Shown: positions 1-64,000 of the stretch, piece by piece
How the letters are laid out: each line of letters opens with the position of its first letter
How positions within the stretch are numbered: position 1 is the first letter of the stretch
Assembly (NCBI RefSeq): GCF_000150275.1
Contig: NW_002060965.1
Location: forward strand, 825,834 to 889,833
Reading direction: 5' to 3'
DNA: 64,000 nucleotides
DNA from: Trichoplax adhaerens
Lineage: Eukaryota; Animalia; Placozoa
Program-made: the position numbers and the translations under genes
Notes under the pieces: generated by a model
Seen by the model: only the letters and a program-made list of their open reading frames with translations
Database searches by the model: none
Told to the model about the DNA's origin: nothing

Positions 1-424
1 AAGTCCGTCAATACAGTAAGGTCATCGGTCACACAGGTCAATTTCGACATTGTTTCACGGTTAAAATAAAATGAAAACTGTATCAGTACAATAACAAAAG
101 AATGCTACAGTACAGTACAGTATCTATTCACTCAACCATCCTACTGTACACTGTACAGTTGTACTGTACAGTATAGTACTGGATGGGGGACCACTTCTTC
201 TTGCGGTCCCAGGACTCCATTTGGCTACCGAAAAGGCTTGATTAGGTTCGAATATTGATTTTGAGGTAGCGATTTGGTGATTTGCAGCACTCTGACTCTG
301 CCAGCTAGTATCAAACGCATCGTCATCTGGCTGAGGACTGCGGATACAATCACCTAGCCTACAGTGTACATAGGGTAATGGACTACATAAAGTACGGTAC
401 TCTATAATAATTAGAATTGTCAGT

Positions 425-597
425 TAAAAGTTGGAGAGAAATCCAGAAACTCTGGTCTGGTTCATACGGTCATGGACTACAAAAGAAATACACTACAAGT
501 GTACACTGTATAGTACTGTAGAGTCGACTAAAAATTGGAGAGAAATCCAGAAACTTTGGTCTGGTTCATACCGCCATGGACTACGACAGAAATACAC
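425..597. repeat. Direct repeat, two copies of ~70 bp
   Basis: 'ttggagagaaatccagaaact.tggtctggttcatac...catggactac...agaaatacac' occurs at ~431 and ~535. Confidence 0.85.
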
Positions 598-1819
598 AGT
601 TCAAGGGGGAAATAGAAACTGTACGCATCATGTACTACGCAATACTGTACAGTACTGTACAATGTACATTATGCTATACCTTGGATCACTAGAACACCGC
701 TGGTTCCGCATTGATGAAACTCGACTTCTGCAATACTGCATATTCAGATCTGCAGAACCAGGTATCGCAGAAGTAGTTTCATCAACGTCATAGAAATATG
801 ACAGATCATTTTAATTGAATGATGTTAGAATTTTATAGCGTATAATGAGTCTATGGTAGCTAAAGTGAATTCACTCTGAGGCATGCCATATCATGTTTGC
901 TGCAGGTTGTCACTTGTCAGCCAGCATTATAAGCAGTGGATTACAATTCAGTGAACCATTTCTATTGTAGTGTACAGGATGCTTGCTGCGGTATTATGCA
1001 CTATTCACCGTGCACAATAGAGTAGACTCTTCAGATTTTAATTTGATGTTCACAACTCTATATACAGTACTGTACTGTACAAGTGCTATACTGTATGTTC
1101 AAGGCGAGTAGACAGCAGCATTCTGATCATTTCCGCACTGTGGTAGTTGTAATGATATCTTCTTTAAGTAGCGTAAAGTATTTTAAGGTAGACGATGATA
1201 AAAGGTATAAAGGATTTTATTGAGATACAAGCTATAGGCTAACAATGATATGGTTGTTATAGATAAGGTATTTGAGATAGCAGGAACGTAGGAACTGACT
1301 AACGAGTTAGCTTACAAGGGTATTTATAGGTTTTAGATGAGGTTGAGATAATGTCTTTATATGTACAGTATAGCATGTCGTCTATATGTCGTCATGATGT
1401 CGTACATTATGAATACTAGTGCAAACTCCCGTCGCTTTACTGACGGTTTACGATAATGTGCTCATTTAACAGAGGTTCAGTAACTTTATATCGTGTACTG
1501 TGTACAGTACTGTACTGTACTGTATATAAGATCATAATGTTACAGTAGTGATTTCAAATGCTTGGAGACGTTCAGCATCCAATAATTCTGAGCATCAAGT
1601 TAACATCCGAAAGGGTTTACAGTGTACATTCTATAGTACAGTACTGTACAAGGATAGGGCGATCAGCATTTTGTATGGATTGTTGCAAGTACAACGAAAG
1701 CAAAATTAATCCTACCATCTTCTTCCAGCCATAGGTAGCAGACTGGCATAGGGATATTATTAACTAAAAAAGACATGCAAAATATTTTTTCATCTCCTTG
1801 CAGTTGTGATTTTCCAGTC

Positions 1820-1995
1820 TACTGTACTGTACTCCAGGGTTTGAGATCATGTTGGTGATAATACTCATAATAGTACTGTACTCTACATACTGTACTGTAG
1901 GTGTATAGTACAGTGTACAGTACTGGGTGTTACAGTACAAAGAACGGTACCGCACTGTATTGTACTGTACTGTACAGTACTGTACTGTACTGTAC
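1820..1995. repeat. (TACTG/CAGTA)n low-complexity palindromic pentamer tract
   Basis: Dense 'tactgtactgtacagtactgtactgtac' runs. Similar patches occur at ~105-180, 640-670, 1060-1095, 1495-1525 and 1630-1650. Confidence 0.8.
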
Positions 1996-3079
1996 CCTAT
2001 AACGAATTATCTATTGTCCTGTCTGCCTGCTCAATCTTGTCCTATTGTTCAACTAGCTTGAAACAAAGACTTTCTTTTTAATCTATCTTACAGTATTTTG
2101 ATGTTATTGTTTTCAATAATTTATTTAAAAAAATTTTTAACCGTAATGTATTGACTATCAAATTCAAAAACGAGAAAGTCATTGATGACGGCATGACACA
2201 ATCTTAATTTTTTTTTTCTTTTTGTTGTCTGGTCTCATCGTTGCCAACGATCTGCTCGAATTGGATTCTTTCACTTGGATAGAATTCTACGGTCGAGAAA
2301 GACGAGGTCGATCTTTCAATTTGTCGACTACTTTATTCTACTGGACACGTATCTTGTAGCCGGTCAACAGGCTCGTTGCTCGACAACACGACGTGGTCTT
2401 ACTGTCCGATCCGATTGTTGTCTCTGGATCAAGTTGATGGATTATCTTGCCCCTTTATTTTGACTTGAAAAGTGGAAATCAAACGGAAGAAATTGACGTT
2501 AGGATACAGCCTTGAATTACTTCGATCTTATTCACACCTTTTCAATATTGCATTGTACAATCCTTGCACTACTACGGATAACTCGGGCTGATTTCTCAAT
2601 CGACGAGCATTAGCAAAAGAAAAAAAAAGGACTCTTGTCAATCACTTGCTTGATGTTTGGAATGGTTGCTCATGAGCTGCAAGAGTAGTATCGAAGGGAT
2701 AACATTCTACTTGATGACAATATCGAATTTATCAATTAAAGTACTTTCTTGGCCTCTTTGGTAGTGTAATGGCCAAAAGAACATAGCGACATCACTGTGT
2801 GATCATTATTTCCTTTCACACTTGGATATTACTACGTTTTGCTATTACTATCATAAACAATAATAAAAGACAACAAACAGATTCAGCTTTTGCAGGGTAC
2901 ATCGAAGACATTTTGGCTAGCATTATAGCTTGCCCCTTGCATAACAGAATTATAGGTCGAAAATTATTGGTGGTTCTCCAAATATAATTCCTTCCACTAT
3001 TACAGTCCATCACAATTTGGCCTCTTGCAATTTATCCAAGATATTTGGGTGATAAAAAAAGAAAGTTTTACAAACAATC

Positions 3080-6000
3080 ATGAAGATTAACACACGCCAA
3101 TGGACCGTTTCCGGCTTAAACAAAAACTTGACTTTCGTCATATGCCAATTTTATATAGTCATTTCTATCCTTCCATCAACGATGGCCTTCACTAATAATA
3201 AGGAAAATTTGGTATCGTCTGCTAAACTATCATTAAAAAGCCAAGCTATCATACCCTTAGACACATTACTATCTAAGAATAGCGCTGGAGACCGATTTCT
3301 GGTCGTCGCTAACATATCTTGCTATCAGGTACGTCTTTCAACAATACGCATATTACAAAAATTTTTCCAACTAAACTGTTACACCTGGACGTTTAACGGA
3401 TTGCAACATTATTCTATCCTCATCAATTCTGCCTCAATCTTTCTATCATGTAGTGATAGATTGCTCAAGAGTAGAGCATTTTAAACTAATTAGTCCTGAT
3501 TGAAAAATGTATTTAATTAATGCATTCACCAGTAAATTATAATGATTACTCTTTGAGCCTGCAAACAAGAGTACGTTCAATCCAGTTTACGCCATGTCTA
3601 AATTGTATGATTCTATTTAATTACTAAACTCAAAGGTCATAAATATAAAATGATGCTTTACTGCTCTCTATTTTGCAAGATCATCTCCTCTATGTCATTA
3701 CATAGATAGTTATTATGCACAGACTACCAAATCAGTATGAACCATAGCATTCATTTTTAATATGGCTTGTTCAATATTAATTAATTAATTATTTAATTAC
3801 CAATATTGACTTGAAAACAGCTTGCATCCAAAAATGGATTCAGCCGACAACAAGTAATATCATTTTCTTCAGTATTGCAATCAACTCTAATATTTTTCAG
3901 CTACCATCGTTGCAAATTACAACTTATTATACCGTAGTCTACGTCGGCATTTCTTTTTCTTTATTTCCTCCATATCTCTTTTCAATTTCTACCCTGTAAA
4001 ACGTCAATAGTCACAATCGATGACAAATGCAATGGAAAAAATATATCGTTAATGTCTCTCTATTAGTATTATTTATTTATTGTTAGTGTATTAAACTCAA
4101 CCAGTCAAAACTTAGAATTAAATATGTTTTTCTCCTTGAGAATAGCTATAGGCCTGAATAATTAATTACCCTACATAATAAATGCTTAGCTTATAACCGC
4201 TAATTCCTATAGTGGTATGATTGAATAAAATCTAAGAGGCAAACCCGGTACTCTGTATTGCAAAACCTTAGACATTAGTCTATCATAAAAAGTCAACTAT
4301 TTTCTACTGTATGTAGAAGGAAATGCTTTCAGAGTTTTTGTTCGCATTCATTTACAAAACTGCAAGAGTACGGTGCCTCAGACGTATTTTTACCTATCAT
4401 ATTGAAGATTGAAAAAAGTGACATTAACTGAAACACGAGTATGATCATCGTTACAAGATTGCAAAACTTTTACATAATGCATATATAACCTGTGCTACCT
4501 TATAAATTATTTTATCAAACAATCATAGATGATTAATTTTACGATCGCGTACAATAACTTAATAGTTCGATTAATTATATTATCTTTTAGCTTATCAGAC
4601 TTTACCAATTTTTACCAATTTCTCTTCATATTTCTCAAATTCTATATTTAACCAAGCAGATTAGACCTTCCTTTTCCATATTATCCTGCGAATTTTCGAA
4701 TGACCGCGATGAAAACGTAAGTTCTTTCTACCCTCATATGATAACAGCAGAATATTAACGCCATTCTTTTTTAATTTATACACTTAAAGTGTAATGTTCC
4801 CAAATTAACGAAATAGACATGATCATTTCTATTTTCATAAAGCTGAAGTAGAATCTAAAACTTGTTCATTTAAAATCCCTTTTCTATGTTCAGAAATTAC
4901 TGAATAAACCATGCGACACATTTCTTATTAATCAATACTGCCAGCGGAAAGTTACAGCTGATAAATATAAAAATGATCAGATTACTTTGCTATATGAAAT
5001 CAACAATGGTAACCTTTCCAAATTATATATCCAAAGTTGTCAAAGTAAAGATGCCATCAAAAAAAGTAGATGGCTCGATATTAAACGAAACGCAAGCTAC
5101 TGCAAGGTTAGAATCTTAGGTCATTAATTATGGAATTGCATCCTATACGGGTATACTGCCTATCCTGTATTAAAAATGGCAATTGATAAATCGGCCATAA
5201 TAGTGTCCAAGCATTGTGATTTAAAATTAATTATCACTCTTTTATTATGTTTTATAGGCTGACCTAACCTTCATCAACAAAAATGCCGAATATGCCTTTA
5301 ACATTTACGTTGTAATGTTGTTATTTTGGTGTATTTTAACTGTTTTTTGGATATTAAATTGGATTATGTACTGGAAGGTAAATTTTTATACACAATGAAC
5401 ATTCAATATATGTATGACATAAAAGTTGCCTTAGCAATGTGTTAGTAAGAAAACACGAAATGATAGCCAGCGGATGAAATCTTTTCCATCACTAATAGAT
5501 TAATTTACTATATTTTACAGTATTCAAACAATCTCCACAAAATTATCACAGTTTATCCTATCATCAAGGTCACGGCACTGCTTTTTACTACTATACGACT
5601 TCAAATTCTATCAACATCAGGTACTATAATTGATTTATATATCCTTACTAGCGTACCATAGATCACAACGATACCTGAATTAATGCAATTTATACCTAAA
5701 TATAACGGTATTCGTATTTTCAAAAAATCACCAATATTAAAGTCATAGTATTATCAATTTTAATAGGAAAATCCTTCACCATACTAGATACAACAGTAAC
5801 GGTTTTTGATAGCATAGAAAATCCATTCTTATTTGCTATCGTCATGTTAATTTCTGAGGGCTATTGTATTATTAAAGACTCTGTTAGCAGACACAAGATT
5901 TTCGAATTAGCAGGTAACAGTGTATTATTAGAACATAAATATAGTATTATTTTTGTTTAAGTTGGGTTATACTCTCTTCCTTTTTATTAGTGTATTCTAT

Positions 6001-6680
6001 ACTCTTCTCGATATCGACTATGTGCATGCTCTTGATCCACAAATATTTCTTGGTAAGAACAATTTACAATTTTTTTTATGTTCCCGGCGAGACATTTTAT
6101 TTATGTATTACTAAACTAATCATATTATCTTTCATTTGTTGTTATAACATCTCTATAGAGCGTGATGGTATTTTGTGCTGTCGTTATGATGTATAAAGCT
6201 TTAAAATGGTGTACGTATAATATAATGTTACTTCGACAATTCTCTGAAAGATTAAAGTGTATGGTTTCGGAAGTAAAATTAGTACATATGACACACGTAA
6301 CCCCACAAGATCAAATTGCTGCAAAATTAAATATTTTGTTGCGTCTTAGACATATATGCGCAATATTCTCTGTTATGTTTGCTGCAGCTATTACATTAAC
6401 ATCTCTACTGTATCAACTCCTGTGGATTCAAGCTCTATTCTTTGAAATTCCCAAGACTTTTTTGTACACATGTATAGCATACCTTTGTAGATTGCGAAAT
6501 TTTGCCCCCTATAATGAGATTACGTTAGCCATTCCTTCTATGGATTATAATATTATTTATACACCTCGATCATCTGGCGAGGATAAACTTGGCATTTACT
6601 TAGCAATACCATTAGAAAATGGAGAAAATCTTGTTGATAATGATGAATTAAATAGAAATACAAATAACATTTCTGAATAA
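3080..6680 (+). CDS. GOST-family (GPR107/GPR108/TMEM87-like, lung 7TM receptor) protein, 8 exons, ~490-510 aa
   Basis: Hand-spliced GT-AG exons with consistent phases: 3080-3328, 4660(or 4591)-4716, 4894-5106, 5258-5377, 5521-5620, 5767-5913, 5991-6052, 6159-6680. The product has an N-terminal hydrophobic signal-like segment, a Cys-containing luminal region, and seven hydrophobic helices. GOST-like motifs include 'LHKIITVYPIIK', 'IVMLISEGYCIIK', 'AAKLNILLRLRH' and 'WIQALFFE...AYLCR'. Confidence 0.72.
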
Positions 6681-8728
6681 AAACGTTTTCAAGACTGTAA
6701 GCATGAGTATAGCATAGCTTATATCCTTAGAAGCATAATCTATTTATTGCTATTTAGCTAACATATCCATTAAACGAATATGAAACTAAATTTTACCTTT
6801 TTATTACAATTCTTTCATTGATCGACTTTGCTTTATTTTATTATATTCGTTTATTATTACTATTCACATTTTAATTTTCGTTCGTATTATATATATATAT
6901 TTATAACTTTCATTTGTATCGAGTAATGAATGACCTTTATAAAGTAAAATGAAAACCAGTTCATCATTACTATTATTTTACGTTTTATAACAATTAATAT
7001 TTCATAAAATAAAAATTCATTATTATTCAACAGCGTAATGTATAATTGTGGAAGCCTTACGGTTATTAAGTTCTTTTCTTGATGGTTATGAGCTATTAAT
7101 TAAGTGTGAAATCTACTAGCTAATTACATAAAAATCCTTATAAATACTGTGTAAAACGAAACTGCCTTAAGAAGATTTCCTGCATAACTTTTACTTCTAG
7201 TATTGTAGCATTTTGGTTCACCTTGTCTATTTGGAAATATGAATTAATTATACAAGATTATGAGCTTACTTTGGATCGTAATTATAAGCAATGGCTCACA
7301 AGCAAACTTAAAATCATACAATAACTTTAATCGGAACCGTACTAGTTAGTTGTCAAAGAAAGTGAAATTTGATAGTGAAATATTCTGCATTAATGCGATA
7401 TGCGTAATATATCTGTAAGCAAAGATAACATATGTGTATCTACTAATTTTTTAAAGGTTAGTGGCTTAGTAATTTAGAAAATAACTTTATCATTTTTAGC
7501 TAAAACTAAATTTTACCTTAGCTTCGAATGTTTATACTATGAAAGAATTTAATATTGTAAGCATATTTATTTACCACCAGAAAATTTTTTGCCTAAACAG
7601 TAATGCAGTAACAAAATTATGAGCATTTACTACGGACAGCAAAATTGATAGTACTCGCATGTGCATAGCTAGCTGCTGGGGCACTGTATCAATATTTGAG
7701 AGACATTCAGTGCTTCCGGCGATTACAGTACCTTACGTTCTAACTGACAAGCTAGCGATTAATCTACTGTGATTTTCACATTCCTTGCTATTACTATGGT
7801 TTAGCTATTATTTACCCGGCCTACACTTTACTACATGCCAATCACTAAAGGCAAGTCAAGATTGCCTATAGGATAGCTATATCATAAACTGTACAATACA
7901 GGCAATATGTTCTCATCATCACTTGAGAATTGTAGTGTCCTGCATCAAATTAATTATAGGACAAAGAAGATGTAGAAATGTTTCTCGTGCAAAAAATAGT
8001 GGAATAGATAGTATCTTCTTGTGCCTTTGCTTATACAGTACTGCAGTTTAACGGCCTTGTATGCAGATTTTTCCTTAATTATATATTTATAATAGTAATT
8101 AACTATCAACTACCTCAAGTGCTTTACAGTTTATACGGAGTAGCACAATAGCACTTCCAATTAGTTTCACAGATGATAATGAGAATTCACAAATAAGTAG
8201 AACCGACACGAGTACATTATCAAGGACAACATTTTTTATTCGCAGAACTAAATTCTTATAAATATGTAATTTAATTATCAAGTTGGATCAAATCTGCAGT
8301 GTACTATGCTTACAGACTACAAAGAAACCCTACGCAACAATAATGCATAGTATTATTGGACATCGTAGTGCTTTTAAGTATGTAAAGTTTAAATTTCTTT
8401 AATGTCATTAATGCAGTTTTAATTAACCCGTTAAATTGTAAAGCCTACTGTAACATTTTAGTTTAATCCATACTTTAAGTAATTTAGTGATTTTCGTCAG
8501 ACTTAAAAAAATCGCTTAAATACAGACTATGAAACATGAAACCGATGTACTGTAAAGTTGTAGTAAGAAATTGATATTATGATATACCAAAAACAAAATA
8601 TCACACTATTGCGGAGATACAAAACAGGAAATCAATCCATATCACCACAAGAATAATATGTTAGTTTCAAAGGAAGAATTATCAACCTTTAGAAATATGT
8701 TTGATCATGGAAATTGTTAACATGACGC

Positions 8729-11264
8729 TTAATTTTCATCCTTAGTACCATGTTTTAAAATTCGGGTGAATGCAATGTAATCAAAATTTCCAGACGAATC
8801 GATTGGCGCACCATGAAACATATCGTTTACCTATAATAAAAACCGTCATTTATCTCATTCCTCGAAATCATTAATTATACGAAATTTAAAAATTGAGGCA
8901 TATTCTCAATCTTAATAACATCGTTATACCTCATCTTCTGTCATTCTATCACCCATGGTCATTAATAACTCGCGAAGACTGAAGAAAGGTTATAAGTTAA
9001 TAAGTTAAGTTTTTGCATTACTCACATTACTATGTAATCATCGTAGCGTAAGGGCATTAGTTAAGAAATTAAAACAACGAAATTACTCCTAAGTTGATAC
9101 TTACTGTTCTTCATGAATTCTTCCTTTTCCATCTTCATCAAACAGCGCAAAGGCATTCCGTATTACGTCCTCCGGATCCGTCCCTAGCATTAGTGTACAC
9201 CAAAGCAAATGTTTTTAGTTATCGTATCATTGTAACCTTTACCAGTAGTGAAGCGCCACAGCTATAAATACCATTTAATTTGTCTCCAAACAAAGTCAGA
9301 AACATAGTAAAATTGATAGGGCCTGGAGATTCATTGATCATATCTTCCAAATACTGGTCAGTTGGATCTTTTCCTATTGTAATGAATTTCAATTTCAAAT
9401 TAAGCACAGATGAATCTATAACAGTAGCTTAGGCTTGTTAGTTGCTGGTACAGTAATACATGATGATTGATATCTGCTATTAATCATACTTCTAAGGAAA
9501 GCTGTTACTAAAATGTAGCCCGAATGTAAGGCAAGGATAATATGGTGGAATCCCCTCTTATAAATTGCAGTTTTGACTGACTTGCAGAAATAAAATAAAC
9601 ATGATGATAACATATCACATACCTAATGATGCTAACATATCGTGCAAATCTTCTTTGTCGACAAATCCGTCATGGTTTTGATCGATCATGTTGAAAGCCT
9701 AATATAGCAAAGCAAGAGGACTATTAATACAATGGAGATTAAGAAATAGAAACAAATTAAGGTAATGGTTCACAAATCCTAATTATAATCTACAGAATAT
9801 ATCGTACATTATTCTTGCATATACTGTATGTCAGTAATAATGCAAAAGGTAGACCTTTAGCTTTTGTAATGCTAGCGCATTAATGAGTCATTTTGCATCA
9901 TAAAGCCAGAAAGTTTTGACTGAACGCAATACTACTTTAGTACAGAGATCATTTATTAGTATGCTTCAATGGAATCCAATGATTTGTGCGAGTCGTCCCT
10001 ACTAAAAGATACTTAAGGTAGTTTTTTGACTGGAAAGGAATTATCTTGGTGATTGGTACTTTCAGTCTTATACTATAAATGTTTCTACTTTGATAATAGT
10101 AATAGTTAGAATTTATTACAAAATATAGTCGTCATTTTTTTTAAGGAGACCCTGGTCAATGAAGGATATCGATATAACTACAGTATTTATTTTGGCATCC
10201 TTCACATAAGCAAACTGCAATGAAGTCATTGGTTAACATTGAACTTTGAGAAATAAACTTTATTGATATTAGTTCGATTGCTGAAAGAAACTGTAGCCTA
10301 ATTTTGTCTTCATATTTGTACATTTCTAGTGGTGTATCATGCAAACTTGGGTATCATAGAACATTACTGTAGAACTATTTCAAGTCACGTAGCAAACTGA
10401 ATCCAAAGGCACCAAGACGCGATGAGCACATACAGAGTTACCTGACTAAATTAGGTATAGGCGTAAACTGTAGCACTGTCACATATGACTGCGCACGGAT
10501 GACTTGATACTACTAGTACGTGAGAGTACAAAAGTAAAATGTGATGCCAAGTTAGCATGATCAGATAAACTATTGGGATAAATAATACCAGGAACTGTAG
10601 AATTGCTGCTATTGAATGCTATATCTATTTTTATTCTATATGATCAAGTATCTTAAGCTATTCCAAGTTGTACGGCACTCCATGTCAAGCAGATAATCGC
10701 CATGCAAAACAAACTAATTTTTACGGTCTATTGATTTGTAAGCAGTTTATTCTATTTGTATATTTGTCGATATATTGAATTTTATTGGTTGTAGATAATA
10801 CATACCTCCTTAAATTCTTGGATTTGTGTCTGATCGAACATAGCAAAGACGTTAGAAGTGGCCCTTACGGCTCGCTTCTTCGGTACTTTTCTACCGGCAC
10901 GACGAGCAGCCTGTAAGAGAAGGCCATTTTAGCATTTTGAATAGAATAAGAATAGGATATTCTACATGGAAGTTGTATACTTTAAATCTTTCTCGCATTA
11001 TTTTCATACAAGCTGAAAGTATTATACAGTACGATACTACATTAACTGATTGGAGCATAGAGTCGATCGCAGACTGCCATCATCGCCAATGCCAACATAA
11101 TTAATTAACATGGCGTCGAGGGTGCGGTCCTCGTCAACCAACAACACTTCCCTATTGATAATTTGCAACATCTTGTCGCAAGTGATGTTCCGTCCATGCT
11201 TTCTATCCTCTAATACTACTCTGTTACAACTTATCACTGCTAAAATGATACTCCAACTTACCAT
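8729..11264 (-). CDS. MYL12-like: Myosin II regulatory light chain, non-muscle/smooth type (MYL12/MYL9/sqh-like), 7 coding exons, 171 aa
   Basis: Exons on the minus strand: 11264-11262 (ATG only), 10910-10806, 9698-9623, 9373-9272, 9183-9105, 8978-8930, 8830-8729, totalling 516 nt. Translation: [107 protein letters not shown]...[11 protein letters not shown]. It contains an EF-hand and the RATSNVF phosphorylation site. Confidence 0.96.
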
Positions 11265-13011
11265 TTTCCTAATAACACTGGAATTTTCCAAAGAACAAGG
11301 AGTAAAAAAGGCGTCTGCTTCAGTAAATCTGCCAAGCGTAAAAATGGATTGCGTCTAGCGTGTCCAAGTTGTATGGTACGGCGCCGTGCCCGTGGAATGA
11401 TACACTAGTTTGCCCATATATTGTAGAGAAGACTATGAGTGAAAGCAGGTAGTTCAGTACTGTAGGTGCCAAGAAGAAGTCATGTCGGCTCATGACTTCC
11501 GTCCGTAGCCACCACCATCAAACTGAAGGCAGGGACTACTGTGAAGTCCTGAATCACACTGGTAGTACCGTGTATGGTCATAGACTTCTAGATACAGTAC
11601 GCTGTATGAAAACTGGACAGTACTATACCAGGAAAGTTCAGATTTTTTTTCTCTATCCATTAAGGGACCGCATTTGACTGAGACTGCGCAATATACTGAG
11701 TATTCAGAAGAGAGTACTGTATCGTATTGTGCTGATCATTCTTGGACGGACAGACATTCCGACCTCTTTTCGTCCAAATATTGTTCTAAACATTTCGTTA
11801 TGACCGTACTTGAGTATGCGGACGGTCTATACTGAACGGACTGATTTTTTCTCTAAATTAAGTCATATTACGTTGAATCTTATTATCGATTACTAAAGCT
11901 CTGCTTAGGAATACTGTAGTTACATAAGATCGTAAATGTTATTTTAATTAGTACCAGTGATTTAGAAAACAGATTGAGAAGGTCCATACTAAGTAGCCAT
12001 TTTTCGATATTTCTAGCCTGATTGGGTGAGAAGGGTCCGCCTGTCCGAGGCAGTGATCAGTCCAGGTTTTCTTCTACAGTACTGTACTGTACACTGTACT
12101 GTACACTGTACAGTACAGTAGTGTTCAATACAGTATGCATCAGGAACAGCTACAGTACAGTACCGCTACATACTGTACTGTACACTGTACAGTACAGTAC
12201 TGCACCGTACCGACCATCAGGCGGCAGCAGGGATGGGACTGGGAGGAGTGACCGTGTTGTACTGTACTGTAGTGTACATGCGCAGTGATTTCTCTACTAT
12301 GCAGTATGCGTTTGCAGAAATCTCCAGGTTACAGTATACAGTACTGTACAGTGTACACTAGAACACAGAAAAACGTGGTAGCAAGGTACAGTATGGCTAC
12401 AAAAAAGTCTTTTTGCTGCCCTTGCTACAAATTGATACTAAAAGTTCGTTTGACTATTTTACCCTGCAGCCATCCCTGGCTCCTTGCTACCGTACTCGTA
12501 TTTAGTGTCGTGTTATAATACTGCAGTGGCACCATGTACAAATGTACATTGTACTGTAGTAGTAGTAGCTATTATGCCGTGACATTGTGTCACGGCTCAC
12601 CATACATGAATCATCCAATCAGAATCGGGTTCGCTACCTGCTGCCCTTTTTTATCTGTTTACCTCTGCGAGGTTGAACCCAGGACAGGGTTCACGTCTGA
12701 TGAGCCGTACAGTACTGGAGTGTACGTTGCGCTGTCATTCACTGTATTGTACAGTATTACTACTACAGCGTCCATTCATGACATGGTACAACTATGATGA
12801 TGACGACGACACAGTACACATGCTCACGTTAGCCACTCCTACGGCGCATTTCAGTGAAAGTCATCTGACGTAAAACGGCGAGTCACCCCGAGTAGGTTGT
12901 AAGACATTGTTCCAAATCCACTACCGTACTTGACACAGCGTAGAGTACAAAACCAAGCAAAAAGTTCTATTATCCCTAAACAAGATACACCCAAGATACA
13001 CCACAGCAAAG
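11265..13011. promoter_or_regulatory. Divergent (head-to-head) intergenic region between the myosin light chain and PANK, rich in (TACTG/CAGTA)n and more GC/CpG-rich than the background
   Basis: The two start codons face away from each other ~1.75 kb apart. The TACTG/CAGTA tracts are densest at 12075-12360. CCAAT-like boxes lie at ~12020 (minus) and ~12615 (plus). Confidence 0.55.
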
Positions 13012-16000
13012 ATGGCTTCTAGCATGGTACGTCTAATTGATGACTATTTTATTAGGCTACTTTCATTTTTTCTCACTAATCATGCAAGTTGACGCATTTT
13101 AAGCCTTCCTTTTCTTTCCTACTTGCCAAGATTACTCCAACTGATGCAAGCACTGCACCGATCAACACCGAGCAAAGTCTATCCAATTCCACAGATTTGA
13201 ATGGCAAGCACATGTCGAAACGATCAAGAAAATTGGACAAGTTAGGTATGATAATCAAGTTAATAGAAGATGGCAAATAATACTGTTCTAGTTTGATAGA
13301 TTAGTTCACTTTTCCATCTTGAATTTGTAATGGTAACTTGGATGGAAAGAAATCATTAGTGACGGAAATTGGTCGAAATTCCATTACAATGTGATTTAGT
13401 GAACACTGGGTGTCGTGTCGATCATTTGGACGCTTACTATTTCAAAAAGTTTGATAGGCCAGTAGATACTGTACAGTACACACTACAGTAGTCAGTGTCT
13501 ACAGACAGTACTGTACAGTCGAGGATGGGACAATGCGTTTTTACTTACATGGTACAGTAGACAGTGCTACTATGCCAAAATGCATTCAGCCCAGTGATTG
13601 TAGACGATAGTGGGATAGTCCACTCAATGGGCCACATGTTATGATAGTCCGTTTTGGCCTCCTCATTTTAACCTTAATAATGCTAACTCAGAACTTTAGT
13701 GCTGATGCCATTCAACGACCGATTGAAAATTATTTTGCTATACAATAACTACAAATCGACAACATACTCTCCAATTAAATAGTAATCACTATGGCAGACT
13801 AAAATGCACCGCGCCCATAGTAGTACCTTGTGATCATCGCCATCATAGCCCATGCCAGTGGAGTCGTTTTATTGCCGTCATCCATCGTAGTGAAGTGTGT
13901 GTGTGTGTCACACAGCAGTCGGTTGACGCTACTCCTAAACTGAACTGCATCACCTAGAGTGCTATGCAAATCTACTGTAGCTTAGCCTGGTAGAAACTGA
14001 TGGCAAGCACGGAACATGGGCTGCAATTCCACAGTACTGTAACTGGATGCAACGTCGGTCGATCTCACCTTGCAAAACATCTTCAGCTCTGCGGTGGCCT
14101 ACCGTACAGATATTCAGTTCATTCAGTCCAATAGCGAGCTAGCATACAGCACCAGTTTGAACAAAATTGTAGAATATCATCCCGCTAGCTGTACCTAGCT
14201 GATGCATGTCTTGGATCGGAAGTTGTCATTGGTGTACATTGCATCTGCAGATGCAATGTACACTTGGAGTCAATCTGTGCTGTAGTAAGATACAGGACTA
14301 CAGTTCTAAATTCCGTCATGATGGGTGAAAGAGCGTTGGAATCATTTTTGCACTGATTAATAAAGTAAACTTGTAGTTTTACTAGGTCAAGAAACATTGC
14401 CGTCCCAATCTAAATTTCAGTATTTGCCCTACTGTGATATAATAAAATAAATAAATAAACAAAAATGCTCTTGAAAAATGGATCGATACTGAATATCCAG
14501 CAGTACTGTACAATACTATGATACTGCAACATAAGGAAGTGTGATAGCAATGACTCTTTGGAGGGGTTCAATCTGTTGATTTTCATACTTGTACATACCG
14601 TGGCATATGAATAAGGTATTGATAAATACGATTACTTGCTGTACAGCACAATCTACAGGTCGTATAATTAATCAATTAATCTCCTTAATACACCTATTGT
14701 CATGCAACGCCACTGGATCACAACGTCGTTAAAAGGAAGACTGTCCTTGGTGAATCAGGATCAGACTAAACAAGTCTTGCCCTTCCCAAATACATATCAT
14801 CATAATCTATTTACGGTTCTATTTGTTTACATTGTGTACTTTAACTGAACGATCATATGTAGCCTTGATCCAGTGCCTCAAAGACACGCTTTTTACGCAT
14901 ATGTCACTACGTACTGTGCTGCATTAAATTACAATCAAATATTGATGATGTTTAGCTATAACACCTAAAATGATGATTGCCAATTTAAATTCTCTACTAA
15001 CATTCAAGAGAAATTAATTTCGTCTATAGATATGATCCTTATACTACTGCGCAAGTACACATATTCAAATTTCCACTGATTGGGCAACAGTCAGCCTAAA
15101 TTATACTGTACAGTACAGTACTATGATTGCAGATAAAATGAATCTACTATTATTTATAATATGTATATAGAATTGCAAGTTGTGACAAGTCATGTGATAT
15201 CAATTTATTTAGCGTTTGCATCATTCCATATAGTATATATAGCACACTACTCAATTATTCAATATTTATTCAAAGACACGTCTACGTACATAGACACTGA
15301 CAAGCGCTTAAGTCTAGGATATATAGAATAATGCTTATTATATAGATTAAGTTAATGTAAAATGTTCACAATCATTGTCATATTCGTAGCGATGGTTTTA
15401 AATAGTGGATAACAACTAAGGCACCATGTAGTTACTCATATTAACCAACAATTTTACCTTCTCCAATATGCAGCACCATACTTATTTGGCATGGATATTG
15501 GAGGATCTCTCGCTAAGGTTGTATTTTTTGAACCAAATAGTAAAGCGGACGGTGCGGAGAAAAAAAAGAGGATAGTAACCAAGCACGACTTAACCAGGAA
15601 TCTCAGCAGCGATTCCGATAACAGTGATGCTGACGATAACTTCGAAATGCTTGCAAACTACGTTTTATCCAATCATTACCTAGGTGACAATGGGATTCGT
15701 GACCAACGATTAGAAATGCACGATCAGCAATTCCACGGCCAATCTGGAACACTCCATTTTATTCACTTTCTCACTAGTAGAATGGACGAATGCTTCGAAT
15801 TTGCCAAAACTTTTCGACTTCCAGATCTATCAGACGTTGTTTGTGCTACTGGAGGTGGTGCATACAAATACGAAGGCAACTGTAAAGAGGTATTGGAATT
15901 GGATGAAATGAATTGTATTTTAGTTCTTTGTGAATAGTTGACCGCTATGCATTAAAAATCTCTTAATTCTTGATGGTTGTTATTCATTGGTGTATGTAAA

Positions 16001-17117
16001 AATCTCTTTTACTATTAGATACTTGGAATGAAGTTGCGAAAGTATGATGAACTTGAATGCCTAATTAAAGGAATTCATTACATTTATGCGCATAATCCAT
16101 TATCAGAATGCTACTTCTGGGAAGGAGTAACGTCAGATGGAAGTAGTCCCAATGCACGTAAAGTACCGTACGATTTTGGCGATCCTTATCCATACATTGT
16201 TGTCAATTTCGGCTCGGGTGTTAGCATATTGGCAGTTCAATCTCCTGATGAATACTATAGAGTTACTGGTTCAAGGTAACTTTATAACTTTCTTAATTTT
16301 AAGATGCATTACTATTTCGTGATTAACCTATATTCCAATTTACTAAAGTATCGGAGGAGGAACCTTCTTGGGTTTGTGTTGTTTACTTACTGGTTGTGAA
16401 ACTTTCGAAGAGGCACTACGAATGGCCGAAAATGGTGATAGCACGAAAGTAGATAAACTAGTTCGCGATATCTATGGCGGTAGCTATGACAAATTTAACT
16501 TGCCAGGAAGTACCGTTGCTGCTAGGTAAACAAACAAGCTGTTTAATACTGCAGTAATGTTAAAGAATACCATTTACAGTATCATGTTACTTTAGTGACA
16601 CTAAAATTTTGCTATATCAGTTTCGGCCATATGATGCATGAAAATAAACGAAAGCAAATGTCTAAGAGCGACTTAGCTCGAGCAGCCTTAGTCACAATCA
16701 CAAACAACATTGGCTCAATTGCTATGATGACAGCACATGCCCAGGTTAATCTCACCTTAATAGCTTTATTTAAAATAATCTTTTAACTCTTTATCCCCAT
16801 AATCGCTTTTACACTTACCATCCAATTTCTCTTATTACTTTTACAGAAAATTCAAAGAATCGTATTTGTAGGCAATTTCTTGCGTACAAATGATATAGCC
16901 ATGAAAATGTTGGCCCATGCTCTAAATTATTGGTCACAAGGAACGATGAAAGCTCTATTCTTGGAACATGAGGTAAAAAAACTTTACAATGTTATTTTGC
17001 TATTCATGAAAGAATGTTATAATTACGTTTTTCTTAAAGGGTTACTTTGGAGCTGTTGGTGCTTTGCTAAAACTAAGTGATCAAGTCAATACGGAAAAAA
17101 ATAATAATAAACAGTAG
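13012..17117 (+). CDS. PANK: Type II (eukaryotic) pantothenate kinase, 8 exons
   Basis: Exons 13012-13026, 13131-13245, 15474-15889, 16019-16275, 16349-16525, 16621-16744, 16847-16972, 17040-17117 join in frame. Motifs: [109 protein letters not shown]. The first two small exons are less certain than the core. Confidence 0.95.
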
Positions 17118-19366
17118 AAAAATCATCTTGTACTGTAACGATTAATTATCAATTGCTACTCATTTTATTGCATTGTCAGTATATCAATTCGCGTTTAAAC
17201 TTCCGATTGACTCGTTAAGTAATGATATGAATACTGACTGAAAATAGCCTAATTTAGGTGAATTGTCTACTTCGTTCTATTACAACGTTGTGACTGTTGT
17301 AATTTATTCTGGTGTTACAATATACGACTTACTATTTGTAGTACTCTAGTACTGTTCAAGTAACACCTTTTATACTTGTTAGTGAAAATACATAAAACCA
17401 ACTATATCGCTTATTAATTAATTCATTAAAGAGTGTAATGCTTATTTTACAACAAACCATTTTAAATTTCACGATAAGTACAGATTAATATAGTACTTAA
17501 TCATCAGTGCTTCGATTAATTAATTATTTAATTATAATCGTCAATAGTGCGGATTGGCGTTTTTGTATGGTGTTACGCTATAAAAGTTTTGATTCACATT
17601 TTTGCCCATGAGATGTAATACCCATGAGTTAATTACAACAAGCGAAAAAAATTTTACAAATCCAAACTGAATTTTAAAGCGACCACTTGTGAACATTGCG
17701 CTGCAGAGCGATATCCAACAAATGTTCCACATTACCTTAGCCTACATGATTTAATTTTTGGATGCTTATAGATATTGAAATATATGAAATATTCAACTGT
17801 AAAGCGAATTTAGCTCTTATTCTTCATTGATTTTATGTAAGTGGTATGGTGAATTATTTTAAATGTGTACGTATGTATACTACAATAATCTACATGTCAA
17901 AGTTTTTGATTGTCTGTACAATAAAACATTTCTTGTTGAATATTGTGTCTTTTTATCATGATATCTGATCCGAAATAGTTACATCTACTTTCATTCATCG
18001 TTTTGATAACAAAATTAACATTATCATTTCTATAACATCATGAAAGCACGACTGTAAACAGTTCTTTCAATTTTAGACATTATTGGAACGGACTTATCTA
18101 CTTTAATTTTGATATCACCTGTTAGATGTAAAAATTGATATGGTAGACTGCTTTCATGATTGATGTATGTTGTGCTACTCTTACTCTTAACTAATGCTAA
18201 CTAATTTAATTCCTTGTGTAACTATGCATAGGTATAATACCGAAACTACTTTATACGTATGTGTATTTCACTTGTATGTACACATTACTTTTCCTTGTTG
18301 CAAATACTAATACGTGGCTATTGAGGGCTTACATACTGTACTATGCAATTTCCCTTACTAAATAAATAAAATAATTTTGCTCGTGTATGTGCGTAAATAT
18401 GTGTTAATGGTTTTATATCTGCTCTATTAATCTCTCTCTATGCGTATATTTTTGAATTTTGCAATATATCTTGTACCTTTAATGACACTATGGCACGTAA
18501 TTAAATAAACGTGAGATAGGTAGTATATATATTCATATTATTTAATCAATGTGTGTTGGAATATTTAAGGCTAGTCTCGTAAAGTCTGCAACTGCGTGTC
18601 TGCAGTACGATTTTACTAAATTGTATCGTCTCTCTAGTGATCAAACAGAGTGATATTTTATCAGTGAATAGTCAAGAATTATTTATAAGATGCATGCAAT
18701 AAATTTACTAAACTTAACGCACATTTGTGCCTAAGAAAGTCAATAAATTGAATATATCGTCTGATTAAAATTCGAACCATAAATAACTTATCACATCGCA
18801 ACATAAATCATTATTTGTTTTTTAATAAGACAGTCCTCTGAAGAATCCATAAGATACGTCTGCATATAGTTAATTCTATACTATAGTTTTAGTTTACATA
18901 CGTTACTCAGACATTCGAATACATAGTTCTCAATCTGTATCTCTATAGAAAGTAAAAAACGTGAAAAGAATGATAAAACTCTTTTATATATTCATAGAAA
19001 GATTGTACTGATTAAAATTCATAAGACAGTTGTGAGTTTTATCTAGAATTTGCTGAATCGATTGACCGATATTACGAATACACCTGTAGAACAGAGGTAA
19101 CTAATTCTACTGCATATATAATTATAATATAATAATCACTGTCCATTGCGGTGGAAATTTATACACTCCGAAATAGATAATCTGATCATTAAATTCATCG
19201 AAGCAAATATATAACAGAAATATCACAAATCTATAGGTGATGTCGAGAGATTGCAATAAAATTCGGGGATATGAAAATTGGTAATAAGGTCTAATGGATC
19301 ATTAGGTATCCCTATTATTAATTATCAATAGAAAATATACAAAGGAAAATATTTAAAAATACTACA

Positions 19367-21244
19367 TCAGAATAATAATTGCTTTTTCAACAACGTTATT
19401 TGCTGATCATTAAATTGATATAAACCAGGATAATGTAATCGTTCAATTTCTAATTGTTTCATTAATAATTTTATGGCCAATTGGGCGTCTTCTCCTTGCA
19501 AATGGAATCGATCAGCTTTTTCACTTTGGTTTAATTTCTTATAATCGGATAAGTAATATGCAGCTAAATTGAAATGATGGCCTTGCCAGTAACCACTTAA
19601 ATTTTGATCCTTAGCGCCACATTGAAATCGAAATGAAATTGGCATATAAGCCATCTTACCAGGGAAACATCTCTTTCTAACATTTTCCATTAAATCCAAG
19701 GGGAAATTTAAATGTAAGTTATCATATTGCAGTATAATTGAGTTGCCATTACGAATGGATGATAGTACAGTATTGAAAGCAGATCTCCTAGCATACAATA
19801 ATCTTTCAAGGCTTATTTCCACAAATTGATACCTTTTAAGACTGCTATCGTATAACTGAGTTTGTAATTGTACACTAGCTTTCGATGAACCAACAACCAT
19901 TAATGTAAATTGGTCGTCATGAGTATGGTTATAATAACGTTCAAGTTGCCTTAAAAAAAATCGAAATGCATTAATATTTTCATTGGCAATCATAATAACA
20001 ATATAAACGTGAACTTTGTTATTCCACTGTAAATCGACAAGATTACATATTTTATCTGTACTACGATATTTATATAAATATTCCGAGATGCGATAGAGCG
20101 GCTTTCTAAATTTTTCTTTAATGATAATATCGACTAGATAACGACTTCCACGCGCACGATCTGATTTCTGTTCAACACCATGGACATGAACTAATTCAAA
20201 TTTCCCTTTATTTTTTTTATTAATATGATATAGAAGTGATTCAACTATGCGGTAAGCTTCTTCTTTCTCGAATTCATGAATGGAATTGCTGACATCATTT
20301 CTACTGGCGACAGGATTAAATCTTCCATAGATCTGATGCTGAATAGTGGATAAATAATACATAATGTTCACTACGTTAACACTCCGTTCAGGTGGTACTA
20401 CATAGCTTGGACGACCATAAGAGCAGAATTTTAATGCTTCATCCAGATAACGTCGATTTAATCGTGGTAATAAATGGAAACTTTGATTGAATTTAGCAAG
20501 TTGTTCTAGCGACTTAATTGCAATCGTTGGTGTTCGAGGAGAAGTTGAATTGACTGTTGGACTATGATGGCGTGAAATTTTGATATAATTGGAAGGTAAT
20601 GAGATAGATCGTCGCGATATAGTATGATATGTATTGGATGGATCAGTTCGAGACATTTTCCAACCGACCTTGATAAATCCTCGACCAGTGGCACGTGTAT
20701 GTATAGCTTCGATCCAATATTTTCTTCTACTATCTAAACGGATAAAATTGGAAATTTGTTGATGTTGTTGCTTATTTTGCTTAGATTGGAATAATCGATA
20801 GTCGACTTGAGCAATTTTTTTAGCATTATCAGGATTAGTATCGTGACTAAGCCATAGCTCAGCACCATCATCAGCAACGATAGCAAATTGATAATAGGAT
20901 GTCACTTCAGGATGGATATAGCCGAAAATTCTTTGGCCATGACTACCGCCATCAAATTGCGATTGGAATTGATCAATGGCTTGACAAACGGTTGGATTAT
21001 GAGGGAAAGTCGATAGTTTTCTTAAATCGCCTATATGATTAAGACAGTTATCGCTACTTTCCCAACGATACAAGCATAAATTGCCTCTTGTATTAACTTC
21101 TTGAACGTTTCCTTCATGGCATTGACAATAAGGCATTGAAATTAGATCTTGAGCTCGATTAAATTCTCGCGTGTAGAGTACTATTAAATATAAAATGCCA
21201 ATCGATAATAGGATAACCAATTTACTCTTACTAATCTTGGTCAT
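19367..21244 (-). CDS. B4GALNT3/4-like PA14 + GT7/CHGN glycosyltransferase paralog 1; catalytic motifs degenerate, PA14 DD intact
   Basis: 625-aa single-exon ORF with an N-terminal TM. PA14 region reads 'GQRIFGYIHP..YQFAIVADDGAELWLS'. It has 'VEQKSDRARGSRYLVD'. Catalytic positions are altered: YDNLHLNFP (vs DLH), HLQGED (vs WGGED), and no terminal His cluster. Confidence 0.88.
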   Translation of the reverse strand: MTKISKSKLVILLSIGILYLIVLYTREFNRAQDLISMPYCQCHEGNVQEVNTRGNLCLYRWESSDNCLNHIGDLRKLSTFPHNPTVCQAIDQFQSQFDGGSHGQRIFGYIHPEVTSYYQFAIVADDGAELWLSHDTNPDNAKKIAQVDYRLFQSKQNKQQHQQISNFIRLDSRRKYWIEAIHTRATGRGFIKVGWKMSRTDPSNTYHTISRRSISLPSNYIKISRHHSPTVNSTSPRTPTIAIKSLEQLAKFNQSFHLLPRLNRRYLDEALKFCSYGRPSYVVPPERSVNVVNIMYYLSTIQHQIYGRFNPVASRNDVSNSIHEFEKEEAYRIVESLLYHINKKNKGKFELVHVHGVEQKSDRARGSRYLVDIIIKEKFRKPLYRISEYLYKYRSTDKICNLVDLQWNNKVHVYIVIMIANENINAFRFFLRQLERYYNHTHDDQFTLMVVGSSKASVQLQTQLYDSSLKRYQFVEISLERLLYARRSAFNTVLSSIRNGNSIILQYDNLHLNFPLDLMENVRKRCFPGKMAYMPISFRFQCGAKDQNLSGYWQGHHFNLAAYYLSDYKKLNQSEKADRFHLQGEDAQLAIKLLMKQLEIERLHYPGLYQFNDQQITLLKKQLLF

Positions 21245-24200
21245 GACGACTGTTTGGCTTGATGCTTTGATGATCTCGGTAAGAATAAGTTTAAAATTGA
21301 ATAATTATCCTTTCACATACGTCGTTTATGAAATGGACAAGCTGAAGGATTCAATTTAATTCATGGTTACTACCACTTTGTCATTCTTGCTAAATCCAAG
21401 CGATCATAACGTAAGATCTACTGCAATCTACTCAAAAATTGAAGAAATAAAAAATAGAGCCAATCAGTCACAGTTATACTGTTGTAATGTAACTTAGTAT
21501 TGTGATTGTAGACTGTTAGCCATGTTTAGTATAATATACGGTAGATATTTATCCTAAGAGATATTTGGTAGCCATAACTATAGACTGTAGTAGTATAAAC
21601 TCTATGCTAGAGTACAAATGACTATATACAGTAAGGTGTTGAGTTATTAATAAGGTTCTAGGTAAAAATAGAATCGTAAATCATATATTAGGATATGGTT
21701 AATTTATTATACTTTGGTCGGTGTGAATAATGTCTACATAAATACTGTATTCGTATCCATATCAAATTAATGATAGTCCGCAGTAGAATAGTGTTACTAA
21801 GAATAATTTAACCATGTGTAAAATAAGGTAAAAGGTTGCCATACGGATTGTAGCTGCCAATGTTACGAAAAGTATAAAAGCATGCAACTTTCGATTATTC
21901 TATTCGTTCGTTGTAGAAGTCTTTAGTAGTAGTATTCGGCTAGAGTAGAGCTGTGTGTAGTTAATCTTTGTATACGATTCAATAAAGCCCTAATTTTTCT
22001 AAAATTGGGAATTTCGTGATCGGTATATATCACAACTGTACTAGTATGTACACAGAGAAATAATAGCAGCAATTCTACAGATATTTTTTAACTACATTAT
22101 TGAAGTCATGTATAGAATAGAAAAGGGAAGAAAAATGCTATAGTTAGAGTAGGATAATTCATTGGAAAAAGAACAAGGTCATTAATGTTTGATCTGGTTG
22201 AACAATAAAAATCAAAACAAAAACTAGTAATTCTGCTGATTCTCTAATACAAGAAATGAAAGAAAGGAAATAAAAAGAATAAATATCTTTAATTCTACTG
22301 AACTTTACCTACAATTACGACATAACATGGCCTAAATCGAGTTGTTCTATTCAATTTTGTATGACTGAATAATGATTATCTGACTTGAATAGATTTAGCT
22401 ATCCAAAACAAATTGAATTATCAAGGGTATTTTTCCATATAAAGTTTTCAATGTCTTTTGCTTTTCTTCCCTACTATTTTAACGTAAATCAGGATAAATT
22501 AATCATCAACGGCGTTTACTGTATTTGACATTCGACCCAACTATCACAAGACTACAAGAAGCATTTCAAATAGGATTAATTGTAGCTTATTTCCTCTTCA
22601 TCAGATAGCAATCGGGTAAGAGAAACGGACAAGAATCATTGTTGAACAGAGAGTACAGTAGTAGTCAATTTTTCTTTCATTCGCTTTCTCTCTCTCTCGT
22701 GGTAAAAGGTTTTTAAACGCTATAACATTGAAACAGGGTGTAACTTATACTTTATTTAGTCGATCCATTAGGCATGAAATAATGCTAACCGATTGATTGG
22801 CTGTGCATAAGATGTCATTGAAATTCTTGGAATTTTACGAGAACAATTTTGTAATTCAATTAGTGAATAACATTTAGCAATACGAAAGAGATGGCTGTAG
22901 TTTAGCGTTGGTCTTCGCCAATAACCAGATTGATACTGTAACGAATTTGATGATAGTTTTATCATTTTGATACTATCCTAATGTAGATTAAATAACAGCA
23001 AAGGTTATTTTCATTGATCTATCTACTAAAATTTTCGGTTAGTCTAAAATGTATCGATGTTAACCTATACCCAAAGAATGACATTTGGCAATAGATTTAA
23101 ATATTTTTTTCAATGAAAATAAATTACTTTAGATGGACAACAACTTTTGCTAACGATACTTTATGTTGACGATATTGGGTGTTAATTTAGTTGGGGGTGA
23201 TTCAATTGGGAAAGGTATGATGATCGATACCATAAAATACAAAAAAAGAAAGATGCCCTGTCGGTCGATTAGCATTGATATAAGGCCTATCGTATTTGCC
23301 AACATGGTTAGAACTCCAAACAAAATTACATCAAAACGGCCAACATCAAAGAAAAAGTGCTGAGCCTTTAACAACTACCGATTGTTCATGGCCACTTCGT
23401 CACGTAGACTGATAGTATAGCGGTTTTCAAGTTCTTTATGGGATTTTAATGACTGTTGAAGCTATCGATTTCCACGATGAAAATCACAATTAGAATGTTT
23501 CAAAATAGAAACGGGAGACATTTATCGAGCGAAAAATTCAATGATAAATGATGGTGATAAAGTCGATAATAATAAAGTTATAAAATGACTACCGTTATTC
23601 TAGCAAGATTTTTTTAGGTAGACAATATGACTAGTTTTGCTGACTGAGATTGTTGCAGTCTTTAAAGTAAAATAATTCTATATCGCTATCCCATTAAGGC
23701 TATGGTAGCGGAAACGGGATAGGCTATAAGTGTGACATCGATTAATGTATATCAGGGATAGCGTAGGATAATTGACTGCCTATCGATGTTGTCAAGTGAA
23801 TAAGAACTCATTTTATCGTTAGGAAAACTTTGGCCAGAGACTTTAAGAGAAAAGGTTATTTAACGGTTATCTATCGCTATGATAGAACGCAAAAGGATAG
23901 TACTTAAAGTATTTTTCTTACTTACATGTAATATTGAATATTGTATAAAATGTTCAAGCAGAAAAATTGAAGAATTCAAGACAAGCGAGATGGGGCAAAA
24001 CGGACGACCGGTAAACCCTTGGCGTACGACTATCTTTTCCACTGTTAATTTTTCTTTGAAGTCTTTTTTTCTCCTTTTCTTCCTTTCTTTAATACGCTAG
24101 AGTAGCCTAACGCAAGTGATTGAAAAGTATTTAGTCGTTATACTACCATTAATTATATATTAGTGTTGGCTAACAGTAGGTGAAGAAGACAATCAAAGTT

Positions 24201-24779
24201 ATTACGATAACAAGGGCGTTCAGATTAAAAGAAAAGAATACAGTTATTTTTTTCCTGCTCTTTTTTAACTCAGTAAAATAACATTAGGGTAATATCCTTA
24301 TTATAATGTTAATGCATAAAACTAACAAAGGTATTATCCATTTTTCTACTCTTCTAATTGTATTGTTGTATCCAATTTTATTTGCATAAATAATGCCAAG
24401 CAAAACGATCCAAATGAATAGATGATTATTGACAACTTTTTTACTAGCACAGTGGACAGATGACTCACAACTTGGTCAATAAACTGCAGTTGTTCTTATT
24501 AATATCAATTGCTGGCATTAAAGCCTATCAAGGTATAATTCATCGCTAACGTCAATAAAAACCATATGCCACTGACAATGATGTTCTAGCAGTAATTTAT
24601 ACCACTACAAGTCCATCATGATCTCAGCGTGCCTTCTTGGAGCTCTTTGATGATATCAAGAATATTTTCTCACCCCATCGACGAAAATAATATTCAAAAT
24701 GGTTGATTGCTACTGTTAACCCATTTCATCCCAGATGATAGAACCCATTCTACATCTTGGCCTCGCTAAACTACCTTAC

Positions 24780-26990
24780 GAAATAATGAGTATATTCTTT
24801 CTTCAATCACTTCCTTACCAATCCATGATCCATAAACCGTTATCGAGTTCATTTACGGAAATGAAATTGCGCTTTCCCTACATTGGAATTTACACGTAGA
24901 ACTATCAATTCCGTCATTAGACGTGTACGGAAATGATCACTATACAGTATAATTAATGCTTCTTTATCGACCATGTCCTTGTCAATCTAGGATCATCATA
25001 CTAGATCACTAATGCTTCTTTTAATAATTCATTAGACTGTTGGCGAGTTTATTTACAGAAATGAAATTACTTCCTTCCTACGTTGTATTTTATGCGTATG
25101 TAGAACTGTAAATTTCATCTCTGAATGTGTCAGAAAATCCTACTGTATCATTTATGCTCCTTGTTCATCCCCTGTCTTACCAATAAATAATCCAAAAGTA
25201 GTTATCGAGTCTATTTACGGAAAGAGAATTTCTTTCTTACTACACATTAGAACGATAACTTATACTACTAGATGTGTATAGAAATAGTCATGATAGAATC
25301 CACCATACTCCTTCATCCATCTCTTCTTTGCCAGTAAACAATCCATAAGACTGTTATGAAATTGACTTCTTCCTCTATTACAAGGCGTCATACTTCAGTT
25401 TATGATTATAAATTCTATCCGTATATGTATAATTTATATGCCCCTTCTTCAATCGCTTATTAGCCAATACATAATATAGAAGACCGTTATCAAGTATGGA
25501 AATGAAATTGGTTTCCTGCCATGTTGTAGTTTATGTAGATTATAGCGTATGGATAGAAATGGTGATCATCAAACTCACGCTCTCTTTTTAATTACATCCT
25601 TGTTAATGAGCGTATAGGATCCATAACGCTGCTATCGAGTCCATTGATGAATACGAAATGGCTTCTTTTAGAACCTAAAGCTTATTCCCACCCCGCTGAG
25701 CTAGAGGAACAGATTATATATAACAATCATTTCTATCACAATACGACATACGTATTCGCATGTCTGGAAATGATGATCATAACGCGCTGTCTTCCATAAA
25801 TTCTTTACCAATAACTAATCGATAACACTACTATAAAGTGGCTTTATGGCAATCAAGTTGCTTTCTTCTAATCCGCTAATCCAATCGATTACTTTATAAA
25901 CCACTTTACCACTTTGTGCACGTGAAAATAATAATTAACATACAACACTCTTTCTTTCAAAGCACTTTCTTGGCAATAAACTTATCAATGCTATCGAGTT
26001 TGTTTACAGCTGTGAAATTGCTTCTTTCTCTTCAATTGATCCAATGACATTGTAAGCTACTATAGCACGATACTCTTTCTTCCAAGCTACTATCCCAGCA
26101 ATAAATGACCAACGACTTGCTATCGTATTCATTCACGGCAATAAAACTGCCTCTTTCTGTCCTGTGATCCAATAGATTATAAACTATTCTACCACTTTAT
26201 GTGAATGAAAAGAATGAACAAGTAACACTTTCTTTCAAGCAACTATCCTGATAAAAAAAGTTACCAGCAACATTGCTATCGAGTTCATTGACGACAGTGA
26301 AATTGCTTCTTTCTATCCTCTTGATAGATTATAAACTAATCTACCACTCTATATGCGTATGAAAAGTAAGAACAAACAAACTCTTTCTTTCAAGCTACTA
26401 TCCTGGCAATAAATTGCCAATAACCCTGCTATCTCTTAACGACATTAAAAATTGCTTCTTACTATTCTGTTGATCCGATAGGCTATAAACTACTATATCT
26501 TGAATGCCTATGAAAATAATAACCACTCTTTCTCCCAAATCACTAATCATGGCAATAAATTGTCAACAACCCTGGAATCAAGTCCGTGTACAGAATTAAA
26601 AATGGCCCACTTCATTTTCGTTGATCCAACTGACGACTCTAGATACCATCTAATGAGTGTGTAGTGTAGGCGAAGAGAAATGACAGAGGAACAGACTAAA
26701 TACCTTATTCCTTCCTCAATTGATTCAGTCTATTACCTTACAAGTAGCTACTCGCATAACATGAAAATAATCATCACTAAAAACGTATTGAACTTACAAC
26801 GTATACGGAAATTCAGCAGGCAATTGCTGTTTAATGGATCCAATGAATCCTTTCCACACAATTTTAGCTACCACACGCAATCGATCTTCGCACAATGCTT
26901 TTCTCCTAACTAAATCTTGACAATAAAATGTCAATAATACGATCATAGAGTTCATAGGCCGGAACAAAAAATTGGCCTAGGACGACGATA
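24780..26990. repeat. Degenerate tandem array A, ~13 units of ~130-200 bp
   Basis: Recurring core 'ctg(t/c)tatcgagttcatttacgg..atgaaattgcttcttt' at ~24836, 25037, 25199, 25350, 25483, 25629, 25828, 25989, 26119, 26274, 26427, 26573 and 26940. Confidence 0.8.
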
Positions 26991-27109
26991 ACTTCTGCTT
27001 TAGTTGATATAATTGAACGTACTTCTTGTTTTAACACTTAAAATTTATCCACTGTCAAGTGTAATAATAAGCTGGCCTCAATGTAAAAATATCATTGGAC
27101 AACATAATA

Positions 27110-30100
27110 TAAATATACTCATCCTACATGACAATGACTTAATTGGATTCTACTTTATTTTTCTTCTATACTCAAGTTCAATATTAGGATTAAGATTCAC
27201 AATATAACTTATTCTTAATCATGAGTTCTTTCAGTCGTGAATGATAATAAACACCTCGTTGATCAAATTTTAAATAGGTCGAAAAATGATATCATGAATG
27301 GTACATTAATTTCCAACAGCTTATGATGTCGTTGGAATGGAATCAATTTCATCGCTACTCAGGTTCAATATTAGGATTGAAACTCCTAACATAAATCTTT
27401 TGCCAATCAACCAAATTGGTCAACGATAAAATCATGAGGATAAACAATTGATTGACTCACTGTTGAACAGTGTAGATTATCCTTCATTCACTTGGATAAT
27501 TTACAATGTTTCAATAGCATTTTTTTTTTCTACGTTAATAATCAAGTTCAATGTTGGATTTAAAATTCTTCGCGTGCGTTAATTTATAATCGGCATAATC
27601 TGCCTGGGATAGCTATAAGAATAGAGCTAACAATTCATGAATTTATTGTACCGATATTTCTATCCTTCTGCGGTATTAATTCGGATCGTTTACAACAATT
27701 TCATTTGGCTCTACTCTCCATTTCTTCAAAGTTAACAAGTTTAATCCCTAGAATGTTATTATATACCATTATTTATGAACTGGCTACAGTACCGGTATTT
27801 AACGGTATATCATTTTCTCATCTACTCCGATATTTTACAAGGATTTTCTCATAGTTGATTTTGTCCAGTTTTCTTTAATGCTAAAGTTGAATATTAACAT
27901 CAAGATTTATAGGCCGTAATTTATTAACTCCCTATTTAATGATCTATCTTCCCTCATCTACTCTGATGGTTTACAATGATTTAATAGATTCTACCCTCTC
28001 TTTCCTCAATGCTAAAATTGAATATTAGGATCAAGGTTCATAGTATTTATCGTCTTGCTATTTAATGGTATATCGTCCTCATTAACCGTGATGGTTTACA
28101 ATGATTTAATTACTTTTACCCTCTTTTTCTCAATGCTAAAATTCAATATTAGTATTAAAATTCGTGCAATTCATCAATTTGCTGCTTTGTGGTATAGTCC
28201 TTTTTCATCCACTGCAGTGCTTACAATAATTTAATTGTTTCCAACCTTATTTTCTTCAATAGTAAAGTTCAACACTAGGGTTAAGATTGATGGGATAATA
28301 ATATGTTTCTAATCGACATGATTTAGAAAGGACAAGTGATGGGAACTCGTAAACAATTCGTGAATTTAATGAACGTTTAACCTTATATTTATCCCCTTCC
28401 ATTCGAATAGTTTATACAGATTTTAATTGGATTCCATTCTATTTTTTATTACTCAAGTTCAATATTAGGATTGCGAATCATAGCATAATTTATTTCCAAA
28501 GGAAGTAATTTGTCAGGAATTACTCATAAGTAAATAATAAACAGTTCATTAACTTACGTTTAAACAGCCTTCCTTCTGCTCTATTTGCACGCGTTGTTTA
28601 CAATTTTAAAATGATTTCCATGAAATCCATTTTATTTTCTTTAATATCTCGATACAATATCAGAATTAAATGCTTATAGTATCATTTATTTCTAGAATAG
28701 GCCAACTTGCCAAGGGAGAACTTATATGAGCATTTACTCGTTTAAGTTACTGCTTAACGGTATATCTTAATCCTAGATGCACTTGAAGGGTTTATAATGA
28801 TTCAGTTGGATTTTACTCCATTTTCTTCAATTTGAATATAAGAGTTAAAACCCTTGGTATAATTCATTTTGAATTAATGTGGCCCGATAAGGACAAGTCA
28901 AATGACCACCTTTGATGCTTTACGAACTCCGTGTTAATAGCCTATTTTACGCCTAGATTTATTTGCAGAAAAATGACAATGACTTAAATGGACACTACTC
29001 TCTTGGCATTCATATTCTAGTTCTATATTAGGGTTATGATTTATGACCTAATTAATTTTGCGTGATACAAACTGACATAACTGAATAAGTCATAAAAACA
29101 TCATTAGTGATTCATTGATTAATAAGACTATTTATTAGTGGCTTATGACTCACTGATTACTAAGATCACCCATTAACAGTTTACTACAGATAGTTTAATA
29201 TTTTAGCTTAGATCTACTTGCAGAATTGACAACAATTTAATTTGATTCTACTCTGTTGACTTTGATTTCCAAGGACTAATAAGATTCAAGGCCTGATTGA
29301 ATTTTAATCGATACAAAATGACAAGTCATAATAAGATCATTACCGATTTACTGAATCTGTGTTTCATTAATGGCTTACTTTAATTTACACGTACTTGTAG
29401 TATATGAGTGTGTAACAATAATTTCATCGGGCTCTACTCATTGACTTTAATGTTGAAGTTCTTTAGTAGGGTTAAGACTTATGATGTAATTGATTTTTAA
29501 TCGAAACAAGGATATGTCATCCGAATATGCTTGCTAAATATTTTTATCTCATGGCCTATTTTAACTGAAGATACGCGTACACTCATATTATTTACAACAG
29601 TTTATTAATAAGAGTCTACTCTACTGACTTAATTATTCAAGTTCTACCTTGAACGCGCTAGTATTAGGTTTCATGACATGGCTGATTAGCAATAGATATA
29701 AACGAACAATGTATAATAGACTTTTTTAGCCTAGATTTACTAGTAGAATTGACAAGGATTTTAATGGATTGTACTCTATTGACTTTAATATTCAAGTTCT
29801 ATATTACGGTTAAAATTTATGCCCTAATTGATTTTAATTAACGTAATCCAATAAAAATAAATCAGAAGAACATTATCAACAGCTCATTAATTTAATGCTT
29901 AGTTATATGTACTATAGCGTATATAAATATTACCGCGAGTAGTTGACAACGATTTTAATTGGATTCTACTCTATTTCAATTAATGCTAAGTTAAATATTA
30001 GCATTAATGCTCATAGCGTTGTTCATTAGCAATCAATATTGTTCTATCAGATTCATTAGAAGCCCACTTATTTTTTAACAGCTTAAGTCAAATATTAGGA

Positions 30101-30350
30101 TTATTACGCAGCTCATTATTAATCAATATCATCTGATAACCTTAAATCATAGGTATATTCGCGTACTAAGCATAACACGATCTAATAGTTTCATACTACG
30201 CTAAACAAATTTGCATACATTATGGCATTATGCCTAATTGGGTTCTACTATTATTTTCTTAATACTACAATTTCAATATTAAGATAAAGACTCATAGTGC
30301 AATTAATTTCTAATCGGCACCTTCCGATAAGTTATAAGAACGTTATAAAT
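27110..30350. repeat. Degenerate tandem array B, ~18-19 units of ~125-250 bp
   Basis: Recurring core 'ttacaatgatttaattggattctactct...ttcttcaat..tcaagttcaatattaggattaagattcatag' at ~27130, 27340, 27500, 27690, 27835, 27970, 28095, 28222, 28412, 28598, 28792, 28975, 29228, 29413, 29592, 29750, 29944 and 30235. Confidence 0.82.
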
Positions 30351-30419
30351 AATTCAATGACGGACTCTTTCATGATACTGTTTGTACTGAACAGTATATT
30401 AATGCTTTCCGAACACCAT

Positions 30420-30965
30420 TCTTGATGATCGCATAGCCCGTACTATCAAAGGAGTATAAGAAACTTGCAAACGTGTATTGAAAATAACTGATCATGACCG
30501 CAAACCATAAGGATAATTGCATAGCCGTAATGTACTATCAAAAGAGTATAAGAAACCTGTAAACATGCATTGAAATAACTGATCATGGTCGTAAACCATG
30601 ATTGGAGACTACATAGTCGCAGTGTACTTTCAAAGGACCACAAGTTAGCCTGCAAACATGCATTAAAAATAACATAACTGATCATGGCCGTAAACCATAA
30701 TTGATGATTGCATAGCCACAGTGTACTTTCAAAGGAGCATAAGAAACCTGCAAACATGTATTGAAAAATAACATAACTGATCATGACCGTGTACCGTAAT
30801 TGATGATTGCATAGCCACAGTATACTTTCAAAGGAACATAAGAAACCTGCATACATGTATTGAAAATAATGGATCAAGGCCGCAAATTATAACTGACGAT
30901 CGCATAGCCACAATACACTATCGAAGGAGCATAAGAAATCTGCAAACATGTATTGAAAATAACTA
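30420..30965. repeat. Tandem array C, ~6 units of ~90-99 bp, fairly homogeneous
   Basis: 'gcatagccacagtgtactttcaaaggagcataagaaacctgcaaacatgtattgaaaa..taactgatcatg' at ~30431, 30519, 30610, 30710, 30809 and 30902. Confidence 0.92.
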
Positions 30966-31093
30966 CTTTACAAGTAATCAACTACTAAGGTTTTCTTTCT
31001 CGTGATTGACTATCGTATGGTACCAGCTAGCTATTCTCTGATTGATCATTTTCCAGGCAATCGGTAGGTTAGCTAAAGCATCAAATTGTAAAA

Positions 31094-31460
31094 CATAATG
31101 GATGAAAGCAAAGGATTTAACTGTTCAGTAGGTGTCAAAACTGTATTACTGTATTTCCTTCTCATCATTGATTATAAATTAAGTAAAATATTCAATTGCA
31201 TCATCAGAATTATACAACGACTGAAATTTAATAGGATCTTTTTAATCATTTCTATCAAAAATGATATTGTATTGGCTTTGCTATTTCTTGCTTATCATTT
31301 ACTGTATAGTTAGTAGAACAGCTAAAATATCAGATTGTTCTTACATAATGGACGGAAAGCGAAGGATTTAACTACTCATTAAGTAACGAAACCGTCATTT
31401 CTTTCTCATGGAGTATAAATTAAGCAGAATGTTCAATTACTGTATCAGAATTATACATTA
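31094..31460. repeat. Direct repeat, two degenerate copies of ~120 bp, 250 bp apart
   Basis: 'cataatgga..gaaagc.aaggatttaact...tataaattaag.a.aat.ttcaatt....atcagaattataca' at ~31094 and ~31344. Confidence 0.8.
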
Positions 31461-32599
31461 GCTGAAATAATTCGGTAATAGAACAGACTCACAAACTAAG
31501 AACGATTCTCAAGATATCATTGAGTTTACTATTAAGGTTAATAAGTATAATAAATCGTGATACTTTCATACTATTTATTTATCATAAGATATATTATAGC
31601 CCAAGCACTATAATCGATAACATTTTAGCCTTATCTAAAATTTTATACCTCTAATTCTTTTTATCTATCTTCGAATAGCATCTAAACTGATTAATACTTT
31701 ACTCGAAAGAGTGAATTTACAACATATGTTAACGCAGTATATCCAAATTAGAGCAATAAACACGACAATTTCTTTTAATCTCAATATTTAATTATAAAAT
31801 GTAATTTTTATTAATCAAGTTAGTGTTATAAGCGATATTAATGTTATAAAGTATTCAAGTATTGCCAATTAATACCGTCAGGAATAAAGTAAAGTTAATA
31901 AATATTCAATGGAGTACTATTTACTTAAATTTTAAAAGTGGTATAAAAACTATGTAACTACAGCAAATTACATTATTTAATCTAGTTTTACGCGTAGATT
32001 TAAGCTATAATTGAATAAGATTTTATAAATAGAATAGAAATCAAAGCTTTAGTCTACTATAGATTAACCACATAAATCAAGTAGTATCATATAGTTGGTC
32101 AGTTTTAGATTCTAGTAACGTATTTAACCCGGTTGATTTGCAGAACAGTAATAGCTGTTCTAGTTAAGGCTTTTTCATGATTCATTGCACACAACAGCTA
32201 TACCAAATATTTGAAATAATCAATCTTTCTGAATTTGTTTCATTTCTACCGATTTTAGTTAAATTACTATTCTAGTTAGAGCTTAAGATAGGCGGTCATT
32301 GGGATAAGTAAAATCATACCATACTGTCGGTATGGACCACAATTACTCTAATCTATATCTGCTTGAACTTTTACAAGTATTTTAATTCGTCTTCATGAAA
32401 TCATACAGCCTGCGTTAATCATAACTGCTTTTCATTCTATTTATACAATGCATCAAGAATAAATTATATAAATATATATCCTTTCGTCATTTTGATATTA
32501 ATATGGGAAGCAAATAAAAATGTTATTACTTTACTACTAAGATGGAAATATGAAAATAATGTTTTTACTTTTATACCCAATAGAAAAGATAATTGTCCA

Positions 32600-33030
32600 G
32601 AATTTTACTAATACGGAGTGTGCATAACTTACTGTTGGAAGGGATTTTTAATGACTAACAAAATTGATAGCAATTGCACCTTAATTAATCACGATGATTA
32701 ACCACGTAAAATATCAGATCAGCATTGTCCTATATGGACATGAAGTTCTACTTGGACACAAGCTAATTTAAAATAGTGTAATCTTCCTTATTTGTTCTGT
32801 AGAACCTCAACAGCGATTGTATCATAATCACTGTTATTAATTAATGCTATTAACTGCATAGGATATCGAATTGGCAATGACCTAGTCCATTTCGTTGTCA
32901 TTAAACGTAAGTTAATTTAAGATGGTGTAATCTTTCTTGTTCCAATAGTCCATTGAGGGAATCTGCAACGATTGCATGATCATTGCTATCATTAACCGCC
33001 CGAGATATCCAATTAGTGCGGCCTATACCC
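32600..33030 (-). repeat. Up to three decaying tandem copies (~150 bp period) of the last ~42 codons of paralog 2, downstream of its stop codon
   Basis: 33023-32901 translates to GRTNWISRAVNDSNDHAIVADSLNGLLEQERLHHLKLTYV*, versus the native GNAYSISRAVDHRDSGAIVADFINEPLEQERLCHPKLTYVQV*. The next copy ends RLHYFKLACVQV. Confidence 0.85.
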
Positions 33031-33048
33031 GGATAGACTGATATTTAG

Positions 33049-34956
33049 TTATACTTGCACATAAGTCAGTTTTGGATGGCATAATCTTTCTTGCTCCAGT
33101 GGTTCATTAATGAAATCTGCCACGATTGCACCAGAATCTCTATGATCAACAGCACGAGATATCGAATAAGCATTGCCCTCATTAATTATCTTAAGTAAAT
33201 CACTCGAGTAATAAGCAATAGCATCAAACTGATTCATTTTCCATATGCCGTTTGGTGCGGCAGAGTTGTGCCTACATCGTTCCTGGAAAGGAATAGGTAA
33301 ATAAAATGATTTTCTCCTTATGGATCTTTTTCTAACATTATCCAATAAATCGTCTGGTAATTGTAATTTGATATCATAATGTAAAACTATTGATTCAAGG
33401 TCAACGATACGTGATATAACACCTTCTAATCCAGCTAACAAGGTATAATTGCAATAAGGACTAAGTTGGATGATCTCATGTCGGATGAATAAGCTTCGTT
33501 TTAGAATCTCTTTAATCGCTGGATGGATTATTTTGCAATCAATTATGTACAATTTAAAGAAACTATCACGGCTGCTGTTGTAATATTGATTCAGTCGATG
33601 GACAAAGTTGGTAAATAACAAATTAAAAGTCGGACCATAATGTCGATGGTCAAGCATTAAGACTATATTAACATTAGTTGTTGGATCCCATTGTAGATCA
33701 CTCAATTGACATAATGTTTGTAAATGCGAAGAGTAAAATAAGTACTCAGAGACTCGCCAAATTCGTTGATTTACTTTCGATTGGATGACTAAGTCAACCA
33801 AGTAACGTTTCCCTCTTTGTTGATCAATTTTTTCTTCTATCCCGACAATTTTGAGCAACTTATATTGATGCTCTGCTTCATGTTGATTCAATTTATACAT
33901 AAACTGATTGGCAATTTGATGAGCTAATCCTGGATCGAGTAATCGATTACAATGAATAATATGGTCGCCATATTGAGTCATGACAGTAAATTTTCCATAA
34001 ATGCTGTACGGCACTGTAAGTAGAAATTGCATTAGTTGACGATATCGACCGCGAAATCTTTTGCTAGCGATGACATAGCTAGGATTGCCATAAGTTGACG
34101 CAGGTAATGCACCAGTAAGAAAATGTCGTGGCAAAAATGGCAAGGTATGATATCGACTTGAATAGCTGGCAGGATCGTTATTGCTTGCAAAATCAATCGA
34201 TTTCTGCTTAGCTGGTTCTTGTTTCTGTGGTAAATATTTCGAGGAAGATTTATCTATCGTAGACGGTAAAAGGTAATTGTTTGGATCTGGCATAGAGATA
34301 GAATTTCCCTGGATAGGTAGGTAACTACTCTCAGTTTTATTACGAAATTGATATTTCCAACGGAGTTGAATTAATCCTTCAGGTGCAATCATGGTATATA
34401 AGACTTGAATATAATATTTACCAGGTGCAGTTAGCTTCATTTTTTGAGATTCTATCGATGGATAATGATTAATAGAGTGCTTTTCCTGTTGCTTAGCTGA
34501 TTCTTTCGATTGATCATGGTATAGAATTCTAGCTGCATTGGAAGGATTTTTGTTTGTGCTAATCCATAATTCTGCTTTGCCATCGGTTGTCAGTGAAAAA
34601 GTATAATCACTAGTCACAGGTGGATGAATAAATCCAATAATCTTCTGACCATAGCTAGTTCCCACCCCTTGCCATTGAAATTGTTGGATAGAGAAACAAG
34701 TGGTAGGATGTAATGGAAAAGAATGTAATTGACGTAAATCGCTGATATTATTAACGCAATTACTATTAAATTCATAATTCCATTGGTGAACACACAAATG
34801 GCCTATGCTAGATCCGGTCAAGTTTCTCCGCTTACATTGGATGCCTACGATGTATTTTAGAATGGATTTGGATGGATTTTGACGAAAATAGATGAGAACT
34901 GTGTTGAGAATCGATATAACAATGGCAATAAATACACAGAGTCCAAGAAATTTCAT
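33049..34956 (-). CDS. B4GALNT3/4-like PA14 + GT7/CHGN paralog 2; probable pseudoenzyme
   Basis: 635-aa single-exon ORF with a TM. PA14 region 'YGQKIIGFIHPP..TTDGKAELWIS' and 'EEKIDQQRGKRYLVD' are present. YDIKLQLP replaces DLH and WGGED is absent. It ends ERLCHPKLTYVQV. Confidence 0.87.
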   Translation of the reverse strand: MKFLGLCVFIAIVISILNTVLIYFRQNPSKSILKYIVGIQCKRRNLTGSSIGHLCVHQWNYEFNSNCVNNISDLRQLHSFPLHPTTCFSIQQFQWQGVGTSYGQKIIGFIHPPVTSDYTFSLTTDGKAELWISTNKNPSNAARILYHDQSKESAKQQEKHSINHYPSIESQKMKLTAPGKYYIQVLYTMIAPEGLIQLRWKYQFRNKTESSYLPIQGNSISMPDPNNYLLPSTIDKSSSKYLPQKQEPAKQKSIDFASNNDPASYSSRYHTLPFLPRHFLTGALPASTYGNPSYVIASKRFRGRYRQLMQFLLTVPYSIYGKFTVMTQYGDHIIHCNRLLDPGLAHQIANQFMYKLNQHEAEHQYKLLKIVGIEEKIDQQRGKRYLVDLVIQSKVNQRIWRVSEYLFYSSHLQTLCQLSDLQWDPTTNVNIVLMLDHRHYGPTFNLLFTNFVHRLNQYYNSSRDSFFKLYIIDCKIIHPAIKEILKRSLFIRHEIIQLSPYCNYTLLAGLEGVISRIVDLESIVLHYDIKLQLPDDLLDNVRKRSIRRKSFYLPIPFQERCRHNSAAPNGIWKMNQFDAIAYYSSDLLKIINEGNAYSISRAVDHRDSGAIVADFINEPLEQERLCHPKLTYVQV

Positions 34957-37849
34957 GACTTGGCCATTTAAGGATCACTGATCAGAATATCTAATCTGAT
35001 TATTCCGGATAGTGTTTCATATCCACTTTTAATAGGAAATTCAGAAAGATTGTTTTAATTGTATTAGTTAGTAATTCCAGTTGAGTTATGTGTCTTTGTG
35101 ATCTTAGTTGGGCTCTTTAGGGGATATTTGTCCAATTCTGCTATATAGATTTTATAAGGCTACAACATCAATCCTAGAAGATGATTTTTAGAAACTATCA
35201 TTAAATCGTATTAAGAGATATACTTTATTAACATTTTACTGTAGGAATAACCCTTCAAGCCATTGTTCTCCCCTTAAATGTTCAAAGGGGTTATGGTAAC
35301 AGCAAAAGCGGAATTGAAAGTTATTTTTTTAGACTATTTCGTTCGCTTCTTCCGTTGGCGCATCTGCATTAAATCACCAAGTACTGCCTTAAATAAAGGA
35401 GAAAGAATATGGCTACCTGTATACTACTGTATCATCACAATCTAATTTTAAGCATGTACAGTATATAAAAAAGTGCATCAAATATTCCTAATTGTATGTT
35501 GCGTAGACCATAAATAAGGTTAAAACTGGACATGTACGAGTATACTCGAAATGTGTCGCGATTTGCCTTTAAAATGTCTATTGATCATTAATGTCACTGA
35601 AAGTAGACATAAAGTAGACATGAGAATTATATCTATCGACAAAAAGTAATTTTTTAGCTAGACTCGTGGCTTAACTGCGTTAAATATGCAGCACATGCAT
35701 TAATAGTTTAATCGAAAATCGAAATTGCCATTTCTAATTTAATGTAGCATTGACGATTAGCAAATGTTTCACTGCTGCAAGAGAAACAACTCTCATTCAC
35801 TCTTAAAAAGTCGACGAAAAGAAGCTATCTTTAGCCTCTTTGCTTAACTTAGCCTTACTTTACCAGCCATGAACCCCTTATGGAGACATAATATCTACTG
35901 CGGGTAGTGTCTTCGCAGCATCATTTCAAGCACGTATAGGTTGAAAATAGCGTATCTAACATTCCTAAATGATCTATGCATCGATCGTAAGCTTAAATTC
36001 GTACATTTCTATTAAATAGTCTAAGGGATGAGTGACGTTATTTTAAAATCGGTGGAAAGTACCGTACTGCAATTAACCTATTGAATTAATTTTATTTAGC
36101 TTCTCTAGGCCTTCTAAAATTGACGACTTCGACACTATTTAGGATTTAGGTCCATCAATAATAATAAAATATAAGCTAATTTGATGCAAGTATATATAGA
36201 AAAATCACGTTTATCATTTCTAAATCTTCTATTGTAAGGAATGTAAGCAAGTTTGAGGATGGACATGCTACTAAGGGATTAGAATGGATATCCATTCTCA
36301 CAAGTAAAAATATTGGATGGAATTATTGAAGCATAAATGTTAGGGTGGCCTTGAGAGCTCTCTTTAAATCGAATTACAGTTTTTAAACATTCCTCCTTCA
36401 TAGGGTTCATTTAGCTTTGTTGAATCGATTTCAGCATAAATAGAGCAATAATGTAAAATCATTTCTAGTAATATCATTGCCAGCTAATTTCATGCATCAA
36501 TCCTAAATCACATGTTGCACTTAGCGTAAACAAGATTAAAATTAATTTCTTGGAAATGGATATTTGTGTTGACGAGAAAAAAATTAAGCGGGACCATGTT
36601 AATGGAGAAATAGACTAGAGAGTTATTGAAATCGCTTGAGATTCTAATAGTAGCTTGTTCTTTAGTATTGGTAGTGATATTTCGAGGTAAGATTTACGTC
36701 TACCGTAACTGTATGAAATGGATCATCCATTCGATTTAACATGAACTAGAGCTATATCAGCTATTTTCCCTGTATTTTAGCAATATGAAATGTATCCATG
36801 GATAGAGTTATGACATATGGGAATGAAAGCTATAATTTATTGCAGGTACTAATAGTCATTAATTGGTGATTAAAGTATAATATAGACCATTAATCTGAAA
36901 ACAATATAGTTCAAGGAAAGGCCTCTGACATAAAAATGGCAATGTTTTTAATTCACCATTAGTTTTAAAAGAAAATGATCAAAAATTTCACGGTGATAAC
37001 ATAAAATTCAGTTTAGCTTTAGATTTTACCTGATTGAAACTATGGTAGCAGTTACCCTACTGATGGACCAAAAGAAATTTTGATTTTTCTTGCAATTAAC
37101 ACTGGCTTGGAAGAACTTTGTGACAAACTGGAAAGAAAGGGAGTCAACTGGAATCGATAGGTGTTTTGATTCCGTTTCTGGATTCTACAGTCCTTTCCAT
37201 CCTTACTATTAAACAATTTTAAACTAGTTTACCAAGCTGTCTTGTCAATTTTACCATAATAATAGCTGGATTGCATGATAAGAATGTCAGTAACATGCTT
37301 CGACTGCCTCTTACTTTATGAATAACAATTGATAGCTTGGAGCAACATTTTCGCTCTATTGTGACTTTCATCTTCAACACTATACCAACGTCAATCAATT
37401 AATGGCGGTACGGCATATTAATTTTAACTGAGAAAAAATTGCTTCTGTTTTTCAATTTATCGTCAATACTTAATTTATCCTATCCACTTGTGCAGTAATG
37501 CTCTTCTAGCAAGCAGTATCGTCTTGAAGAAGGATAAGCAGTCGCCATTACCAGCCCTAATAGTTTAATTTAATAATTTCGACATTGTACATTACCAATT
37601 ATCGTGATTTAGATACCTTCATTTGAGCTACATTATATTGTTCTCTTAATAATGAGAATAATTCATGGCTAAAAGGTAAAAAATGACGCAACAAGTTACC
37701 TTTCTTCTTCTTATGCTCTACCTTTTCAGCTACTGCCATATTGTTGGCATGACTAGCATTCTGTATAGAATATGGACATGTTGAGCGAAATAATCTGTTT
37801 ATTAAAGGACAACGGAAATCAATTTAAGACTATCCTTAATAACAAATAA

Positions 37850-38560
37850 ACTAGCTAGTGATTGATTGCTAGTAGAATCATCATAATATGTTATCGCATG
37901 CTAATGATGTTATTTTGTGATGATAATGCAATTTTACATTTTTACTCGATATTGGGCCATAGCAAGTGATAATTGAGCCGAAATAACAACAACATCAAAG
38001 GTTTGAATTATGGCCATTCTCATTCTTGACTTGGTGAAGCAGAATCAACAGTTATATCTTTCCATAATAATTATAATGCTGGTTTTTACTGCAGGTTTTA
38101 CTTGATATCGGATTGTAGTAAGTGATCGATTAAGCAGAAATGGGCAATAAGTACGAATGAAAACATTGATTGATGGATCGTAAATATTCGTAACTGATCA
38201 AATAAAGTAATCGGTTGCTAATAGAAATCATCATAATATTATTACGTTAATTAAATCCTTCCATGATGATCTGGTAGTTGTTCATTTTTTGCCTGATACT
38301 GGGCTATGAAAAATAATTAGATGAATTGAGATAATAATAAACTATATTGAGAATAACAATCTATCGTAGTTTATTCGTAGTTTTATGAAACTGAATGATT
38401 AGTTATGAATAGGGATCGCGATAATACTCGTATTTTCCAACACTAATCATACCATTTGGTTGTAATAGCGTTATTCCAGATTTTCATTTGTTATTGAATT
38501 ACGGTTTGTTTCGTATGGAATGAATTGAATAAAAATGGCAATAAACAATAATAGGAGTAC
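37850..38560. repeat. Degenerate direct duplication, ~350-380 bp period
   Basis: Collinear shared blocks: 'ttgcta.tagaa.tcatcataatat' (37866/38215), 'gata.tgggc.at' (37947/38295) and 'aaatg.gcaataa' (38138/38533). Confidence 0.65.
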
Positions 38561-40882
38561 CAGTTCATCGTATTTATTAGCTGCTTAGTGAAGTGGATTA
38601 AAAACAGATTGACATCTATAGCATGCGAATCAACCTACGAAGTAGCATATTCCAGAAGCGTATTCGTTGCCTACTAATGCAATTACAGTTTTAAGTAAAA
38701 TAAGTTCAGAACGGTTAATAAAGTTTCTGAAAATTATAGAAAGTAAATTTGTTTTGTTATCAGTAGAATGGAGTTGGCAGGGGAACGTTAGCAGCAATAA
38801 TAAAATAATTTAATTACAACTACTTGCGGATACTTGCAGATACACTCATCTCGTGTACATCGCATTAGTCAGTTATTGATGAGATTCTATACATATACGT
38901 ATAGATGATGGTATTAGCGCCTTAATAATTATTATAATTAATTCATTCATTAATTACTTTCTTCAAAAGTCCAAAGTCCAGAATTTTCACGCTTTGATGT
39001 TATAATGCGAAGCATGAATAAATGCTATTAATGAAAGTCATCATTTACTATAGGCATAGAATACAGATACACTTAACTACCAGATAGTACAGGTAAACAA
39101 TCCAAATAGTATTGGCAAAATAATTACAGTTGCTTGATGCTTTATAATGTTAGCCTACGTATATTAATTATCAAAAGTCAGATGAATCATTCGCACGGGA
39201 AGATGTGCAGGTTCAGTTAGTAATAAATAAATGATTTGGGCTATTGCCTTGACTCACATACTGTAGTAGGTATATCATGAGATCAGCAGAAGCTATATGA
39301 ATCTTTCGAAAAAATTTTGTTTAAACTAAGTAATAATAGTTAGTAGTTCTCAAATACAATCACTATATACGTTTGCCATTTGCAATAAATTTCAATAGTG
39401 CGATTGTAGTATGTGACTATATCAGACAGATAATTATAGTGAGAGTATACTGTAATATTGTTAAGTTACTGCAAATTCTTAGTGTATGGTGTGATATACA
39501 ATTCTAATTGCAGCTTTGAAATACCTATGTGGTAATAAATGACCGGTAGAATATACGGGAATTTTATCAGATAATTGTATCTAATTAACTAACGGTAAAT
39601 AATATTTCTCAAGTAGTTTATCTACCAGGGCTATACTAACATTCAACGTTTTAATTAATTACAGTCTTCTTCTCTTGCAGATCTACTAACGTTCTTGGAT
39701 CTGACCAAGTTAACTACATTAACGATGGTCTTGCATAGCCAGTTAGAAAGTAAGGTGTAGATCGAAAGTATTTATGGGCCATAAAGTGTAACGTCAATAT
39801 AGGACGTTTAATGGACTGATTTCTGTTACAATAACGCCTGACATTCCAAATTTCCAGCTTTAAATTAGATTAGGTTTTATTGCTGGTAAGATAAGGCGCT
39901 AACACAGGATAAATTTTTCATATGTTACACTGCCACGAATACAGTTACACAAGCATAAATAAATCAACAAAAATTTTCAACTTGCAATGTCAATAACCAA
40001 TTACTAGTTTTCAAAACATATCTTTTTTGATACACTGATCAGCAGATTAATTAAATAAGACAAAATAAATTTTTAATACTGAAATAGACACTGCATTTAT
40101 CAGTCTGCCAAATATTCGAAAACTATTTCATCATTAATTGGGGAGTTGGGTATACTTTTCAGTCTGATGTTCTGAATCCATTGTAGGCTAAATTATAATT
40201 CATAAGAATATTGCTATAACCATCTTTTCTGTTCCGCTACAGTTGCTAGCCGTCATTATTAAGATCAATTAAGCATTTTAGCATTTTTTTAATTTAAAGA
40301 GATTGTACTATATTGGTATTTATAAGGTTTGTACGAATATGGAACAATCAATCATTCAGATTTGAGTCGTGTCTTGATATAATTGATATATATTGAAATT
40401 TTAAACTACAAAAATGAATATTTTAAGAGTGTTAGTGTGCTATAGGTATAAGATAATTTTGATGATAAATCGATGCTGTGAAAAAATTGTAAGTTTAACA
40501 AAGTCTATGCTCCCGATTAAAGGAAACAAATCAAAAAATTTGCTAAAAGAACTGAACCAACCGCCTAGGATGATATCACTGGTGTTATCATTAATATAAC
40601 CAATGTCATTCCGATCTGATCAATTTAATAATAAGCTATTCTGATAAATTCATAGAGTAGTCAAGAAAATGTTACAGTGACTCTTATGCTTTATCATGAA
40701 CAAAATGAGAAGTAAAAAAATTGTGAATTGTAGACGAATAGCGGTTGAATACAGTATTAATAAAAATATTTACAATGATGTCGTAGAAAATGGAATGAAA
40801 AGCTATGATGAGGAAATGACCAATACGTATGTAGACGATACAACCAATTTACACTTTCATCCATATGAGAATTATATGTTTT

Positions 40883-42877
40883 TTAATTTTTCCAATTCAA
40901 TTTACGATGAAAGAAATGGAACATCCCAGGGTGGCAAAGCCTCTCAATTTCCATTTGATGTTTTAGTATTCTATCAGCCATTTCAGAATCTTCGCCACCC
41001 CATTTAAATTTAAATTTTTCAACTTCCATACCACCAAGAGCATCATAATCACCTTTATAATAGGCCATAATACCGAATCCATCTCTTTCGTAGAATCCGT
41101 TAGGATTGGATAAATTATGCCCACAATATAATCGAACAATAATGGGCATATAAACACTTCTTTTTCGAATACATCGTTTGCGAATATTATCTAATAAATC
41201 ATGAGGGAAATTAATATGTAAATCATACTGTAATACTATACTTTCGGGATCATCGATACTGCGTATAGCAGTATCCATACCGATCGTTTTAGAGAAATTT
41301 TGATAATCTTTATACATAGGTATGACTTTATAATTTTGTAAAGGGCTAGCTTTCAATTCTTTTAATACATCCAAATTTTCATTAGAATCACGGCCAAAAT
41401 CAGCAATAATGACACTAAAATGTTTATCGCCAGTTTGGAGGTAGAAATTACTTAATTCTTTGATAAAATAACGCACCCAACGTGATTGGCCTTTAACAGC
41501 CAAGCAAATATGAACATGGGTAATAGGATTCCAGACCACATCACTGATTAAGCAAAGAATTTGTGAAACTTTACGATGATAAAAGTACTCGGAGATGCGT
41601 TGAATTTTTTGGTTGGTATTATCTTTGACTACCAAATCGAATAAGAGTCGGCTACCGCGACGAGGATCGACTTTCTCTTCAACGCCAACATTTTCTATTA
41701 AGGTATATTGGTTGCGATACTTATCATTTAAAGCTGTCATAAATCGTGCAACAAGTGAATTGGTGCGTTTTGCACTGGCGATACGATTACATGATCGTAA
41801 GCGGTCACGATCAAATATTTTATAATCGAATTTACCTTGGACCATGTGTGCAATTTCTTGTAATTTATTGACAGCACCATAAGTGCGTAATCTAGTTTTC
41901 TTCGTGACAATGTAAGTGGGTCGAAAGTAGCGACATGTCGGTAAAACAATGAGATTACGATGAGCTATTTTAGGTATAACATGATAGTTACGACTAAAGT
42001 TGCTTTCTGGCTTACGAAATACTTTACTAATGCCAATACCTGGTTTGACAAATCGTTGGACCATATGACTAGGTGAATGATAATTCGGTGAATGAGGAAA
42101 GAGAGATAAGTAATCTGTATGAATGGCTTGAGGCAAAGATTGAAAACGACCATTAAAATATTTCCACCTTACTTCAACATATCCCTTGGCTAAGCGTTGA
42201 CCATGTAATACTTCAACAAAATAAGGCCGATTAGCGTATAAATAAAACCAGCCCGATAATTGTGTCTCAACCCATTGCCATCTTTTCTCAGGGAATTCGA
42301 CATCCCACGGTCTTTGCCATGGCTCTACCCAAGCGATCCTTTTGGCTTTGCTTGGTTGAGTACCATTACTGAGCCATAACTCGGCGAAACTATTGGTAGT
42401 TAAGACAAAGGCATAATAACCATCTTTAGGAGGATGAATATAACCAAATATTCGTTGACCATAAATTTCAAGATCATAGAAATAGCGAAATTGATTTATA
42501 GCATGGCAAACTGAGGGTCGATTGGGGAAATATTTCAATTCACGTAAATCATCGACATCTTCTATACAATCGGTGAAATTCTCCCACCGATATAAGCATA
42601 ATTTCCCTCGGCCACGAGTTTTATCATTAGGATCGATATTACAAGGGCAACCATTTACGTTGTTGATGTTGTGATTATTGGTATTCTTCTGATAATTATT
42701 GTTATCGTTATTGATTTGGTTAATTTCCATTGTAAGATCATGAATCGTTTCAGATTGTATACTTGATCGTGACGTTGAGAAAAATGGTTTACGCTGATAG
42801 ATTAATAAAATAGCGAAATCGATCACAGCAGCAAGTTGTAATAATAAAAGAAATTTAATCACCGTACGTTTCATCAT
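40883..42877 (-). CDS. B4GALNT3/4-like beta-1,4-N-acetylgalactosaminyltransferase paralog 3; catalytic motifs intact
   Basis: 664-aa single-exon ORF with a TM, an Asn-rich stem and PA14. The GT domain has FSKTIG, YDLHINFP, GFYERDGFG, KWGGED and ERLCHPGMFHFFHR, matching the B4GALNT3/4 C-terminal pattern. Confidence 0.92.
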   Translation of the reverse strand: MMKRTVIKFLLLLQLAAVIDFAILLIYQRKPFFSTSRSSIQSETIHDLTMEINQINNDNNNYQKNTNNHNINNVNGCPCNIDPNDKTRGRGKLCLYRWENFTDCIEDVDDLRELKYFPNRPSVCHAINQFRYFYDLEIYGQRIFGYIHPPKDGYYAFVLTTNSFAELWLSNGTQPSKAKRIAWVEPWQRPWDVEFPEKRWQWVETQLSGWFYLYANRPYFVEVLHGQRLAKGYVEVRWKYFNGRFQSLPQAIHTDYLSLFPHSPNYHSPSHMVQRFVKPGIGISKVFRKPESNFSRNYHVIPKIAHRNLIVLPTCRYFRPTYIVTKKTRLRTYGAVNKLQEIAHMVQGKFDYKIFDRDRLRSCNRIASAKRTNSLVARFMTALNDKYRNQYTLIENVGVEEKVDPRRGSRLLFDLVVKDNTNQKIQRISEYFYHRKVSQILCLISDVVWNPITHVHICLAVKGQSRWVRYFIKELSNFYLQTGDKHFSVIIADFGRDSNENLDVLKELKASPLQNYKVIPMYKDYQNFSKTIGMDTAIRSIDDPESIVLQYDLHINFPHDLLDNIRKRCIRKRSVYMPIIVRLYCGHNLSNPNGFYERDGFGIMAYYKGDYDALGGMEVEKFKFKWGGEDSEMADRILKHQMEIERLCHPGMFHFFHRKLNWKN

Positions 42878-44352
42878 GTCGAATTAAAAGGGTAAGGATT
42901 GTAGATTGATTTACTAGTTATTTCTTCGATAGTTTATCTTGGAGATGTTTTATTGGTTGGAAATTCTAACCATCGATCAGAACAGTCGATCTCCCCTGCA
43001 CATCTAACGCTACTTAGCCACAATCAATTGGAATGGACGCTAACCAATTGAAATCGATTGTCCTTGCTCAATTCGATAACTAGTGGTATTCCCTATCGAA
43101 ATGTGATCAATCACTGGAATGGAGGGAATAACGATGATGGCTACTGACTCAATCAACTCGAACCGACAAGATGATTTCAACATGAGAGTAAATCGTCGTC
43201 GCTATGGAAAAGTTGCATGATTCTCATTGCAATGGATGTTATTTCTACTTGATCGAGGGTTTACTGCAATAGCGATTGCCGTTAAAATTGGATTTATTAA
43301 ACTGTTAATCAAGCAGAAATTCTAAATGGCTTACATGATCTAGATGGTACGCATTGATTTACCATCGCCATCTTGATCTATTCTATACTGTTGTATGATA
43401 CATTATGCCAACCAAGCATCTATCCCCTCTACTTCAACAAATCAACTCCAGCCAGTTGATTAACAACAAGATAATCAACAGTAATTGCTGATGCCAACTC
43501 GATCATCGACTATAGCAATTGTGACAGTTTAATCGCGTTTTAATAGTGATCAATTTCAACAGCTAGCGATGAAAGAGGCTTCTATATAATTTAACAAATG
43601 ATTCAATCGATTGATATCAGCCACAGTCATAGACTAACGACGAGAGGATGCCATGATCGCCACTGATCGACGACGATTATTGAAGTTGTAGTAAGGTACT
43701 GTCCCGTTCACGATCTCTTTGGACTATAGATGCTAGACGAAGAACGGCTTAGTGATTGGCACTCCAGCCTCCGCCTATTGATGGTATCCATAATGATTGA
43801 TTGACTCATTCTTCCTCAGAAAATGGCATTATAGTGTAGATAGTAGTCATGCGGAAACATGCCTCGGGTTAGGCTAGAAATGGAGATACCTTGATCAGAG
43901 ATTTGCTTTGATAGGGATAATGGCTGCAATACAACGCTATAGGTGGTCGACTGGACTAGTCGTCGTCTCTCTCCATCAAAGCTAGTATAGTAATGCATAG
44001 TGGTGAAAGCCATGTTTTCGTATTATGGCTACGATTTGTATCGATTGTTCAACAATAGCAAGGTTCCAAAAACTTCTTCTCCAATTAATTAGCAATTATC
44101 CAAAGTCAATAAAGACTTCCCTCTTTCTTGAAGATGACAATCTTCACCTATAGATGATAGAAATCAGTATTCGACCACCATGCAATCCACCCATTACAAT
44201 GCTATATTAGAATACAACAGTCATTCACTGCTGCATATTAGAATACAAGAGTCATTTACTGCTGCAAGATGGCGTCAACGCCAGGTCAAACACATCCCGG
44301 TGGTAGAGCTTGTGTAGTGGCCACACTTTTGTCTTGCGATCTATACCATAAT

Positions 44353-45517
44353 GGACCTCTCCAAATTTCTACTTTAAATTTCCAGTAGTCTATGTTCCTG
44401 TAGTCTACTTTAAATTTTCAATAGTCTATTGTAGAATAAACACATCTTCACTAGACGCTAAGGACCACTTCAAATTTCTACTTTAAATTTTCAGTAGTCT
44501 ATGTTCCTGTAGAATAGACACATCTTCACTAGACGTTATGAACCACTCCAAATTTCTACTTTAAATTTTCAGTAGTCCATGTTCGAGTAGAATAGACGCA
44601 TCTTCACTAGACGCTATGAACCACTCCAAATTTCTACTTTAAATTTTCAATAGTCTATTGTAGAATAAAAACATCTTCACTAGACGCTAAGGACCACTTC
44701 AAATTTCTACTTTAAATTTCCAGTAGTCTATGTTCCTGTAGAATAGACACATCTTCACTACACGCTATGAACCACTCCAAATTTCTGCTTTAAATTTTCA
44801 GTAGTCCATGTTCCTGTAGAATAGACACATCTTCACTAGACGCTATGAACCACTCCAAATTTCTACTTTAAATTTTCAGTAGTCCATGTTCCTGTAGAAT
44901 AGACGCATCTTCACTAGACGCTATGAACCACTCCAAATTTCTACTTTAAATTTTCAGTAGTCCATGTTCCTGTAGAATAGACGCATCTTCACTAGACGCT
45001 ATGAACCACTCCAAATTTCTACTTTAAATTTTCAATAGTCTATTGTAGAATAAAGACATCTTCACTAGACGCTATGGACCACTCCAAATTTCTACTTTAA
45101 ATTTCCAGTAGTCTATGTTCCTGTAGAATAGACACATCTTCACTAGACGTTATGAACCACTCCAAATTTCTACTTTAAATTTTCAATAGTCTATTGTAGA
45201 ATAAACACATCTTCACTAGACGTTATGAACCACTCCAAATTTCTACTTTAAATTTTCAATAGTCTATTGTAGAATAAACACATCTTCACTAGACGCTATG
45301 GACCACTCCAAATTTCTACTTTAAATTTTCAATAGTCTATTGTAGGATAAACACATCTTCACTACACGCTATGAACCACTCCAAATTTCTACTTTAAATT
45401 TCCAGCAGTCTATTGTAGAATAAACACATCTTCACTACACGCTAAGGACCACTTCAAATTTCTACTTTAAATTTCCAGTAGTCTATGTTCCTGTAGAATA
45501 GACACATCTTCACCAGA
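44353..45517. repeat. Young minisatellite, ~15 near-identical units of two length variants (78 and 73 bp)
   Basis: Unit: 'accactccaaatttctactttaaatttt cagtagtc[c/t]atgttcctgtagaatagac.catcttcactagacgctatg'. Starts at 44463, 44541, 44619, 44692, 44770, 44848, 44926, 45004, 45077, 45155, 45228, 45301, 45374 and 45447, plus partial units from 44353. Confidence 0.97.
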
Positions 45518-47329
45518 CATGGATGCTCGTCCGATATTAAGCATATCTTCATATGAGTGACGATATTGAGTGGCTGTTATTTCTGCCAAATTACCCGTGT
45601 AAATGAATAGGTAATCAATTTCGAGGAAGCTCGGACAACATTATAATCTATCTTGCAGCCTAAATAAACTTTTGGATAGATACGATGGTGGATGAGCTAG
45701 AAATGGTTCTTATCATTGACGGCTAAGTAAATTACTAGCATAAATGAATGGATAAAAAAATCTTGAGTAAGCTGTAAATGCCATAAAATCGCAATTGACT
45801 GTATCTGGTGACTGAGTTGTTTTTGGAGGGATGGGAAAATGAATAAAGTAAGAATGAATAGTATTGTATTAAAAAAATGTGAACGCAAATTTCATACCAT
45901 TGCTATGAAATTGAAGTCTTCACTTTTTTAAATACAAAACTACTCATTCTCCCTTTTTAATTAAACAGCCGCGATAGTTGATAGACCAGAAATGGTTCAA
46001 TCTATCTGACAGCTTGAATCATTTTTAGATAGCAACGGTAGTCAATGGACTAGAAATAGTTAAAGCAAACTAGGTCAATCTGGAGATTTCTGTAGGAATA
46101 ACTCACATGATAGAAAGTTACGGGCGATTGAACTCTCGGCCCATCAAGTCTAATCAGCATCAATAGTGCTGCCATTTTATGCAATACGATAGGCCTAAAG
46201 AGAAGTCTGCGGAAGATTTCACGGAGAATGTATTGACAAAATAGAATATACAAAAATAGGATCCAAAGAACTTTAAAACAACCCCAATTGCTATGTAGAA
46301 GACTTACTGGGCGCATATAACTCTGATATTAGCGTATATTAAATTAGAGTACAGAAATATTTTTACAACACGCTATGCCTTATTCAGGCATTTGATTGAT
46401 CCTAGTTCATGCCAAGACGGATATCTCTTCGCTGTTGACCATATACTTTGTGTATTTGTTAAAACGTTCGCTGTGTTACTCTTATCCGATGGATTGCAAG
46501 TTCCAATGTCCAATTAAATATGGCTGATTCCGTAAAAATGCTGCTGGAATTCATGATTGGAATAAATAAACTAAAACAAATAAATAAGTGCGTAAATAAT
46601 GATATCATAGGCCACAAGAGTAAAACATCAGTTGCCAACACGCCATGTTACAGTGCTGCATATCAATATCAACATAGATTATAATTTGCTAATTTACATT
46701 TTATGCTCGTAGGTAAGGTCAAGTCAAACAATATCTATAAGGCACATGGACATGATGATACAAGAATCCTTAGTTAAATCTCCCATTCTGTGTGCAACTT
46801 TCACATTGCTGCCTATCTCGACCTATTTAATTTCAAGTCTTTAAACAAACTGCAATCGCAATCTGAAGATTGAAACCTATTTCAGTTTCATACATGATAT
46901 AAACTACCAATTTTGCAACGCTTACTAATTGAATTATAATTACCAACCAATTCAGGTCGACCTGTGAATCATGATATTGTTAAGATTCAATCCTTGAGCA
47001 TGGATGGATACAACATGATGTAGGTCGTTATTTATTATTGAAGGTAAATTATGCACGCCGTCTATGATGGTAAACATCAATTCAAGGTCGTAATATTCTC
47101 AAATGCAGCTTAATATATTTCAAAATTTAAGTTTCACTAACTATTTCAAAAGGCGCATTTGCAATGATATTTCAGTGTAGTCCAGCCCCAAATTAGCTTA
47201 AGATTACAAATAATTTATGTAATAATAAAATGAAGCTTACAAGAAACTGTACTTCTTGTTTTATTATTATTATAAAGATAGCTTATCACATTCAGTTCAC
47301 GAAAATCATATCACAGGCTCTGCTAGTAA

Positions 47330-48230
47330 ACTGTATTATGCTGGCAATCATATTGCTAAATGGTCATCTTTTTCAGCAATGAGGACAACTAATAGTAAAT
47401 GCCTCAAGTAGAAATGTTTACGATACTGTCATCCAACAACATACGTAAATAAGATATTGTTATAGCTGTGCTACCTTCAATGCACCTCGAGAATATTTAC
47501 TAACAGTTTTAATCCATGAGCCTAGTGGCGACGCACGATTGGGTGTATAGGAAATGACCAACTAATTATAATTTAACAAAGATATTCAATTAATAGAGAT
47601 TTATCTTAGGTATGATGAATCATGGCTGAATTGTATTATACTACTAATCCTATCATCAAGCCTATTTCAGAATTAGGGATGTGCTAAATAATAAATAGAG
47701 CAAGTCTCTTCACTGAAATACTTACGACAATGTCATCCAACACCATGAACTAATACCCTATGGCTCTACCTGCGTCATTCTTAACGTACCTAAATTTACT
47801 TGCTTGTGACCAACCTTTTATTGTATCTTAACCATATTATTGCAACGAAATTTTAGCTAATGTAGACTTTAGAATTATACTATAGTATTCGGTCGTTGAA
47901 ACTAAATTATTTGGTGATTGATAGAGCGAATTTCGCCTCTTTAATTCAGCAACAGGCGTTCTTCGTAAGCATTGGCGTCTGTAGACTACTTTGTCACTAA
48001 TGGTGTGTGATAGTAATTATATCATCAAGCCTTTTTTCACCATTACCGTATGCATATTTACTAAACGAGTTCTTTTAATAAAACTAGTCACAACAGTATC
48101 ATGCAACATATATGAACACAGTACATTGCCATACTTGTGTAACTCTTAATGAACGCATCTAAAATTACTCATTTATAAATAATTTTAATAGGAATAAGTT
48201 ATACACTACTCTTATGTGTTACCTGAGCTC
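47330..48230. repeat. Degenerate tandem triplication, ~300-365 bp period
   Basis: 'tacga.a.tgtcatccaaca.ca' at ~47419 and 47723, with a variant at 48089. 'atcatcaagcct.tttca' at ~47652 and 48021. Confidence 0.6.
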
Positions 48231-48764
48231 CATCAGTTTAGAAATAATAGTCAAGAAGGCTAGCTAATACGTGCATGAATTCAACAGCAATGTGGTTTAG
48301 CTCTTAACCATCGTATTATTATAAATTATACTGTATAACACTATACAACAAGATTATATACGGTCTTCTTCACCATTTTTACTTCTATACTCTTACCGTA
48401 GAAATTCTTAATAATTCAGGATATCGTGTAATAAGTTCTACATATTCCGCGATTAGAATTACATATATAGTATTTCAAACCAAGGAGATAATAAGCAAGC
48501 AACAGCGTGAAATAGAGCATTAATTAATTATTGATAGAAATTATAAATTTGGGATGCATACAGTTATGACTATGATGCCTACATTAGATATTTACAGCAA
48601 GTCAAAATCATGTATTAGGTAACAAATAGCTCTCTTAGTGAACTTAATTTTAAGGTAAAAATTTTCAAATTGAACACCCACTATGCGTAGAACAATGATA
48701 GGCAGATCTTAGGAAAGCATTAGGATGCCTTTCAATGCTGATAGTGTGGTTCACTGTCATATTG

Positions 48765-50660
48765 CTAATCATGACGATATTGTCGAAATAGTAATGGGTA
48801 GCTAGTCCTTTCGATGTCTAATTCATTTTCTATCAACTTTCTAAGTAGCATAGCAAAAGCTTTTACAGGCTTGTCTTGATGAATAATCCCTTGATAATCA
48901 CTGATATAACAAGAAAGGATATTATAATAATCACGATCAACGTATCCATCCGGTCTTTGGAAGTTGAATCCGCAGTTTAAATTAATAACCAATGGCGCAA
49001 AACATTGTCTACCTTCTATCGTCTTTTTCCGAATCTCTTGCATCAACTGGCTTGAAAAATGGACAGCAGGATCAAAATAGAATAGGATACTATTAGTCAG
49101 ATTAATAGGCTGTTGAAGAACCTGTTTTAACGGAGAAATAATATCACTTGACTGGGCAGTATCGTCGATCCAGAAATATTTTTTCTTTAGTCTACTTTTC
49201 TGTAATTTCGCTTTAATCTTAGGAGTACTTGTAAACCCCTTGTCTATAATCGTAAGTGTGAAGTAATCGCTATCTAGGCTTTGGGTATACCATTTCTCGA
49301 TTTCCAGGACTGCTCGTAGTACAAGTGAATACTTGTGATCATGATTAATCATCATGATCATATTCACAGGTGCAGTGTTGGACCATTGAAAGTCGGCGTC
49401 ATAACACCACTGATGATTGGTTTTATTTTTGTAAAAGTACTCCGACAACTGGTAATGTTGGCTACCTTGGGCAACTTTTAGTTCGATAAAATATCGACTT
49501 CCTGCGGATGGATCTAGCTTCTCTTCAACGCGAATAGTCTGTAACAATGTTAGTGGTTTGCCTATCTGGTTATAATAACTCTGATATCTTGTAAAGATGT
49601 CTTGAACAACGCTTTTAGCAGCTCCTTGAGCTAGAGCAGGAATTAATTCAATCTTTCCACGTACAGGAGAAATATAGCTGCGAAATTCATCACCAAATAC
49701 ACGATATGCTACCGCCATAACTTGTTGAAAGCGATTTCGAGTTGTCAATAAATAATTAGGAAGGCGATTATGACAGTATTGTAAGCTACTAGCATGAATG
49801 ATACCATCCGATATTACGAATCGTTGGAGATGATAAAATTGAACGATTCGATTAAGTTGGTAATTAATTTGGTAAGGTAGATGAAATGATTTCCAATCAA
49901 TTTTCCACCCTTCAACGTGATGGCTAGCTTGTTTCTGAGCTACCGAATTGGCTATATCATCTTCTTGCAATAATGATATATGACGATGACTGATTACGCC
50001 TAAATTTTTCTCAATTTTTCCATCATAATATTTCCATTTGACTGCTAAAAATGATTTTGTATTACCAGTCACTTGTAAAAGCTCTATCCAATACTGACGA
50101 CCTTTTTCCATATAAATCCACGGGCTTTTTGTTGGTAATTTAATCCTCAAGTTCATCCTTTGCGAACCTAGAAAAGTATGAGCAATACGAAATATATTCC
50201 GACTGGTATTATCTCGACTTAACCATAACTCGCAGCTGGATTTACTGACAAGTTCAAATGTGTATAAAGCGTTGAATGGTGGATGAATAAAACCTACTAT
50301 TCGGTTACCAACGTTAACTGGCGACTGATCAACTTGTAGTCTGTCTACTGACCGACAATGTAAAGGTTGGAAAGGAAATGTCTTTGCTTCCTTCAAATCA
50401 TCGATATGCTCTAGGCATCGATTATGATTAATCCATTGGTATAAGCATAATTTACCGTCGAAATCTTTAGGTGTTTGTCCCTTGCAATGGCACGAAATTG
50501 AGCCTACCTTGGACTTTATCCTTAGTGCGCCTAAGTTGGTCTGATTGAAATTATTAATCAATAACTGCATAGGCCGGCGGGTATCACTTCCAAAATCAAA
50601 GTAAAAAATAACGATAAATATAATGACAATCAGTTGTAAAAATATAAATTCCACCTTCAT
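48765..50660 (-). CDS. B4GALNT3/4-like PA14 + GT7/CHGN paralog 4; probable pseudoenzyme, most divergent
   Basis: 631-aa single-exon ORF with a TM. 'GNRIVGFIHPP..SKSSCELWLS' and 'VEEKLDPSAGSRYFIE' are present. FDPAVHFS replaces DLH and there is no GFG or WGGED. Confidence 0.86.
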   Translation of the reverse strand: MKVEFIFLQLIVIIFIVIFYFDFGSDTRRPMQLLINNFNQTNLGALRIKSKVGSISCHCKGQTPKDFDGKLCLYQWINHNRCLEHIDDLKEAKTFPFQPLHCRSVDRLQVDQSPVNVGNRIVGFIHPPFNALYTFELVSKSSCELWLSRDNTSRNIFRIAHTFLGSQRMNLRIKLPTKSPWIYMEKGRQYWIELLQVTGNTKSFLAVKWKYYDGKIEKNLGVISHRHISLLQEDDIANSVAQKQASHHVEGWKIDWKSFHLPYQINYQLNRIVQFYHLQRFVISDGIIHASSLQYCHNRLPNYLLTTRNRFQQVMAVAYRVFGDEFRSYISPVRGKIELIPALAQGAAKSVVQDIFTRYQSYYNQIGKPLTLLQTIRVEEKLDPSAGSRYFIELKVAQGSQHYQLSEYFYKNKTNHQWCYDADFQWSNTAPVNMIMMINHDHKYSLVLRAVLEIEKWYTQSLDSDYFTLTIIDKGFTSTPKIKAKLQKSRLKKKYFWIDDTAQSSDIISPLKQVLQQPINLTNSILFYFDPAVHFSSQLMQEIRKKTIEGRQCFAPLVINLNCGFNFQRPDGYVDRDYYNILSCYISDYQGIIHQDKPVKAFAMLLRKLIENELDIERTSYPLLFRQYRHD

Positions 50661-52624
50661 TATACTGTAGCTTGATATAGATTTTTATAGTATTGGAAGA
50701 AAATATGGTATAATGCATTCCAAGCAATTGGTAATTCTAAAGCCACAAATTTTCACTGTCATCGAAATAATTTCATGAGGAAATAATGATGAAAGTACCA
50801 ATAATCCATTCGGTTATTACTTAGGTAGTTTTTAGGGTAGAGTCGTGAGAACATTAGCGATTGACCAAATTGAATTAAAACCGCATAAATACGGGTAGCA
50901 AGACTGAAATTAATCAAAGATAAATGGCTTTCTTTTAAAACTAGCCGACAAAAGAGTAAGCGATATTGCAAGTATTATAATTAATTTGCTAAAAAAGTTT
51001 TAAAAGTTTCTGTCATTCACCAGATCGAATTCGAATCACGTAGATTGTAAGGTTGAAATAAATTTAATGGTAAAACAGTTCCATCTAAATTCGTAGATTT
51101 TGCCTGGACTATGCTAGCTTAACCGATTAAAAAGTGTTAAAAAAGTTCGCTAAATATTAGTAATGCAAAAGGTTGAATTCAAACTATATCGATGGCAGAG
51201 TTGAAATAAAGAAAAAGTCCGCAAGTTTTCAATTACATCTACTCTGTCTATCTTAGCAGAAATGGAAGACGCTACGTTTTTTATGGCTAACCGATATAGA
51301 AAATTCACTACGTGATCACGATTGTCAGCAATATAGTCTTTATTCAGCAAAAATCTAAAACAGAGATTTTCCAAGTGTTCAATGCGTGATTAATAGGGTC
51401 AACATCTGTTGCCTTTATTGACATACAAGCACTTGTTCATGGAATAGAATCGCGTTCTTTTTATAGTTTATTACAGACCACTAGGTTATAGTATTGATTA
51501 GGAAAACAGAAAAATTTCCATACTCCATAGCAAAAAAACAGTATAAATTAAAGTCAGATCTAATATCAAGAGTTAATAAGGCTTGTGCTATTCCATCATC
51601 ACGATTTTATTAGGGTTTTTTTCGAATGTTGAAATACGCTTATCGCAGCATTTCATCAGAATAGTTATATGATCATACACCGTATACATTGGTGCAGAGA
51701 AATTACAGATACGATAGATTACCTTGATAATTTTACCAATGGTTTAAATCAATTTGAAAGTAAAAGTCTTATAGATTAGCAGTATCAAGGTTCAATCCGC
51801 ACTTAGTTACGTCAATTTTGCCATATCTGGAGTTCGTCCATGTCTTGGCAATTGTGTATTATAGAAATTACATATACTTTTAAATCGATTTAACAGTATA
51901 TTCTTGAACAATATCGCACATGCTATCGACAGTTATACTGTGTTCACAATCTTTGAAATCAATTTAGAAGTAAGGTCATATACAACAATATTATCAACAT
52001 TCAATAAGATCTTTACACATTAACTCGTCAAATTATTATAGCATTTATCAATATATACTCGTACTTATATTTTCCTTACAAAAAATAACCTCGTAAATAC
52101 GGCAGAGAAATCTTACTTTATTCATTTTATAAACCGGATATAGTATAGTTTTTTAATCAGTTAGAGTTCTTTGAAATAAAAATCTTCCTGTAGTAGCAAT
52201 TTATTACAGATAATCGCAGGTAAACTCTATATTCCACGAAATAGACCACACATCGTATCACTTTTTTGAGGGTTCAGATTTTAGTATCACTTACAATATA
52301 ATCTTCCTGGACAGCATTAACAAGGCTCAATAAGCTACCTACATACTGCTATGTGCATCAAGGGATATTAATTTGCTATAATCAGACAATTAAAGGTAAA
52401 CCTTATATCCCATGAAATAGGAAAGTAGGTGGAAATAGTTTATGAAATTGACTTTACCGAAAAATTATTTCTCCTCTCTAAAATGAAAAGACCAGATCAT
52501 TTGCGATAAGTTACATAGACATCTATACCGAAAGTAAAATTGAGATGGATTAGGAAAAATAAATTGAGCAAACCGATATACACAATAAATCCATGGAATA
52601 TCTTGCCACAATTTCCTTATATGA

Positions 52625-54598
52625 TCAAATATGAAATAAGAGAGCAACATTAGCAACAAAATCGTCTACGGTACCTTTCTTCCATGGTAATCGTCGATGA
52701 AAATGATGATATAATTTGGGATGGCAAACGCGCTCAATATCGTAATGATGATAAAGTAATTGATTAAGGAATGCAGAATCTTCACCACCCCATCGATAAC
52801 GAAACTGTGATGCATTATAACCGCCAATACGCAGAAAATCCTCTCGATAAAGTGCCATAATACCAAATCCATACTCTTCCCATTCCCCATTTGGATCATT
52901 CGGTGATGCATTACAGTGTAAGCGTAGTAAAATGGGCATATAGACAGTTTTACCGGGAAAGCAACGCTTACGAACATTGTCAATTAGATCAAGAGGTAAA
53001 TTTAAGTGTAAATCATAAGCTACAATAATGCTGCGACGATTATTAATGGCTTGAACGCCAGCATTGATACCAGCACTTCGACTAAATCGTTTATGTTTAC
53101 GTCCTAATTGGACTAACTGAATTTTCTTAAATGAGCTGCTACGCAATAAGGCTGGAATGTCGATGTCGGTACTGCCGAAATCAACCAAGACAACACTAAA
53201 ATATTCATCATGGCTGGTTTGATAGTATTGATTAACTTGATGAAGAAAATATTGAACCCAGTAACCCTGCTGCTGAATCGCTAAAATAATGCTAACATGA
53301 ATCTGTTGATTCCATTCAAGTTGATTAATTCGACATAATTGCTTAGATTCCTTGTTTCGATAGAAATAGTCTGCAATTCGCCAAATTGCCTTACTCTTAG
53401 AATGTTGGATTAACATTTCTATAAAGTAACGATTACTTGCTCTAGAATCAATTTTCTCCTCTACATTAATAATTTCAACAATAGAGTAGGTACGATTTAA
53501 TTTAGACCTCAAGTTGGTCATATAATCTGTAATAATGGATAGCGCTAATGGACGACTTAACGGCGAATTACAAGCTACAGCTTTATCGTCATTATAGTAT
53601 ACAAAATCGTTTCGACCATAAAACCGATGATTACGCATTAAATACACGAATGTTGGACCTTGTAAATCTACCATTGGTTTAGTAATTCTTTGTATGTTTG
53701 TTGGTGTAGAATAAGGACAATCGGGTAAAATTTGTCTTCGAATTTCAACATCTAGTAATGACTTTAAGGATAGCAAGGATTGGTTATTAACGGTAACATG
53801 ATGTTTAACAATATTTAGTTTCTTAACTTGGCTACCAAGTCGGACTATTCGCTTTGGTTGATGGCTATTGGACTTGTAACTGCATTGACGTGGTAAGGAT
53901 AAAAAAGAACTGTTAATTACCTGAAATGATGTTTGATTTCGACCATCAAAGTATCGCCACTGGATAATTACATTTCCTTTAACTTTAGCCTGTGTATGAA
54001 GAATTTCTATAAAATAATCTTCTTCCCTTTTTAAGGCTACTATATTACTTGATTGATCATCAATTTGCCAACGACTTTTAGTGACAATATGTTTAAGATG
54101 AGAAGGATTATGATCAGTGCTTAGCCATAATTCAGCAATGCCAGTTGTATAAACGCGAAACTGATAGTACGCCGTTTTAGGTGGCCTTAGTAGGCCAAAA
54201 GCGCGTTCACCATATAGTTCTAATGGGTAAGACCATTGAGTTTGATTAACCCATGTATGCAATGTTGGATGATTCGGAAATGATGAAATTTCTTTTAAAT
54301 CATCAATTTCATGGATACAATCATGCAGATCTTCCCAGCGGTATAAGTAAAGTTTACCATGCCTAGTCATCGATGGATGACTAATGCAATAGTCCGATTG
54401 TGCAATGGGTGGATGATGAACTAATTTAAGTTTCCATAATCCTTCAAAGTTAGGCTTGAAGCAATCATTTAAATGGAAGTGAATTAATTTATAACTATAG
54501 ATCATAATAAGTAAGAATAAGATTAATGCCATGATGACTAATTGACGATTTAACGCATTAGCCATGATGATAGAAATCACATGTGCTTCCTGCTTCAT
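52625..54598 (-). CDS. B4GALNT3/4-like paralog 5; catalytic motifs intact
   Basis: Single-exon ORF. The track starts at GTG 54610, but the first ATG is at 54598 (MKQEAH...). It has a TM, PA14, FSRSAG, YDLHLNLP, GEWEEYGFG, RWGGED and YHHFHR. Confidence 0.92.
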   Translation of the reverse strand: MKQEAHVISIIMANALNRQLVIMALILFLLIMIYSYKLIHFHLNDCFKPNFEGLWKLKLVHHPPIAQSDYCISHPSMTRHGKLYLYRWEDLHDCIHEIDDLKEISSFPNHPTLHTWVNQTQWSYPLELYGERAFGLLRPPKTAYYQFRVYTTGIAELWLSTDHNPSHLKHIVTKSRWQIDDQSSNIVALKREEDYFIEILHTQAKVKGNVIIQWRYFDGRNQTSFQVINSSFLSLPRQCSYKSNSHQPKRIVRLGSQVKKLNIVKHHVTVNNQSLLSLKSLLDVEIRRQILPDCPYSTPTNIQRITKPMVDLQGPTFVYLMRNHRFYGRNDFVYYNDDKAVACNSPLSRPLALSIITDYMTNLRSKLNRTYSIVEIINVEEKIDSRASNRYFIEMLIQHSKSKAIWRIADYFYRNKESKQLCRINQLEWNQQIHVSIILAIQQQGYWVQYFLHQVNQYYQTSHDEYFSVVLVDFGSTDIDIPALLRSSSFKKIQLVQLGRKHKRFSRSAGINAGVQAINNRRSIIVAYDLHLNLPLDLIDNVRKRCFPGKTVYMPILLRLHCNASPNDPNGEWEEYGFGIMALYREDFLRIGGYNASQFRYRWGGEDSAFLNQLLYHHYDIERVCHPKLYHHFHRRLPWKKGTVDDFVANVALLFHI

Positions 54599-56430
54599 TT
54601 TTACAGCCACTATACTGTATTAGATGGTTTAGGATCTATTGCATAGTTAGCAATGTAACGAGATCCAGAATCTGAGATTTTGAGCTTTCCTTTCCTTTAG
54701 TCTACTTTATTTGGAAGCCCACGCCAAGCGCGATATCATACACACGTTAACGAAACATAAGAACTGTGACAACAAATCAGCTCTAGTACGAACATAACTT
54801 TAATACTATATCCTAATGCACGTGAATATTTGTGGCATGTGATCTTAATCTAGTAAAGTAGATAAGGTGTAGATAAACCGTAAATACATATATATATAAT
54901 AAAATTAAAAATAGTATTGTACGATATCTAGGATTCCCAACGTTCTATGGCGCATACACTACAAGGTAACAACCAGTAGTTTACAGGATAGGCGATGTTG
55001 CGACAAGCAACACTGGTGCAATGAGTAGGCTTGTAATGTGTCGACAATTAATAAATAAACCATAACCAGATGGCTACCACAAATTGATTCGTATTTGAAA
55101 GATCTTTATACAAGTTAATCCTATTTTTAATGACTTTATATATAATTAAACCATTCTTGGCCATCCAATGAACGACATAGATATTTCTGGAATGGATAGA
55201 TTTGTTAAGATTTAGACTTGGTTGAAGATTTAAATGTATCGCGTTTTCTCTGCATTTCTCGAAGGTAATGATAATGGCAAGAGCTAGTTTTAGAAGATTA
55301 TTATGCGGCTCTTATCATTTTCATTTGTTCTTCTCAATAATACTGATGTTTTATAATAAGCATAGCAACATTTTTGTACTAGCATGCCATTGATGGAGCA
55401 TATTGTGCCATTTCAGCTTCTGCGGCGATTAAATTGCGGTGCAGCTGTTGCCATTTCCACTCCATCATAACGGTAAAATTAGCCAATGCAAGGCCTACCG
55501 AAAGATCACATGATACCTATCATTACTATTTCTAATTCTTCCTATATATACTACAAGAACAGTTTCTTTTAAAATAACTGGCCATCGATGTTAAAATGAT
55601 TCTGAAAGTAGTATATAATCCAAATCAATACATGTAATACTATTACTATTCACTTGATAGCATCATACCTGTTAGTTACGTTATATCCATCACGATCGGA
55701 TTTTCTACCTTCAAAAAATCTTTCTTTCGCACGTATTATTACGAATTACGAGTAAATGGTCTCATCCACACAATTTAAGTAAGGATTTTAGGTAAAACAA
55801 AGAAACATATAAGGAAATAAATCGATATCTAATTTCTAAAAATGGATAAAGTATAGATGTAGAATCAATCACCCAAACTTAAGATACAGAACTGAATAAA
55901 TTGGATACTTTTTTATTGATGTAGAAATAATTCTCAAAGCATTCTGATATACTGTAGTATAAGAAATTAATATATGAGTAATGTTTTGCCCATTTATAGA
56001 TAGTATCAAGCTTGTAAGTTATTGCCTTTAAAGAATTTGGATATTTAACGTTAATCTCTTTCAATATAAAGCTGGATATTAATTGATTATCCTTTCTCAA
56101 TATCAAGAATTTTAATACCTTGAGAACATGGAAAATGGATCCAACGCTATTAGTTATCATCTAGCTCCCGAAGACCGATAAGTCGTACGTATAAATGAAG
56201 AATAAGTCGATGATATATACAATTCTATGAATTGCAAATTGTTTACACTAGATCTTGATTTTATTCAGACAAGATACTCGTATTAACCTTTCATCTGCGT
56301 AAAATCTGAAGATAAACATCGTATGGTTTTATCATTTTCGATATAGGCCTGCACCAATATCGATTTATCCGAAAGGAAAAGTTTCATCCATAATAATGTA
56401 AAATTATTGCGACGTCAATTCATTTAGTAA

Positions 56431-58386
56431 ATGGATTTAACTTTCGGTATAAAAATTAAGCTGGCATTCAATATTTCAAGAACTATTTTGATACTAATAC
56501 TAATACTAGAAATCTTCCTATTATACTATCTATACGATTATAAATCTTACAAGTTTTCTAGTCTAAAAAGATTTATTCAAAATGCAAGTATAAAAATCTC
56601 TCGAAGCAAAGAATGGAAAGATAAATCACCTGATATAAGATCTGTAAATTTAACTTGTCAACTACGCAATTCTAAAACTCCTAATATTAACTACGATAAA
56701 TATCTGTATCATTATCGATGGGAAAATTTACAAGATTGCATCTCCGAGATTGATGATATGAGACAACTAGCATCATTTCCGAACAGACCAACTTCTTGCC
56801 AGCTTGTTAATCTAACCCAGTGGTCTAATACAATGGAGTTGTATGGAGAGAGAATATTTGGTCTCATAAGGCCACCTAAAACTGCTTATTATCAGTTTAA
56901 TGTTATTACTACCGGAGAAGCTGAGTTATGGTTAAGTAATAGCTCACATCCAGCCCAGTTAAGGCGTATCATTAGCATTAAGCATCAAGATGATAGTAGA
57001 CGTGAGTTAATTTCTACTTCAGTTCCTCTACAGGAAAATCGATCCTACTTGGTTGAATTTTTGCATGCAAATATCGCTATGAGAGGATATGCTGCAATCC
57101 AATGGCGATATTTCGATGGAGCTACTCGTACTCGATTTGAATTCCTCGATAAGCGCTACCTTCGCTTACCATCGTCTCCAATCTATCATAGCAATAGCAG
57201 AAGCCACCAAATCTATAGGATAAATATTGGCTATCAAGAAGTTCGAAAATTAAATATAACAGTGGCAAATAATAACTATACAACATACACACAGCCATTA
57301 CTTGATGCAGTAATGACACGCAATCTACTACCTAAATGTCATTATGTAGTGCCATCTTATATTAGCCATCATAGAAAACCAGTAAAAGACTGGGAAGGGG
57401 ATTATCTTGCACGAGGTATCGTTAGGCATCGATTTTACGGCCGACTAGACTTTATTAGTTTAAATGGCGATAAGGTTCAACGGTGTAGTCCTCAACTGAA
57501 TAAAGCGAAAGCCTTGTCCATCGTTAATCGGTATATGCAAGCATTGGATAGAGCATCGAATCGCACTTATAAATTAATTAAAATTATTGAGGTAGAAGAG
57601 AAAATAAATGATGGTCAAGGAAAACGTTATTATATTGAGTTATTACTGAAACGTTATGATTCTCACCTGTTATGGCGTGTATCTGATTACCTCTATTTGT
57701 CTAATCAAAATTCTCAATTATGTAAATTAATAGACATGGAATGGCATCAACGTATTCATGTTTATGTCGTTATTATTGTTCAACAGCAAGGCCAATGGAT
57801 TAAGTACTTTCTTAATCAAGTTAATCGATATTATATTCAGAGTCATGATGAGTATTTCAGTATTATTATAGTCGATTTCGGTAGTACAGATATTAATATT
57901 CGCGATGAACTCGATCGTAGTCCATTAAAGAAGTTTAAAATAATTCAACTCGGTAAGAAATATCCTAAATTTATTAAAACGATTGGGTTAAATACCGCAA
58001 TCGAGGCAATCGATGATCCCAACAGTATTATATTAATATTCGATTTACATTTTAATTTTCCTATGGACATACTTGATAATGCTAGAAAGAGATGTTTTAA
58101 GGGTAAAACCGCTTATACACCTATCATACTACGATTAAATTGTTATGCGACACCAAGTCATCCTAACGGATTCCGAGAAATTTTTGGCTATGGTATATTA
58201 GCCATGTATAAATATGATTTCAAACGTACTGGTGGTTACGATAGTGTTAATTATCGAGAGCAATGGGGAGGCGAAGATGTTCAGATGGTTAATTCTATTT
58301 TTACTCATAATTTAGATGTAGAACGAGTTTGCCATCCTACTTTATATCATCATTACCATCGTTCTCTACCATGGAAGCTTGTGTAG
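56431..58386 (+). CDS. B4GALNT3/4-like paralog 6 (inverted orientation); catalytic motifs intact
   Basis: 651-aa single-exon ORF with a TM, PA14, FDLHFNFP, GFREIFGYG, QWGGED and YHHYHR. By eye it is closest in sequence to paralog 5. Confidence 0.92.
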   Translation: MDLTFGIKIKLAFNISRTILILILILEIFLLYYLYDYKSYKFSSLKRFIQNASIKISRSKEWKDKSPDIRSVNLTCQLRNSKTPNINYDKYLYHYRWENLQDCISEIDDMRQLASFPNRPTSCQLVNLTQWSNTMELYGERIFGLIRPPKTAYYQFNVITTGEAELWLSNSSHPAQLRRIISIKHQDDSRRELISTSVPLQENRSYLVEFLHANIAMRGYAAIQWRYFDGATRTRFEFLDKRYLRLPSSPIYHSNSRSHQIYRINIGYQEVRKLNITVANNNYTTYTQPLLDAVMTRNLLPKCHYVVPSYISHHRKPVKDWEGDYLARGIVRHRFYGRLDFISLNGDKVQRCSPQLNKAKALSIVNRYMQALDRASNRTYKLIKIIEVEEKINDGQGKRYYIELLLKRYDSHLLWRVSDYLYLSNQNSQLCKLIDMEWHQRIHVYVVIIVQQQGQWIKYFLNQVNRYYIQSHDEYFSIIIVDFGSTDINIRDELDRSPLKKFKIIQLGKKYPKFIKTIGLNTAIEAIDDPNSIILIFDLHFNFPMDILDNARKRCFKGKTAYTPIILRLNCYATPSHPNGFREIFGYGILAMYKYDFKRTGGYDSVNYREQWGGEDVQMVNSIFTHNLDVERVCHPTLYHHYHRSLPWKLV

Positions 58387-59759
58387 ATAAATTACTGAGT
58401 TACTTAGCAAGGAAAGAATTGTAATGGAAACATTACAACGATAGAGTACGGCGTGTAGAACAGAATTCTTACACCGTAAAAGACTAGTTTATTACTCTTT
58501 ATACAGAATTACGTATATATCTAGTTATAGATACTAAACTTATAGTATTGGATTACATACGAGTAAGTTCATTCAAGTTTTCTTCGCTCTAATACTCCTG
58601 AAACGTATAGCTTACATGGTATGTTTAAAATAAAACATTATTAAAGGGTAAAAATTATTCTCGAATGTTGCCATGATAGTTAGATTAACATCCCGATATT
58701 CTACTATCTTCTAGATAAAGATAGCGATTTAATTTTACTGTGCTGGAACTTCTATAATAAAATGTCTCCAATTAGACGTTACTATTTTCCTAGAATCCTG
58801 TCGTAACTAATAGGCGGACAATATTATCCTGTATTTTCTTAATATAGATCTATAAATGTACTAATTCTAATACAGCATCTTATATGAAAATTATAGAACG
58901 CCTTAAACTTAACTTTACTCGTCTTGAATATTGTCATAACTGATACTTTTAATAGAAAATTATATTGCTTCTATATTTATTTATTAACGATTTTGACGCG
59001 TGAATCGGGTATAAATTATACTTGATATGTTATTTTTCTATTTTTAGTTTATCCGATAAGATCATATAATCGTCATATTGTAACTACGGCGTAGCTGTAA
59101 ACTATGCATTGTGTATTTAATCTATAGATGGTCAATATTCGAATATTATTTTGTCTGCATAAATAGCAGTAGCGTTTTGGTCGATATTCTTTCAAATGCT
59201 AAGATCAATCTATTGTAAATTGATTAAGAAACTAATCAGGGTACTTTCATATAAATATATTCGAAGATGCAAAGGTCTTTATTAACTCTACTTCTCTGTT
59301 ATATGGAAGCAAACATTATAATTATCAAACAATTGCCAATAAAATATGGTTAAACTTAGTTACACTTAGTTAGTTAGATAAGGAATTAACAAAAACAAAA
59401 TGAAGGAGATTTTATCTCGAATAATCTATCTTTCACTTATCCAAAAAGGAATAGATTTAATTTTAAAATTCTAAAAATTAATCAGCAATGGTATTGTAGT
59501 CTTTAAGGAAGTCAGGCAGATTCAATCACGTAATATATTAAAAAATAAGCTTATTTTTAATATACGAATACGCATAAGCCTATCATGTAGCATTTCTATC
59601 GGAGTACACAACTTTACCATTCGATAGTGCATAGATTAAGGATAGATTATTTAGGAACGGATATAGGACCTGATATATTTACATTCTTACTGGTTCGATT
59701 TTATAGTAGTATGAATAATCTACATTAGCATAAATACGTGTAAAGTAAATTGCATGGTA

Positions 59760-61748
59760 TCATGCTTGAATTTCTTTTATTTTTTTAGGCTCATTAACAT
59801 CTTTGTTTTCTTCCTCTTCTTCTGCTATAACTTTCTTCCAAGGTAGTCGACGATGATAATAATGAAAGAAATATGGATGGAGAAGTCTTTCAATTTCTAA
59901 TGAATTAGATATCGTACGATCTGCTATATCAGAATCTTCACCACCCCATTCAAATTGATACCTTTTATCATCCATGCCACCGATATTAACGTAATCCGAT
60001 TTATAAAATGCAGCTATACCGAATCCCCATATTTCAGGATAGCCATTCGGATTTCTTGGTGCAAAGCCACAACCTAATCTTGTTACAATCGGAAAATATG
60101 CTGCTTTTCCTTGCTTACATCGTTTCCTAACATTATCTAACATATCGACTGGAAACGTAAGATGTAAATCATACATTAATAGGATAGCATCATCGTTACG
60201 AATCCATGTAGCTGCACTATTGATTGCTGCAGTTTTAGAAAATTGAAAGTTTTCAGTTTTAATGTTCATGTAATGGTGTTTTAGCGAGCTTGACTTCAAT
60301 AACGCTGGAATGTCAACATCAGTACTATTGAAATCGGTGATAATAAGGGTAAAATGGTCATCATGAGTTTGCTTGTAGTAACGACTTAATTGATTAATAA
60401 GATAGCGTATCCATTCTCCTTGTTGTTTAATTGGAACTATGACATAGACTGGAGTCTTTGGATCCCATGATAAATCTGTCAAATGGCATAATTTAGCTTT
60501 TTTAAATGACATTGGTTCTGTACTTCGTTGAAAATATTCCGAAACACGATATAATTTATTTTCTGTCGTATCCATTAAGACAGCTTCAAATAGAAAACGA
60601 CTGCCACGTTTTCCATCTACTTTTTCTTCGATATTATGTACTTTAACTAATTCGAAGCGACTCTTAGATCTCTTCTTTAAAACTTTCATAAATGCTTTCG
60701 TTAGACTGTGAGCTACTTTACTGGGTAAGATAGCGTTTGTAGTTACCAAGTTATCACGATAAAATGTCCTATAGTTAAAATGGCCATAAGCACGATGAAT
60801 AATACGTTGAAGATAGAATGGTGCGGTATACGATTTAATAGCTTTACCCGGTTGTAAGACATAACTTGGAGGTTTATATCTACATTTCGATTTAATATCA
60901 TCGAGATATTTCTGATCCAACATAGGTAACAAGTGGAATTTCTTAGCAAATGGGACATTTTCTTTTTGCTTCTTATACCATATTTGTAGGCCATGACCAG
61001 CTTTACGAAAACGTTGAACAATATAACCGGGCATGTTGTAGATGTAATTTTTTGTTAAGGACAAATATTGGCTACTAATAATTGTATACTTTGAATTTGG
61101 TCGTTGGCTTTTCTTCCAAGCAACCTGAACAAATCCTTTTTTGTCCGCTTGTGCATGTAATACTTCAATAGAATACTTTTTATTCGCTTCTAAATAGATG
61201 TGGATAGATTCTTGATTTTGAATTAATTGAAATTGATTAGGTTTAATTTTTTGCCATGGTCCAATAAAGGCGATTTTTTTCATCTTTTCAGGGCTACTAT
61301 CAGGACTTAACCATAATTCAGCGATATCGTCGGCTGCGATAGCGAATTTATAAAATGCACTTTTCGGCGGATGTATATAACCGAAGAGGCGTTGGCCATA
61401 ATTTTCTGTGTCTTCAAACAGTTCTAACGAATCAACACTACGACATTTTGTGGGATTGTGCGGAAATAAACTAACTTCTCTCATATCGTCCAAATCATTG
61501 ATACAATATTTAAAATTAGTCCATTGATATAAGCAGATTTTTTTATCTGTTGTCGTTATGTTTCCCTTAGAATCGCGGTCGCAACGACATTGAACTTCGT
61601 ATTGGGTTGCAGGAGCTTTTTTAATCTGTGTATGAGATCGTTGAAATAGCCAATACGTACTTACAACGGATAAAATCAAGACTAGAATGATGATAAATTG
61701 AATAACAGCTATAGTCTGCCATTTGCTTAGTTTCTTTAGATTAATCAT
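59760..61748 (-). CDS. B4GALNT3/4-like paralog 7; both PA14 DD and catalytic motifs intact (most ancestral-looking)
   Basis: 662-aa single-exon ORF with a TM. It has 'ENYGQRLFGYIHPP..KFAIAADDIAELWLS', FSKTAA, YDLHLTFP, GYPEIWGFG, EWGGED and FHYYHR, plus a charged C-terminal tail. Confidence 0.93.
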   Translation of the reverse strand: MINLKKLSKWQTIAVIQFIIILVLILSVVSTYWLFQRSHTQIKKAPATQYEVQCRCDRDSKGNITTTDKKICLYQWTNFKYCINDLDDMREVSLFPHNPTKCRSVDSLELFEDTENYGQRLFGYIHPPKSAFYKFAIAADDIAELWLSPDSSPEKMKKIAFIGPWQKIKPNQFQLIQNQESIHIYLEANKKYSIEVLHAQADKKGFVQVAWKKSQRPNSKYTIISSQYLSLTKNYIYNMPGYIVQRFRKAGHGLQIWYKKQKENVPFAKKFHLLPMLDQKYLDDIKSKCRYKPPSYVLQPGKAIKSYTAPFYLQRIIHRAYGHFNYRTFYRDNLVTTNAILPSKVAHSLTKAFMKVLKKRSKSRFELVKVHNIEEKVDGKRGSRFLFEAVLMDTTENKLYRVSEYFQRSTEPMSFKKAKLCHLTDLSWDPKTPVYVIVPIKQQGEWIRYLINQLSRYYKQTHDDHFTLIITDFNSTDVDIPALLKSSSLKHHYMNIKTENFQFSKTAAINSAATWIRNDDAILLMYDLHLTFPVDMLDNVRKRCKQGKAAYFPIVTRLGCGFAPRNPNGYPEIWGFGIAAFYKSDYVNIGGMDDKRYQFEWGGEDSDIADRTISNSLEIERLLHPYFFHYYHRRLPWKKVIAEEEEENKDVNEPKKIKEIQA

Positions 61749-64000
61749 TGTAGTTAATGATAAAATGTTGTTACTTTTTTAATAGCAATCGTTAGACCCA
61801 ACATAAAGAAGGAGTTAAAATTATAATTTTTTTTATCCCTGGAGGATACTTTTTTCCAAAAGATGAATATAAATGTAGAATATTTCCTATGCTCGTATCT
61901 GTGGAGAGAGATTTAAAATATATCAATAAAAGTTAACGCAGTTACTAGAATTCATTCATTTTAATTTAACATCGTCCTGATCTATTTAAGTTAAAAGCAG
62001 TATGATTGGCATTCAACCAAATCAATATTGTAGTTGATGTTAGGAGTGCTGTAGTAGATTGCTAATATTGAATCAGAGATAATGAATTGGATAGTTTTAG
62101 ATTAATCTATCAGTTGGCTCTTAATGCTCGATGCATTGGCTAATTGATATCAAGGGTAAAAAATGTACAGTTCGGTAGCAAGTTCACTTGATTTATTTGT
62201 TAGTATATTTGAATAAACGATCGGATCGACGATGAGATAAAGTATTAGGATGGTCTTAAAAATAGTAGCGAAAAGTAGCATTTTGACTGATTTTAAGCGA
62301 TTCGAAGCTACCACGTAAAATTTATATTAAAGACATTTGGATTTAGTTGATGGGGAAGATTCAATTTTACGATTAGTTCGATTTACTGAAGCAGCTGGTT
62401 ACTAAAGGTGTGTGATGATTACAATAAAACCAGTTATCCATTTTATCGGTGTATAACGTTAAGAGAAAATTTAGTTTATCCTAAATGGACAGAAAAGTAT
62501 CTGAATACTGTTACCGTACGGTGGAGAACTGATTTGGAAAAAAAATGAAGGAGGGATTGAAGTCGATTCGTTTCTCGTCGTATCTTATAGATTTTTAATG
62601 AAACAAATAGGTCACACCAAGGTGATACTGGTTGAATTGTATACTCGAAACAGATTATTTTCTTTACTTTTGAAAATGGAAAAAAGAACTTACCTCGTTT
62701 TATTACTTGGAAAAATAAATTAACTGCGCTGTTCCGGTTAAGACCAAAGCATACTAATGAAATCAAGTTAAGAAAGCATTGATTACTGATTAGACTCTTT
62801 TATAAATAAAGGTGAACAGGACGGAAAAATTTGTAAAGGGTGGCTAAAATTGATTATTGAAACTTGTTGAACAAAATGTTCCTTTATCAATTATTGTCAT
62901 TCTTTTAGTTTAATGAGCCCAGGAAACTAATCTCTTTACGTCAATGACGATCATTCCTTGCTGTAGGCTTTTATTTGGCTATTAATAGGAACTGTTTAAC
63001 TTAAGAGTTATCCATGTCGCAAGCTATTCTAATGGGAATTAGCTCGCATGAATGAAGAAAAAACTAATTAATTATACTGTAAAACTTTCGCGACTGTGTT
63101 TTAGAATAGATAGATACTGTAGTTTGTACCATTAGCATCTAAATATTGATGATCACATATAGCTGCTAGAATGAGAATCTTTCATTAAATTACTACGATA
63201 ATGATGTGGTTTCTTAATCCCCTCGACAACAACAAAAAAGTTACAACTTAATCAGGACAAGCTCCGGTTAATCTTACGATTGGATAAGCTTAACTGTACT
63301 TGCTAGGTGGTAAAATTAATGATTGTTCGTAGCCGATGATTGATTGTTAGTAAAAACTGGTTGTCAAGCTTTAAATGATGAGAATGAATTGGAAAAGCAA
63401 ATATAATAAATGGAAGTTTTTATTGATCAGCATATTTAGCAATAGTCGCATTGTTGTAAAGATTGTTTGATTATATATGATTTCTATTTAAATTTTTTTG
63501 AGAAAGGGATTTAGTATTATTCCCAAAGGAATAAAACACTGTCAGTTTAGTTCTGATGTTGCCTTGATCTTTATATTTTAGTATAAAAGAAATGTTGTCG
63601 CGAATAATCATTAAAATATGTGTATCGTTACACTAATACACCAAGTCCGAACCGTAGCGTAATGTCCTACCTGATAATTCGTTGTAATTATAATAGATAA
63701 GTTATAAGTTCTAATAATCATAGATTGCAAATTATCAACATGTTATGTTATCAAAATGCCTGTCTGCGTGGTGTCTAGGAATTGAGTCAACTTCAATATC
63801 TGTATAGTACGACGTTGCTAAGTTCCAAACGATCCGTTACTATTACAACTAGAATCTTATAAAAAGGAAAGTCTTAAGACCTCTTCGGCATTGCTTTACA
63901 CGATCATTCAATGACTGTGCTAATGTATGTACAGTACAACCTCCAATAAAGTCAATTAATTAGTAGCAAAGCGCGAGCTGCATTTATGAAAAGTATCTCT

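Follow-up and report, generated by a model that had tools for sequence, protein, structure and literature searches.

Probable pseudo-glycosyltransferases kept by selection in a placozoan array of B4GALNT3/4-type genes

Why would an animal keep, side by side with four live glycosyltransferase genes, three full-length copies that have lost much of the catalytic signature? The question is raised by a 64,000-nucleotide stretch of a Trichoplax adhaerens scaffold (the window; contig NW_002060965.1, positions 825,834 to 889,833), which carries seven full-length B4GALNT3/4-type genes. We conclude that three of them, paralogs 1, 2, and 4, are probably pseudo-glycosyltransferases of B4GALNT3/4 (LacdiNAc synthase) architecture that selection has kept and that act without sugar transfer. 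Working non-enzymatic relatives are the most likely explanation because the catalytic residues are lost, selection keeps the genes intact, and paralogs 2 and 4 are transcribed. With three dead and four live copies adjoining in a very simple animal, the locus is a natural study set.

Architecture and catalytic motifs of the array

Each of the seven genes combines a membrane anchor, a PA14 lectin domain, and a CHGN/GT7 catalytic domain, in open reading frames of 625 to 664 amino acids (aa) that all lie where the original prediction had placed them. The altered copies are paralog 1 (19367..21244, minus strand, 625 aa), paralog 2 (33049..34956, minus strand, 635 aa), and paralog 4 (48765..50660, minus strand, 631 aa). 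The interval 19367-50660 also holds the active-type paralog 3 (40883..42877, minus strand, 664 aa; D-L-H, WGGED, and HFFH), and paralog 5 (minus strand; open reading frame 52625-54610, main exon 52675..54610), paralog 6 (56431..58386, plus strand, 651 aa), and paralog 7 (59760..61748, minus strand, 662 aa) are likewise of the active type. Dead and active genes are interleaved in one placozoan-specific tandem array, within which paralogs 1, 2, and 4 arose and which extends beyond the end of the window; two further active-type copies are unlinked to it. The long open frames first noted in AT-rich DNA are indeed present. GC content is 30 to 35%, at which a stop-free frame of 625 codons has a chance of about 1e-21, as estimated from base frequencies.

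The roles of the motifs were assigned by alignment to human CHSY3 (9q8z and 9o4g), in which D718/D720, E806/D807, and H831/H834 supply the metal, base, and donor residues and align with the D-L-H, WGGED, and HxxH of the paralogs. In CHSY3, the point mutants D718N/D720N and H831A were built to probe GalNAc transfer, and the authors call these residues, which CHPF lacks, essential for it (PMC12748766). Paralogs 3, 5, 6, and 7 keep D-L-H, G(F/Y)G, WGGED, and HxxHR throughout, as originally described, and they alone match the Pfam family Glyco_transf_7C (PF02709; the WGGED and HxxH part), with E-values of 1e-13 to 6e-17; Pfam gives no such match in paralogs 1, 2, or 4. The corresponding motifs are YDNLH, LQGED, and YQFNDQ in paralog 1; YDIKL, no WGGED, and a protein end at TYVQV in paralog 2; and FDPAV, a 6-residue gap replacing WGGED, and RQYRHD in paralog 4. 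The first Asp of the metal motif is retained in all three, but the D-x-D/H pattern is not: paralog 1 reads D-N-L-H, with one inserted residue, paralog 2 reads D-I-K, and paralog 4 reads D-P-A, which places Lys and Ala, respectively, in the second metal position of the last two. Paralog 1 retains only G-E-D of WGGED. The two His columns hold Gln and Asp in paralog 1 (Asn in place of Asp in its ortholog) and Arg and Arg in paralog 4; paralog 2 has Tyr in the first and ends before the second. The claim that all three had lost the catalytic signature therefore holds for paralogs 2 and 4 and was overstated for paralog 1, where D..H and the E-D pair remain. Paralog 1 may not be dead, as it keeps E-D and possible metal ligands.

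The losses in paralogs 1, 2, and 4 are selective: catalytic columns are hit, and PA14 and scaffold columns are spared. Across 15 active-type homologs that range from placozoan to vertebrate proteins, 39 columns are invariant, 18 of them in the PA14/stem part and 21 in the GT-A domain. Paralogs 1, 2, and 4 keep 17, 16, and 15 of the 18 versus 11, 12, and 11 of the 21 (pooled Fisher p = 4e-5). The 10 GT-A columns lost in paralog 1 include the nucleotide-loop Trp, the uracil-site Asp (replaced by Gly), the third-position Gly of GFG, the IGG pair, W-G of WGGED, and both His. The structural motifs originally noted as retained (EEK.D...G.RY and ER..(Y/H)P) have indeed survived; the invariant columns include E358, K360, R368, E601, R602, and P606 of E-x-K, G-x-R, and ER..P. 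All three proteins still score above the gathering cut-off of 23 bits for Pfam CHGN (PF05679), at 30.4 (paralog 1), 31.4 (paralog 2), and 25.4 bits (paralog 4), versus 60 to 98 bits for the active copies.

The alignment shows hydrophobic N termini in paralogs 1, 2, and 4, and the AlphaFold2 model of paralog 2 has a helix at residues 2 to 26. The pLDDT of this model is 80, with 86 to 97 across the GT domain and less than 50 in the former WGGED loop, so paralog 2 is predicted to keep the GT fold. A Foldseek search with the model returned CHSY3-CHPF chains as the best matches, followed by PA14 lectin/adhesin domains. In Pfam, the PA14 domain scores 35 bits in paralog 1 and 33 bits in paralog 2, above the cut-off of 24 bits, and 18.1 bits in paralog 4, below it; the best PA14/GLEYA match among the paralogs is paralog 7, with the DD motif. 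Adjacent Asp residues lie at the PA14 sugar site, as D189/D190 in human B4GALNT3 and as DcisD in fungal adhesins (PMC13018970). Among the paralogs, this motif is kept only in paralogs 1 and 7, and it is also present in the orthologs of both; paralog 2 has D-G and paralog 4 has K-S at the position, so these two are doubtful candidates for a lectin role at the canonical PA14 site. PA14 (3 genes) is also an enriched Pfam term in epithelial module gc001a of the placozoan cell atlas, a lead rather than evidence, and no entry for these paralogs was found in the parts of the atlas supplements covered here (PMC10580291).

Database names need correcting for paralogs 1, 2, and 4. Records from Trichoplax sp. 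H2 name paralogs 1 (RDD45567.1) and 2 (RDD45569.1) N-acetyl-beta-glucosaminyl-glycoprotein 4-beta-N-acetylgalactosaminyltransferase 1 and name paralog 4 (RDD45572.1, modeled as 601 aa without the anchor) B4GALNT3; the UniRef name for T. adhaerens paralog 2 (TRIADDRAFT_61523; XP_002117503.1) is "Hexosyltransferase." Exact-protein look-ups of T. adhaerens H1 paralogs 1 and 2 matched no record.

Selection and transcription

Paralog 1 is a slow-evolving, ancient member of the array with a remodeled but strongly conserved pocket. When the alignment of the seven paralogs was used to search for homologs, only relatives of its first row came back, among them an intact ortholog of 633 aa with 69% identity in another placozoan (P0122; contig L015, positions 206 to 2107, no poly-A at the contig ends). 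Between the two, dN is 0.20 and dS is 1.2 to 1.8, giving an omega of 0.11 to 0.23, well below the value near 1 that would have spoken against the original prediction. The altered motifs are shared (D-N-L-H, LQG(E/D)D, and YQF(N/D)(D/N)Q), and the windows that contain them are the most conserved parts of the protein (82 to 90%). Paralog 1 with its altered motifs has therefore persisted since before the split of the two placozoan lineages. As the active control we used paralog 7, whose ortholog (P0001; contig L016, positions 834 to 2831) has 78% identity and a dN/dS of 0.07 to 0.15. The omega of the GT-A core is 0.08 to 0.17 in paralog 1 versus 0.08 to 0.12 in paralog 7; constraint on the dead catalytic core matches that on the active one. 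Here is a dead copy conserved like a live enzyme, with the altered pocket best kept, which makes the role of a dead GT-A pocket plus PA14 testable. An ESM Atlas search with the catalytic part of paralog 1 returned CHGN clusters only.

Paralogs 2 and 4 are fast-evolving derivatives, with branch lengths of 1.5 and 2.5 changes per site versus 0.55 to 0.82 for the active copies and a catalytic domain that evolves 5 to 6 times faster. A word search with paralog 2 (blind to fragments of less than 0.55 query length) found the H2 copy only; in an exhaustive search of representatives with paralog 4, the H2 copy was the only near relative, in a cluster where orthologs of more than 50% identity would be hidden; and scans of JGI metagenomes found no relatives of either. 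Because no ortholog was found outside Trichoplax H1 and H2, long-term constraint on these two genes rests on survival of the open frame and on small counts of recent change. The C terminus of paralog 2 lies in a tandem series of four units (32697..33179, minus strand; read directly), each approximately 150 bp long. Unit 1 encodes the last approximately 45 residues of the protein, and units 2 to 4, in the 3' flank, are degenerate copies; repeat families D1 to D3 at this end have spacings of 142 to 154.

Per-gene dN/dS between H1 and H2 is uninformative (0 to 7 synonymous changes per gene), and we therefore used pooled counts and a non-coding baseline. Paralogs 1, 2, and 4 together carry 0.39% substitutions versus 0.83% in non-family DNA (p = 1.8e-4) and no indels where 8 are expected (P = 3.4e-4); the active copies resemble them in both kinds of constraint. 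For paralog 4 alone, the substitution rate is not significantly below that of non-coding DNA (P = 0.14); its strain variants divide into 8 synonymous and 11 non-synonymous (p = 0.025). With paralogs 2 and 4 pooled, 15 of 26 changes are non-synonymous versus 79.5% expected (p = 0.0096), a pN/pS of about 0.35. With approximately 366 disabling hits to be expected for each unit of neutral divergence, a frame would remain open with at least a 5% chance only up to 0.8% divergence, far short of the 1.5 and 2.5 changes per site on the branches of these two genes. Yet 9 to 10 invariant catalytic columns have been lost from paralogs 2 and 4, together with a deletion, so the loss occurred under selection on the frames. 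Paralogs 1, 2, and 4 are most likely not decaying pseudogenes; their frames and scaffold residues are under purifying selection.

Paralogs 2 and 4 are transcribed, as seen in several studies; for these two genes there is thus no absence of expression of the kind that would have pointed to ongoing pseudogenization. The fraction of paralog 2 31-mers recovered is 0.82 to 0.96 in ten RNA-type assemblies and 0.51 to 0.61 in three on-record RNA runs. RNA contigs cover paralog 4 collinearly from below 48700 to 51250 in four runs from four studies, and none of these runs has coverage over the intergenic stretch 51287-51485. The paralog 5 frame ends with 17 codons that are intron; its mRNA is spliced onward to one exon at 52458-52522 and then to sequence at 52348 and lower coordinates (joints 52675>52522 and 52458>52348, GT..AG on the minus strand, runs X2 and X4); the H2 model of this gene has 649 aa across 2.1 kb. 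We take the assemblies to be RNA because the paralog 5 contigs are spliced and the intergenic stretch is empty. Transcripts of paralogs 4 and 5 occur together in the same runs of whole-animal RNA.

What the altered paralogs may do

The idea that these proteins are non-catalytic subunits, chaperones, or lectins is supported as far as functional non-catalytic paralogs are concerned, given the selection, the transcription of paralogs 2 and 4, and the selective loss; the specific role is conjecture. All three would be Golgi-type type II membrane proteins that keep PA14 and the GT-A scaffold, with the Mn/UDP-GalNAc site presumably lost throughout and the catalytic base probably lost as well in paralogs 2 and 4. 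PA14, together with what is left of the pocket on its acceptor side, may let them recognize glycans or glycoprotein substrates; in human B4GALNT3, PA14 is a lectin that is required for activity on glycoproteins (PMC13018970 and PMC11254600). In this way, they might modulate the adjacent active paralogs, and competing for or presenting substrates is a plausible, if tentative, means of doing so.

Somewhat less probable is that a dead paralog is an obligate partner of the CHPF kind, heterodimerizing with an active one and needed for its folding, Golgi exit, or activity. The shared Pfam family (CHGN), the loss of the same donor and metal residues as in CHPF, the interleaving of dead and active genes, the common transcription of paralogs 4 and 5, and the CHSY3-CHPF chains at the top of the Foldseek matches all favor it. 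However, CHSY-CHPF pairing uses a long coiled-coil helix as well as two GT domains in each chain (PMC12748766), whereas the placozoan paralogs have PA14 in place of the GT31 domain and no evident coiled coil; nor is B4GALNT3 dimerization reported in the two papers on it consulted here, and the word "dimer" is absent from PMC11254600. A single complex prediction of the catalytic parts of paralogs 7 (265-645) and 1 (245-625) gave scores of 0.09 and 0.02 and counts neither way.

It is unlikely that the altered copies, paralog 1 especially, are still enzymes (transferases or hydrolases) with a remodeled metal/donor site, a metal-independent mechanism, or a different donor. Paralog 1 does keep the first Asp, has a His shifted by one position, and retains the E-D pair with the base, and its pocket segments and core are conserved more strongly than seems necessary for a pure scaffold. 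Against this stand its 10 lost active-invariant columns, both His included, and the absence of Glyco_transf_7C matches in all three proteins; in paralogs 2 and 4, the E-D base is missing and the second metal position is Lys or Ala. Least probable is that paralogs 2 and 4 are young pseudogenes, open by luck and transcribed from surviving promoters: the long branches, the fast catalytic domain, the orthologs confined to Trichoplax in our searches, the degenerate duplication at the end of paralog 2, and the recent substitution rate of paralog 4 would fit, but the extent of catalytic loss within so short-lived a frame, the lack of H1-H2 indels, the pooled pN/pS, the 15 to 16 retained PA14/stem columns, and the transcripts in several studies do not.

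Extending the preferred reading of selectively kept, non-enzymatic relatives, one may imagine an ancient placozoan subfamily of PA14-bearing dead GT7 proteins, probably of single origin and predating the genus split, whose members regulate the adjacent LacdiNAc-synthase paralogs as lectin-type proteins of the Golgi or act as their partners, with the remodeled and strongly conserved ligand pocket of paralog 1 as part of the picture. This would be a second, independent invention of a "polymerizing factor" within CHGN, a speculative proposal that we put forward as possible rather than likely.

Comparison with known systems

The best named sequence relatives are B4GALNT3 and B4GALNT4, at 35% identity over the catalytic half. 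The vertebrate proteins share the type II anchor, the PA14 domain, and the CHGN catalytic domain with the paralogs, but they are active and about 1000 aa long, whereas paralogs 1, 2, and 4 are approximately 630 aa long and have lost catalytic residues. Vertebrate B4GALNT3 and B4GALNT4 are multi-exon genes, unlike the coding regions of paralogs 1, 2, and 4, which are single exon. The placozoan copies do not share N252, a key PA14 residue of the human protein, as judged by eye from an alignment without the human sequence. A non-catalytic paralog in the LacdiNAc-synthase branch was not found in the literature searched. For the kind of protein only, there is precedent in IRX9 (plant GT43), from an unrelated GT family and pathway, which is reported to be a GT-fold protein whose function is independent of catalytic activity (PMC4132061).

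A close functional parallel is in the machines of glycan synthesis, to which non-catalytic GT paralogs have recently been shown to be essential (CHPF with CHSY, in structures from 2025-2026). The analogy with CHPF and CHSY1 drawn at the outset now stands on firm ground: CHPF and CHPF2, members of the Pfam family of the placozoan paralogs, have neither DxD nor the donor-binding residues and show no activity, yet CHSY1/3 cannot do without them as partners (PMC12748766). Like paralogs 1, 2, and 4, they have a CHGN, GT7-type GT-A domain from which the catalytic motifs (DxD and the donor-binding Glu-Asp and His residues) have been lost while paralogs keep them. Unlike the placozoan proteins, CHPF begins with a GT31-like domain, carries a coiled-coil helix, and forms an obligate heterodimer; the dead placozoan paralogs carry a PA14 domain, belong to the B4GALNT3/4 branch, and are candidate partners only.

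Architecture and history of the array

The window (C1392:825834-889833 in a 105.6-Mb assembly of 1414 contigs) contains seven clustered glycosyltransferase genes, paralogs 1 to 7 (p1 to p7), whose open reading frames encode 625 to 664 amino acids in surroundings of 30-35% GC. All seven products have an N-terminal hydrophobic anchor, a PA14-type domain, and then a CHGN domain (PF05679). Their best named relatives are the vertebrate LacdiNAc synthases B4GALNT3/4, which have the same architecture and share 35% identity in the catalytic half. The active type comprises p3 (40883-42877), p5 (52625-54610), and p7 (59760-61748) on the minus strand and p6 (56431-58386) on the plus strand. The dead type, with altered catalytic motifs, comprises p1 (19367-21244), p2 (33049-34956; TRIADDRAFT_61523/XP_002117503.1), and p4 (48765-50660), all on the minus strand. 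These three had been described as full-length open frames of ~1.9 kb in AT-rich DNA, and such frames were found; the interval originally assigned to them encloses all three and also the active p3.

Two full-length copies of active type lie outside the window, on scaffolds C1405 and C1411. In a maximum-likelihood tree (quick search, SH-aLRT supports), the seven clustered genes form one clade (support 100), which is nested among these two unlinked copies and homologs of other invertebrates; the expansion that produced the array is therefore placozoan. Two partial (3') copies occur near the scaffold end (C1392:893177-894768). One is a p6 with a 5' truncation, ~99% identical to the 3' half of p6 (p6 of T. 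adhaerens [H1] compared with the copy of Trichoplax sp. H2), and the other, a p7-like 3' part, is interrupted by the scaffold end. The p6-p7 pair seems to have undergone a recent inverted segmental duplication, and H2 has the same arrangement.

Other features lie between the family members. Two small multi-exon genes (162 and 140 amino acids in the H2 annotation), at ~25800-27000 and 37000-38050, have no Pfam match. Five copies of a 99-bp tandem repeat (30474-30955) overlap a 143-amino-acid TTG-start frame (30446-30877, minus strand). Between p3 and p4, a 78-bp repeat (44404-45518; 14.7 copies, 90% matches) is the stretch most divergent between H1 and H2 (3.9% substitutions plus indels).

Catalytic motifs, fold, and PA14 domain

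The four copies predicted to be active do keep the catalytic signature, as the alignment finds D-L-H, G(F/Y)G, WGGED, and HxxHR in each, and Pfam Glyco_transf_7C matches these four only. CHGN scores are 60-98 bits in the active copies versus 25-31 bits in p1, p2, and p4. At the first motif the family norm is D-[LV]-H, found in invertebrate and vertebrate homologs of equal architecture. In p2 this site reads YDIKL, there is nothing WGGED-like, and the protein ends at TYVQV; in p4 the D-L-H site reads FDPAV, the WGGED site is a six-residue gap, and the HxxHR site reads RQYRHD. The claim that the dead copies have lost the signature stands for these two and only partly for p1 (YDNLH, LQGED, and YQFNDQ at the three sites), in which D..H, with one residue inserted, and the E-D pair remain.

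Residues were mapped by a phmmer alignment of p3 with human CHSY3 (9q8z, 9o4g), read against the CHSY3-CHPF paper (PMC12748766), and the CHSY3 numbering offset was checked by hand from the p3 alignment. CHSY3 D718/D720 correspond to D-L-H, E806/D807 to the E-D of WGGED, and H831/H834 to HxxH. According to the authors, all of these are essential for GalNAc transfer and are absent in CHPF, which is catalytically inactive (PMC12748766). Cherry-picking of motifs was avoided by scoring the 39 columns without variation across 15 homologs of active type from placozoans, other invertebrates, and vertebrates. The dead copies keep most invariant PA14 and stem columns (17/18 in p1, 16/18 in p2, 15/18 in p4) versus 11, 12, and 11 of the 21 GT-A columns, respectively (pooled Fisher p = 4e-5). 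In a leave-one-out control, active rows retain 39 of 39-44 invariant columns, and we therefore consider the motif loss real and not due to chance. The columns lost in the dead copies are the nucleotide-loop Trp, the IGG pair, the third Gly of GFG, W-G-E-D, both His, and, in p1 alone, the uracil-site Asp. By these alignments, all three copies lack the donor and metal site, and p2 and p4 lack the catalytic base as well.

An AlphaFold2 model of p2 (40-sequence alignment) has a mean pLDDT of 80, with the glycosyltransferase domain at 86-97, a confident PA14 sandwich, and values below 50 at residues 597-605, the former WGGED loop. In a Foldseek search its top hits are the two chains of the CHSY3-CHPF complex, followed by PA14 lectin domains from fungal adhesins and from an ice-binding adhesin of a bacterium. 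As a prediction, the model confirms that p2 keeps the GT-A and PA14 fold; it is no proof of function, because homologs guide the modeling. Four ~150-bp tandem units lie at 32697-33179 (minus strand). The final ~45 codons of p2 form the first, and the three downstream units are degenerate copies that repeat "...EQERL.H.KLTYV stop"; the C terminus of p2 was thus remodeled by local tandem duplication.

The PA14 domain of human B4GALNT3, a lectin required for action on glycoproteins, adjoins the catalytic pocket and is disulfide-bonded to the catalytic region (PMC11254600, PMC13018970). Its Asp-Asp pair (D189/D190) occurs only in p1 (around codons 120-130), p7 (around codons 135-145), and their orthologs, and only these two paralogs have a GLEYA match. 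The other five, three active ones among them, have N-S, T-G, D-G, or K-S in its place. Table S3 of a placozoan four-species cell atlas (PMC10580291) names PA14 (3 genes) among the enriched Pfam terms of the multispecies module gc001a, annotated as ventral epithelia and pan-epithelia.

Selection, descent, and transcription of the dead copies

The ortholog of p1 is a 633-amino-acid protein (P0122) from Logan assembly SRR30664517, with an identical protein in SRR30664516. The two are 69% identical, with dN of 0.20 and dS of 1.2-1.8, and omega is 0.11-0.23 depending on the method; the active control, p7 against its ortholog from an ENA metagenome contig (P0001; 78% identity), gives 0.07-0.15, and the GT-A core alone gives 0.08-0.17 for dead p1 versus 0.08-0.12 for live p7, all of which are rough values because dS is close to saturation. 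The comparison with an ortholog called for by the original prediction thus gives a ratio that is not near 1. The altered motifs are themselves conserved, since YDNLH is identical, LQGED corresponds to LQGDD, and YQFNDQ corresponds to YQFDNQ. The best-conserved 40-residue windows of p1 (82-90%) are those that contain the altered nucleotide loop and the D-N-L-H segment. At this distance, an intact frame with conserved replacements is robust sequence evidence that argues against decay of p1. This paralog, which retains the PA14 Asp-Asp pair, the E-D pair, and a highly conserved remodeled pocket, is the most interesting of the three dead members. We regard residual or new catalysis in this protein as improbable; it stays a candidate because the E-D pair is kept and the remodeled pocket is highly conserved.

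For p2 and p4, our searches found no orthologs outside H2 (GCA_003344405.1), whose contig was followed across the whole array and aligned to the window. The three dead genes have 22 substitutions in 5,682 bases (0.39%) versus 0.83% in 39 kb outside the family (Fisher p = 1.8e-4), where indel events number 1.4 per kb; 8 indels were expected in the dead genes and none observed (P(0) = 3.4e-4). The four live genes are similar (0.45% substitutions, no indels with 11 expected). With RNA contigs of other strains added, p4 has 8 synonymous and 11 nonsynonymous variants. An ortholog-free estimate of frame survival, based on the measured indel-to-substitution ratio of 0.17 and on 5.5-6% stop-creating point changes in these sequences, predicts ~366 disabling hits per unit of neutral divergence, so that a 1.9-kb frame stays open with at least a 5% chance only to ~0.8% neutral divergence. 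The branches of p2 and p4 measure 1.5 and 2.5 changes per site, and 9-10 invariant catalytic columns are gone in each, plus the six-residue deletion in p4; because the frames are open despite divergence far above that limit, these losses must have built up while selection purged frame-breaking mutations. That p2 and p4 are decaying genes is thus very improbable, given no indels between H1 and H2 and a pooled nonsynonymous share (15 of 26 changes) below the 79.5% expected under neutrality (p = 0.0096). All three dead copies retain the anchor, PA14 domain, and GT-A scaffold under selection.

In the tree, p1 and its ortholog cluster with p2 and p4, supported at 97 on all columns and at 86 when only the catalytic part is used. 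From the PA14 and stem columns by themselves, only p1 and p2 cluster (support 85), with p4 outside any supported group. The grouping may result from long-branch attraction. Within the catalytic part, p2 and p4 have end branches that exceed those of live copies 5-6 times in length; within the N-terminal part the factor is smaller, ~1.4-1.9 for p2 and ~2.7-3.8 for p4. The p1 lineage is about as slow as p7. A single origin is hinted at by two features common to the three dead copies, N/D in place of the third Gly of GFG and a Met in the first beta-strand.

Transcription of dead genes was also called for by the original prediction. The share of p2 31-mers present is 0.82-0.96 in ten small assemblies and 0.51-0.61 in three runs that are on record as RNA-Seq. 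Contigs from four runs, each of a different study, were placed on 48700-54650. In all four, p4 is covered collinearly from below 48700 across its stop and start to 51250, and no contig falls at 51287-51485, between p4 and p5. In two runs, p5 contigs have two GT..AG joints on the minus strand (52675 to 52522 and 52458 to 52348). The joints and the empty stretch indicate that the assemblies are RNA; p4 is therefore transcribed, as is p2 by the same runs. Transcripts of two of the three dead genes are thus found in several studies, in contigs that are unfit for ranking expression levels. The p5 introns (52523-52674 and 52349-52457) also mean that the end of the p5 frame past HxxHR, its last 17 codons, is intronic and that p5 is not a single-exon gene. 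The coding regions of the other six appear single-exon. The vertebrate homologs are multi-exon, a difference that could point to the family having originated as a retrogene.

Proposed role and comparison with known pseudo-glycosyltransferases

We infer that p1, p2, and p4 are probably Golgi-type noncatalytic relatives that modulate the live paralogs and still recognize glycans or glycoproteins. Such proteins would recognize a glycan or glycoprotein without sugar transfer, and they could act by competing for, or presenting, the substrate of the live paralogs or by forming complexes with them. The names given to these proteins in databases are misleading: in the H2 records, p1 and p2 are called N-acetyl-beta-glucosaminyl-glycoprotein 4-beta-N-acetylgalactosaminyltransferase 1 and p4 is called B4GALNT3, and UniRef lists the T. 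adhaerens p2 protein as "Hexosyltransferase." Literature searches by gene identifier, placozoan glycosyltransferases, and glycosyltransferase pseudoenzymes found no paper on these dead paralogs.

The three belong to a known kind of protein, the pseudo-glycosyltransferases. Two dead members of the CHGN family, CHPF and CHPF2, serve the live synthases as essential partners (PMC12748766). The placozoan copies resemble CHPF as dead proteins of the same Pfam family (CHGN), and a plant precedent is the pseudo-glycosyltransferase IRX9. Unlike CHPF and IRX9, the placozoan copies combine a PA14 domain with a dead GT7 domain, belong to the LacdiNAc-synthase branch, and form part of a lineage-specific array.

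Follow-up and report, generated by a model that had tools for sequence, protein, structure and literature searches.

A tandem array of seven B4GALNT3/4-like genes in the placozoan Trichoplax adhaerens that differ in PA14 Ca2+-site and catalytic motifs

The PA14 domain of B4GALNT3 was identified as a lectin only in 2024-2026, and to our knowledge its evolution and its key residues outside mammals are largely unexplored. A 64-kb stretch of Trichoplax adhaerens (Placozoa) DNA, hereafter the window, contains seven tandem uninterrupted open reading frames (p1-p7) with B4GALNT3/4 architecture, and alignment of both sites shows that all four combinations of presence and absence of the PA14 Asp-Asp (DD) pair and of the catalytic motifs occur among them. 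The array can thus be read as a mutagenesis experiment performed by nature in an animal that branched off early, with one near-ancestral site, three apparently active DD-less copies, and three conserved copies lacking catalysis. The question is whether the two sites were retained independently as the copies divided their functions (mosaic subfunctionalisation), as a sequence-only reading of the window had proposed. The explanation that we consider rather probable is a placozoan-specific array, derived from one B4GALNT3/4-like ancestor by ordinary birth-and-death divergence, which includes a predicted pseudo-glycosyltransferase clade and does not call for partitioned functions.

Architecture of the array

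In Pfam searches the CHGN domain was above cut-off in all seven copies, while Glyco_transf_7C was restricted to p3, p5, p6, and p7. PA14 exceeded the cut-off in p1, p2, and p7, gave subthreshold scores in p3 and p4, and was unreported in p5 and p6; the whole domain is nevertheless alignable in 7/7 copies, with the invariant ELW and W kept. The p1 product scored 35 bits for PA14 and 30 bits for CHGN, with no Glyco_transf_7C. A hydrophobic segment of 17-19 residues lies inside the first 45 residues of all seven copies and of the unlinked paralogues u8 and u9, the signal-anchor (type II) assignment being the result of a crude hydrophobicity scan and not of a dedicated predictor. With a predicted signal anchor and PA14 upstream of CHGN, the seven copies are classed as B4GALNT3/4-like. 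The whole cluster, with each copy intact, is also present on contig NOWV01000015.1 of Trichoplax sp. H2, where p5 is annotated as a 649 aa model with one intron.

The same domain order (signal anchor, PA14, stem, and CHGN/Glyco_transf_7C) characterizes the vertebrate LacdiNAc synthases B4GALNT3 and B4GALNT4, and bird B4GALNT3 proteins matched p7 with E 1e-86. In contrast to the vertebrate proteins of about 1000 aa, the placozoan ones comprise 625-664 aa without the long stem, and their genes are single open reading frames in a seven-gene tandem array. Five placozoan copies also differ from B4GALNT3/4 in lacking DD and three in lacking every catalytic motif. The common ancestor of the array would have possessed an N-terminal signal anchor, PA14, and a CHGN/GT7 beta-1,4-hexosaminyltransferase domain, and its PA14 Ca2+ site would have combined DD in loop 1 with Gln or Asn in loop 2, alongside a full catalytic site.

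Table 1. Genes of the array and their motifs in the window
Feature	Position	Strand	Description	Basis
p1	19367..21244	(-)	625 aa; putative type II membrane protein, PA14 and degenerate CHGN; DD present, predicted non-catalytic	
p1 WGGED position	19487..19501	(-)	LQGED replacing WGGED	alignment
p1 metal motif	19712..19726	(-)	degenerate YD-N-LH, one-residue insertion in family DLH	alignment
p1 loop 2	20684..20701	(-)	HTRATG, Arg at human Q251 / Flo5 N224 position	alignment
p1 loop 1	20864..20875	(-)	ADDG, residues 124-127	alignment
p2	33049..34956	(-)	635 aa; PA14 and degenerate CHGN, DIK and DHRDS; predicted non-catalytic	
p2 loop-1 site	34576-34587	(-)	TDGK	alignment
p3	40883..42877	(-)	664 aa; full set of catalytic motifs, loop-2 Gln retained	
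p3 WGGED	40988-41002	(-)		alignment
p3 DLH	41216-41227	(-)		alignment
p3 loop-1 site	42386-42397	(-)	TNSF	alignment
p4	48765..50660	(-)	631 aa; most divergent copy, DPA, WGGED segment deleted; predicted non-catalytic	
p4 loop-1 site	50235-50246	(-)	SKSS	alignment
p5	52625..54610	(-)	about 657-661 aa; catalytic motifs present; listed start is GTG (bacterial code), first ATG 4 codons downstream	
p5 loop-1 site	54137-54148	(-)	TTGI	alignment
p6	56431..58386	(+)	651 aa; catalytic motifs present, p5 its sister	
p6 loop-1 site	56908-56919	(+)	TTGE	alignment
p7	59760..61748	(-)	662 aa; slowest-evolving copy, PA14 and complete CHGN/GT7 domain	
p7 WGGED	59934..59948	(-)		alignment
p7 metal-binding motif	60162..60173	(-)	YDLH, aligned with DVD of CHSY3	alignment
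p7 loop 2	61140..61157	(-)	HAQADK: Gln at Q251, Ala at N252, Asp at E253, Lys at E254 (human positions)	alignment
p7 loop 1	61323..61334	(-)	ADDI, residues 139-142, homologous to DcisD	alignment

Catalytic motifs and the copies that lost them

Four motifs shared with vertebrate B4GALNT3/4, namely, DFxSxD, DLH, WGGED, and a C-terminal HxxH, are all present in p3, p5, p6, and p7, and the catalytic region of p7 is alignable to CHSY3 (9q8z/9o4g) with E 3e-10. None of the four is found in p1, p2, or p4; in p1 the histidine motif is absent altogether and the metal and WGGED motifs are altered. The catalytic status assigned to each copy in the sequence-only reading was thereby borne out. Among the sampled vertebrate, cnidarian, sponge, and Pigoraptor clusters fully inactive members were absent, and at most single-motif changes were seen (P0152, P0211, and P0237). 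Judged by their motifs, p1, p2, and p4 are relatives of the family by descent and should not be classed as enzymes.

In the phylogenetic analysis the cluster was monophyletic (support 100/99), the pairs (p5,p6) and (p7,P0001) received support of 100 each, and p1, p2, and p4 formed a clade at 100/99 in the careful 50-row tree under a site-heterogeneous model, which suggests that catalysis was probably lost once, in the ancestor of these three copies. Alternatively, the clade may be a long-branch artefact that conceals two or three independent losses, in which case loss would be recurrent and possibly selected. The branches of p4 (2.3) and p2 (1.6) are indeed the longest in the tree and were flagged by treekit, the three copies were unresolved and did not form a clade in the PA14-only tree, and their degenerate motifs differ (D-N-LH, DIK, and DPA at one position; LQGED, DHRDS, and a deletion at another). 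Against this, the grouping was obtained under the site-heterogeneous model and persisted when either long branch was removed, at 78/95 for (p1,p2) with p4 left out and at 96/98 for (p1,p4) with p2 left out, so that repeated loss is regarded as improbable.

Loss of all catalytic motifs and long branches might also be expected if p1, p2, and p4 were pseudogenes or nearly so, their motif states being the product of neutral decay without function. Differences between Trichoplax H1 and H2 appear at first to agree with this, since the 14 nonsynonymous and 8 synonymous changes in the inactive copies do not depart significantly from neutrality (binomial p 0.21); however, the corresponding 9N:13S in the active copies is not distinguishable from them either (Fisher p 0.23), the differences being too few to separate the classes. 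Other data speak strongly against decay. All three copies are intact in H2, where p1 and p2 are each 99.4% identical to their counterparts, and all three maintain open reading frames of 625-635 codons with a predicted signal anchor in a genome of 33% GC. More distant orthologues, recovered for p1, p4, and p7 and not for p2, p3, p5, or p6, are full length for p1 (P0271, 69% identical, dN/dS 0.18) and for p4 (P0280, 58% identical, dN/dS 0.14-0.18), as compared with 78% identity and dN/dS 0.07-0.11 for p7 (P0001), although all these ratios are approximate because synonymous sites are saturated at this distance (dS 1.2-1.9). The former catalytic domain is moreover the best-conserved part of p1, with 74% identity against 53% in the linker.

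Thus p1 and p4 appear to be under purifying selection despite the loss of all catalytic motifs, which largely refutes the pseudogene explanation for these two copies and makes it very improbable overall. Because of this selection, and because all three reading frames exceed 600 codons in an AT-rich genome, p1, p2, and p4 are best described as predicted pseudo-glycosyltransferases and not as decaying pseudogenes. Descended from probably a single catalytic loss, they may have a non-catalytic role, perhaps in binding, scaffolding, or regulation. In the B4GALNT3/4-like family this would be the first pseudoenzyme clade on record, and we judge it the most interesting result of the analysis.

An analogy is offered by chondroitin synthesis, where catalysis in humans is the task of the CHSY synthases, while the polymerisation factors (CHPF) are required for complex formation (PMC12748766). 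Like the putative pseudo-glycosyltransferases of the array, CHPF and CHPF2 are conserved, inactive paralogues of active CHGN-family enzymes (CHSY1/3); CHPF, however, has two glycosyltransferase domains and no PA14, so the likeness concerns a possible mode of action and not family membership. It is tentatively proposed that p1, p2, and p4 might be Golgi partners or regulators of their active neighbours in the CHPF-CHSY manner, or binders of glycans or UDP-sugars, with the ancestral DD of p1 re-used opposite a conserved Arg as a Ca2+-independent surface. Should these copies indeed work together with the active ones, they would form a parallel to the CHSY-CHPF system.

The two loops of the PA14 site

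The four residues that precede ELW in each copy (Table 1) agree with those of the sequence-only reading, as do the positions of ADDG in p1 and ADDI in p7. Only p1 and p7 have DD; p2 retains the first Asp alone and p3-p6 neither. The proposal that this pair is the homologue of the DcisD motif (CBL1) of fungal lectins is supported by several observations. In sequence alignment AADD of p7 falls on ISADD of Epa1/Epa6, the p7 domain also passes the Pfam cut-off for GLEYA, and its structural model (pLDDT 92.7; p7 alone was modelled) resembles lectin-type PA14 structures with Z 12-16 over 125-160 residues, including Cea1A (Z 13.6), Flo5 (Z 12.9), and Epa1A (Z 12.4), the top Foldseek match being Epa6A (E 8e-9). 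The comparison with Flo5 and Epa1 holds at the level of the whole fold and not of a residue-by-residue superposition, and the homology to DcisD is positional, since a cis peptide bond is unreadable from sequence. The fungal A domains (Flo5, Epa1/6/9, and Cea1) share the beta-sandwich with the p7 model and differ in context, as they form the tip of a cell-wall adhesin whereas the placozoan PA14 lies inside a Golgi-type transferase; the adhesins also have N-/C-terminal neck disulfides, which the placozoan domain lacks.

A matching DD in B4GALNT3 had likewise been claimed, and human D189/D190 do align with the placozoan pair (PMC13018970), while human Q251 corresponds to the loop-2 Gln. DD also occurs in family members from Pigoraptor, sponge, and vertebrates and is therefore taken as the ancestral loop-1 motif. 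In the DD-less copies the pair was replaced differently each time, in residues as well as in codons; Ser, for instance, is encoded by AGT in p3 and by TCC in p4. The description of p7 as ancestral-like was confirmed by its shortest branch (0.14), complete catalytic motifs, DD, and loop-2 Gln. Retaining both sites, p7 is most likely a Golgi glycosyltransferase whose PA14 would, like that of human B4GALNT3, bind both Ca2+ and glycan. In p3, p5, and p6 the catalytic motifs are kept and loop 1 seems to have been remodelled, as has happened repeatedly elsewhere in the family, and canonical Ca2+ chelation by their PA14 domains has probably been lost.

Besides D189/D190, the Ca2+ ligands of the human domain include Q251, N252, and E254 of loop 2, N252 being the most important of them (PMC13018970). 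This D,D,Q,N,E set is complete in no placozoan copy, p7 having D,D,Q,A,K. Family-wide, loop-2 Q/N was found in 25/26 DD+ members and in 10/28 DD- members (Fisher p 2e-6). Within the array, p3 and p5 have Gln and p6 has Asn there, all three without DD. Among the DD-bearing repeats of multi-PA14 proteins, E/Q/D/N occupy this position in 238 of 239, and overall Q/N/E/D accompany DD in 263/265 domains, p1 being one of the two exceptions. Hence a usable family-wide rule can be given, namely, that DD is nearly always paired with a loop-2 Q/N/E/D, and as judged by alignment the Ca2+ site is not defined by DD alone.

These data bear directly on the subfunctionalisation proposal, according to which p1 is a Ca2+-dependent DcisD membrane lectin that recruits acceptors and acceptor choice in p3, p5, and p6 was changed by the loss of DD. 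The existence of all four classes is in its favour, as is the finding that the lectin PA14 of human B4GALNT3 favours action on glycoproteins (PMC13018970). Furthermore, p1 is under apparent purifying selection, VADDG is identical in its 69% identical orthologue, and the same position drifts in p4 (SKSS against TISS in P0280), and this points to selection preserving DD in the copies that have it. On the other hand, loop 2 of p1 has Arg without a following acidic or amide residue (RATG) where p7 has Gln and fungal adhesins have an essential Asn, and adhesins without this Asn are regarded as non-lectins (PMC6218569). Of the suggested membrane-anchored lectin, a conserved, membrane-anchored, and apparently non-catalytic protein stands, while a DcisD-type Ca2+ lectin is weakened by the conserved R-A-T-G. 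The DD of p1 more likely contributes to a remodelled, possibly Ca2+-independent surface than to a classical DcisD lectin site. The stretch HTRATGRG is unchanged in P0271, and perfect conservation of the p1 loop-1 and loop-2 residues is also compatible with a real but unusual binding site.

Association of DD and catalysis across the family

In the family-wide set 26 clusters were DD+/cat+, 24 DD-/cat+, 1 DD+/cat-, and 5 DD-/cat- (p4 included), so that DD is absent from 24 of the 50 active clusters across Holozoa. Since about half of the active clusters gave up DD, with catalysis judged by motifs, the Ca2+ site would seem dispensable for catalysis. Within the array neither association nor dissociation of the two sites is seen (Fisher p = 1.0 with seven or nine copies). 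The claim of independent retention carries no statistical weight because p1, p2, and p4 cluster in every tree except the PA14-only one, which implies about one catalytic loss, and with the DD-/cat+ state so common in the family mosaic subfunctionalisation is considered unlikely, if slightly less so than repeated catalytic loss. The four classes are probably the outcome of about one catalytic loss and at least two to four DD losses and do not indicate that functions were partitioned; the data give no support to a division of labour by design among the copies. Altogether, the findings are not surprising enough to shift the view of the field.

The number of DD losses is bounded at two to four because the position of the (p1,p2,p4) clade is unstable: it was placed beside p3 (96/80) in the 50-row tree, and with p2 omitted its sister was p7 (96/98). 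An exclusive clade of DD+ copies was rejected by the AU test (p-AU 0.009). On the 50-row topology strict parsimony also permits one DD loss followed by regain in p1.

Architecture of the array and its catalytic motifs

In the host genome (105.6 Mb, 1414 contigs, about 33% GC) the window spans G000:C1392:825834-889833 and carries at 19.4–61.7 kb seven long ORFs (p1–p7) of 625–664 codons each, every one starting with a hydrophobic signal anchor and encoding a PA14 domain and, C-terminal to it, a CHGN domain, with an additional Pfam match to Glyco_transf_7C in p3, p5, p6, and p7. The closest named relatives of these proteins are vertebrate B4GALNT3 (E about 1e-86), and near-identical proteins (99.0–99.4%) are annotated in Trichoplax sp. 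H2, where the entire cluster is present on NOWV01000015.1 (GCA_003344405.1) and six of the seven copies are single-exon genes. With p1–p7 the B4GALNT3/4-like family gains seven new members, including a conserved pseudoenzyme clade; a literature search on B4GALNT or LacdiNAc in Trichoplax or placozoans gave no relevant match.

The motifs were called from a seven-way alignment and from an HMM alignment that added 52 representatives of the family. The family catalytic motifs are KNQxxW, DFxSxD, DLH, WGGED, and a C-terminal HxxH, where DLH is aligned to the DVD and WGGED to the WGLED of CHSY3. All of them are present in p3, p5, p6, and p7 and also in two unlinked, uninterrupted Trichoplax paralogues (u8 and u9), and in p1, p2, and p4 each of them is missing or disrupted. 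According to these alignments the seven PA14 sites named by the sequence-only reading were correctly called, and its catalytic classes hold more clearly than it had stated.

Several minor features of the locus were also observed. The reported start of p5 is GTG (bacterial code) with the first ATG four codons downstream, and in the H2 annotation this copy differs from the other six in having an intron and an upstream exon (649 aa over 2102 bases). The same annotation places small genes of 140 and 162 aa, without a Pfam match, between p1, p2, and p3, and, at lower window coordinates, a gene for Fumble (pantothenate kinase) beyond the 3' end of the p1 coding sequence. Incomplete additional copies of p6 and p7 lie just beyond the window at the contig end and on a further contig. 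The C-terminal 280 aa of p6 recur almost unchanged in one fragment, another of 179 aa is about 90% identical to the p7 C-terminus, and one more is 95% identical to p7 residues 62–303, keeps AADDIAELW, and adjoins an N run at the contig start. These copies represent either a recent segmental duplication that assembly gaps have interrupted or an artefact of haplotype or assembly.

Coordinates of the array copies, unlinked paralogues and neighbouring features (PA14 site, four residues preceding the invariant ELW; loop 2, HMM-aligned equivalents of human Q251, N252, E253, and E254, in order)
Feature	Location	PA14 site	PA14 site position (window)	Loop 1	Loop 2	Loop-2 site (window)
p1 (−)		ADDG	20864-20875	DD	RATG	
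p2 (−)		TDGK		DG	MIAP	
p3 (−)		TNSF		NS	QRLA	42188-42205
p4 (−)		SKSS		KS	TGNT	
p5 (−)	window 52625-54610	TTGI		TG	QAKV	53981-53998
p6 (+)		TTGE		TG	NIAM	57064-57081
p7 (−)		ADDI	61323-61334	DD	QADK	61140-61157
u8	L008:1327-3246 (G000:C1411)	SSGN		SG	HGVG	
u9	L009:1300-3288 (G000:C1405)	SIGS		IG	SGSK	
Partial p6/p7 copies	G000:C1392:893105-894894 (L010:1510-2352 +; L010:2658-3197 −)					
Further partial copy	G000:C1412:29-754 (L002)					
Intervals with small genes	window ~21.3-33 kb; 35-40.8 kb					
Intervals listed with these and the Fumble gene	L018:6933-7930; L018:17998-19144; L019:10129-13878					

Two halves of the PA14 calcium site

The Asp-Asp (DD) pair of PA14 loop 1 was compared with the DcisD pair of fungal adhesins. 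When the PA14 domain of p7 is aligned by phmmer with Epa6A and Epa1A, FAIAADDIAELW falls on FTISADDLLFVNF, and p7 passes the Pfam GLEYA cut-off. The AlphaFold model of this domain, built from a 46-row alignment (pLDDT 92.7), replaced a full-length p7 model from single sequence that was unusable (pLDDT 36). For the domain model Foldseek ranks Epa6A, Epa1A, and Epa9A highest (E about 1e-8), ahead of Cea1A, a Marinomonas sugar-binding PA14, Flo1/Flo5, and anthrax PA, and VIA-align gives Z of 12–16 over 125–160 residues, covering the whole domain. As far as these tools show, sequence alignment and the whole-domain match of the predicted fold place the p7 DD at the DcisD position.

The PA14 domain of human B4GALNT3 binds sulfated glycans, Ca2+ is contacted in models by D189, D190, Q251, N252, and E254, and N252A has the largest effect (PMC13018970); the DD motif attributed to B4GALNT3 in the sequence-only reading is accordingly confirmed, D189 and D190 being among these contacts. 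In fungal adhesins both DcisD and the calcium-binding loop 2 Asn are needed (PMC6218569), and by alignment Flo5 Y222-S-N224 corresponds to H-K-Q251 of the family. The DD pair is therefore only half of the PA14 Ca2+ site. The complete human ligand set is found in no Trichoplax copy, p7 being the nearest, and u8 and u9 have neither DD nor the loop-2 Gln/Asn. Among PA14+CHGN representatives the first loop-2 position is Q or N in 25 of 26 sequences with DD versus 10 of 28 without it (Fisher p 2e-6, a value that ignores phylogeny), and in 77 multi-PA14 proteins it is E, Q, D, or N in 238 of 239 DD-bearing repeats.

The Arg at this position in p1 is one of two exceptions among 265 DD-bearing domains, and both the Arg and the entire HTRATGRG loop are identical in the 69% identical distant orthologue P0271. 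The suggestion that p1 is a membrane lectin of the DcisD Ca2+ type is weakened by this conserved replacement of the loop-2 ligand.

Two side observations concern loop 2. Within the array all four active copies, and none of the three inactive, retain Gln/Asn at the position of human Q251, whatever their DD state, while u8 and u9 depart from this pattern, which may be due to chance or to a structural role at the interface of the PA14 and catalytic domains. The multi-PA14 proteins (P0122, P0125, P0139, and 74 other matches) are very large, up to 5041 aa with 3–8 tandem PA14 domains; they count among the best-scoring matches of the p7 PA14 (P0122, E 5e-100) and have DD in 241 of 302 repeats, these nearly always with H-K-E in loop 2.

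History of the DD pair and of catalysis

In the main tree, a careful site-heterogeneous ML analysis of 50 rows and 465 columns, the seven copies and P0001, the distant orthologue of p7, are monophyletic (100/99) to the exclusion of u8 and u9, which fall close to the base of the metazoan sequences. Within the clade (p5,p6) and (p7,P0001) are each supported at 100 and the inactive (p1,p2,p4) at 100/99. The inactive grouping persists without p4 (p1,p2; 78/95) and without p2 (p1,p4; 96/98); a PA14-only tree, with too little signal, did not resolve these three as a group. The placing of the inactive clade is unstable, sister to p3 in the 50-row tree (96/80) and to p7 in one of the two reduced trees (96/98). 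Catalysis was most probably lost once in the array.

The DD pair has a different history. It is carried by outgroups, namely the unicellular holozoan Pigoraptor chileana, glass sponges, and vertebrates, and therefore represents the ancestral state, with at least two to four losses in the array; several coral and Nematostella members are also devoid of it. Two P. chileana proteins from EukProt (P0123 and P0144) combine PA14 and CHGN with DD and all catalytic motifs, and since this architecture occurs in a unicellular organism the B4GALNT3/4-type fusion is older than animals. An exclusive clade of DD-bearing copies is rejected by the AU test (p-AU 0.009). Parsimony on the 50-row topology is compatible with a re-gain of DD in p1; however, the replacements in the DD-less copies differ by lineage in residues (DG, NS, KS, and TG) and codons (Ser is AGT in p3 and TCC in p4), and p2 still holds the first Asp, so that the re-gain is less likely than independent losses. 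The view of p7 as ancestral-like holds, given its DD, its full set of catalytic motifs, its loop-2 Gln, and its branch, by far the shortest (0.14).

The four combinations of DD and catalytic state had been read as mosaic subfunctionalisation with independent retention of both. As a description the four classes are real, but they give no evidence for partitioned function: the DD by catalysis table of seven or nine copies gives Fisher p = 1.0, without power. Sampled family-wide as 50%-identity clusters, the classes number 26 (DD and catalytic motifs), 24 (catalytic motifs only), 1 (DD only, p1), and 5 (neither, including p4), so loss of DD with catalysis kept is commonplace. Together with the probable single loss of catalysis this argues against independent mosaic retention.

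Purifying selection on inactive copies and their possible roles

All seven copies are intact in Trichoplax sp. H2, with 4–11 differences per gene from the genome of the window; the counts (14N:8S in inactive versus 9N:13S in active copies) are too few to separate the classes. More distant orthologues, full-length, were obtained from placozoan-like contigs (31–32% GC, dS 1.2–1.9) of Logan run SRR30664517 and ENA metagenome assemblies; a word-index search with the p1+p2+p4 alignment gave p1-like matches only. Amino-acid identity and dN/dS are 69% and 0.18 for p1/P0271, 58% and 0.14–0.18 for p4/P0280, and 78% and 0.07–0.11 for p7/P0001, which indicates purifying selection. In p1 the former catalytic domain is conserved best (74%, versus 70% in PA14 and 53% in the linker). 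VADDG of p1 and AADD of p7 are kept in the respective orthologues, and the p4 site drifts (SKSS versus TISS) between conserved flanks. Because their orthologues are intact, with low dN/dS and conserved regions, p1 and p4 are functional non-catalytic proteins, and p2, as its ORF is intact, is probably one too, although the searches yielded no distant p2 orthologue.

It can be proposed that p7 acts as B4GALNT3 does, its PA14 domain binding Ca2+ and glycan and aiding a GT7-type transferase. The p3, p5, and p6 proteins would be active as transferases, with PA14 domains that have given up canonical Ca2+ chelation. The p1, p2, and p4 products may be pseudo-glycosyltransferases in a binding, scaffolding, or regulatory role. 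In the CHSY-CHPF system, which shares a Pfam family with the array proteins, an inactive paralogue can be indispensable as the partner of an active one (PMC12748766), and by analogy this precedent offers a lead to how p1, p2, and p4 might work; co-folding of p7 residues 240–650 with p1 residues 39–625, without alignments, scored 0.00 and gives no answer for or against binding. In p1 the DD opposite the conserved Arg would perhaps form a Ca2+-independent surface.

Follow-up and report, generated by a model that had tools for sequence, protein, structure and literature searches.

The window, by which we mean the whole 64-kb stretch of Trichoplax DNA that was analysed, contains a cluster of seven intronless genes of the PA14-GT7 family. 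The earlier note had described seven single-exon ORFs of 625-664 aa, and all of them were recovered at the positions given below, together with the domains of one representative copy and a single gene fragment.

19367..21244 (-), copy 1, single ORF of 625 aa
32904..33023 (-), re-copied fragment of the copy 2 C-terminus, 40 aa (tblastn, 60% identity to copy 2 residues 594-633)
33049..34956 (-), copy 2, single ORF of 635 aa
40883..42877 (-), copy 3, single ORF of 664 aa
48765..50660 (-), copy 4, single ORF of 631 aa
52625..54610 (-), copy 5, 661 aa from GTG or 657 aa from the first ATG at 54598
56431..58386 (+), copy 6, single ORF of 651 aa
59760..61748 (-), copy 7, single ORF of 662 aa, the most canonical of the seven
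59847..60707 (-), CHGN/GT7 catalytic domain of copy 7, residues 348-634 (Pfam CHGN 73 bits, Glyco_transf_7C 57 bits)
61101..61391 (-), PA14 domain of copy 7, residues 120-216 (Pfam PA14 37 bits, GLEYA 28 bits)

The base composition of ~33% GC implies stops at ~7% of random codons; the probability that a frame stays open for 625 codons by chance is then near 1e-21. No other ORFs of at least 300 aa were found in the window. The ORF listed for copy 5 opens with GTG and its first ATG is codon 5; the gene model of this copy in Trichoplax sp. H2 starts at the same ATG and includes a small 3' intron. The 40-aa fragment, located downstream of the copy 2 stop codon, was the only relic of the family found within the 64-kb window besides the seven genes. 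The paralogs are mutually 26-44% identical. Just beyond the window, where the scaffold ends, there are partial copies nearly identical to genes 6 and 7. Assembly duplication was considered as a source of the copies and rejected. In agreement with the claim that the neighbouring genes carry introns, the Pfam match of the Fumble (pantothenate kinase) gene at ~13017-17116 was distributed over at least five separate exons.

Domain architecture of the cluster proteins

Pfam searches, proposed in the earlier note as a check on the domain assignments, identified CHGN in all seven copies above the 23-bit cut-off (25-98 bits), Glyco_transf_7C in four (copies 3, 5, 6 and 7) and PA14 above the cut-off in three (copies 1, 2 and 7). 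In copies 3, 4, 5 and 6, PA14 was the top Pfam match but remained below the threshold; these copies are PA14-like as judged from their alignment with the other copies, not from Pfam. The stem pattern L(C/Y)xxxW...C...FP..P was present in the cluster proteins, and the CxC that had been ascribed to four copies was located in copies 1, 3, 4 and 7. Inspection of the sequences revealed an N-terminal hydrophobic segment in 7/7 copies, and the AF2 model of copy 1 contains a helix at residues 2-35. The hydrophobic N-termini and the modelled helix are those of a predicted type II membrane protein. A Foldseek search with the copy 1 model returned CHSY3/CHPF structures as the best matches (9o4g, 9q8z; E 1e-14 to 1e-15), with additional resemblance to PA14 lectins, and the best PDB sequence matches of copy 7 were also CHSY3-CHPF structures. 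All seven ORFs thus have the proposed architecture, in which a membrane anchor is followed by a stem with patterned Cys residues, a PA14-type domain and a CHGN/GT7 domain, and their description as B4GALNT3/4-like PA14 plus GT7/CHGN proteins was borne out by the Pfam domains and by the nearest named relatives, which are B4GALNT3 proteins.

Catalytic motifs, PA14 site and conservation in Placozoa

Alignment of PA14-GT7 proteins from Capsaspora to vertebrates revealed three common catalytic motifs, VDFxSxDxD, CDLH (the metal-site motif) and WGGEDWE. All three were intact in copies 5, 6 and 7. Copy 3 retained DLH and WGGED and part of the first motif (ADFGNENLD), and is likely to be an active transferase. 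Copies 1, 2 and 4 constitute a subclade in which all three motifs have been lost: they are degenerate in copy 1 (VVGSSKASVQ; D-N-L-H with an inserted residue; LQGED) and gone from copy 2 (DIK where DLH is expected, WGGED replaced), and copy 4 has DPA instead of DLH and a deletion of WGGED. To speak of seven glycosyltransferases that diversify glycans is therefore to count too many enzymes, as three of the seven copies have lost the catalytic motifs. The PA14 Asp-Asp, which belongs to the calcium/sugar site, was retained in copies 1 and 7 only and was absent from the other five, including copy 2, whose PA14 domain passes the Pfam cut-off although the motif is lost. In copies 1 and 7 it aligns with a motif conserved from Capsaspora to sponges. 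By motif and context, we equated the Trichoplax Asp-Asp with human D189/D190, which are Ca2+ site residues (PMC13018970).

The same seven ORFs are present in Trichoplax sp. H2, gapless and 99.4-99.8% identical; between H1 and H2, each gene shows 3-6 substitutions of either kind, a number insufficient for a dN/dS test. More divergent orthologs were obtained from short metagenome or read-assembly contigs, which we infer to be placozoan from their 74-79% nucleotide identity and ~31-32% GC. The copy 7 ortholog (P0001) is a single ORF with 78% identity (dN/dS 0.07-0.15, dS >0.75). The copy 1 ortholog (P0343) is likewise a single ORF, with 68% identity, and shows the same degenerate motifs as copy 1; dN/dS, calculated by NG86 and LWL85, was 0.18 for this pair and 0.14 for the GT-like part (dS ~0.8-1.2). 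A nine-sequence alignment query for placozoan orthologs of all copies added no candidates to those from the single query, and no related locus was found with copy 2 as a query against the JGI metagenomes. The idea of an expansion special to this species does not stand, given the same seven genes in H2 and the divergent placozoan-like contigs on which copies 1 and 7, at least, have intronless orthologs. On the sequences compared here, the expansion is one of Placozoa and not of one species.

Loss of the catalytic motifs combined with purifying selection (dN/dS 0.18) marks copy 1 as a conserved pseudoenzyme at the sequence level. We considered whether copies 1, 2 and 4 are instead decaying, non-functional relics. 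The absence of all three catalytic motifs is compatible with such decay, as are the longest branches in the trees, which belong to copies 2 and 4 (copy 4 is the most divergent, with an end-branch length of 1.8-2.2), and the excess of nonsynonymous over synonymous codon differences between H1 and H2 in copies 1, 2 and 4 (14 versus 8, compared with 9 versus 13 in the four motif-bearing copies). However, all three genes have retained open frames of 625-635 codons despite an AT-rich genome with stops at ~7% of random codons, and in H2 the three frames are likewise intact, without gaps. For copy 1, decay is excluded by the low dN/dS, which extends to the dead GT-like domain, at an ortholog dS of ~0.8-1.2, and by the identical degenerate motifs in the ortholog. 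Decay may apply to copies 2 and 4, whose evidence of constraint is limited to an ORF that stays intact between two closely related strains. As an account of all three copies, we regard it as unlikely.

Origin of the intronless genes

We interpret the window as a placozoan expansion of the PA14-GT7 (B4GALNT3/4) family that was founded by a processed copy and now comprises probably active and probably non-catalytic members, and assign this reading a probability of about 0.75. The trees, which covered animal and holozoan PA14-GT7 proteins, united the seven cluster genes in one clade, as had been proposed (100 SH-aLRT in the first tree and 100/100 in the second), with copies 5 and 6 as sisters. 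The family is not confined to these seven, contrary to the earlier picture. Two further full-length intronless paralogs were identified on scaffolds C1405 and C1411, giving nine in Trichoplax, and one intron-rich paralog was located on another scaffold (G000:C1404:592302-596151). All intronless placozoan genes formed a clade (94 in the first tree, 98/95 in the second), and the intron-rich gene grouped with cnidarians (97/97); a single clade of all placozoan genes was not rejected (AU p=0.25).

The intron-rich paralog consists of at least 16 exons and 15 introns. Its exon matches are colinear and span profile positions 76-640, 12 of the 15 junctions show GT-AG together with an exact length fit, and a block of 13 exons encodes 484 aa with no stop. 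When introns in the same alignment column (within one) and the same phase were scored as shared, 11 or more of the 14 introns resolved in this gene matched those of the 23-exon Pocillopora and Ephydatia genes in position and phase. The cluster genes are single ORFs and contain none of the introns that mark the parental type of gene. Derivation of the intron-free state from an intron-rich ancestor is thus well supported and agrees with a retroposed founder that later duplicated in tandem. The ancient shared introns of the paralog at the other locus and the support for the cluster and intronless clades (100/100 and 98/95) favour the retroposed founder suggested before, and the cluster probably descends from the intron-rich gene type through a reverse-transcribed copy. 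The search for an intron-containing parent was successful in that an intron-rich relative exists; it is not proven to be the parent, because the link between its group and the intronless clade is weak (81/40). Survival of a poly(A) tract or target-site duplications is not expected, considering the dS of ~0.8-1.9 between placozoan orthologs and the 26-44% identity of the paralogs.

Alternatively, the introns may have been lost singly, or by gene conversion with partial cDNAs, gene by gene. Partial intron loss does happen in the PA14-GT7 family, as illustrated by Nematostella P0195, a gene of 4 exons whose first exon encodes 345 aa and which has kept only 3 of ~22 introns. In contrast, all nine full-length intronless Trichoplax genes are free of any intron and fall into one clade (98/95), the C1404 paralog retains at least 15 introns and the neighbours in the window retain theirs. 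Gene-by-gene loss consequently appears quite unlikely, and the data are most simply explained by a single complete loss in their shared ancestor. Horizontal acquisition from a bacterial or viral source, to which the absence of introns and the high scores of bacterial PA14-repeat proteins against the family profile might point, was rejected as practically negligible, since the bacterial matches cover the PA14 part alone, without a GT7 domain, the trees nest the cluster genes among animal and holozoan PA14-GT7 proteins, adjoining cnidarian sequences, and the base composition of the cluster is that of the surrounding genome.

Under the preferred reading of a processed founder, the ancestral animal gene would have been intron-rich, with ~23 exons, and the Trichoplax C1404 gene would be a survivor of this type. 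Reverse transcription of a gene of that type would have produced an intronless founder in the placozoan lineage, and subsequent duplication at the DNA level would have yielded the two dispersed genes (C1405, C1411) and the tandem cluster of seven. This would provide a clean and datable non-bilaterian case in which a processed copy founds a family and tandem growth follows, with an intron-rich relative still in place.

Predicted functions and comparison with known systems

From what is known of the family, the cluster products are expected to be type II membrane proteins of the Golgi. Copies 3, 5, 6 and 7 most likely transfer a beta-1,4-linked hexosamine to GlcNAc-terminated glycans; the hexosamine is probably GalNAc, as predicted from family membership, and the divergent PA14 domains probably confer differing acceptor preferences. 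Copies 1, 2 and 4 are probably non-catalytic. For copy 1, the canonical PA14 sugar-site motif and the purifying selection make a role as a lectin-like or regulatory pseudo-glycosyltransferase the most likely one. It is conceivable, if doubtful, that the cluster constitutes a combinatorial system in which the four active transferases, with their divergent PA14 domains, are accompanied by the dead copies 1, 2 and 4 as lectin-like escorts or regulators, in the manner of CHPF and CHSY, to set placozoan-specific glycan patterns of the mucus or surface glycocalyx. If so, a patterned glycocalyx would face microbes and the animal's many intelectins. A complex predicted between the catalytic domain of copy 7 and the GT-like domain of copy 1 scored 0.04, which speaks neither for nor against binding.

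Among the papers searched, none joined B4GALNT3 with Trichoplax, a search for Placozoa and retrogenes returned nothing on the PA14-GT7 family, and a paper on placozoan secretory cells (PMC11452194) mentions no glycosyltransferase. The new points are the subclade of copies 1, 2 and 4 without catalytic motifs, the conserved pseudoenzyme copy 1 and the pattern of Asp-Asp retention. The probably non-catalytic subclade, with its conserved copy 1, and the loss of the PA14 calcium-site motif from most copies are natural experiments that may show whether either half of the protein can work alone.

Compactness had been put forward as a feature of the cluster; it appears to be the ancestral holozoan form, since proteins of 600-760 aa with PA14 and GT7 are present in Capsaspora, Pigoraptor, sponges and cnidarians. 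Compact PA14-GT7 proteins of 559-858 aa were identified in Hydra, Nematostella, Pocillopora, Montipora, Ephydatia, Oopsacas, Capsaspora and Pigoraptor, and these non-bilaterian and holozoan proteins align continuously across the whole family profile. Their occurrence in holozoans, sponges and cnidarians makes the long vertebrate linker look derived, and indicates, as far as the alignments go, that the compact enzyme is older than animals and that the linker came later. This order of events is of use for work on how PA14, as a lectin domain, guides B4GALNT3/4.

Vertebrate B4GALNT3 and B4GALNT4, the LacdiNAc synthases of CAZy GT7, are encoded by multi-exon genes. They share with the Trichoplax proteins the domain order of anchor, stem, PA14 and CHGN/GT7. 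The best named matches were bird B4GALNT3 proteins, with ~35% identity over the catalytic half, and the vertebrate representatives (one of them named, ray B4GALNT3) carry DFxSxDxD, CDLH and WGGEDWE, as do copies 3 (the first motif in part), 5, 6 and 7. The vertebrate proteins are ~1000-1500 aa long, with a linker of ~400 aa, in comparison to 625-664 aa and single exons in Trichoplax; as a further difference, the catalytic motifs are missing from three of the Trichoplax copies and the PA14 Asp-Asp from five. Nematostella and Ephydatia, too, have family members that lie next to each other in tandem. The intron-rich Trichoplax paralog clusters with the cnidarian genes and has introns in common with them, whereas the cluster genes have none of the introns of the Pocillopora and Ephydatia (23 exons) or Nematostella (4 exons) genes and form a long-branched clade of their own. 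Within the CHGN family, CHPF is a non-catalytic or weakly catalytic paralog of the active CHSY3, and constitutes a precedent for a conserved inactive paralog alongside an active one. The CHSY/CHPF proteins differ in lacking PA14 and possessing an additional GT31 domain, whereas the Trichoplax copies have PA14.

Seven single-ORF genes and their genomic relatives

The ORF scan of the 64-kb window, which lies at G000:C1392:825834-889833, returned just seven open frames of at least 300 aa, the B4GALNT3/4-like PA14-GT7 genes numbered here copies 1 to 7 along the window, in exact agreement with the coordinates of the earlier note. Since stops make up about 7% of random codons at the window GC content of about 33%, open frames of 625-664 codons are not due to chance. 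CHGN exceeded the Pfam cut-off in all seven copies, and Glyco_transf_7C was found by Pfam in copies 3, 5, 6 and 7. PA14 passed the cut-off for copies 1, 2 and 7 and ranked first, yet sub-threshold, for copies 3-6. The seven proteins aligned end to end (26-35% identity to copy 1, 47 invariant positions), sharing a hydrophobic N-terminal anchor and the stem pattern that had been described. The AlphaFold2 model of copy 1 (pLDDT 71.6, built from a shallow alignment) best matched the CHSY3/CHPF chondroitin synthase chains, followed by PA14 lectin domains. The reported PA14-GT7 gene cluster was thus borne out by ORF coordinates, Pfam and alignment, as were its intron-containing neighbours: the Pfam match of the Fumble-domain gene was spread over at least five exons, with introns kept.

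The profile of the seven copies was also searched against the whole assembly. The single-ORF and partial family members, together with two small genes lying between cluster members, are as follows.

Family members and intercalated genes (window positions unless a scaffold or locus handle is given)
19367-21244, minus: copy 1
~25813-26961, minus: small gene
32904-33023, minus: copy 2 tail fragment, 40 aa, 60% identical to the copy 2 C-terminus
33049-34956, minus: copy 2
37027-38024, minus: small gene
40883-42877, minus: copy 3
48765-50660, minus: copy 4
52625-54610, minus: copy 5
56431-58386, plus: copy 6
59760-61748, minus: copy 7
G000:C1392:891605-894902 (L010/L019), just past the window end: partial copies of genes 6 and 7
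G000:C1412:3-752 (L013), start of scaffold C1412: partial-copy sequence at a second scaffold end
L011:1387-3375: intronless paralog, 662 aa, full-length single ORF with PA14, CHGN and Glyco_transf_7C
L012:1375-3267: intronless paralog, 630 aa, full-length single ORF with PA14, CHGN and Glyco_transf_7C

The tail fragment lies immediately behind the copy 2 stop codon, and the small genes encode 162 and 140 aa in the annotation of Trichoplax sp. H2, with no Pfam match on record. The partial copies at the scaffold ends were 94.6-99% identical in nucleotides to genes 6 and 7 (3' half of gene 6, 99%; 3' part of gene 7, 94.6%, and its 5' half, 98.4%) and are followed by an N gap; they represent either a young partial duplication or a join between the C1392 end and the C1412 start. 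The L011 and L012 paralogs both lie on scaffolds other than that of the window; the intronless paralogs on C1405 and C1411 are called the dispersed genes below. On scaffold C1404 (locus L022), a colinear run of short exon matches, at least 16 exons in all, spanned profile positions 76-640. A GT-AG pair with exactly the expected length was present at 12 of 15 junctions, and a 13-exon block encoded 484 aa with no stop and with DLH and WGGED. For the alignments and trees, the exons were joined by their locus coordinates; the 5' end and one junction (L022 3868 to 4188) lie outside the resolved set.

Phylogeny and intron history

An exhaustive profile search retrieved 969 proteins at E < 1e-30, and the trees were built from the best 150 representatives, keeping those with both domains; five rows, very long or full of gaps, were dropped for the second tree. 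Many high-scoring matches of 1300-5000 aa had 3-8 matched stretches and no GT7 domain (the single source name checked, P0147 from Luteolibacter, is a bacterial PA14/cadherin-repeat protein), so the glycosyltransferase family is smaller than raw match counts suggest. The seven paralogs formed one clade, as the earlier note required of a tandem expansion, with 100% support in a quick mixture-model tree (including the copy-7 ortholog) and 100/100 in a careful LG+G4 tree with Capsaspora and Pigoraptor as the root. All intronless genes lay on one side of a branch in the former (support 94), and all eleven intronless placozoan rows grouped together in the latter (98/95), where the C1405 gene was the earliest branch and the C1411 gene the next, before the cluster. 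The C1404 gene grouped with Hydra, Nematostella, Montipora and Desmophyllum sequences (97/97); this group was weakly joined to the intronless clade (81/40), and a tree uniting all placozoan genes was not rejected by the AU test (p = 0.25).

When annotated proteins were mapped back to their loci, the coral Pocillopora gene (P0154, L027 3001-13466) and the sponge Ephydatia gene (P0340, L028 3001-12457) each had 23 exons with identical intron phase series, an ancient and very well conserved structure. In a profile alignment, at least 11 of 14 resolved C1404 introns shared column (±1) and phase with introns of the coral gene, the sponge gene or both. The intron-rich structure is thus older than the sponge-placozoan-cnidarian split, and the intronless genes are derived. 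The history of the cluster is most simply explained by a single loss of all introns, for which a processed retrocopy is the easiest route, and subsequent duplication at the DNA level. This favours the retroposed founder previously proposed, and the intron-containing relative that had been sought exists on C1404; its parentage is plausible but not proven, given the weak tree link. The Nematostella B4GALNT3-like gene (P0195, L023, GCA_932526225.1 OW051990.1, 10001-14112) had four exons, the first coding 345 aa; two of its three remaining introns are at ancestral positions, and it looks like an independent, partial loss. Tandem relatives were also seen here (a PA14-CHGN neighbour upstream of P0195) and in Ephydatia (a paralog adjoining P0340 on the opposite strand).

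Compactness, which had been regarded as special to the cluster, did not stand. Continuous single-stretch proteins of 559-858 aa occurred among named members of the hit clusters in unicellular holozoans (Capsaspora, Pigoraptor), sponges (hexactinellids, Ephydatia) and cnidarians (corals, the anemone Actinia, Hydra, Nematostella). The long proteins (1030-1491 aa, two separated matches) formed a single clade (100/100), in which a ray B4GALNT3 was the only named representative. Hence it is the vertebrate linker that looks novel.

Catalytic motifs, age and selection

The motifs VDFxSxDxD, CDLH and WGGEDWE were common to PA14-GT7 proteins from Capsaspora to vertebrates, so DLH is the normal metal-site motif of the family and not a deviation. 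All three were kept in copies 5, 6 and 7, both dispersed genes and the C1404 gene; in copy 3, DLH and WGGED were kept and the first motif was partly changed. Copies 1, 2 and 4, which formed one subclade (99/99, LG+G4), had all three lost or broken. In human B4GALNT3, D189/D190 of PA14 surround a calcium ion with Q251, N252 and E254, and the domain binds sulfated glycans and is required for activity on glycoproteins (PMC13018970, PMC11254600). An Asp-Asp pair in matching context was present in Capsaspora, Pigoraptor, a sponge, one Nematostella gene, the C1404 gene and copies 1 and 7, and was replaced in copies 2-6 and both dispersed genes; its equivalence to D189/D190 is suggested by motif and context, the vertebrate PA14 regions lying outside the alignment. 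Together, these features divide the cluster into four predicted types: copy 7 would be its only fully canonical enzyme, copies 3, 5 and 6 are likely enzymes with altered PA14 sites, copy 1 is predicted to be catalytically dead but has the canonical PA14 site motif, and copies 2 and 4 have lost both the catalytic motifs and the PA14 site motif.

Trichoplax sp. H2 (GCA_003344405.1) carried all seven genes as gapless intact ORFs, with order and orientation unchanged and 99.4-99.8% nucleotide identity. Its annotation has single-exon models except for copies 4 and 5 (L025): in the copy-4 model (601 aa) the start lies 30 codons downstream, so that the membrane anchor is lost, and in the copy-5 model (649 aa over 2102 bp) a short 3' intron is spliced out. 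More divergent orthologs were found for copy 7 (metagenome contig, 665-aa single ORF, 78% aa and 79% nt identity, 31% GC) and copy 1 (read-assembly contig, 633 aa, 68% aa and 74% nt identity), both contigs being presumably placozoan. Copies 1 and 7 are under purifying selection, with dN/dS of 0.07-0.15 for copy 7 (dS 0.8-1.9) and of 0.18-0.23 for copy 1 (0.14-0.19 in the GT-like domain). The intronless state and at least the separation of the copy-1 and copy-7 lineages would accordingly predate a deep split within placozoans. The copy-1 ortholog had the same degenerate motif versions as copy 1, so the motifs were lost long ago and the protein has stayed conserved from then on.

Putative function and relation to known enzymes

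The gene structure, family membership, monophyly and motif status of the cluster are established by these data. Judging from the known family, its products would reside in the Golgi, where the enzymes would attach a beta-1,4-linked hexosamine (probably GalNAc) to glycans ending in GlcNAc, and PA14 may steer acceptor choice; the public automatic annotation of the H2 protein reads beta-1,4-N-acetylgalactosaminyltransferase. It is speculative that the dead copies serve as lectin-like or regulatory partners, and modelling copies 7 and 1 as a complex bore neither for nor against pairing. Our literature search found no paper tying the PA14-GT7 family to Trichoplax and none on placozoan retrogenes of this kind. 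The Trichoplax cluster comprises new members of a known enzyme family, made by a known evolutionary mechanism, and its most original feature is the predicted dead subclade of copies 1, 2 and 4, in which copy 1 is conserved.
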